This document shows positions 1 through 64,000 of a stretch of 64,000 nt of DNA, in pieces (positions within the stretch are counted from its first letter, which is position 1; each line of letters starts with the position of its first letter). Source of the DNA: Yuukianura sp. NJ FZ-2021. Lineage: Eukaryota. The stretch is taken from positions 372,001 to 436,000 of the forward strand of contig CM102284.1 of assembly GCA_046563655.1 (NCBI GenBank), read 5' to 3'. Below the pieces are notes generated by a model. That model saw nothing but the letters and a program-made list of their open reading frames with translations. It was not told the origin of the DNA and did no database searches. The position numbers were made by a program, and so were the translations under genes.

Positions 1-1093
1 ATTTTTCTCCCGAGTAGTAAAGGATTTTTATCAAAAAACTTCAAAAAATACTTCAAAAAACTTCAAGCGATTGTTAATTAATTCCATTTTCAAAAGTAGT
101 TTCACACATTGCAGAAACGTGTTTTCACCAAGTACTCGTGTAATATTTTTAATTAGTGCTTCCTCCTCCGAGTCCAATGCATTTGTAAGTAGAATCTTTC
201 CTAAATTGTGCATTTAAATTTTAATGCATCCACCAGCACTCGGACGTCCATTTTTGCTACATCCTTACGCTATTCAAGTCGTTTAAGAATTCAGTCCAAA
301 GCTAATGAACTTTTTTTTTGTCACAAACGAGGTCGCGTTCTACTAACGATGACCCAACCAACTGCAGAAAATTTTAAAATTTTAGAAATGACCTAGCAAA
401 GCAATTTTTAGAAGAAAAAAGCTACGCCTTTTGAATGTTCGAGAAACAAAAAGAAATTGTGACAAAACTTTTAAATTAGGTGTTCAGTAGCTGAAATCGG
501 CTCACTTTGTTATTGTAGTGCAATAGCTACCACATAACTCCTAATTTTCAAACTTTTTAGTACTTCTTAGTACTCTGAGTTTTAAAAAATAGATGGAGTT
601 TTACTATTTTTTTTTGGAACTAATAATTGGCTTTGTTTTTCGAAAATAAAGCAAACCTTTTTATTTTATACCTTTTATTTTAAAAATAAAAATAAAACCT
701 TTTTATTTTTATTTAAAAAAAATAAACTTTTTAATTGCAAAAACGTCGAATTGGTGAATTCCACAGCAAATTTACAGTTTACTATAGTGTTGAGGCGTTT
801 TTTTCAAAGTCGATACTTCGCTTTTTGCTGTAAATAGCTTTTCGTGCTGTTTTTGCTCTTTATGCTTTAAAAGAAAAAGTTGCTATAAATGTTGCTGCAA
901 GGAATGCGTCCGAATTCGACTTGGATTTAACGTATTAAATAGCAACATATTTAAAACAAAACAGCAAACGTGAGCTGGTCTCGCTGTTTCCTTCTTTTGC
1001 TTTCAAAGCAAAAAAAGCAAACAACAACAGCATCTGCTTTCAAACACTTCGGAACAGTGCAGTTTTACAACGTTTTTTTAAACTGAAGCGGAA

Positions 1094-2534
1094 ATGTTGA
1101 CCAAGGAGAGTCGTCGTATGCTTGGCCTGTACTTTGGAACTGCCGGTAAAATCGGGTTTCTGCCTTTGCATTGGGACAAAAGGTCAATGACCTTTGACCT
1201 CTCCAGCTCCTCGGGCATTTGGTTTTTCTGGATGGGCGTTATGTGGGCGAAAGTCATTTACCTCACGATCATCCTGGTCAAATTGGTCATAATTGACCAA
1301 GAGAAAGTCCGCAACATTATTTTCCATTTGTTCATCTACCTACCGTATCTTCAAGCGGGAATTCATCAGTTGAACTTGTTTAGAGTTCTGAACGAATATA
1401 AAATTCTCTACAGAGACTTGGTTATATTCAACAATATAAATTTGGGTAAGATACATCTCATTCAATTCGATATGCCGTCCACAACACAAAAATTACCGTC
1501 CGAAACACAACAAACCAAAACCCCGGCCAATACTACACAAAAATAGCCGGCTAAAAATAAATTCCCACTTGAAACAGAAAAGAGAATCCCGAGGAAGGCG
1601 AAAGTATTGCCCAACGCCGGCTGAAACTCTCAAACCAAATTAGGCCGGCTAAAACAATTTCCGCGGCCAAATAAAAACAATTTTTTTTTGTCGGAGATAA
1701 TGTTTTTTTTCTTAATTGAAACTTCGTATTGTAGGAAAACAACCAAAGGTATCGACGGATGAAACTATATTCGACGGATCGGCAGACATGACGAAACGCA
1801 GTATACTCATGATGTTTGGCATTTCTTTTAGCATTTTAGCAATTTCCCTCCAATTTCCGAATTTGCCCCAATTCTATTCTTCTTTATTTTCCACCGATTC
1901 GTCCGCGGTTAATTTTGGTTGTGGCCTCCTGGAGGCCATAACTGCCGCTGTCGCCTGGACAACAAATTTAAGCTACTCTAACATTTTGCCAGCGATGTCT
2001 GCATGTATGATTCACTGGATGAAGCGACTGGAGTTGACTGACCTTGACATTTCGAACGCGAGGTCACGAGGTAATGAGGTCACGAGGTCAGTGACCTCTG
2101 ACATTCTCATGTACAGAGCCATTCAAATTCTGGTGCGGCAATTCAATAATGTCATGGCCTTCAGTATTTTCAACCACTTTGGAATTGCGTTTTTTATCCA
2201 CTGTGTGGCCAACTACGGCATGGTTATGTTCTTTGGAGAAACGAATTTGACGTCGTGGATTGGCTACCCCTGTCTCGTCTTTTTGGGCTCAAAGAACTTG
2301 TTTACAATTGAAGTATTCTTGGGCGGAGTTTATGAAAGCAGTTGCCGAACACTGCGCAGTTGGAAGAAACCGGAGTCTGCGTTTAGCTCTCTCATTGGTC
2401 GAAAGTTTCGCGCCTCTTTTCCGGAACTGAAACTCCAGGAGGGAAGTGTGGCATTCTCTGACGGTAGAACAGGCGTTACTTTTCATTACAACCAATTCAA
2501 TTTTACACTCAGCTTGATTGTGGGGTCAAGATAA
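1094..2534 (+). CDS. Gustatory-receptor-like 7TM chemoreceptor, 2 exons (1094-1445, 1735-2534), ~383 aa
   Basis: The two hydrophobic ORFs join in frame through a GT(1446)..AG(1734) intron. There are multiple TM-like segments and a GR/OR-superfamily-like C-terminus (YRAIQILVRQFN...TFHYNQFNFTLSLIV). Confidence 0.7.
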
Positions 2535-3096
2535 ATTTATAGTGGACAAACATGGAAAACAATATATTACGTTATAGTTTACACAAAATTTAATGAATAC
2601 ATACATTTTATAGTATAACGCAAAATATATTTGTACAATATTACATTATAGTATCACATCCAGTTTCAAAATTTTGAAATGTAAGATTTCAGAAGAGTCA
2701 AAAGTTTTTTAGTTTGATATTTGTTCGTTATATATGTACTTGTTAAAAACTGACACAAATCAAGAAATAAATAAAAAGTAGGAATATCCTAACAGTGAAA
2801 TTGGCAGAAGGGAAACTTGTTTTTTTTTTTTTCGTTTTTTGAAAACTAGTTCCAACAATTGTGCTTAAGTTCTGAGAACACAGAAGTAAAACCAGTTTGG
2901 TTGAGGTCCTCTCAAGCCACGCCCCCTTTGCAAATTCAAGGCAACACTAACCCTCCGCAGTAAAATTTCTCGTGACAAAATTTGCTATATTTTGGATCTA
3001 AATATTTTCAATTTATTTAAAAAAAACTTTCCAATCACTTTCAAAACTAATTACATATTTTTTTAAATTGAAAAGTCCTATTACTGTATTAATGGA

Positions 3097-5858
3097 ATGT
3101 GTGTCAAAATCCTGTTGATTTTGCAAATTTTTGTTGCGGGTCAAGTGCTCAGTGACAACGGGTTCTGCCGCTTCCAGGAGTTCCGGTGCAAGGGAGGAAC
3201 CGTTTGGTATAATATGGCATATTTATACATTGATTCATATATTTACATATTATTTTATGTATTTTAATATTGAACTACACTTTGTTTTGAAATTAAACTT
3301 AAAGTATTATAATTTCAGTCTACTTTCAGAGAAACTCTGCGATGGAATAGAAGGTACACAAAATGTAGCACGGAATATTAGTTAAATTAATATATTAATT
3401 AATATAATATTTGAATATTATTGCAATTAAGTAATTAGTTAGTTAATTGTGCTAATTGTGGTGACCTTTGACCTGAAGACTGCCCTGATGGAGAGGATGA
3501 ACGGGGAAACGACCAATGGGATTGCAGCAGAGCTACGCTCGGCACATCTCAGGAATGTGGAGAGTAAGTAAAAAAAAGTGAATTTTTGAAATTATTCAAA
3601 GCATTAACTTTTTAAGTTAAAAATTTTAACCAATGCTTGTTGTTAGCGCACGGAAGTTTTTCAAGTGCAGGTTTGGCGGATGCGTACCCAAATCGCAGGT
3701 CAGCAGCCTTTTTCAAAAATATTTAAAAAAATAAATTCAACTTTTCTCAAAATTGTGTAAAATTGTTTTCTCCTTAGCTTTGTGATGGAATTTCGAACTG
3801 TTGGGGAGGTAAAAACACAAAAACTTTAACATTAAATAGATTAATAGAAATGAAATAACATTAATAGAAATTAAAATTAACCTCTTTCGTGCTCATTAGG
3901 AACCGATGAAGCGTCGGAATTGTGCGGAAAGTAAGAAATTGAATATTTCCAATATAAACAACTGAAATGACTATAATAAAAAATAATAGAGTAAGTATTA
4001 CAAAATAATACAGTAAGTATTATAAAACAGCCGAAGAAAAATTGTTGATGATCCGGCATCGGTAGCAACCAAACCGAAAATGCCGACACCTAAACCCAGA
4101 CCTCCTCCAACACCAAAACCCACAACAACAACAACAGAAAGAATTCGAACTTTCCCACCACAACAGATTTCAGCAAAGCCAAAACCGACTTCTGCACCAC
4201 CACCACCAAAACGAACCACAAAACAGCCGATTCCGCCAATGCGGACGACTAGTCACCCCATTCCTGTGCCGAATCCAGCCGAACCGGAACAGAACGAACC
4301 CGAACCCGGTACGACTTCGTGTCCACCAATCGACATCAAGGAAGGAGAGAATGTCAACTGTCTTTTAGCTGAACTAGCACAAATCATTGATTGCAAAAAT
4401 AAGAGATCGCCCGAGGGCACGCGGGCTACCATCAAGTAAGCCCCGCCATCTTCAAAATTTTGAAACTTAGTTTTTGAAAAAACGACGAAAATTGGTATTT
4501 ATGTTTTTTTTTAATTTCCCAAGATGTGCTAAATTCTGGAGTCCTCCGGCCACTGGGAGTCGAACTCGCAATCGCGTATGTCGCGGAGGTAGGTGGGAAG
4601 GTGGGAGTCGCAATTTCCAGTGTCAACTGGACTGTGGGGAGGGTGGGTACCCGCCGGTGGCTCTCGTGGCGGGTGGGATCACTTCGCAGAAAGGGAAATG
4701 GCCATGGCATACTGGACTGTACGAGGCTGACCCGCCGGGGTCAAATTCTTATGTCAACATTTGCGGAGCTACCCTCATTGGTCTAAATGCAGTTCTAACA
4801 GGTATGGGCATACTATAAAATTCAGGGGTTGAGAAACAAAGAACGAGAAAACAAAGGGACCCAGTGGGATTCGAACCCACATCTCTTCTATCCGGCAACC
4901 ACTCTAACCCTTGAGCTATCAGGACCCAGTTTATAACACGGGGGTGGGACTGTTACCAAACGTATATTACTTACTAAACGTATAAAATTTTCAAAAATTG
5001 TCGAAAATTTTGAAAAAGTATAAAAGACTTTTTTTTTATATTAGCTGGTCATTGCATTACAATTCCGCATACAAACGACGTGAAAAACAACCGTGACCTG
5101 TTGTTTTTCTTGGGAAAATTCTACAGGTCAGCAGGTCGAAATGACGAAAACGTCCAAGCTCTTAAACCAATCAAAATCGTTCTTCATCCAGACTACAACT
5201 ATGCAAACCTAGACTCCGATATTGCAATTGTCTTTCTTCAAAAGGCGTGGGAAAATTTGAAATTTTGAAGTACCCATACATAAAAAATCAAGTTTATTTA
5301 AAAACTGTTTTCAATTTTTAGAACGTCCAAATCACGTCCTTCGTCCATCCAATCTGCCTTCCATCTGAAGATGACGAACTCTACGTCGGTTCAAAAGGAA
5401 CAGTAAGTCAGGAAATGATTTATATTTTATTATGTATTAATATATTTTATTTTGATGTAAATTTATTATAAAAGTAATTGTTTTAGTTGGCCGGATGGGG
5501 TTCAATTGGTGACCGAACGTATCCAGAAGAGTTACAAGAAGCCGAGCTGCCATTTGTGAGCAGCATCACCTGTCAACGGAGTCACCCTGCGCTGAAAACA
5601 CTGATTCGACAAACGAACTTCTGCGCAGGTCACCGAAACGGTACTTCGGCATGTGACGGCGACTCGGGGTCAGGACTAGCCTTTAGTCACTCGGATGACG
5701 CCTCGAAGTGGGTGGTGGGTGGGGTGGTGAGTGGGGGCGTTCCCCGGACGGGGGGCAGAGGGTGTGACCCCCAACATTATGTCGCTTTCACAAATGTCGC
5801 CAAGTTTAGAACTTGGATTGACCGAGTGCTGGACAGAGAAGCGGATGAGTTTAAATAA
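3097..5858 (+). CDS. Modular serine protease: signal peptide, 2 LDLa repeats, Pro/Thr linker, Sushi-like module, trypsin domain; 11 exons
   Basis: Exons 3097-3206, 3319-3353, 3479-3563, 3647-3698, 3778-3808, 3900-3930, 4031-4435, 4524-4801, 5045-5244, 5322-5402, 5487-5858 splice in frame. LDLa motifs FRC..LCDGIEDCPDGEDE and FKC..LCDGISNCWGGTDE. Activation site L|VAGG; triad motifs TAGHC, DSDIA, GDSGSG. Confidence 0.9.
4825..4965 (-). mobile_element. tRNA-derived SINE-like repeat, copy 1 (intron of protease gene)
   Basis: Minus strand reads GGTCCTGATAGCTCAAGGGTTAGAGT...GTGGGTTCGAATCCCACTGGGTCC: A box, B box, D and T stems, but no valid anticodon arm. Homologous to 8405-8565 and 15605-15752. 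Confidence 0.7.
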
Positions 5859-6456
5859 AAGAAAGTTGGAACAGAGTTTAAATTTTTACTCAAATTTTGA
5901 AAATTGTTCTAAAAAAGCAAAAAGAAATGAATTTTTTAGAGTTTGAATTTGTTTTCTTAAATGTCGCCAAAGTTTAGTTTTAAAAGTGCGTCATAAAGTC
6001 AGTTGTGTAAAGACAATAGAAAGGATTTTTTTTAAAAGTTATCTGTTTGTTCAAACTTTTTGTCCAGGAAGTGTCTGTCATCGGTATACCAAAAATAGAA
6101 TTTTTTTTTAGAAGTGATAAGGTCAGAGGTCAAATTCACACAATCACTTCGCATGTCCATTGTTTGCACAGTGATCAAAAGATTAGAAATATCATTGCCG
6201 TTTTCCAAATTTTCGCGGTCATTTGTAGTTTTAATTTCGAAATTTCGAGTTTTTGAAAATTCGGGAATTTTTAGAAGTAAATATTGTTGAGCCAATAAGA
6301 ACAGATCCTATTGGTTTAAATATTTACCTCGCAGTCTCACAGTGGCCCAGGGCTAATTTTTTTTGAAAACCTTACGCGGCGAAATTTAAATCCTCAATAA
6401 CCCCACTTTACTGTTGTCATTTTTTTCTCTTCAGGAATTTTTGAGACCTCAGTTGA

Positions 6457-6679
6457 AGTAAGGATCGACGACTATTATTGCAGTCGCTAAGTGTTTCCAC
6501 TTCGACCACCTTTGGTAACTACAATAAATGGCTACACATAGAGGCAACATTTGTAGCTTTTTGAATTTCAAGAATCTTAATTTAAAGTGGCAACAAAATG
6601 TGCCGCATGCTGTAGCCGCTTATTGTAGCCTTAAAGTAGCTACACTATGTGGCTACAATGACTATCGTTCAGCCTTACT
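6457..6679. mobile_element. Degenerate MITE-like element upstream of Mo25
   Basis: Imperfect terminal inverted repeats AGTAAGGATCGACGACTATTATTGCAG / TACAATGACTATCGTTCAGCCTTACT, with internal TGTAGC/GCTACA motifs. Confidence 0.4.
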
Positions 6680-7100
6680 GCAACCAAAACTTCGCAATCG
6701 CCACTCGTCTGCTGTTTCAGTTTCTCTCTGAGAAATCAACACACCTCTACGTAAAAAAATCGATAAAAAACTGTTTCAAAATTAATCAGTAATCGAGTAA
6801 TCGACTAAAGTAATCAATTAACACAAACTCCACTACTATCTCCACTATTTCGTAACCAATACGCCTTCAAAACTTTGACTCTAACCTGAGTTCCGAATTG
6901 AGGTCAAGAGGTCATCAGCTGATCCCACCTTCATCGTGGTCCACTTGTCACGGTCTACAGGTACGGTGTCAATTCCATCTTCAAACTTAATCTACGACTT
7001 GTCGTTTTCTTAACGTATTTGGCTAATCATGGTTATAATTTGTGAATGCAGGATCATCCGAGAGAGGAGAGATCACTGATCGCACATCATTATGTTGAAG

Positions 7101-9011
7101 ATGCCGTTGTTTGGGAAGAGTCAGAAGAATCCTACCGAGGTGGTGCGGAGTCTAAAAGAGGCTGTCGTGTCACTAGAGCGTGGCGAGAAGAAGATGGAGA
7201 AGGCACAGGAAGAAGTGTCCAAACAGCTGACGGCTGTCAAGGGAATCCTCTTCGGATCATCGGAAACAGAGCAGCAGACAGAGATTCTGGTGGCTCAACT
7301 GTCCCAGGAACTCTACAACTCCAATCTCCTCGTTCTCCTCATCAACAATCTATCCAAGATTGAATTCGAAGTAATCACGAAGTCAATTAAATTTAGTTAT
7401 CATTTGACATTCTGGATTCCTGGAAGTCAAAGGTCAATTTGTTGGTTCTAGGGCAAGAAAGACGTGGCACAGATTTTCAATAACATTCTGCGTCGGCATA
7501 TAGGCTCTCGATCTCCAACTGTCGAGTACATTTGCACCAAGCCACAGATCCTCTTCACCTTGATAGCCGGGTAACTTTTAAGTTCATTGTTAGTAATTAA
7601 GTGAAGAGTTAATTGATATTAAGTTAGTGAAGTTAATTGACGATTAATTGTAGCTATGAGACGCAAGACATCGCCTTGAACTGTGGAACGATGTTGCGGG
7701 AATGTGCTAGGCACGAAGCACTGGCCAAGATCATTCTCAACTCGGAGGAATTCTACAAGTTCTTCGAGTATGTTGAAGTGTCGACATTTGACATTGCCTC
7801 TGACGCCTTCTCAACCTTCAAAGTAAGCAAAAATGGGAAATACTTGCAGATACTTGGCAGTACTTTTTGAAAAAACTGATCCTTTTGTTACAGGAGCTGC
7901 TTACCCGACATAAACTTCTGAGTGCAGAGTTCCTGGAGGCAAACTACGAAAAAGTTTTTGGGCACTACCAGCGCCTCCTCAATTCAGAAAACTACGTCAC
8001 GAGGCGGCAGAGCCTCAAGCTCCTCGGGGAGCTGCTCTTGGATCGACACAACTTCACAGTACGTTAATTCTAAAAAGTTAGGAAAATAACGTAACATTTT
8101 CAACATGCCCTAACAAAAACCTAACTTTTTCTTCCAACTCGTTAACTAACTCACTCAGAGTGATTTGTCATAATTTTGGGCTGTTGACAGGTAATGACCA
8201 GATACATCTCCAATCCAGACAACCTAAAGTTGATGATGAATATGCTAAAGGAGAAGTCCAGGAATATACAGTTCGAAGCTTTTCATGTTTTTAAGGTCAG
8301 TCATTTAACCTTAAAATACCGTAAAACTTCCAATAAAGGCTGGGTTCCAATAAATCATGGCCTTTAATACAAGCCGGGTCTTTATTACGGGTTTAGAGGA
8401 CCAACATGTCTTGAGAAACAACTAACGACAGTTTTAATGACATTATAAAAAAATTAAGAACCAAGTGGGACTCGATCCCATATCTCTTCAATACACGAAG
8501 AGGTTTAACCATTAAGCTATCAGCAACCTTGGCGATTTTTGCAATAGGACTGTTGCCACATCGCAAACCGGCCGATCTGCAGGCTAAAAAAATAGGAGCC
8601 TGCGCGTGTATTAGAAGTTTTACGGTAATTAATTTCTATTCCTTGTTCGTTCTGGGAACTTTCGTGACTCATCCATTTGAAGTCACGTCATGTCAGCTCT
8701 TTGTTAATTGAAATGCCAAGACTAATTAATTCGTTCGATAATTCATGATTAATTCATGACTAAACTTACGTAATTACATGTAATTACAAGTAATTAACCC
8801 AAGTTCTGGTTTGTCATAGGTGTTTGTTGCGAATCCAAACAAGCCTAAGCCCATTCTGGACATTCTGCTGAGGAACCAAGAGAAACTGGTTGACTTTTTA
8901 ACCAAGTTTCACGAAGATCGTTCCGAAGATGAGCAATTCAACGACGAGAAAGCGTATCTTATCAAGCAAATCAAGGAGCTCAAACCAACACCAGACAGTT
9001 TAGCAACTTAG
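7101..9011 (+). CDS. Mo25: Protein Mo25 / calcium-binding protein 39, 6 coding exons
   Basis: [11 protein letters not shown]...ELLTRHK...[23 protein letters not shown]...VFVANPNKP...[18 protein letters not shown]. Exons approximately 7101-7370, 7452-7570, 7654-7822, 7894-8058, 8191-8295, 8820-9011. An in-frame upstream ATG lies at 7092. Confidence 0.97.
8319..8625. mobile_element. Tc1/mariner-type MITE in last Mo25 intron, containing a tRNA-derived repeat
   Basis: 17-bp TIR CCGTAAAACTTCCAATA / TATTAGAAGTTTTACGG (1 mismatch), flanked on both sides by TA (8317-8318, 8626-8627). Confidence 0.75.
8405..8565 (-). mobile_element. tRNA-derived SINE-like repeat, copy 2 (more decayed)
   Basis: Plus strand GTGGGACTCGATCCCATATCTCTTC...TAACCATTAAGCTATC...GGACTGTTGCCACATCG aligns with copies 1 and 3. 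Confidence 0.6.
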
Positions 9012-10164
9012 GATGTGCTGGATGCTGCCCAAGTACATTCTGGATACTGCCCAAGCACATCCAAGGAATGTCGAAGTATATTTCGTCACGTAATTCGAGT
9101 TTTAGTTTGTAGTTTGTGGCGCAATCGATTTAAAAACTCCAGATTTACCGCCTAACGAGATTTTTGGAGCAAAGACGTTTTGATTTTTAGTTGGCGTAAT
9201 TTACAAATAATACTTAGATTAGTAATTAATTTCGATTTAATTAATCAATTAATCGATTAATCGTGATTTTAACGTCGAATGTAACCAATGATCAGAATGT
9301 AAAAATCAAATCAAGACAGAGAAGATACTTTCGATTTTGAAAACTTAAATGTTTGAAAAGTTAAAAAGTGAAAAGTAATAATTTTTTTAGAACTCCGCTA
9401 AAGTAACATTTTTATTCCAATTTTTGTGTTTTTGGGTTTTGGGGATTTAAAACGAATTAAAAGAGAAAAGCATTTTTTCCGTTTTTCAACAATTTTTTTG
9501 TGCTTTTCTCTTTTTTGAGACTAATTCTGAGGTTTAGTTAGGCCTAGATTTTAGAAATTGTTTTACAGGAAGAAGAAAAGTGTGGGAACTTTTGATTGTC
9601 ATGGATAATAACGATTGAGTCAATTTTTAGTTAACTGTCTAAATTAATTAATGACTAATTTCTAAACAAAGGTGAGTAAAAGTTGGAACATTTTTGGCTG
9701 GCATTTAACTTTTTGTAAAGGTCAAAGTTCAACTCTAAAGTTACAGGAGGCTTATCTTTTACGGTTTACTTTTCCGTAAACTTTTACTTTTTACGTTAAC
9801 TTTTACTTTTAAACTTTTTAGGAATTTGGTGAGCTAGAGGAGACTTTTATTGGAGAGGGACACTTTGGCCTTTTGAGTACTGTCTCCTATCTACTAAATT
9901 TTAGTTAACTTTGGTAATACTGTTAATTACTTTGAGTTAATTACTTAATTACTTTCAGTTAATTAGTTAATTACAATTAGTTTCATCCTCTGTTAAGTTG
10001 CTGTGGTTCTAGAAGGTGAGAGTCCAAGAAAGAAGAAGGTAAGTAACAGTTTTGAAGGTGGATGAGCATTTGTTGAGTGAGATCTTGTGTTTACTGGTTT
10101 GGTTTTTTTGAAGGTTTGGTTAGCACCTGACCTGTGCAGGTCAGGATTGCGACCTGACCTGCAC

Positions 10165-13100
10165 TTAAGAGTAGATCGTGATGACCTCGCGACCTCCGCC
10201 ACGCACCATCAGCACACGGTCAAGGCCCTCCGTTAGCACCTCGATGAATTCCATATCTGAAAACAAAAACTGACTTTGGACTTTTGACTTGGAAGTTGTT
10301 CGACTTTTCACTCAAAAGTTGTTAGACTTTTTACTTAAAAGTTGTTAGACTTGTGAATTGACTAAGGTCAATGACTTCTGACTTTAGATCAATGACTTTC
10401 ACGTTTTAACATTCGACTTTTCAATTAAAAGATAAGCTTTCGACTTGATTTTTTGGACTTCTGACTTTAGATCACTTTAGATCACTTCTGACTTTAGAAC
10501 TTCCTTTCTGACTTTAGATCAATGACCTTCGACGTTTTGTCAAAAGTCAATGACCTTTGACCTTTTGACTTACAGTTGGACTCTCCTTCCTGGTTTCTCG
10601 GAATTCCCGGAAGGTTAATGATGACGAGTTTGGCTTCGGCGGATTTGGCAGTGATCACTTCGTTCAACTTCACTGCCGTGTGCATCCGTCGTACATTTTC
10701 CTCACCTCTGTAAATTTTTCAAAAACATACTCTTTTTTTCAACTTTTTTCAAAATTTTGATTTTGATTTGTGATTTACGGTTTGGCATCTCCTGACTTCT
10801 TGGCACCATCATCATCGTCTCGGCTCGCTTCACGACTCACGAACCGAACTTTAGAGCAAGTGGTCGATTGGGGCGACGGTTTTGGTTCCTGGAGAATCCA
10901 AATTTTCAAAATTTTGAAAAAGTTTAAAAATTTGAAAATTTCTGAAAATCCTTACATGATCCTCAGTTGCTGGAGAAGTGGATCCGATGGATCCTGTTCC
11001 AATGCTGCTCACCAACTCTTCTACCATGGACCGTCGTCGCTTCTTGTTCAAATGGATTTCATTGAGCATCTGATTCCGCTGCTCCATCATTAGAGTTCGC
11101 TCGTAGGTGTAGGCAGAGATGTCGTTGGTCATCTAGGTCAAAGGTCAACGTTTTAGGGTCAAAGGTCAAATTTCAAGGTCAAAGGTCATTGACCTTACCA
11201 TCTCCACAACTTCGACCTCTGCGTCAATGCGGAGAGCGTACAAGAAGGCCGTGAGGTCCTTCTTCATCTGAATGGAATTGTCCTCGACCTGCGCAACGGT
11301 GAAGATACGCAGTTTGCATTTATTCCAAGTCCGATGCTGCTTAAGTAAAAATGGAATGAGCATGAGCAGCCCTCCGTCATGGATGATCCACCTAGAACCA
11401 CAAAATGGATTATGGATTAGGATTATGGATTTTGAAATGTATTGCGGAATTATGGAATTGCATTAAGAATTGTGGAATTGTGGGTTGTGCAATTGTGGAT
11501 TACGAAATTGTGGCTTATGGAATCGTGGATTATGCGATTGTGGATTATTGAATTGTGGATTTTGGAATTTTGTAGGGTTGAATTATAGAATTGTATTAGT
11601 AAGAATTGTGGAATTTTTGGTTATGGAATGGTGGGTTATGGAATGATGGATTATGGAACTGTGGATTAGATTTGCATATTCGAAGACTCACCAGATGTCA
11701 ATGACTCCGGAGACTTTATCTGTTGTGTCTGGGTAGAACTGCGTTCCTTTGGGAACGAGGAGAGCCATTTTTGCAACTGAGACGTACTTCACTGCACTCA
11801 AAAACACGCGTTCGTTTCCTTTTTGGCGCCAAGTGGAAGGCCAACCAATCAGAACAGTGTTTGGCTTCAGTCCACCCAATCCAGAAGTTTGAATTCTAAA
11901 CCAGTCAAAAAATTACCGCCAAAAATTTACAATTTTTTAAATTTAAAGTGATCTAAAGTCAAGAATCCCGCCAAAAAATTCTTACACAGCACAAATTCCT
12001 TCACAGACACTGCTCGACGACACGAGCACATCCGAGAAACCTTTGACCTTCTCCTCTTCCATGAGATTCTTGAGATTCTCCTGCGCCTGCGCAACCAATC
12101 CGCCACTCCGCTCATACTCCCCTTGCAACACAGAGGCTGCCATAACAAGCCCTTTGCCCGCCTTCAGTTGACTTGCCAGCACAAACAGTTTCCGTTGTTT
12201 CGGGGTCAGGTCGGGTGACAGTTTTGCCAGAATAAGAACTTGCGGACGCCAATTTTTCGTGTGTGGCGGGGCAACTTCCAGACGAAGCAGAGCATAACGT
12301 GCTGCAGACAGTGCCAGACCACGGATTCCATCACCCCATTCCTTTTCAGCACTAAAAACATTGAAAAAAAATCATTGCACCAGGGGAGATACGAACCCAA
12401 AGCTACCTCTCTCGGCGACGTCGCCCTATCGACAAGGCCATTTTGCTCAAAATCTGGAAAAAGCCGTTTTTCGCTTTCCAGGACATTACAAACTAATTTT
12501 TTCTGTAATATTTTAGAAAACTAACTTAATTTTATATATTATAATATATATTATATTATATAGTACTTACCCACGGTACTCGATGTACTTGTAGATGATT
12601 CCAGCGATTGCCATGGCCAGTAGAGCGTAGTACCAACTTGTCATGAACATAACAGTGATGCACAGAGAGAGTCCGATGAAGCTGCCAACCCAATGGTAAT
12701 ATTTGAAACGCGGGCGCCAATTCGGTGTTTTGAGCAGCGTCTGCACTGCGCATGCCAAGTTCACGAACCCATAGCACATGAGGAAAAACATGGACAGGAG
12801 CGGAGCCAAGTAGTCCACATTTCCAACTAAACCAAAAGTATATATTTTTATTGTATTAATATATTTTATTATTAGCATCATTTTGGCAATGACATGATCT
12901 TCATTGATCATCGGGAATTGTACAAAAAAGTGCTTACGAAGAACACCGCATTGGCAAATGCACAGAGTCACGATCAGGGCTCTACAAAACGAAAAAAAAA
13001 TATCATATCAACCCATCAGCAAATTTCCGAATCCAAAAATTAATACCATCGAAATTCAAATAGCAGCGACACGCAATTTTGAGCTTTCATTAAAAAAATG

Positions 13101-16100
13101 AAATGTTTCTTTTACACCTTTAAAAAAAACATCCAACGCTTTGGAGAAGAAAGAAGGAGAAAAAAGTGGAGTTTGTTAGACTTTTGACCTAGTTGAAGCG
13201 TTGAGAATTTGCTAAGAATAATAATTTTTCTAGAAATGAACTTTATTGTTTACTTACACGAAAATTTTAGAAACTGTTTTGGAATTTCAGTTTATAGGTC
13301 ACCACTTATTTTCAATTTCAAATTTTTAAAGCCAAAAGAGTTCAAAAAATTCATTCGCCTTTGTACTAATTTTTTGAGGTTAGGCTTCGTGCTCATCAGT
13401 GATTGGTTGTGGATCCAGGTTAGGCTGTTTTAAAACCTTATAAAACCCCAAGGTAAATAAAACACTAACTTCCAAAATTTGGAAACTTTAATTTGAAAAT
13501 GCGGCCTAAGTTGCTCCTTGTTGGTGTGGTGGGAGTTGTTTTCATGCTTTTCATCGCATTGGCTCAAAGCCACAACGTCTCTTCAGAAGTTGGGCTCAGA
13601 AGAAGAGCACACAAGGTCCATTTTAAAAATCATCTTTTTCTAAAATTCAAAAAATTTCCGTCTGGTTGAATTTGTGAAACGATACTTTGGAATTTGTGTA
13701 GAGCTGCGTTGGAAATGGAGGGGAGTGTTCTGGAAATTGTTGCCGTAGATACTGGTGTGTGCTGGAGAATTCTGGAAGTACTGGAAGATGCCGTAGAAAA
13801 TCCATTTGCAAAAACAACGGAGGCTGCGTAGATGCAGGCGATACTTGTGGGGGGGGCCCTAATCAAGGGAGTTGCTGCCAAGGTTTCGAGTGCAATTCTG
13901 GGACTAACCAATGTAAGTTGAACTTAAGGTTAAATGAAATGTTAGGCCTAACCTAACCTTTACTTGTAATATGTAAATGTACATGTCAGTCTTCTGAAGA
14001 AAAGGGAATGTCGTTTGGTTTTTTAGGTGAAATATGAAGAAATGTCGGAAAAACATTCTAAACATTTTTCGATTTTTTAATAAATGATCAAATTAATAAC
14101 TATTAATCCTAAACATGAAATATTTTTACCTTATTTCAAAATTTTGAAACTGAGAGTTGAATAAAATGAATACAAAAGTATAATTTAGTATTATACATAA
14201 ATGTAATACAATAAAACGAAAGGAAATAGCTGAGAGAACCTTCAGCAATACTTGGGATGATGTGAAATGTTTAAAAACGGAGTTTTTTGAACTTTGACCT
14301 AGTTTAGTTTTAGCTTTTGCTCTTTGTTTTTGAATTGATGAACAGGGATGTCAAAAATATTTAGTCTTCATACCCTTTTGAGTAAAAAGTCAACGTAACC
14401 GAAGTATGTTATGCTAATTTTAGTTTGCCTCCCACTCAATTCCATTTTTTTTACAACGCTGTTACGTTCCGTAAAAATATGGAAAGCATGACAATCAAAA
14501 ATCAAAAAACCTTTCCTGGGAATGGGAAATTTCGGCTCATTTTACGACTACTAGTACTCAGAATTTGGAATTTTTAAAATTGAATTCTGAAAATGAAGCC
14601 AAGGTTATAGTGACGAGAGGTCATTCACTATTTATACCAAATGTCAAAACTACCTACAGTTAATTTTGCCCAAAAGTACATCAATTTTTCATCTCTTCTG
14701 CTCAACAGACAACCGAAAAAGCACAACAGGTTGAAAAACCTTGTAAAATTCAAATAAAAAATTATTGTTTTCCTGGAAAACTATTTTTCCGTCCCCCAAA
14801 ATGTAAAACGGAAATTACGCCACACTTTATGTCACCCCTCTCCCACACACACGACAAACATTTTTGTTTTTCAAAAAACGAAATTTTGGCGCAAAAGTGA
14901 AAATCGATAGAAGGAAATTTGATATTCTGGAAACACTTTACCTGAGTGGCTCCCCACGAGCTGTACTGACGCTCACAGGTTCCAGGAATGGAATGATTCC
15001 GTCTTTAGCTATAAAAAATATTTATTTAATTATATTTACTCTTTATTTTATATTAATCACTTTCATTCGAAGTCTCATATAAAGAGAATTCCTTGTTTTC
15101 GAAGTGTTATTTTTTCAAAGTTTTCTTTTTTATAGTTCTGTTTGTCAAAGTAAAATTCCATTTTTATGGACGTCTCGTTTCTAACTTTAGAATTTTTATT
15201 AAATTCTTAAACAGAATTTTAACATTTCTGGGAATTTTCGAAGAAAAAAAAAGTAGATTTTTGGGTTAACCGCCCCATCAACCTCTTTTTTTAAATAATA
15301 AATTTGATGTGTGATACCGATTTTCACATGAGTCAATTATTTCTTTGAAAACAATTTTGAAAAAAAGTTCAGCCAATCAACTCTGCTTCGCATCTTGAAA
15401 AAGTAATAATTACAAAAAAAATGCTTTTGTCGTAAGCTAGAAATGCAATTTTTAGGCTAAAAAAAACATAACCCAAATTAAAATATGTTTTTGTTGTTCT
15501 TTCTATATCTCTCAAAAAAGAGAAAATTGGATCAATTATTTTCCAAACATGACGCCCATGAGACCTTTTAATTGTTTTAATTGGTTTCTAAGTTAAGGAG
15601 GGGTCGCATGCCTTGAGAGACAAAAGAGCAGAGTGTAGAAAAAATAAGGCACCGAGCGGGATTCGAACCCATATCTCTTCAATCCGGGAGGAGCTCTAAC
15701 CCTTGGACTATCACGCCCCGTGGCGATTTGGAGTGAGACTGTTCCCAAACGCTACAACTTAGCCTTGAATTGACTTACCAATGGCCTGGAGTAGACGTGG
15801 TGCTCCCGTGAGTGACTGCAGCCCTGCTCCAATAGTGGAAAGGAAAGAGCCAATGAGGATGACCCATTCGTTGGGCCACGCAATGTTGGCCACGGTGAGT
15901 CTCCCTCCGACGGACTTGCCGAACTTGTCCCTGAGGAGGTAGCCATCCACGGTGCCCGAGAAGAGAATGACACAACTGAGGTACACCGTGGACGTGGCCA
16001 TGATGGCCCCGATTGTCCCGATGGGGATTGACCTCTGGGCATCTCGCAAGTCACCTGACCGGTTGCTCCCCGCCATAATTCCAGTCACGGAGGGAAAGAA

Positions 16101-19100
16101 AATCCCCACCAATATTGTGAAAGATGTGGTGATGTCTATGATTACCTGCAACACAAGCGAAAATTTAAACTTTGACCCCGAGACTAAAAACAGTGACTTT
16201 TGATCCACGGGACTAAAAAAGTTGATCCATGATCCCCGGGACTAAAGAAGTTGATCCATGATCCCCTGGACTAAAAAAAAATGTTGATCAATGATCCCCG
16301 GGACTAAAAAATGTTGATCCATGATCCCCGGGACTAAAAGAATGTTGATCCATGATCCCCGGGACTAAAAAAATGTTGATCCATGATCCCCGGGACTAAA
16401 AAAAGTTGATCCATGATCCCCGGGACTAAAAAATGTTGATCCATAATCCCCGGGACTAAAAAATGTTGATCCATGATCCCCGGGACTAAAAAAATGTTGA
16501 TCCATGATCCTCGGGACTAAAAAAATGTTGATCCATGATCCCCGGGACTAAAAAATGTTGATCCATGATCCCCGGGACTAAAAAAATGTTGATCCATGAT
16601 CCCCGGGACTAAAAAAATGTTGATCCATGATCCCCGGGACTAAAAAATGTTGATCCATGATCCCCGGGACTAAAAAAATGTTGATCCATGATCCCCGGGA
16701 CTAAAAAAAATGTTGATCCATGATCCCGGGACTAAAAAAATGTTGATCCATGATCCCCGGGACTAAAAAAATGTTGATCCATGATCCCCGGGACTAAAAA
16801 ATGTTGATCCATGATCCCCGGGACTAAAAAAAATGTTGATCCATGATCCCCGGGACAAGAAAATTTTACCCTTGATCACCGGGAATACACAAGTTGATTA
16901 TGATCCCCGGGCTAAAAAAGTTGACCGTTGATCCCCGGGACTAAAAGTTGGTCGTACCTGGTTGTAGGCCTTGCCGTTGTCAGGGAACTGTGGTTCTGGA
17001 GAGACTAGTTGGTCCTGTTCCCGCCACGACGGCCAGATATTTCTCCAGAAGACGCCTGAGGCGAGACCCTGGATGCCATAGATCGTCCTCACCTCGTGGT
17101 CATCAAAGTACTCGTCACATCGGTCGTCACTCGACGGCTCACTGCCCATCGGGGGACAGTAGAGGATCCACAGGGGAGAACCCACGTCCTTCGTGCAATT
17201 CGTCTGTTCCAGCAGTCGATCCCCAAGTAAGCACAGTCTAACAATTAAAAACTAATTAACACCCAACACTAATTAACACTTAGTCCATCCACTAATTAAC
17301 TCCCCTGTTCCACTTAATTACTACACACAGAACCCCGCCTGCTACTCGTCAGGAGTCAATTTTAGGCACAGAATACCCGGATTTGACGTCATCCGAAGCG
17401 AAAGTGTGCCATATTTAAAAAAAAGTTGTACAAAAAAGGAGGGAACTTTCAAACTTTTCAAATTTTAATTTCAAACTATTCTTGGCTTAATCAAAATCCC
17501 CGCCTCAAATTATTATTTCTCTTTATTCTCAAAATCTCTCAAATTTTTCTCATTTTCTCCTAACATCTCTCGCAGAATCTTTTTTTTTTAATTTTTGGCT
17601 TTTCTCTAAAAATCTCTCAAAATTTTCGCTTTTCTCTCGTTTCCTCCTCTCAAAATCTTTCTCAAAATTTTGTCTCCTGTCTTTCCCTTCATTTATGTTC
17701 TCAAAATTTTGAAAACCTTGAGTTTTTTTTTACTTACGCCAATTTTTTGTTTCCGTAGATGTTGACAAAGATTCCAACGTAGACGGCACAGATGGAACAG
17801 ACGACACAAAGAAGAGCGACGACGGCAAATTTGTTGACGAATTTGACGCCTACGGAAACGACTCCGCCAATGATGATGAGCAGCGCTGTGCCATACACTC
17901 TGTAATTGTTGTACATGTTCTCTGGAACTGATGTTGACCCAAAGATACTCAGGCCAGGAGCCATGTATTGCTAGGGTAGAGGTCAAAGGTCAACTTTTCA
18001 AAAAAGTTCAAAATTTCTTCAAAATTTTGAAACTTACAATTAGGATTTCCACAGCACCGACAATGTACATGGCAGCAGCGAGAGTCGTTCCAATGTAAAA
18101 CAAAATCCCGACGGCGCCACCAAACTCCGGGCCTAAACTCCGTGAAATCATGAAATAACTTCCGCCGCCCGGAACAACTCCATTTGTAGCAATTGCAGAC
18201 ATTGAAATAGCAGTTAGCATTGTCTGAAAGGTCAATTAAGGTCATCAAAGGTCATTCAAGGTCATTGACCTTTTGACCTTTGAGTCTAGACAGGAAGCAT
18301 GAAGACTTACGACACAACAACACATGAAGACAATAGCAAAGGCGCAGATCGTTCCGGCCGTGCCCACAACCCAAGTTAGACGGATGAAGAGAATGACGCC
18401 AAAAATGTTCTGGATGCAGGGCAGAAAGACACCAATGAAGGTACCCATCTTGGAGGCTTGATTGGCGGGTGCAGCCCCACCCGCCCCACCGGCCCCACCA
18501 GGCGTCAGAGTTGACAGGACGTGGGGCAGGAGGAGGGACGAGGCATGTGGAGAACCCCCCGTCGTCCCACCGCCTGTCTCCTGCACAAAACATTTACATT
18601 TTAACTTTTAACTTTTTAGTATAAACCACCAAAAACTCCGGCTATTGACCCCTGCACTTAAAAAAAAAGTTGAAATGTTTTCCAAAAAAAAAGTTTAAAA
18701 AAAATTCTTTTCCTTTTTGATGTTTTTCAAAAATGGAAGTAAAAAGGCGGGGCATTGACCCTGCAATGAAAATGCTTAAAAATTTACGATGTTTTTCTGT
18801 TTTTTCCCTCAACATTCTGCGAAATCTAGCTACAAATCTTGAGGGGGGTTGAGGGTGGACGAACCCCGGGGATCATGTACCCCCGGGGATCATGTACCCC
18901 TGGGGTTCAAAAGTTGAAACTTACGTCATATAGGTATAGGTTGTGGGAGTAGGAAGGTGTTTTCTGCATGGCGTCTGTTTTGAGTCGTGGTTCTGGTTCT
19001 GGAGCAGTGGCTGTAGTCGTGTTTCCGATCACTTCCTCCTCTTTTTCATCTGGAAAGAAGCCGCAAGGTACATTTAATACTAAGAACACGACATGAATAG

Positions 19101-19839
19101 AAATTTAACAGATGCAATGTCTAGTTAGACGTCTTGAGTTCCTGCCAAATACAAATGTTAGGCTAACCTAACATTAGCCTAACGTCACCTCACTTCAGGA
19201 AATCCTTGTCCGACAAATTGGACATGAACAGGAAAACCCGCCACTCAATTAATTTTAATTTGTCATACTTAACTTCATTTTTTTGTCAATTAAAAGACAA
19301 CCAAATGCTAATTCAAATTGCAACTTGACCTCTGACATACCTAATTCACACCTACCATGATTTTCCAGAAAAAAAAGCAAAAAATTCACTCAAAGAAATT
19401 TTTTACTTTTAGTTCCAACATGTAAATTGGTTTTTAAAGTTTAGCATGGGTTTTAAGTTTTGTGTTTTTTTTAGTATTACTGATTTCTTTTAGTTTTGCT
19501 GTTTTTTTTGTTAGTTTTACTTAAGCATAAAGTCGGTAAAACTAGTTTCTTTTTAAAAACAAAACACCGAAAAATTTCTGTTGCTGAAACGGCATTTTTG
19601 TTTTGAAAAGCAGGAGGATTTTTGGATTTGTTTTTGAGATTAGAAGTTATGCTATTTTTGAATTTTTGTTTTAAATTGACAACCCGCCCATTTGAAGTGT
19701 CAAACAGGAAGAGTTGAGGGAAGATGTTTTTTAAAAAAAACAGTCTGAAAAGCTTACCATGGTTGCTGACGACGTTGATGACAATTTTAGGGGAATTGGC
19801 GTTTGAGGAGGGAGGGGTAACGTCACTTGAAACTGACAT
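10165..19839 (-). CDS. kcc: K-Cl cotransporter (SLC12A4-7 / kazachoc family), ~17 coding exons, isoform with proximal first exon 19758-19839
   Basis: [105 protein letters not shown]-terminus [15 protein letters not shown] (TAA at 10165-10167). Confidence 0.97.
11395..11680. repeat. Degenerate 7-8 bp tandem repeat (TGGATTA/TGGAATTG) filling a KCC intron
   Basis: About 35 imperfect units are visible directly. Confidence 0.8.
12365..12450 (-). mobile_element. Decayed tRNA-like repeat (second type) in a KCC intron
   Basis: Minus strand TGGCCTTGTCGATAGGGC...GGGTTCGTATCTCCCCTGGTGCA followed by a T run: A/B-box-like, but no intact cloverleaf. Confidence 0.4.
13499..13956 (+). CDS. Secreted tandem-knottin (ICK-like) prepropeptide, copy A; exons 13499-13615, 13702-13956; antisense inside a KCC intron
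   Basis: Signal peptide [24 protein letters not shown]; propeptide ending GLRRRAHK; mature region with 13 Cys in two C-C-CC-C-C frames. TATA-like CTTATAAAA at ~13437. Confidence 0.85.
15605..15752 (-). mobile_element. tRNA-derived SINE-like repeat, copy 3 (KCC intron)
   Basis: Plus strand GCGGGATTCGAACCCATATCTCTTC...CTCTAACCCTTGGACTATC...GACTGTTCCCAAACG, matching copy 1. Confidence 0.7.
16170..16950. repeat. Minisatellite, ~30-33 bp unit TGATCCATGATCCCCGGGACTAAAAAA(A)TGT, >20 copies, filling KCC intron 16147-16958
   Basis: Head-to-tail, near-identical units differing mostly in A-run length; degenerate units at both edges. Confidence 0.97.
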
Positions 19840-21099
19840 CCTTGTGGTTAGCCCTTTGACCCCAAAAAACTACGTTCTGGGTTCGAATCCCACAGGGGTC
19901 ACACGCCCCTCCAAATTTTTCACTTCTTTTTTAAATAAAACTTAACTTTTAAAAAAATGGAACTAAACAAAATTTTGGTTCCCCGAGGGGGAAAGTGAGA
20001 CTGTGAAGAAATACGTCCGGGCGCTCCTTTCTCCGCGGAGAAAGTGGAGGGCGTAGACCTTTCACCGTGCTTCGCTCTCTCCTCCGTCCTCACCTTACCT
20101 CCCACTGTCGCCGTCTCCCCCCTACCCTAAACTCCACTATGTTCAAAACATAACATTAGACTATATACTCCGTTCGAAAAACTCTGTTCTAAAACTCTTG
20201 TTCGAAACGCTCCTGTTCAGAACAGAGTTGGGTTTGTGCCAATTCTGCCTTTTCCTTTACTACCCTACTCCTCTACATCTGGAAAAATCGAAGAGGGGGG
20301 AAAGTATATGTAGGTTGGACATGCGTCTCTCTTCCGCCTTTTCCTCACCCCCAGAACCCCCCCCCCCCATCAAAAAACACCACTCCAACCCCCCCCCCCT
20401 AAAAAAAGAACCCCCCACCACCCCACAGACCCACTTTCACGCAAAACAAATGACGAACAGGACCCCACTAAAGCTCAGAAAGAAAGCGACCGTGAACAAC
20501 TTTCTTCTCTTTTTTTTGTCTCTCTTCTCTCTTTCTCTCATCTTCTCACAAACATCCGCCGACTTTAGAACAAGACTCTCCTCCTTTCAAGTATTTCTGA
20601 GACACGGAGATTAGAATTCGATTAAAGTCAGAGTGTAAAGACTCTCTTCCAGTCGCTAGTTGGCTCTCCAATCAATTAGAAAAGACGATAGCCTAACCTA
20701 GCCTAATGTAAACCTAACATGAACCTTGAGACTACTAAAGGAAGCCGAGAAAGTCAAACGGAAACCCAAAGAGTGTAAAGTTGGAATTTCATTTTGGGAG
20801 TTTGACTTTCCGTTTTCTTGAGAAGGAGATTGTGAAATTTCATATTTCAAAGTTAAGGAGGGGCTGAACTTTATTTTTGAAAAAGAGAAAGTTTTTGGAG
20901 AAAGGCAGTCGACTATGGAAAGAAGTCTGAATTAAAATCCTTGCAGAGGAAGCAAAACTTGTGAAAGTTTTAAATTAACTGCTCACAATTACCTCCTCAA
21001 CAGCCACTACATCTTAGCACTTTTTCCGCATGAAATGACTCTTTTTTAAATAAAAAAAAACACAAGTTTTTTTTTAAACTAACTCAGTTTTCATCAAAA

Positions 21100-21620
21100 T
21101 TCTTAACATTATGCATTGTTTTTTGTATTCTAGACGAAACAAGGTATCCTTGTTCGAAAAATACAAGAAACAACAAACTTTTTGGACAACATAGCATTAA
21201 ACAAAAAGTTAAAAAGATTGCAAACAACGTTCGTTGCTGCGAAACATATAACAAAACAATAACTAACCACAAAAAATGTTGTTTTTTTGCTAAAAATTCA
21301 GCAAAATGATCCAAAACGCTCAAAAAACGTTGTTGTTTTTTTTGCTGAAGAGTTCAGCAGTACGATCCAAAACACAAAACGTCTTTTTTGCTGGAAACGT
21401 CAAAAGAACGTTTCAAATCACTCAAAAAAGGTTATGTTACTGTAAACGTCAGCAGAACGTTACAAAGCAATCAAAAACGTTTTTTTTTGTTGAAAACAGA
21501 ACGATTCAAATCACTCAAAAGAACGTTTTTTGCTGACAAACGCAAAACGACAAAGGTTATACAAAAAACGTTTCCATTGAAAACGTTAGCAAAACGTCGA
21601 GATACGTAATTAACGTTCTA
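21100..21620. repeat. Degenerate AAAACG/CGTTTT-rich repeat, probably a decayed non-autonomous element
   Basis: Recurrent CAAAACG and TTTTTTGCTG motifs, and a duplicated ATTCAGCAAAATGATCCAAAAC / TCAAATCACTCAAAA. Confidence 0.45.
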
Positions 21621-21814
21621 TTGCAAAATGAAACACAAACGAAAGGACGACGTAATCTTTATTGACACTTATTGAATAAATTGCATTGATAAATTTCTAA
21701 TACATTTAAATAATATTTGAATCAACGAATTAAATTACTATGATTCTGGTTGAACTTTGTTTTACGACAAAAACTTGTTTCCTTTTGACTAACTAAAACA
21801 GAATGGACTCGCAC

Positions 21815-23998
21815 TTAATTTTTTCCAATTCGTAAGTTTCTATTTCCCGCTTCTTTTAAATTTTCTTTCAAAGTTGTTACTTTAAACAAAGTGGGTCTCG
21901 TTTCTAGCAAATTTTGTTCATACTTGTGAACCGGAAGTGTTTCATCCTGAGTCCACTCGTAATTCAAAATTATAATTTTCCAAAAAGTTATTATCTCTTG
22001 TACCACAATTATGATAATTTTGAAAAACCTTTCAAGTACAAACGAAATCGTTGACACAGCAAATCCTATACACGGAATTGCAAAAATGAGAGACAAAGTG
22101 TCTAGTGTAAGAGGCTTCCTATCTAGAGAATTTCTGTCCACAATTCTCTGCAATTTAGCCTTGATTGGATCTTTTTCGTTCACATTTTGCATAAATTTGC
22201 TCCCGCTCTTTTTCAAATTGGCTAAAGTATCTTGAGTCCACTTATCTATAAATCCAGTGTCAATAAAACTGGCAACAATGTAGTGAAACGCGTTTGTGAA
22301 AACAGAGTTGCGCTGTGTTGCCACCGTCCAGATGACAGAGTATAACGGTGGTTTTGAGTAGTAAAGGGGTGTTGCCATTTGTGGCAACAAAGTCAAATTT
22401 CTGGCTATCCAAGCCTCCAGAAGTTGCTTCCACCCGACACAAACGAGGCCATCTTGAATAAACGCGCGTTTGACGCATTGTGCGCCGCTCGTTTCATCCC
22501 TCATGCGCCGTCTGACGAGTTTAACGTTTCGCTCTGGACTTGTGTCTAAAAAGTTGTTCGAAGCGGAGTTGTGATTGTGAAATAAAATGTCGTAAGTTTC
22601 AAATTCGGTCGCAAGTTGTTCCAATGTCGTAGGTCCAATGTACTGCTGAAACGGTACTGACAAGTGACTGCGTAAATTTCCAACGTAAGCAGCAGTTATT
22701 AACGTGGTATAGGCTAACCAAAGTGCCGTCACAAACCGGAAACTTTTACTACTTGACATAATTTCCGGCGTAGAAATCATTAGAGCAATAGCTATTGTCC
22801 TAAGAATTGACTGAGCAAAAAGGTCCAGCTGACTTTGCGGGAGTATTTTCCAAGTAAATTTGCCAGGTCGCAAAGTTACCATCGGTTTTTCGAAATTGCC
22901 ATGTCGCAAAGTTACTGTCGGTTTTACCGGTTCCCCGAACCGGAGACCGAAGTAAAAAGCCGGTATTATGCAAATTTGAGCCAATCCGAGCAAGATCCAG
23001 ACATCGCGTTGAAAAGAATGGAAAATTACCGACGGCGGCACGAACGGTTCCGGAAACGTACCGTAAAACACAAGATCGGCAGTGACGAACCGTGTGGAAA
23101 AATCGTGCATCGGCGACCGTTCTAAAGTGTGTGCCAAACAGAGACCGACGTCTGCTTCTTTGTTGATGATGCTCGCAATGAGTCCGTCCCATGTACCGTT
23201 GGCCAACTTGTACCCCGTGACACGACCACGTTCCACGTCCATGTCATATGTAAAATTGTATACTCCGGAGGCATATTTGACTATGTTGTACCCCGTACCG
23301 TGATACACTTTTTGTCCGGTTTCGGTAAACTCGAGATACGACCACGGAGCGATATCGATTCCCATCACGAGCAAATGTTTCCCCCGAACCGAATCCAAAA
23401 TTGACATTTCCGGTTTTCGCCGAATCGAAACACGCCGGTTTCTGAATGATATCGTTTCGGATTCGGAAAACATCGGTTTGGATTCAGAAAAAATTGGAAT
23501 TCCAATGGCGTCGCGGAATGTCCGGTCTCCGATTATTGCAAACATGTCGATAAGAACTGCCTGAGGCGCTATAAAAGCAAACCGATCTTTGTGGTTGTTG
23601 TTGAATGACATTGACTTTGAAATTGTGTTTTCAAGGTCACGTGAGGTCACGTGAACAACATAAGAATTGCAGTGCCGGGAAAACTTTTTACCGCGCACGA
23701 CTTCCGTCTGGTTCCGAAGTCTAGGACGGAAATGGACGATGGACGAGTAGACTGCTACTGGAATTCCGCCGTCCACAGTTTGACTTTGACCTTCAAAAAG
23801 GTCATTGACCCCGATCAAAACGTTTCTGTTACACCTAATGTTTGTTGGGTTGCTAGGGTCCCTTAGAAACGCAACCATTTCTGCAAGGACTCTCACTTTG
23901 TCAGCTTCGCCCAGTACTTCTGTAGCCTCCAAATTCAAGAAATTGGCGCCAAACAGTAGTAGAAACAAAAACATTTCAAAAAATTGCAAAATCTGCAA
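21815..23998 (-). CDS. Divergent ionotropic receptor (IR, iGluR-like chemoreceptor), single exon, 727 aa
   Basis: Signal peptide; S1 motif GYKLANGTWDGLIASIINKEADVGL..TLER; M1 (FQRDVWILL); M2 (LWLAYTTLITAAYVGNLRSHLSVP); S2; M3 (PLTLDTLSLIFAIPCIGFAVSTISFVLE). Confidence 0.9.
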   Translation of the reverse strand: MQILQFFEMFLFLLLFGANFLNLEATEVLGEADKVRVLAEMVAFLRDPSNPTNIRCNRNVLIGVNDLFEGQSQTVDGGIPVAVYSSIVHFRPRLRNQTEVVRGKKFSRHCNSYVVHVTSRDLENTISKSMSFNNNHKDRFAFIAPQAVLIDMFAIIGDRTFRDAIGIPIFSESKPMFSESETISFRNRRVSIRRKPEMSILDSVRGKHLLVMGIDIAPWSYLEFTETGQKVYHGTGYNIVKYASGVYNFTYDMDVERGRVTGYKLANGTWDGLIASIINKEADVGLCLAHTLERSPMHDFSTRFVTADLVFYGTFPEPFVPPSVIFHSFQRDVWILLGLAQICIIPAFYFGLRFGEPVKPTVTLRHGNFEKPMVTLRPGKFTWKILPQSQLDLFAQSILRTIAIALMISTPEIMSSSKSFRFVTALWLAYTTLITAAYVGNLRSHLSVPFQQYIGPTTLEQLATEFETYDILFHNHNSASNNFLDTSPERNVKLVRRRMRDETSGAQCVKRAFIQDGLVCVGWKQLLEAWIARNLTLLPQMATPLYYSKPPLYSVIWTVATQRNSVFTNAFHYIVASFIDTGFIDKWTQDTLANLKKSGSKFMQNVNEKDPIKAKLQRIVDRNSLDRKPLTLDTLSLIFAIPCIGFAVSTISFVLERFFKIIIIVVQEIITFWKIIILNYEWTQDETLPVHKYEQNLLETRPTLFKVTTLKENLKEAGNRNLRIGKN

Positions 23999-36525: not shown

Positions 36526-37622
36526 CATACGTTCAAAAAACTTGGAAATTTTCAAAAATGAAGGTTTAGAAAACTTTTTCTTTTTTGAATTCGTTTTAAA
36601 GTTGAAGGAGAAATATGAAATACAGAGCTGTGAGTAATAAATAATAATACTTGAGAAGTTAAATATTTACTTTTAGAGTTACAATCTAAATAGCAAAAAT
36701 ATCTTTGTTCCAATTTTTCAAGAAATATACCTACATCCGATCCATTTTTTGATTTTCTGAAATATTTTGACAAAATTTGGAAATTGGGAAATGAATAAAA
36801 TAGATACAATAATGAAATAGTATTCGCCATAAATCTAATAGTACAGAAAAATAAAAAGAATTAGTTAGGATAATATCTTCGGCTGCAATTGAAATGGTTT
36901 TTAGATTTCAAAAAAACTCTTTCCTGAGGTTATTTCCCTCAACTCTGTTATTTCTCTTTTTTGGGAAAAAATATTTCCAGAGTTAGATTTAAAATGCCGG
37001 AAAAAGAAATTCCTGAAAAATTGGTGCATTTCATCTTATCAATTTCAAATGCTTACATTTGCAGTTGAATTTGAAATTTTTTAAACCTTTAAATTAAAAA
37101 TACGAAGCCCTAAAATTCTAAAACCTCAAAAAAATAAAAACTCAAAAAACTCATAGAAATTCTGCTTTCAGAATTTTTATTCTTAGACTATACATAGTCT
37201 AAGGCGAAGCCCCAGCACGCAAGGGCAGCATTCTAGTTAAAAGTAAACTTCATGTGTATTTTTTTTTATGCAATTTACCGCATTTTATTTTTTATTCATT
37301 TTTAATGAAATAAAACAGTCGTACTATTATTTTCTTAATAATTATAATTATGTAGCTTGTAGTTTATGATAATTATTAATGCTTTCTTTGCTATCCTCGG
37401 TAACATTCTGACGTTTCCGCGATATCTGTGGAATAGCGTACCGCTATTCGTCATTCCTTCTCAGCTGTTTCTTCACAACAACTTCTTAAAAGTTGGCAAT
37501 TTTGGAAGGATTAATTTGTTGCTTCATAAATTGGGAATATCTACTCCGGCAAACGTATACGTAACGTTAAGAGTAACTATTAAATTGCAATTTAAGTTGA
37601 GAACAAAGAAGGTGTTAGAGGA

Positions 37623-38955
37623 ATGCAGGACGTAATTAATACAGTTAAGGGAAGGCCCTTGGCATAGCCACTTCCTTGACTCCAAGGCTCCGAGAATCCA
37701 AGTTCCGTGAAACAGGGGTTCTTACGCCGGAAGAATTTGTGGCTGCAGGGGATCATCTTGTCCATCACTGTCCCACTTGGCAATGGGCTTCTGGAGAGGA
37801 ATCTAAGGTCACAATTATTCGAAAGACTAAGTATAAATAACGATTTACAAACGATCTAGTAACGATTACTTAGTTTATCGTTTGTTTCAGGCGGCGGACC
37901 ACCTCCCGAAGAACAAACAGTTTCTGATAACTAAAAACGTTCCTTGCTACAAACGGTGTAAACAGGTGAGGCTGGATGTTCCATTGTCGTTTTCAGTATT
38001 CTCAACAAATTAACCTTAAGAAAAGAGGAAAGTAATCGAAACTCTTTTGATTCAGATTGACTACGACAGGGAACAGGAAAAAGTGATTGACGAGGACGAC
38101 GATGGTGAGATGCGTTTTGAAACATTTGCCGATAATCTTTGTCGGCTGGACTCGCTGATCCGACGTTTGACGATAACTAATTTGATGTCAACGGTAACTA
38201 ATTCGATTAATCTGATGTAGGAGGCTGGGTGGACACTCATCATCACCAACCCATTGAGGAGGAAGTGGCAGAGATGAAACTAGAAGATTCTGAAACTCCA
38301 GGAGTAGTTGACGATGAAGATGAAGTTGCTGTGGATATGGATGAATTCGAAGCTTCTGGCCTGCTTGATAATCAAGACGACACTACTTTGCGTACGATAC
38401 CTCAAAAAGTTCAGCCTTCCGGTGAAATTATGCAAACGAGGTGAGTTTTCCTTCCAAACGATTCTACAACGATCAACTTAATTCATGATTAACATAATTT
38501 TCTGAATCTTAGAACATACGATCTGCACATAACTTATGACAAGTACTACCAAACTCCTCGGCTCTTTCTTGTCGGCTACAACGAGGTAAGCATTATCCTT
38601 AGCATATGATCATCTTAAGTGATTAGTTAATTAAGTTAGGTAATTGTGATCAACTAAGTGCGAACTTTTATCTTAGGATCGGAAGATACTCAGCGTTGAG
38701 GAAATGTACGAAGACGTCAGTCAGGACCATGCGAAGAAAACTGTTACCATGGAAGCCCATCCGCATTTGAGCGGAGTCATTGCAGCCTCAGTTCATCCTT
38801 GTCGACATGCTGTCGTTATGAAAAAGATTTTGGAAACTGTGGCCGAAGGAGGCAAAGATCTGGGAGTTCATGTCTACCTCATCATCTTCCTCAAGTTTGT
38901 TCAATCGGTTATCCCCACCATAGAGTACGACTACACGCAGAACTTTTCGCTCTGA
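37623..38955 (+). CDS. Atg3: Autophagy E2-like enzyme Atg3, 6 exons; 1-nt frameshift near codon 10-11 as assembled
   Basis: [10 protein letters not shown] / [74 protein letters not shown], catalytic [23 protein letters not shown]. Confidence 0.95.
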
Positions 38956-39282
38956 ACGTCTTATTTCAGTGGAATTCGCTTGCAAAACGATTTTCAAGGA
39001 GACCATTCCGCACTAACTTTTCGATATTCGTTATGTTCAAACTTAAGTTCAGAAATTGACTCGAAATTTTGCAAATTGAGAAACTTAAGGTATAAACGTA
39101 TTACATTTTATTATTATCTGCCTTCCAATTTAATTTAAATCTTGCTAGAGATTCATTACATAATTGATATTACTGGGGTTACATCATTACATCTTACATG
39201 CTGGTGTACTGTTGACTGGAGAAATGCTGGCGATGAATGTGCTGCTGGGGTTAGAACTTCTATGAATGTGTTGCTGGTTGGT

Positions 39283-40012
39283 TTACTTCTTGAGAAGTGC
39301 AAATCCCAGACCCACGAGAGCTCCAGCAGCCAGTAGTCCTCCGCCAGCGATCGCTGCTCCTTTCAGTGCATCAGAGTCCATTGCTTTCCGCATTTCCTTC
39401 TCGAGGCTCTGGGCTTGCTTGTTTCCAGGTTCATTCTGGAGCAGTAGTTTGACATACTTGAGGGCTTGGTTGTAGTCTTTGTTCCTTCCGTGACCAACTG
39501 AAAGGTAGTACAGGTAATCTCTGCGACGGGAGTCATCGGCTGCACCAGCTATACAAGGTCAAAGGTCAATTGCTAACTAATTACCAATCACTACTACTCC
39601 GCTAAGAAGTCAGAGATACCGTGTGGGTACTACGACTTACATTTCAAGAGCTCTTCCAGAAAAAAGATTCCCTTCTTTACATCAGTCTTTAGGCGAGATC
39701 GGACCTGAATGAACGGAAATCAATAGAAGCAAGTTTTAACCTTCATTCATATTACAACGTAACGATTAATCGTGTGATTAATTAGTTGCTTACCAAGCAC
39801 CAGGCATACTGAAAAGTCGTATCAGCTGACGGTGCTCCCTGTTCACGTTCAAGGTTATACTTCTCCTCGAATTCCTAAATCGACACAAAAACGATTGAAT
39901 TAGAAAATGCTTGTATCCACTAAGTACTGCAGCATTAGAAGTTGAGCAGCACTTTTACCCGAAGGAATTCGTCTGAAATGTTGGAAGTGAGGGCATCCGC
40001 GGCGTCGGCCAT
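39283..40012 (-). CDS. Fis1: Mitochondrial fission 1 protein, 4 exons
   Basis: TFQYAWCLVRSR..DVKKGIFFLEEL..RRDYLYYLSVGH..KDYNQALKYVKLLLQNEPGNKQAQSLE, followed by a tail anchor GAAIAGGGLLAAGALVGLGFALLKK*. Confidence 0.95.
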
Positions 40013-40165
40013 CTTCAAATGACCTTGTTCAAAGTTCGGAACACCAATTAATCACTAAACTCTTAATTACTGAGGCTGTCACCGCTTACAGCTGACTCAG
40101 AAGAATGGAAACAATTTTGTCCGGGAACTACGACAGTGTGACGACACAACTGGAACTTTCGAAAA

Positions 40166-41592
40166 ATGATGACAATGAGTCAAGCAAAGGTTGACGTAAG
40201 GATGCGCACTAACCGATGTACCCAGGAAGTTTATGAAGAATTTGAATAGCTAAACTTGTTTTTTTTTAGTTTTAGTACATTTAATATTTCAGTACATTTA
40301 AGCATTAGTTTAACTAAATTAGTGATAAGTAATTTTTGATTTTCATTTTTTTGCATATCCATTTGAAAACGGTGACTCATTGTTTACTCAATTTCGTTAT
40401 GCAAGTGCATACAGATGTACGTACAAAACCGGTTCCAAGAAACAAAATATGAGCTTCTTATTATCAACAAATGGCCTTGAAAAGTTGATCTTTGTTTCGG
40501 AAGAGGGGAGATTATAAGCTAAAAATAGGTCGGGTGTAAAGGAAGTTCAGAATTCCCTCAAAAGGAATTTACTTTGCCTTGTTCTTATTAGAGTTATTCA
40601 AAGTTGGTTTTGTTTCATTTTTTTTTAACTTTGATTTTAAATCTACTTTTTAGGACAACATCAGAACAAAACTCGGTCAAATGGCTTTGAAATTGAAAAT
40701 CTTTGCTTTCTTACTGATGATATTCGCGATTGGTCAAATTTTCGCCACGAATGACGTAAGTATACTTTACACAGTAACCTAACCGGGGAGCATTAAAATT
40801 CATTTAAAGTGGAAAAATTCTGCAACGTTGAAACTGATACATGATAGCCAGTACATGGTATCGTATTTATCGGCGTATAACGTGCCGTAAAATATTATTT
40901 CTGAGACATAAATTAAATTCTCCTATTTTTGTAAAGTTATGACATTAAAAAAGTTATGAAGAAGTTTTTGTTTTTTAGTTTTGCTTTGCCCAACTAAACA
41001 ACAGAAAAGAGCGCTATACGCCGATAAATATGGTACATGAATGTTAAAATTTTAGAAACTGGAGCTAACAATGACAGAAGAGGAAAAACAGATTTGGTAT
41101 AAGGAAGATCCGGACTTTTCTGGAATTCCGGACTGTCGTCGGTGCACAATGGAGTACCGGAAATTGAACCAATGGGAACAAGCGTACTGGACACTCATGA
41201 AAGATTGGAACACTACTGCTGAACTGATGGATGGAATTCAGCGCCTATTTATAGTCAGTGGGCGGGGCTTCCTGCCTATCACTTCTGCACATCAAGTAAT
41301 AAACGATTACATACAGCAAGAAGCAGAATACTTGAACAAATTACCAGTTGAGGGAAAAGAATTGCTGTACAACTACTTCGTCCATCAGAAATTGGCTCAG
41401 GAACAAATCAATGAAAAATTAAACAACCTCTACATGGAACTGAGTGTCACCAAAGCATGGCAACAGTACGAACTGGATCTCAAAAATGAGAAGACTGACG
41501 ACGATGCTGCTGCAGATGTGCGTACTCACCAGCGTCAAATGCAGCAACCAATCATCCCAACGAATTTTACTCGATTTGGTGACGAGTTGTGA
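40166..41592 (+). CDS. Uncharacterised protein with signal peptide/anchor; exons 40166-40195, 40654-40755, 41056-41592; ~222 aa
   Basis: Two strong GAC|GTAAG donors and TTTTAG acceptors, all phase 0, join into one open frame with the 173-aa ORF. Hydrophobic segment LKIFAFLLMIFAIGQIFA. No family recognised. Confidence 0.65.
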
Positions 41593-41855
41593 GCACTTTT
41601 TTTTGGAAAGGTCTTTTCAGTGTTTTATTATGAATTTTACGAAAAAAATAACTATAATATGTTCTTAAATAGCCTGACTTTTTCTTCCTTAAGTTAATTA
41701 CCTTTCCTCGTGGCTTGTTGGGGGAATGCCTGCTTGGTCCAACGAATTCAGCTGGTACGTTTTACGACCATAGTGCGAATATGTGGTTCATACTGTTCGA
41801 GTATTTTTAGAAATTTGTCTGTTCATTGTAGATGCAAATGAGATTTTATTCGGAG

Positions 41856-42271
41856 CAGTGGTGGTGGATATCCACTTTTTCGGCATTTCATCCACGGCAT
41901 TTAATCCAGTGGAAGAAATAAACGAAATGGATGAATCCAAAGGATTCATGCATTCAAGCTTTGCCCGCGGGGTTTGAATTAATTAAATACAAAAAGCTTA
42001 AACAATTCAAAATACAGTTCAAAAACAAAGAAAATATCATTTTTGTATGAGTTTTAAATAAATAATTAATTTTTACGATGAACGAAACTCTTTTTGCTAT
42101 TATTTTGTACTTTTAAATTTGAATTTTTTGATATTTTTGCTAAATTCTTAATTTCTTCCATCCACTAAAAGTGGATGGAAGTCATCTAGTTTGGGTGCAT
42201 TTCTTCTAGTGGACATCTAGTGGAAGTGGCAATTAAGCCACTGGACGTGTAACCACTAACCACCAACACTG
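41856..42271. mobile_element. hAT-type MITE, 416 bp
   Basis: TIR CAGTGGTGGTGG / CCACCAACACTG; perfect 8-bp TSD ATTCGGAG (41848-41855, 42272-42279); internal TCCAC/GTGGA subterminal motifs. Confidence 0.88.
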
Positions 42272-42829
42272 ATTCGGAGTGCCACAACTTATTAGACATT
42301 CAGAAGACATTTACTTCCATTACTGCCATAACGGGATCGTCTCTTCCACAAATTGAAGCTACATTGACCGTCGCGTCGTCATTAAGAATGCTGGAACCTT
42401 GCCAACAGTTGAGAATGTACCGTGAAGTTAAGTTCACCGGTAAGCAAGGTTTTACTCAATTTTATGCTAGGTTAGTAAGAAAGGTTCCTGCTTACCTAGT
42501 TGCGTTGCTTACCTTACTTCTCCGCTTACGTCTTTTGTTTCTACCTAATCTTTCTGGTCTAATTTAAATGACTCCAACGAACAAACAAACGGACATTTTG
42601 AAGTCACAAAAGCCAGTCATATTTACTTAGCTAATAGAAATGAAAAAAATAAATCATGTTGAATTCTAAAAAAAAATCACACGGTTTTATTTTTGGAATC
42701 CATACAACCCATTTGATTGAAAAGCCCAATAACATATTTTCCTGTGAAACATATTTGGAAAAGCTAATTCTAAGTTGTTGTTTCAACAGCACGCCTAAAA
42801 ATATGTGTAGTAGCGTTGAATGTAAGGAC

Positions 42830-43327
42830 TTATGGGTTGCAATAGCAGTAGGACGTTCCTTTGCCTGGCGACGGAGTGCAAGTGGAATTCAAGCCGTATC
42901 CGCAAGCTGTACATGCTTCAGGACATGAGCCACACATGAACTGTGTACTCTCCGGCAGAACAGTATATGTACCGCTATCTGTGAGGCACCGACACCGTAC
43001 TACCGCTACCCCTGGTGACGTATTAGACAAATTGCATACGCCGTCGGAGAGGTAGGCATTAAGTAAGCACTGCGCGTTGCAGGCTAATGTAAACACACCA
43101 GTAGTGGCTGGTCCACATTGTGCCCGAAGACAAAGTGTCCCCACATCTAATCATCATCAAAGTGATCAGTTTAGTTAATATTTAAGAACAAAGTTAATGT
43201 TAGTAAGATACATCTATATAGTTAACAACATTTTGCTAGTTTTTAGTTTATTACCTGCAGATTTAACTTCAACTGGTGCGTTTTGGAGAAGCAGAACTTC
43301 AAAAACGAAGAACAGGATAAGCTTCAT
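42830..43327 (-). CDS. Secreted cysteine-rich peptide with two tandem defensin-like (CS-alpha-beta) modules; exons 43327-43255, 43146-42830; 129 aa
   Basis: Signal peptide exon MKLILFFVFEVLLLQNAPVEVKSA with a phase-1 intron; CNAQC..GVC..CRC and CPEAC..STC..CYC; TATAAATA ~75 bp upstream. Confidence 0.8.
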
Positions 43328-43440
43328 GGTAGGAAGTTCAAATTATTTTTTCGTTCAAAATTCAACTGCGTTTGACTAAATCTTCAGAAGAGGTGGTGTA
43401 TTTATAAGGCATAGTTGAGTAAGATAATTCTGTTCATGCT

Positions 43441-43625
43441 AATAAAATTATGATACTGCATTAAAAACAAGCTCAATTTTGTTATTGCAATAAACTTATG
43501 ATACTGCATTAAAAACAAGCTCAATTTTGTTATTGCAATAAACTTATGATACTGCATTAAAAACAAGCTCAATTTTGTTATTGCAATAAAGTTATGATAC
43601 TGCATTGAAAACAGGCTTAATTTTG
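43441..43625. repeat. 48-bp tandem repeat, ~3.8 copies, just upstream of the TATA box of the defensin-like gene
   Basis: AATAAACTTATGATACTGCATTAAAAACAAGCTCAATTTTGTTATTGC repeated. Confidence 0.92.
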
Positions 43626-44554
43626 TTTATGAACCAAAGTGGAATTTTTTGATTTTTTGTGTATTGAAATTGAGGGGAATGGAAATTAAATTCCGAAATT
43701 CCTCGATGCTAGCATTCGTTAGGATGTCGGGGTTCAACGTTCCAAGGCTATTATTGACGCACCAAGAAAGCATCAATAAAAATTATTCCACTCATTAAAA
43801 TTAAAAATTATACAGGTAAAAGGAGTGAATTTAAAAACGTTTCTATTCAAGAACTTCAGAGGCTATGACCTGATAAAAATTTAATAATTTAATAAGAAGT
43901 ATGTTGTTAATTTTAAATTTAAAAAAAAAAGAGTTTTGTAGCAGTCTCGGATCAATCCAGATTTTAAACTAGTTATTTATGCTAACCCAGCCTCCAGAAT
44001 TAATACATTAATTTGCACTCTTCAATTTTAATTTTTTCCTCATCATCTTGTTCACTTTGCTTAATTTAAAACGCGATAAATTTTGAAAATTGAAAAACTT
44101 TTCAGAAAGGGGCTCGAAATTTTGAAAATCCTACCAGTTGGTAGGGTCCTACTTCTTGTTAATTGTACTAAGCCTACTAATTGGTTGTCAAATAATAATA
44201 AAAACGTAATTGGTTGACCATTATATCGACGTGAACTAAAGTTTTAGGAAAACCTGTTATTCGTTATGGTTTGTTTGATAACGGAAGATTAGATTTATAA
44301 TTTGTAATGGAGCATATGGACAAAACACAAAAGAGTATAAGATAAACAATCTTCTCATCATTCCTTGGTTACTAGAATGGTGGACTGACCTTGTGACTGA
44401 CCTTCTGTAGTACAAGTTTAAGGTTTTTGGAGAATAATGGTAAGGTTTAACAATTTATACACTTAACAGTTTTCCTTATCAGTGTACCTTCAGATTTCTG
44501 AATACATGTAAAAACTTCATGAATATTCTTAGTGACGTTGTGAGGTGACTTGTG

Positions 44555-45263
44555 GGTTGAAGTAAACTTGGGCCGCGCGCCTGTCCCCACCCGTTCAAAT
44601 TTTCGCGCTGCCCCATTGTACCCACCCAGCGTCCCCACCGGGTGGGTACATTTGTCCCCACCAAGTGGGGACGAAAGTGTACCCACCAGCCTTACACCGA
44701 CTCCTCCTAGCGGCTGAAGTGGAACTAGCGAATTCGAGCTGGCAACGTCGTACCGTTGCTCCATTGCCCCCACCCAGGGCACAGGTAATAAATATAGTGA
44801 GGCTAAGTCAGAAAAACCTACAGACAAAATCACTATTGTAGGACAATCAGCGAAACCTACCGACATAGCCAGTATTGCATGCTTAACCAAACCTAACGCC
44901 GCGCCTTCGGCGCGGAAACTGCATTGTACCAAGAAGTTTCGGGCTGAAACTACACGAAGAAGTTTCTTTGCAGTTTCCGCGCCGAAGGCGCGGCGTTAGG
45001 TTTGGTAAAGCACGCAATAGTGATTACATGTTCCCTAGTTCCTAGTGGCCTTTTCTACAGCGGGTTTTTTACATTGAAGCAACACTACAACGTTGCCAGC
45101 TCGAATTCGTTAGTTCGACACCAACCGCTAGGTGGAGTCGTTGTTTAAGGCTGGTGGGGACACATTTGTCCCCACCAAGTGGGGACAATGGGTGGGGACA
45201 ATTGAAGCAGCGCGAAAATTTGAACGGGTGGGGACAGGCGCGCGGCCCAAGTTTACTTCAACC
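44555..45263. mobile_element. Foldback (near-fully palindromic) non-autonomous DNA transposon, 709 bp
   Basis: Perfect terminal IR of ~55 bp beginning GGTTGAAGTAAACTTGGGCCGCGCGCC, with inverted similarity continuing for ~300-370 bp. Perfect 8-bp TSD GACTTGTG (44547-44554, 45264-45271). Confidence 0.9.
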
Positions 45264-45669
45264 GACTTGTGAGACAAGAAGTCGTTCCTAGTTCCTGGTC
45301 AGCCTTTTTCTGAAGAAGTTCAATTGGCGACGTCCAGTTGACGTTTCTGAAGGAGGTGGCGAGTCATCTACCGACATCTACTTCAAGACGAGCTTCATTT
45401 AAGTACGATTTTTGTTAAACGTAGATAAGGAAAGCATGTTGTACTTATGTACTTAATACTACTACAAGAAACAAGAATTGGGTTCTAACAGATTAACGGT
45501 TTTGTTATGCCTTTGTTTGATCATTCAATGTGTTTCATGTTTCATTGTAGGGTTGCTGTCTCCTGCTCAGTCAAGGTTGTGTATCAACAGTGACTGAGAA
45601 TCTAGTGATTAGAGAAGTAACTCGATTGGCTTAGAACAGTCAGTGGGGTTACTCGAGAATGCTGTGGGT

Positions 45670-46151
45670 TATGATTTCTCCGTTAGGACCCACTCTTACG
45701 GTGCCGTTTTCATTATTTTATTTCACGTCGGCATATTTTCCACCTCCGCTCACCTCCACCGTTCACCTGCCTTTTATTCATTAAAAAAATATTTGTAGAC
45801 GGTATAAAAATTTTTATTGCACTAGTAGTTAGTTACAAACAAAGAAGAAGGTAATTTCGAGTGAAATTATAAGTGTTTTAGAATCGCTAATCAATTTTTT
45901 TGTCTCAGAAAAACTACATCAACTTGAGGAAAAAATATGAATTCAAAGTACTACTTGCAAATAATTTTAAAACAATGATTTAGAAAAAATAGTACAAAAT
46001 GAAATTCAAAATTTTAAGCACGAATTTAATGTGTCGGAAATACAAACTTAGTAGGTGAACGCTTGAGGTGAGTGGTAGTGAAAAATCTGCCGATGTGAGA
46101 TAAAATAATGAAAACGGCACCGTAAGAGTGGGTCCTAACGGAGAAATCATA
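45670..46151. mobile_element. MITE with ~100-bp TIRs, 482 bp
   Basis: TATGATTTCTCCGTTAGGACCCACTCTTACGGTGCCGTTTTCATTATTTTAT and its exact reverse complement; 8-bp TSD CTGTGGGT (45662-45669, 46152-46159). Confidence 0.92.
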
Positions 46152-46349
46152 CTGTGGGTACGGGTCCTGGTTCATCCGTTGGGATGGCTAGGAATCTACT
46201 ACATTGGATGTACCACCAGTTCACAACTAACGAATCACCAGAAGCACAGCTAGCCCTTTCAGTAATCGTTTTTTCTACGTTTGACTAACGCAGTCAAAAG
46301 CATCCGTGTATTCAACATATACCTTCACTCAATCTACAGTTTGAAGAGA

Positions 46350-49300
46350 ATGTCGTCCAGGTATGATCACACATCTATCAACTTTGTTAATTCACTTAAT
46401 TCCTTACCTAACTTAATAAATTAATTAATTGCCTTGGCTAACTAACAAACAGGGTTACGACGAAGGGTGACATGTCCACTCGCTTGCGAAGAAACGACGA
46501 CCACAACATAGGCAGAAGCAAACAACCTTCTAATAGGCCAAGGCCCAGGACCACGGACACTGTGAATGTAAGTTAAAAAACACTAAACCTGCAATCTACA
46601 TTGATTTTCTTTTAATAAGCTTTCATTAATTGATAATTATTTTAACAACAGGAAGTCACACCACCCCCTGTGGAGCTGTCCTCAGAATTTCACAAAATCT
46701 ACTCCGAGTTCATGTCAACTGAAAAGTACATTCGAAACTTCCTCACCGAGAGAGAATTTAGTCAAGTAGTCGAAGATAGAAAAAAGTTAACTCGCGCAAT
46801 TACTTCTCTCTTCAGTTCCTGTTCCGATCTACTGTCTTCTAGCCTTACTGATTTTGCCCGCCTTAACATCGATTATCGCTTCTGGAAGTCCTCTGTACAC
46901 CAAATTGTACATGCTGGCAGAATCGCTTCAGCATCAAAACCTTCAGCGAAACCGGAAATCCAAAAACTGGTTTCATTTTTTCTCGAGAAAGGCCTCAAGC
47001 ACATGGAAGAACTAAGAGATGCTGTTGTTAAAAAGTGTCCGTACACAAGAAATCAGCTGACCGGAGGAGCAGACTACTTTAGTTCATGTCCAGAAGGAAA
47101 CAAGGCAGCCAAAGATTGTCATCCAAGAATCTTAATCTCAATTGGTGATACACACAGATATGCAAATAGTTTGAAGTTGGCAATGGATAGTTACGAACAG
47201 GCGAGAAGTATCGATCCAGGAAATGGCACGGCATATCATCAGCTGGGATTGATGGCTTTACTTCAACGTGACTTTTTATCCGCTGCTTATGACTTTTTAA
47301 GAGCCACTTCCAGTCCTGCAGATTCCGTTGATGGAGCGACAGCTCAACTGCAAATTGCTTTTGATGAAGCACTCAAAGTGTACAATCGAAGTTCGGCGAC
47401 ATTTTGGTTCCAGTGTGCCAGGAAACCCGAAGACAGAAAAAGTGATAGTAATAACATCAAAGAAGTTTGGATTTTTCGTAAAGGTGATAAAGTGCCGCCT
47501 GTTCCAGAAGAACTGGACACAAAAGAGAGTCACTGGAAAAAGGTGGAAGAAAAGGAGCTCAGTCATCGTTTCTACCTTACTTTCGTTCTGGTCATTGGAA
47601 AACTTTGGACAAACGTCGGAACGGAGAATCTTAACGTTTTGGCTGAAGAATGTCTGGTTAGTAACTTAATTTTTTCAACTTTTCATCCATATTGACTTTC
47701 AACTTTTAAATATTCTATGTAATTTGGTACTTTCTGTAATTTTTTCTTATTTTTGTATATTTTCAATTTTCAGGTATATTTGGAAGGACTTTTACAACGT
47801 GGCAGTACTTTTCTTCCGCTCAGAATTTTGCAAGTAGTGTCTCTTCTCCTCATGCTTTTGGATCATCTTCGTCCAAAAGGCTCCTCAAATCCTGTCTGGA
47901 CCACAGCAATTCAATTTTCACTGGAGATTTTTACCATCATGTGTGCTCGATTAGCCAAATTGATCGATCTTTGTGACTGGGACTCTCCACAACTGGATAC
48001 ACTTGCAGTAGGAGTCTCTACTTTTGTCACTTGGATGGAACACCATGAGAAAGACTGGAAGTCCAGACATCCACGACCTGTGTTCAGTGCCAAGTATTGC
48101 ATGAAGTCCAAAGACGATTTTGTACAAGATCGACTGGACCATGTTTGGACAACGTTTGCCTCCCTAATGACCAAACTGACCTGGATGTTCAGGAGATTCA
48201 AGTCCAGCCTGTTTCCATCAGTAGTGTCAGATGAAGATGAAGAGAGGTCAAAGGTCGAACACAAAGTACTGCTGTCACCTTTTCCAGAAGCAAAGCACAT
48301 GTATGGACTCGCAGGATTGGCCAAAAGCAGTCTGCTCAAGTACAAGTACTTTTGTGATAGTAAACTCCGGAGCAGTCGCGGACGAAACTACATTCGGCTT
48401 AACAATATTTTCCGGTTCGGGCTGATCGTTTTGTACGAAAAATGCAAAATATTGGAACTTAAAACTGTTAACGACGTGGAACAGTTCTCGAGTCGTGTCA
48501 AAGTGAAGTCGACTTATGTAGAATCAGAAGTCGGAGGATTAGACAACCACCACATGCTGAATCTGGATAAAAATTGTACGATTTTCGATATAAACCAGTC
48601 TGGACATGGCCAATTTCATCAAAATCTGTCGATTAGTCAACGATTTGGAGATGTCAACAGCTGTTGCAGAATTCTATTGAAGAAGCAGAAGAAGCTCGAT
48701 AACGATGGAAATCCAGCTGATCCTGACCAGGATAAATTATCTCCAGTATCCGCGATAAAGATGGATAAAGTATCTCCAGTATCCGCGATAAAGATGGATA
48801 AAGTATCTCCAGTATCCGCGATGAAGATAAAGGCTCAAACAAGGTTATCGAAGAAGGTCAAACGTCATAAAAGAACTTTGAAAATGTGGGAACAGTTTAC
48901 CAAGGAAGGACTTGCGACTGACATTGTCATTGAACCGACCAACTTCGTTCTGGACACGAACTGCTTCGTGAGGAAACTGGGCATGATCAAAGTTCTCATT
49001 TGCTTAGCTACCCGCCCACTCTTGATTCCAGTCTCAGTCGTTCTCGAACTCAAAGGCTTATCCAAAGGAGGACTACGGAAACAGGACCAAGTTCGATATG
49101 GAAGTGACGTCAGGTAACACCTTGTTCCGTATTTAGGGCTAGACGAAGTTCTAAATTATAACTTATAAATTATAGAAATTATGGGAAATATGGAAATTTT
49201 GATCCTGCCTCTATAATTTTTCTAATTTCCATAATTTCTATAAATTGTATAATTTCTATAAGAATTATAGAAATTATAGCAATTTATAGAGTAGCAGTAA

Positions 49301-50055
49301 TAGCAGTATAGCAGTATATTGGCTATAAATTCTATAATTTCTATACTTGCTATAATTTTTGCAGTTGTAATAATTGCTATGCTTGTTATAATTTATTTAT
49401 AAGGTCCCTTATGTTGAAAGTTTTTTATACAACGCAATTACTACTATTATAATGTGTTTAACTATTTTATAGAAATGCAGTTGTACAACAGAAGTTGGTG
49501 GATGGACAGGAAGTTGGAGAAAGGTGCCTTGAAGCGCTGACTTTCATAGCAGATAACATGAATTACTTCCGAGTGATTACCTCCAGTGGGACGGTTTTAA
49601 AAATAAGGACTCCTCATGCCTTCGTCAAGGACGATTCCTTTGACCCCTCGGACAACAACGATGACAGGATCCTCCAGTCATGTCGGAAGTTAGAAGAACT
49701 TGACCTTTGTCTCCGTGACAAGGACACTTTCAGAAGGATTTACCGGAGAACGGTGCTGCTCACTTCGGATCGGTGCTTGAGACTCAAGAGTAACCTGTGC
49801 TACTACATTCCTGCTCGACCCATCACTCCGGTTGTCTTTTGGCTAATTAGTCAATGCTCAATTAAGTTCTACGTGGGTGTGACGAGGTCATTCACGAACA
49901 TACGGGACAAGAGGTTCCAGAAAAGGAGGGAGAAACGAGACATGTCAAAGGCCCTCAGAAAAGCTGCTTCACCACTGCCGAGAGAACCTGAAACGAAAGT
50001 GAGGGCCATTCTGCCACGTCCGGAGCTCCTGATGCTAAACAAAAGCTTCTCTTAA
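46350..50055 (+). CDS. SMG6/EST1A-like protein (EST1 TPR/14-3-3-like domain plus C-terminal PIN nuclease), 5 exons, ~1017 aa
   Basis: Exons 46350-46360, 46453-46567, 46652-47656, 47774-49113, 49473-50055 splice in frame. TPR motif LISIGDTHRY..YEQARSIDPGNGTAYHQLG; PIN motifs FVLDTNCF, IPVSVVLELKGL, NNDDRILQSC, VLLTSDRCLRLK. Confidence 0.85.
49155..49400. repeat. AT-rich AATTATAG/CTATAATT low-complexity repeat in SMG6-like intron 4
   Basis: Alternating direct and inverted copies of AATTATAGA are visible directly. Confidence 0.6.
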
Positions 50056-50638
50056 TTAACTGATGCAACAATCTACGAATTGATTTCTACATCTTCACCA
50101 ATTACTGTATTTTCTTATTTTCGAAAGTGACTACAATAGCTCGAAAACCAAATTCCTAAACTGTCAAAATGTTTTGCTTAATAAAACTATGATTTATTTT
50201 CTGTATTTATAATTATAAATTTTAGAAGTACTACAAATATACATATTATAATATTACATTATAATATAATATTATAATTATAATAGTTACCTATAATTAT
50301 TCGTCTCTGCTTCGTCTCAATACGAATGGACCGCCTTATCTGGTGGCGGGATTCTTCCAAATTCAAACTTCCTATGATTTGTTTTGAATTTTTGCTGTGT
50401 TTTTTTCAGTTTTCCGTTTTTTATGTTTTAATCACTTGTTTTTATTGTTTTGCGTAGAAAAGTTTGCACTGCTGACTAATTCATTGCTCAATTAATTAGT
50501 AGTTTGGTGAGTACAAGTAAGTTACCTGAATTTTCGATTGGACTAATTGAGTGTTTGAATTGTTTTAGGTTTGTGATTTGGTCAATCTTCAATTCATTGT
50601 TCTCGTTCTCATGCTTGTGAAACCTGGCTTCGTAAACA

Positions 50639-52613
50639 ATGAGTAGTACTGAAAAGAAGAGTAAACTGGATACGGGAGCAGCTGGACTCGGTTTGGGTAA
50701 TCTAAATGTGATTGGTGAAGAGAGTGAAGACGAAGGGAGAGAAGATGAGGTAAGGTCAATTATTCGTTAAGTTCAAGACATAAATCACGTTAAGTTATAT
50801 AAGTAGTTGATTTGTAATTTAAACGTCTTATTCCATCTTTGTAACAGATCAAGGAGCTACTGGCACATGCGTTCAGTGTAGAGACACTTGGGGATGAAGG
50901 AGACGAAGATCCAGAGGAGTCTGGAGAGGAAGAGCAATTGGACAACGTTGACAGTGGACAGATCATTCGTCAAAAGTTGGTCCATCTTGATGTTAATGCT
51001 GTTGGTGATACACCAACAGCATTAGGAGTTAGGGAGCCAGTATCTCTGTTCCATGGCAGTCACTGTCCAGCTGAAGGTGACCGAAATGGGAACTACGAGG
51101 GTACTTGGGCCACTGCTGCTGGGGATGGAGAGACCCTCAAGGAATTGAAGACGTATGCTGAGTTTAAAGAGAGGCAAGCACAACGAGCACAGGAAGAAGT
51201 TGCGACATTGGCTAAGGAAAAGAGAGCTTTGGCCCATCAACTCGCACTTCTCAAAACTGAAGCTCTTGCGATGAAATCCACAGAAGAGGAACTTCGGAAG
51301 ACCATAAGTAAGTGATTAATTGAACCAATTTAACTTCCAAATCCAAAACTTCAACTTACTTTTCCTTTTCTTAGGTTTGAAGGAAGAGCAAAACGATTTT
51401 TTCAAGGAAAAAGTCAGCGAAGTTCTCCGGCAGTATGAATCGGCTAGGAAAAAGGAAAACGAAACCAAAGACAACAATCTTAGACTCCAATCACAAGTAA
51501 GAGAAAACTGATTTTTGCAAATTTTGAACTTTTCCATTTCTGTTCTGAAACTGACTGGTCTAGCTTTTGTTTTTAGGTGGAAAAGTTGCAGCAGGAGATA
51601 AAACTGCTTTCAGCGATTGGTCTGTCCACAAAGGAGGCTGATCTCAACGACGCTTTGCGCCAGACACGTCAGAAGCATGCTTCTGAACTAAATTCATGGA
51701 GAGACAAAGTTACCGAACTGGAACAAACCATTCAAAACCTCCAGCATCAGCAAGCTGACCAGATTCAAAAGGATACTGGTCCAGCATCTTCCAGCATCGG
51801 TGGAAAAATGGAACCTGAGACTCACGAAGTTGAAATACAAACAACCTTTGACAACCAAGTCCAAACAGAAGTCAAAGCAGAGAGGGAGAGACATGCTACC
51901 GAGAAGGAACTCTGGATGAAACATTTGGCTTCCTTGGAAGGCCGTCTCCAGGTAACCATGTTACCATGGCAACTACTGTCTCAATCTCATTCATCCTTCA
52001 CATCAATTACTCAACTAATTACTTAATTAACTCAACTGTTTACTTGAATGACTTAAACTGACTATTCCTCTGAATTCAGGAATTGATCATTCGACGTCAA
52101 GATGGGAAGTCTGTCCAAGTTCAGACCATGTCAAGTGGACCACCACGTGATGAGTCCATCGTCACATCTAACCAGTCCAAAATGCCAGAAGCCGTTTCAA
52201 TCCAAGTCCAAACCGACAACTTTGCAACCGCGACTCGGAATGTATCCGACACTGGATCAGGTGGAAGTGAAACTGTTGAAGTCCAAACTGAAGAAACGAT
52301 GGAAACCTACCGAATTCTGGGTGGATTAATTGAATCTTGGATAGTCGAGGTGACTGAAGCAGAAGAGAGAGCAGTCAAATCGGAAACTGAAGCGGCAGAA
52401 CTGACCAAGGGACTCAGAACTCTCAAAGTACGGTTCCGAATGCTCAAGAAGTTGGTGATGCTGTGCCGGAAGGAGTGGAGTGTCCGGGAAAACGCGCTCA
52501 TCGAACGCTGGAATGCTTCGGAGGAGAGATTTCGTAACTTCCTGGAAGCGCTTGGCGACAGTTTCACTATGATTGAGAAGTGCATGCCACCAACTGGTCG
52601 AGGTCCGAAATGA
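50639..52613 (+). CDS. Uncharacterised coiled-coil protein with acidic N-terminus and five (V/I)xQT motifs; 5 exons, ~533 aa
   Basis: Exons 50639-50749, 50848-51307, 51375-51496, 51577-51951, 52080-52613 splice in frame; long E/K/Q/L heptad-like stretches. Confidence 0.8.
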
Positions 52614-52989
52614 GACTGAGACACAAGTGAACTTTCAACTGTTCATTACGATATGGGATGACACTTATGTTATCAATTCCATCAATCAATTTATACCTAA
52701 CTTAATTGTAGCTTACCAAATTACTTTTTACTTTCCTGATTAATGTAAATTCTAGTAAGTTAACGCTCATGTAAACCATTCCATCCAGAAAATCAATAAA
52801 AGTAAAACTTATGCACGATTTATGCTCTGCGGATTTAGACTTTTTAGAGGATTAACGAACCGAATTAAGTCTTGGCTCTTCGCAGTTTTACTCAATTTAT
52901 GATTCAATGCGTACAATGTTATGTTACGAACTAATCGTTCCTACCTTAGTGATGACTACATGTTCAATCAATTAGTTAGTTTCGGTCGA

Positions 52990-54415
52990 TTACTTGTCGT
53001 CCTTGAACTTTCCATTGTAGAAAGGGATCCATTCGTTGGTAACTCGCCAGTCTGTAACGTAGCACATTGTAACGAATGCTGCTGCTCCGAACACTGCTGC
53101 AGTGGGTACCCTGTAAGCATCAGAATCAATTGATTACTTTGACATTCTGGAGCCGCGATCACAGAGGAAGCATTAAAATTGTATTACCGTAATCTAACCT
53201 TAACCAGAAGAAAAACTTGGTTTCATTTGGAGATCACACTCCAAAACTTGGTTAGATTAAGATAACCTATGGTTTAGCCCTTAACCTAGCCAGTTTTTCA
53301 TCGTGACACGCGACACCGGGTATTTCAAAACTTACAATGTAAACAAACAGCAGCTGCTTACATACACAATCAAGTTCAAATCTCATCACCTTAGTTCGAA
53401 CAAATCACTGATCAGTTCAATTAAGTACCAATACGACTCAGTGGCTTAATTGCGGTTGTGACTCAACTAGTATAATACTAGTTGGCCGTAACTCGCAGTG
53501 TAGCCATCGTTTTCATTGTTAATTCCTAAATCGGTGACCTTGTTATTACATAATCAATCATCTCTTCCCCAAACTGTTAGGAGTACACGGACGTAAGTAA
53601 AATGGTAGTCTACCTTCTGGGCAAAGATCAATCAAGTTCATGTGAGTCACGGCCGTCTATTTAGACGAGTCAAGGCCACATGAATAGTTGTAGTGACGAC
53701 ATGAGGTGGGATGATACATTAAGTACCGAATAGACAGCATAGAACCGAATAGTAAATGGATGATACATTAAGCACCGAGTAGACTCCAAATGGAAACGAA
53801 TAGTGATGACAAGAGGTGAGGTCGTACGGTAGTTACTTCGAGGGTTCATAATGGAGACGGGCCAACAGCCGTTTTGGTGGATTAATGTAAACGTTACACG
53901 AAAATATGGAAAACAGCATCGGTCGTGACTCCAAAGAATGGTCATGACTCGATGGAGATATGATGTGGTAGGGAGATTCACGTTATTACCGAGATAAAAC
54001 TGCTCCGGACTGGTTTTTGTTTCAGCAACAAAATCTGGTTAGATTAGGAAGGTGTGATCTCTGAAACTCTTAATCGGTATTATTTTCTGGGTGATCACAC
54101 CCTAACCAGATTTTGTTGGGTTAGCTGACGATTATCTCAAGATTTGGGATAATCGGAAAAATTCCGATTAGTGGTTTCGGTGTGCTCGTCGTTTTTTCTT
54201 AGTCGGGAACTAAATTCCGATTATCTAGGCACAGCTCGCGGCTCCTGAGTTGCATTTTTGGGGTAATCCGAATTCCGAGGTAAATCCAATTACCAGTTGC
54301 GGATTTGCTGAACTTGACGTTTTCCAAACGGGATGGAACCGGTATTGTTACGTTTTGGGATACTTGTCAGTAAGACACTGCGATTCGCCAGTAGTCGCAT
54401 CGTGTTCGGCAGCAT
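52990..54415 (-). CDS. UQCR11: Cytochrome b-c1 complex subunit 10 (6.4 kDa, UQCR11/Qcr10); exons 54415-54294, 53110-52990; 80 aa
   Basis: FGKRQVQQIRNW|VPTAAVFGAAAFVTMCYVTDWRVTNEWIPFYNGKFKDDK* matches the family signature NWVPT...TDWR...W(V/I)P..NGKF. Not present in the ORF track. Confidence 0.92.
54020..54128. repeat. Short inverted repeat/hairpin element in the UQCR11 intron
   Basis: CAACAAAATCTGGTTAG..GGTGTGATC versus GATCACACCCTAACCAGATTTTGTTG; related words (GATCACAC, TGGTTAGATT) recur at ~53190-53290. Confidence 0.55.
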
Positions 54416-55619
54416 CCTGTTTTCCCGTAGGCCGCAAACTTTCCGGAACAAACTGCAAACGAAAATAAGTTATAATTGGTTTAACCAAGTGCAAAATTGC
54501 TTAACTTTAATTAGTTGAGTACAATCTGACTCCAAATCTATGTCCTTACCAATCTACCCTCGTATACTCCTATCAATCCAGAAAAGCACTGATTAATCTT
54601 GGATTTAATTTGTGTATGTACTAAAGATTTTAAGTGCAAGCAAGATTCGAGATGTCTATAATAAGGAGGTGCCCAGCTGTCTCGGTTGAAGTGAACACGC
54701 CCTATCCCAATGTATCCATGCACATAGCAGAAACGTTACTATAAATAACACTATTGTGGTTATGTGGTTAATTTAGTATGTCATTCCTTACTATTTTAGT
54801 CTTTCTTCTGCGATAGTGATGGTAGTTACTCCCTGTATGTCTTTGTGAAGGTCCATGCGATTGCTTTCTTAATTTATTGCTACAAACGTGATACTACAAT
54901 ACTCATGCATGAGTACTACAGTGCATGAGCATCATGTATCATGTAGCAATCAATTATTTGGTTATTATTATTGTTGTTATTTGAATTTGAAACTTGGTGT
55001 ATGCAACCATGGTATAGGTTGGATTGACTACTGCCCACAGAAACTTTGGTTAGGTTTTTCAAACATGCTAATTCTGTGGATTAGACACCCATTTCATACC
55101 ACTATTAAAACTGTAACGAAAATTTTATGTACACATTAGGCCTTGCGAATCCTTACTTCACCCTATCCAAAATCGCCTTGTTATTTTTTCGTCTGTTTCG
55201 CCATCTCTCTTCCTTTCATTGAGTGCTTTCCCTTTCTGGATCATTTTTCAAGCAAGATGCAAGAGAGAGAAGTACAAATTAAATTAGCACAACATCATAA
55301 AGAAAATCAATTAAATTCAACAACTTTACAACTAATTACTAGTTGTGAAGGTTAGTAAACAGTATACACGACAGCTTGGAGGTAACGTTATTGGATTGTC
55401 TTAGTTTCTTCGGCCAAACAGACAGGGACTGGTCGTGATCACTGACAGATCAAATTGTCGAGGTGGGTGGATTATGGAATTCGGATTTAATATTTCATTG
55501 TCATTGACTTGTAACAACGTAATACGTAGGTGTTACAAATTATATACATAGCATAGCTTCGAACTCCGAGCGTAATGCATTCTATGATCTCTTTCCAGTG
55601 ATTTGGTATTATCGGAGCA

Positions 55620-60347
<4,728 letters not shown>

Positions 60348-61599
60348 AAAAAAACATCAAGAAAATTCAGAAAAATCGAAAATTTCAGAAAATCGAACCA
60401 GAAAACCGTAAATTTTAGAAAATCTACTCAAAGAAAAACTGAAAATTTCATAAACATCCAAAAACCGAGCTCCTCCCTGCTTAGGTTTTACCATTTTGAA
60501 ACCATTTCTCAAGTAAACTTTTTTGTGGACTTGGAGCCCTTGGAAACTTTGATTCTTTCCCTTCGTGAGTGGAAAGTGTCCCTTCCGTTTCTCTTTCTGG
60601 ATGGAGGGGGACTTAAGAAGAAAGGGACTGCTGCTATTTTTTATGTGAAAGGCCTTGAAGGGCCCCCATCTGCTGGTTTTAACATGTTAGGTTAACGTTT
60701 GAGGGAAAAGAGCAGGGAAAAGTGTGTTCTGAGAAGAGAGAAACACCTTTCCACGAAGGGCTCCCCTCTCCTTTGTGTTGGAAATCGAGGTCAGGCAGTC
60801 GGTCAACCAAAACCAAACTCCCCCTATGCTCTTTCTTGACAAAGAAGAAGGGAAGTGGGTTCGAATCCTGCAGGAGGCAACAGGAAAAAAGAAGTGGATC
60901 GTCTTCGTCATTCAACCCCTCAGAGAAACTGAATTCTTTTTCTTCGGGTGTTGAGAAATGTACAAAGTCCTCTGAAGGTTTTAAGGGCTTCAGAAAGGAA
61001 AGGAGCACAAAGAGAGGGGAGAAAAGGAAGTTTTCTAATCAGGGAAGGGGCCTTAAGTACTCTCTTCCAACATTTATGACTCAAATTCAAAATGGAAACG
61101 AAATTTCTTTCCGTTTTTTGGATTTTTGAAGTTGATGATGAAAAGAAAAGGAAATTTTATTTTGGTTTGGATTTCGGTTTTTAGTAAACTTTGGTTTGTC
61201 TACTTGTAATTAAAAGGCTCGTTTAAATTTTATGGAGTCTGCGTTTGAGTAAACAAAATCAGAAAACGAACAATTTAGTATGTAAACATCATTATCACTT
61301 GAAAAATATTTTGACTAATTTATAGTCTATTTTAGCAGAAGACAATTTTTTTTACTTTGATTTTTTAAAAACGTGAGTTCCAGGCTGGCGGCGATCACCC
61401 ACCTGTTACGTCATCATGCAGAAACCCACTGGGTGGAGAAACTCATCAAAAACCTCAAGCCGCTATACGTTACATAAAATTTTCAATTTTATTATGCAAA
61501 TGAGCAAATTGACCTGTTTGACCTTTCAAAAGGTCAACACCAAAATAGGTCAACAGTTGACCTTTAGCCCCCCTCTACATGTTTACCTTGTATTTATAT

Positions 61600-61760
61600 C
61601 AGTGTTAGTGGATCGATAAAATATTTCTTCCACCAACTAAGTAGGTGGTCTTCAAATTAAGTGGAAGTATCCATTTATAGCCATTTCTTCCGGATAAAAC
61701 TGGATGAAATATATTATCCACTGGACGAAACGTCAAAAAAGTGGATATCCACCAACACTG
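61600..61760. mobile_element. Short internally deleted copy of the hAT-type MITE family at 41856-42271
   Basis: TIR CAGTGTTAGTGGAT / ATCCACCAACACTG; the right end is the reverse complement of the 41856 left end (GTGGATATCCACTTTTT); decayed TSD ATTTATAT/ATCTATGT. Confidence 0.72.
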
Positions 61761-63039
61761 ATCTATGTACCTCTTTTATTGACTGGCACAAAGCCAGAAT
61801 TGAGGGTGGGGAGGGGGTGGATGAAATCAGTGGGGGGTGTGGGGGTGGGAGAAACTGTTTGTTATCAGAGAAACTGTTTGTGTTTGTTGTTAAGGACGGG
61901 TGGTGGTGGGAATTTGGAAGGGAAAGTGGGATTTTGGTGACTTTTGAAAGAGTAAACATGTTAAAAGTGGAAAATAACTTCCTGTTTCTTTATGTGTAGT
62001 GGAAATCCTTTGGTTTTCCCTCAAGTGAGAATTTAGTGGGTGGGAGTGGTTTGATTCCACTGATAATTAGGAAATGAAGTATAGAAGAGAGAGAGAGTTG
62101 GAGAGTGAAGGTTGACTACTTTTCAAAAACACTTTTATTCCTGCAGTCCATAACCAATTCACTATAACACTCAATGTTAAAAAGAGCAGGAGTGGAAAGG
62201 GGGATTTCTAATCTGTCTCCATAAAAAATCTACTCGTCCTCATTTCTTTTTACGCCGTAACTTTAGTCTTTTCAGTTTCTCATGTCACAGAAACCAATGG
62301 AGTTGAAAAAATAGTAGTTTATAGTCGATTCATTTTGACTACTAACTTTGTAGGAGACGATTTCTCCTGAAAGCGCTGTGTTTTTCTGGATGCCAAAAGC
62401 CACCCCCCACCACCCCCTGCCCACACTCCATCGTAACGGACTATAAACTCTGATTTTCCCTTTTCCAAAACCGCAACTCTCTCTTTTCCATTCAGCTCAA
62501 ATGAATCATCTAAAAACTTTTCATTTTTCGTTTCTTGGCCTATTTTTAACACATATTTAAAAAAATCACTTTAACATGCAACTTTACAAAAGAAAAAATT
62601 AGGAAATTTTAAACCCGGAGAAAGCTAGCCTAAGTTCGGATTCTGAATTTGTGAATAACCTTGTAGATTTTGATTTGCAATGTTCTAATAACCTTAAAAC
62701 TTAGTTTAAAAATGTTAAGAATGTGAAAAAGTGGTGAAAGCGGGTAGTTTTGAACTTGTGTGTCACGCTGTACACTTTTCCTAATGAATATTTGTGAAAT
62801 GTAAATCCTGATTACTGGTGCAAGAGAATTTTAGACTCTTCTGAATCAACAACGCAACGACAAAACCACTTGAGAGAGAGGAAAAAAAGTTTCTCTCTTG
62901 CGTGGCTGAAAAATCCTGATGAATTTCATCGCACTCAATATCGCCTATACTAATGAAATATTAGAAGATTCGTGTTTCCGTGCGTATTGGGCATATTTCC
63001 CTCCATACTGGGCATATTGTGCATGGCTGGATTTTATGC

Positions 63040-63176
63040 ACTTTTTGTGCATACCTAAACATATTCTGTGCATACCGAACATATTTTGTGCATACCTAAA
63101 CATATTCTGTGCATACCGAACATATTTTGTGCATACCGTGCATATTTTGTGCATACCGTGCATATTTGGTGCATAA
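63040..63176. repeat. ~20-bp tandem repeat CATATTTTGTGCATACCGAA, ~7 copies
   Basis: Visible directly. Confidence 0.92.

Positions 63177-64000: not shown

Follow-up and report, generated by a model that had tools for sequence, protein, structure and literature searches.

The DR1, IR1, DR4 and DR2 arrangements of AGGTCA half-sites correspond to particular nuclear receptors, and Alu repeats, which carry DR2 receptor elements, are an example of receptor sites borne by a transposon. Two other systems concern the ends of introns. The introns of Trichomonas and Giardia have an extended motif in which the branch site and the 3' splice site are fused, and this motif is common to nearly all of their introns. 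In teleosts, complementary (AC)n/(GT)n repeats bridge the two ends of the intron. Introners are transposon-derived introns, defined by similarity over the whole intron, and copepods are named as one of the few animal groups that carry them (PMC9860276).

The arthropod DNA analysed here, a single stretch of 64 kb referred to below as the window, contains nine exact copies of the 13-mer TGACCTTTGACCT, compared with none in 100 dinucleotide shuffles. Three copies are on the forward strand (1188, 3462 and 10551) and six on the reverse strand (11135, 11176, 17980, 29753, 31492 and 39556). An earlier note on this DNA had counted at least nine perfect copies, and exactly nine were recovered, at these positions, every one within the first 40 kb of the window. 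The repeat unit is the hexamer AGGTCA/TGACCT and not the 13-mer. The hexamer is found 109 times, where Markov models of order 1 to 3 expect 26–42, and the resulting density is ~1.7 half-sites/kb and ~1 DR1 per 7 kb. When ranked against 180 hexamers of the same composition, AGGTCA/TGACCT was first of 180 in exons (37 occurrences vs. a median of 9), in the portions of gene regions that the gene finder called non-coding (10 vs. 1) and in unassigned DNA (27 vs. 8), and second of 180 in introns (35 vs. 4). The excess extends to a 3' UTR and to intergenic DNA, with no dependence on strand or compartment. Within the confident open reading frames (10,258 nt), the hexamer is present 16 times, compared with 4.21 ± 2.01 in codon-order shuffles, a count that none of 2000 shuffles reached; it ranks first of 1953 hexamers there and uses all three frames. 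All of these counts rest on one 64-kb window and on a gene finder made for this work, which placed at least three acceptors wrongly. The intron set was produced by this finder, a small Viterbi model that replaced a brute-force enumerator with 2604 candidates. One proposal of the earlier note was a genome-wide mark tied to exon boundaries. The breadth of the hexamer excess agrees with such a mark, but the excess is equal in coding exons, the 3' UTR and intergenic DNA and therefore shows no tie to exon boundaries.

The half-sites are arranged as direct and inverted repeats, the geometry of response elements. Ten DR1 dimers (nine with an A spacer), four IR1, four DR4 and three DR2 were counted in the window, and three of the four IR1 are the perfect palindrome AGGTCA-A/T-TGACCT. 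Tandem Repeats Finder (TRF) reported arrays with periods of 7, 8, 10 or 20 around an unchanging hexamer core, those of period 7 having 2.1–7.9 copies; a micro- or minisatellite, by comparison, would have one fixed unit repeated head to tail. Five half-sites form nested inverted repeats at 61510..61563 on the forward strand (fold z −3.3), in an unannotated context. Such an arrangement could reflect genuine nuclear-receptor sites (USP/RXR, HNF4, Svp or EcR-USP) that are kept by DNA binding, in which case their proximity to splice sites would be a by-product or a sign that receptor occupancy influences splicing. The core matches the canonical half-site to the letter and is preceded by A-rich DNA (AA in 30 of 109), the favoured spacings are the classical dimer geometries, and a fixed hexamer with variable spacing is typical of clustered binding sites. 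An excess that is independent of strand and compartment also suits a reader that acts on DNA. Two dimers lie in the intergenic DNA upstream of Mo25: the DR1 AGGTCAGAGGTCA, whose spacer is G, in the interval that separates the protease and Mo25 genes (6120..6132, reverse strand), and the DR2 AGGTCAAGAGGTCA (6901..6914, reverse strand), which precedes the predicted start codon of Mo25 by ~180 bp. However, DNA binding gives no reason for arrays of one orientation ending 0–7 nt before an acceptor AG, and ~1.7 half-sites/kb, with coding copies in all frames, is far above every receptor target set known to us. Judged from the sequence, an origin of the motif in receptor binding by itself is rather unlikely.

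The longest shared piece is the 21-mer AAGGTCAATGACCTTTGACCT, a palindromic IR1 joined to a DR1, at 1180..1200 on the forward strand, in a coding exon of a multi-pass membrane protein. It codes for KRSMTFDL in a loop of this protein, and homologues align through the segment with invariant residues on either side. Coding exon 2 of this gene contains the array (CGAGGTCA)x4, with a TRF period of 8 (2059..2090, forward strand), which coincides with six inserted residues that a homologue lacks (BLASTP gap at VTRSVT) in a coding loop. A further coding array, (AGGTCACGTG)x2.1, is located at 23634..23654 on the forward strand, in a 735-codon ionotropic-receptor open reading frame with a Lig_chan match. 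Homologue searches with this 735-residue receptor and with the EST1 open reading frame returned none at E 1e-10 or better. The copy at 1188 is coding and is the sole non-intronic copy of the perfect 13-mer. The earlier note had placed the other eight in introns, which for the copy at 31492 depends on a predicted forward-strand gene (31122-32033) being real. On the forward strand this DR1 (31492..31504, reverse strand) reads AGGTCAAAGGTCAAC-T13-GCAG, with AGGTCA as the sense word, and 19 nt separate it from the 3' end of the predicted forward-strand intron 31307-31523.

The best-supported introns are those of the KCC gene on the reverse strand, whose protein is ~60–64% identical to that of insects of many orders, a result that places the source no more closely than among the arthropods. 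Introns 11133-11198, 17971-18037 and 18224-18310 were confirmed, as their excision gives a seamless alignment with insect KCC. The 66-nt intron (11133..11198) consists of GTAAGGTCAA, three DR1 units and the AG; it was correctly described in the earlier note as built of three units, of which two are perfect (11135 and 11176) and one imperfect. An in-frame stop lies inside this intron, and TRF described it as 7.9 copies of period 7. In the 67-nt intron (17971..18037), the DR1 ends 7 nt before the acceptor AG, and the EILI/QYMAP junction is seamless. The 87-nt intron (18224..18310) contains, in this order, two AGGTCA, a palindrome, four TGACCT at 10-nt spacing and TTCAG; the stack of four TGACCT had been noted earlier. 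The 317-nt intron (10257..10573) begins GTAAGTCAAAAGGTCAAAGGTCA, has a body of degenerate TGACTT/TGACCT-type words and contains two more relatives of the 21-mer (10364 and 10543). Immediately 3' of the KCC stop codon, AGGTCA/TGACCT words form a perfect 12-bp hairpin (10110..10166, reverse strand) of −32 kcal/mol (z −7.1), and none of 200 shuffles folds equally well.

Motif introns were also found in other genes. An intron of an LDLa/trypsin protease gene (3354..3478, forward strand) ends TGACCTTTGACCTGAAG, with the DR1 at 3462-3474. The residues LCDGIE/DCPDGEDE, which we take to be an LDL-receptor-A-like motif, read through its junction, the possible start of the exon is constrained by an in-frame TGA within the motif, and a trypsin domain is located downstream; a Pfam search with the 31-residue LDLa-like fragment gave no match. 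The predicted 87-nt intron at 29749..29835 (reverse strand) ends TTGACCTTTGACCTTTAG and is a gene-finder call in a weakly M28-like gene. For the gene that the earlier note labelled M28, Pfam gave only a sub-threshold match (E 0.037), PDB searches with the M28-like open reading frames gave nothing useful, and no homologue was found to back the intron. The predicted 92-nt Fis1 intron (39549..39640, reverse strand), also called by the gene finder, ends TTGACCTTTGACCTTGTATAG, and the exon downstream of it contains Fis1_TPR_C (E 3e-21). A second intron that begins GTAAGGTCAA, at 50750..50847 on the forward strand, has a 3' end without the motif.

According to the earlier note, five copies, spread over four genes, end 0–7 nt before an acceptor AG, and all five do so. 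Motif and AG are separated by 2 letters at 3462 (TGACCT-GA-AG), 0 at 11135, 7 at 17980, 2 at 29753 and 5 at 39556. In the sense orientation, TGACCT takes up 10 of 1775 positions in the last 25 nt of introns and 14 of 25236 positions elsewhere, a difference of ~10-fold (p 1e-6). Sense AGGTCA shows no such bias (2 of 1775 vs. 18 of 25236, p 0.38). Under random placement of the motif, the joint probability for the four short introns is 4e-4. The motif is present at the 3' end of 5 of 71 predicted introns, or 6 of 72 when one hand-corrected intron is included, and the 66 motif-free introns have ordinary CTAAT/TTGAT/TTAAT-type words. A lineage-wide splice consensus was therefore rejected. U12-type introns, whose consensus is an RTATCCTT donor with a TCCTTRAC branch site, were likewise rejected, since the donors here are GTAAG-type.

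The two orientations of the repeat differ in what they offer to an intron end. In the TGACCT orientation the direct repeat is without AG, is ~70% pyrimidine and has two TTGAC words. The AGGTCA orientation contains AG and is seen near 3' ends only at least 14 nt upstream, followed by a T-run. An array of opposite orientation or a degenerate copy lies near the 3' end of introns 7371-7451, 31307-31523 and 10257-10573. In the motif introns, TTGAC stands at −13 to −20 and is followed by an AG-free, pyrimidine-rich stretch, as expected of a branch site with its tract, and in four of five the sole YTRAY word at −9 to −45 is within the motif. The A of the last TGAC is 6–13 nt from the acceptor, so that only the upstream word is at the usual distance. 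The earlier note had suggested a lineage-specific module combining branch point and pyrimidine tract. The module fits the introns that bear the motif, with the enrichment of TGACCT at 3' ends and the sole YTRAY words, but at 5 of 71 introns it is not lineage-wide. Among the 66 motif-free introns, TTGAC is not preferred (odds ratio 1.5, p 0.39) and is never followed by CT, so that the identity of the 7-mer or 13-mer is not explained by a generic constraint on branch sites. No lone TGACCT was found in the last 25 nt of predicted introns, every case being at least a dimer, which suggests either a factor that recognises dimers or a copying process.

Since AGGTCA and TGACCT are complementary, it was also considered whether the 5' AGGTCA pairs with the 3' TGACCT in the pre-mRNA and joins the splice sites. 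Two donors are GTAAGGTCAA, and the KCC introns of 66 and 87 nt form more stable folds than their shuffled versions (z −2.8 each). However, three of the five motif introns have no excess structure (z −0.18, −0.11 and +0.76), four of six have no AGGTCA at the 5' end, and the predicted helices are local hairpins rather than end-to-end pairings, with the terminal DR1 unpaired in all five minimum-energy folds. As a general explanation intron-end bridging failed this test, and it is regarded as highly improbable.

Little more can be said for neutral slippage, in which these arrays would simply be those of many short intronic tandem repeats that were seeded on a common word. TRF returned 199 rows in the 64 kb, with many unrelated units, and other introns repeat branch-like words of their own, such as GTAACT four times in 57206-57298. 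Slippage does not account for single hexamers being in excess in coding DNA, for the preference of the motif for 3' ends or for the same exact 13–21-mers appearing in different genes, and its likelihood is correspondingly slight. An interstitial telomere-like repeat was considered and found no support. Rfam and tRNA scans gave no matches.

Another explanation is that the motifs are pieces or templated insertions of one high-copy repeat, such as a satellite, a tiny palindromic mobile element or the tail of a retroelement, and that the motif-only introns are introner-like. The same 21-mer is present at 1180, in an exon, and at 11176, in a KCC intron, with two near-copies besides. The 317-nt intron 10257-10573 consists wholly of degenerate motif words, two of 71 introns start with GTAAGGTCAA, and the restriction of the perfect copies to the first 40 kb would also suit a repeat. 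In the run of a related organism, one contig passes from 1198 to 1177 again after 35 intervening letters, a tandem arrangement of the same 22-mer; its word depth is 1142, compared with 3–4 for long pieces of the same run, although this depth includes contigs of other organisms and is not a copy number. The run of the related organism also covers 17580-18108, at ~96% identity. However, the oriented flanks of the nine 13-mer copies have nothing in common past ~16–21 nt, and the continuations of the 31 records that leave the array at 11135 agree poorly (agreement 0.39). A search of the five motif introns for target-site duplications and terminal inverted repeats found inverted ends and a repeated ATG of 3 nt in 11133-11198, and neither in the other four. 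In addition, the distance from motif to AG is variable (0–7 nt), and lone coding hexamers in all frames cannot be insertions. A scan of metagenomes with the 21-mer gave a single match, to an apparently bacterial contig of 64% G+C, which is irrelevant here. On this evidence a single high-copy source is judged unlikely, though it deserves to be kept in view.

The explanation favoured here, tentatively and with a little less than even confidence, is that of a micro-repeat with a hexamer core that is propagated or maintained as DNA, and that provides, as TGACCT at the 3' ends of certain introns, the only branch-site-like words together with a pyrimidine-rich, AG-free tract. AGGTCA/TGACCT would be kept or multiplied as DNA in every compartment, as local direct or inverted repeats of variable spacing, and composite pieces of 13–21 nt would recur at unrelated loci. 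In favour of this, several contigs of the same organism fall on the array of the 66-nt intron: nine have variants at 11156-11174, and 31 records leave the array at 11135 with discordant continuations. Selection for splicing would then sort the intronic copies by orientation. With its first A 13–20 nt from the 3' splice site, a TGACCT array could lie directly against a short intron's acceptor and act as both branch site and pyrimidine tract, because it is free of AG, rich in pyrimidine and supplied with two TTGAC words. The A of the motif is probably the branch point, to judge from its position in the sequence. A coupled form of this explanation may be envisaged, in which the genome would be saturated with perfect DR1 and IR1 elements: as DNA the arrays would act as sites for receptors or other dimeric proteins, and as TGACCT RNA they would provide one subclass of short introns with its branch-site module, the arrays being maintained by a DNA-level reader or by a copier. 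This coupling is a long shot. If true, receptor occupancy and the choice of 3' splice site would be physically linked.

If the pattern holds genome-wide, one short word would be under two constraints: a force at the DNA level that is strong enough to drive it into coding sequence in all frames, and selection at the RNA level that sets its dimers against 3' splice sites. The locus would offer a testable system for the turning of simple repeats into splice signals, for the movement of identical 13–21-mers between genes without a visible carrier element, and for the tolerance of a genome to thousands of optimal hormone-receptor sites. For annotation, perfect DR1 elements and ecdysone-type palindromes in this genome should not be taken as regulatory elements without further evidence.

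The literature searched gave no printed description of the motif as an intronic or genome-wide repeat, and returned only papers on receptor biology or unrelated subjects. Each of the known systems resembles this locus in part. Nuclear-receptor DR1 and IR1 (PAL1-type) elements have the same half-site, preferred spacings and A-rich 5' extension; here, in contrast, the density is orders of magnitude higher, and sites occur in coding frames and abut 3' splice sites in one orientation. Trichomonas and Giardia introns likewise have a long invariant word against the acceptor with the presumed branch A inside it, whereas the word described here is found in 5 of 71 introns (6 of 72 with the hand-corrected one), at variable spacing from the AG, and is common outside introns. 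As in Introners, the repeat makes up most of some short introns, and one of these has inverted ends. However, the similarity covers 13–21 nt and not the whole intron, with no consistent target-site duplications or terminal inverted repeats, and a shared sequence of at most 21 nt led to rejection of the introner reading under the whole-intron definition (PMC9860276). The DR2 elements of Alu are a parallel for a receptor half-site array multiplied through a genome by copying, unlike the present arrays, in which no carrier is visible beyond ~21 nt. The teleost repeats, finally, are similar in that simple repeats at intron ends could replace the normal recognition of the 3' splice site, but bridging is unsupported for most of the introns in this window.

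The hexamer AGGTCA/TGACCT is over-represented in every compartment of the window, not in introns alone, and this is the new point of the analysis. It occurs 109 times, against 26–42 expected under Markov models of order 1–3. Ranked among the 180 hexamers sharing its base composition, it stands first in exons (37 occurrences, median 9), in the non-coding parts of the gene finder's gene regions (10, median 1) and in unassigned DNA (27, median 8); in introns it is second (35, median 4), behind a word from a local minisatellite. Pfam- or homology-backed open reading frames, 10,258 nt in all, contain 16 occurrences, in three frames and both orientations, whereas 2000 codon-order shuffles of the same frames gave 4.21 ± 2.01 and always fewer than 16. 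Among 1953 hexamers it is the most over-represented in these frames (z 5.75), with a close runner-up (5.59). A (CGAGGTCA)x4 array in a coding loop falls where the protein has 6 residues more than a homologue, (AGGTCACGTG)x2 lies inside the ionotropic-receptor frame, and a perfect 12-bp AGGTCA/TGACCT hairpin (z -7.1) stands just after the stop codon of the K-Cl cotransporter gene (KCC).

Half-site pairs favour the direct repeat with a 1-nt spacer, DR1 (10 pairs, nine with an A spacer), then the inverted repeat IR1 (4), DR4 (4) and DR2 (3); three of the four IR1 pairs are the perfect palindrome AGGTCA-A/T-TGACCT. Tandem Repeats Finder placed the core in arrays with periods of 7, 8, 10 and 20, and the constant element is the hexamer rather than a fixed repeat unit. 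The nine exact DR1 13-mers listed in the earlier note were all recovered (1188, 3462 and 10551 on the plus strand; 11135, 11176, 17980, 29753, 31492 and 39556 on the minus strand), with none in 100 shuffles. The five copies said to lie at acceptors in the TGACCT sense do so, with gaps to the AG of 0, 2, 2, 5 and 7 nt, in the protease, KCC (twice), M28-like and Fis1 genes, part of these introns being predicted; the make-up described for the 66-nt (11133–11198) and 87-nt (18224–18310) introns is likewise correct. Copy 11176 starts 10 nt past a donor, and copy 10551, in antisense form, lies 10 nt past the donor of KCC intron 10573–10257. The plus-strand gene around copy 31492 is unconfirmed; within its predicted intron the copy reads AGGTCAAAGGTCAAC-T13-GCAG.

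Copy 1188 lies inside a 154-codon frame with four relatives among the 1.8 billion representative proteins searched. Their alignment runs from the start codon through the stretch that the motif encodes, flanked on either side by invariant residues, and the next open reading frame aligns with the remainder of one of them; thus, this copy is coding. The gene at 1094–2534 (plus strand) has two or more exons and encodes a multi-pass membrane protein without a Pfam match; its family appears lineage-restricted, since only four relatives were found at E <=0.001 among the 1.8 billion proteins. Upstream of this first gene, about 760–880 is probably another dispersed repeat; many contigs of both DNA runs map there, and at 819, where the window has C, 24 contigs of run X1 and 10 of the related organism's run (X5) have T.

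The 21-mer AAGGTCAATGACCTTTGACCT is identical at 1180, where an array piece reaches into a coding loop of an exon, and at 11176, in a KCC intron. Relatives with one and three mismatches both lie in another KCC intron, that at 10573–10257 (317 nt), whose sequence is nearly all degenerate TGACTT/TGACCT words. Once the nine copies are set in one orientation, their flanks have nothing in common past about 16–21 nt. Under the definition given in PMC9860276, an introner reading is argued against by the motif introns, which have no similarity along their whole length and no consistent duplications. Nine DNA contigs of the same organism carry small variants across 11156–11174, and 31 contig records run off at 11135 with continuations that agree poorly (0.39). 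One contig of the related organism's run carries the window's 1177–1198 as a tandem repeat whose units are separated by 35 further letters. Because depth is not copy number, this contig evidence is taken only as a lead to the array's occurrence at other loci, where it may form a short satellite.

Short tandem repeats are unusually frequent in the window, since Tandem Repeats Finder returned 199 rows in 64 kb. A 31-bp minisatellite, TGATCCCCGGGACTAAAAAAATGTTGATCCA (16201–16946; 24.6 copies, 90% matches), occupies most of KCC intron 16957–16242, and a short related piece lies at 18864–18909. KCC intron 11691–11392 holds 13 copies of a 15-bp unit (11405–11668), and 43426–43627 is an array of 4.2 copies of a 48-bp unit. 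Another 31-bp repeat (31332–31446; 3.7 copies), with a CCAAT-box-like GAACCAATCA in each unit, lies between the divergent M28-like and plus-strand genes, or inside the latter's predicted intron. A repeat of approximately 91 nt, built round a tRNA-like GGGATTCGAACCC core, has three copies (4847–4937, 8448–8538 and 15639–15729), all in or beside introns, and depth is raised in the contig bins that cover them; ARAGORN called no tRNA in them, so they look like SINE-type fragments. A dispersed family of about 550–700 nt has three copies (13279–13833, 34626–35185 and 35856–36411; 62–83% identity), and some single TGACCT words adjoining it (13185, 35848) share a longer context. A second dispersed word that is over-represented is the perfect palindrome TTCAAAATTTTGAA with its variants, at about 25 places mostly in introns and intergenic DNA (e.g. 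2664, 4451, 10747, 10904, 14134, 18018, 35518, 36057 and 60065); its copies keep no set position with respect to splice sites. Nested long inverted repeats upstream of the EST1/PIN gene (44552–45266 and 45670–46151), with arms of 60 nt (98%), 73 nt (84%) and 54 nt (94%) and a separate pair of 99 nt (91%), look like foldback or MITE-type elements.

The evidence comprises this single 64-kb window, DNA contigs of sequencing runs and homology. The window is gene-dense arthropod nuclear DNA with short introns. Its open frames gave Pfam matches to a trypsin-type protease, Mo25, KCC (minus strand), an ionotropic receptor, Fis1, an EST1/PIN protein and an RRM-CID-cwf21 protein. KCC exons reach 82–86% identity with insect proteins in the best exon and about 60–64% overall, and no insect order stands out; the protein atlas narrows the source only to Arthropoda. 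The receptor frame (21815–24022, minus strand; Lig_chan-Glu_bd, Lig_chan) is a single exon of 735 codons, with no relative at E <=1e-10 among 8000 candidates scored.

Introns were placed with a small home-made Viterbi gene finder, using a 3-periodic Markov coding model and generic donor and acceptor scores, blind to TGACCT. It gave 79 introns, of which 71 were kept for counts; the eight excluded ran antisense to KCC (four) or to the M28-like gene (three), or spanned Fis1 on the opposite strand (one). The spliced KCC model aligns at full length with an insect KCC, and introns 18310–18224, 18037–17971 and 11198–11133 leave seamless junctions; two other stretches carry surplus residues, which means that two or more acceptors outside these introns were misplaced. 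The protease acceptor (intron 3354–3478) was missed by the gene finder and was set by reading the sequence. Joining exon 3330–3353 to the exon from 3479 gives LCDGIE/DCPDGEDE, an LDL-receptor-A-like signature, and an in-frame TGA within the 13-mer means that the exon cannot begin earlier. Pfam gave no match for the 31-residue fragment. Of the six motif introns, two are predictions that stand unconfirmed and a third was placed through the LDL-receptor-A-like motif; the gene finder has known errors.

In the 71 predicted introns, sense TGACCT fills 10 of the 1775 positions that make up their final 25 nt and 14 of the 25236 others (odds ratio 10, p 1e-6), a word-level p value that is generous because the words are concentrated in five introns. 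Sense AGGTCA had no 3'-end bias in the same introns (2/1775 and 18/25236, p 0.38). In four short predicted introns a perfect 13-mer lies near the 3' end; the joint probability that random placement would bring it within 9 nt of the end is 4e-4. The AG-containing orientation occurs near 3' ends only at least 14 nt upstream, with a T-run after it (7371–7451 and 31307–31523; a degenerate copy in 10257–10573). The strand-specific acceptor position argues against a motif that would be purely of receptor-site origin.

The suggestion that the motif is a combined branch-site and pyrimidine-tract module fits the motif introns but does not extend to a general splice signal, as 66 of the 71 predicted introns lack the motif. 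In their branch window, these 66 carry ordinary YTRAY words (CTAAT 8, TTGAT 8, TTAAT 7, TTGAC 5) without a preference for TTGAC (odds ratio 1.5, p 0.39), and their TTGAC is not followed by CT. In four of five motif introns, the motif is the sole source of YTRAY words between -9 and -45, and its first A falls between -13 and -20. None of the five minimum-energy folds pairs the terminal DR1. More structure than in shuffles appears in just two of these introns (z -2.8 each), as local hairpins, and not in the other three (z -0.18, -0.11 and +0.76); general intron bridging was therefore rejected.

A motif purely of splicing origin is argued against by the hexamer excess in coding and intergenic DNA, by 13–21-mers that are exactly the same in genes without relationship to each other and by the absence of lone words at acceptors, where introns with sense TGACCT in the last 25 nt always have at least two. 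The simplest account has two layers, spread or retention of the hexamer at the DNA level and then splicing selection on intronic copies. In the first, a DNA-level agent would keep or multiply the hexamer and its short composites in every compartment. Candidates for it are a protein that recognises AGGTCA dimers, a process of copying or repair, and a very small piece of mobile or satellite origin. In the second, splicing would select among the copies within introns. The TGACCT dimer is AG-free and pyrimidine-rich and has two branch-like TTGAC words, so it can abut an acceptor, and there it could act as a 3' splice-site module of short introns. The LDL-receptor-A signature, the U12 consensus, the receptor specificities and the comparisons with teleost, Trichomonas and Alu systems belong to general knowledge.
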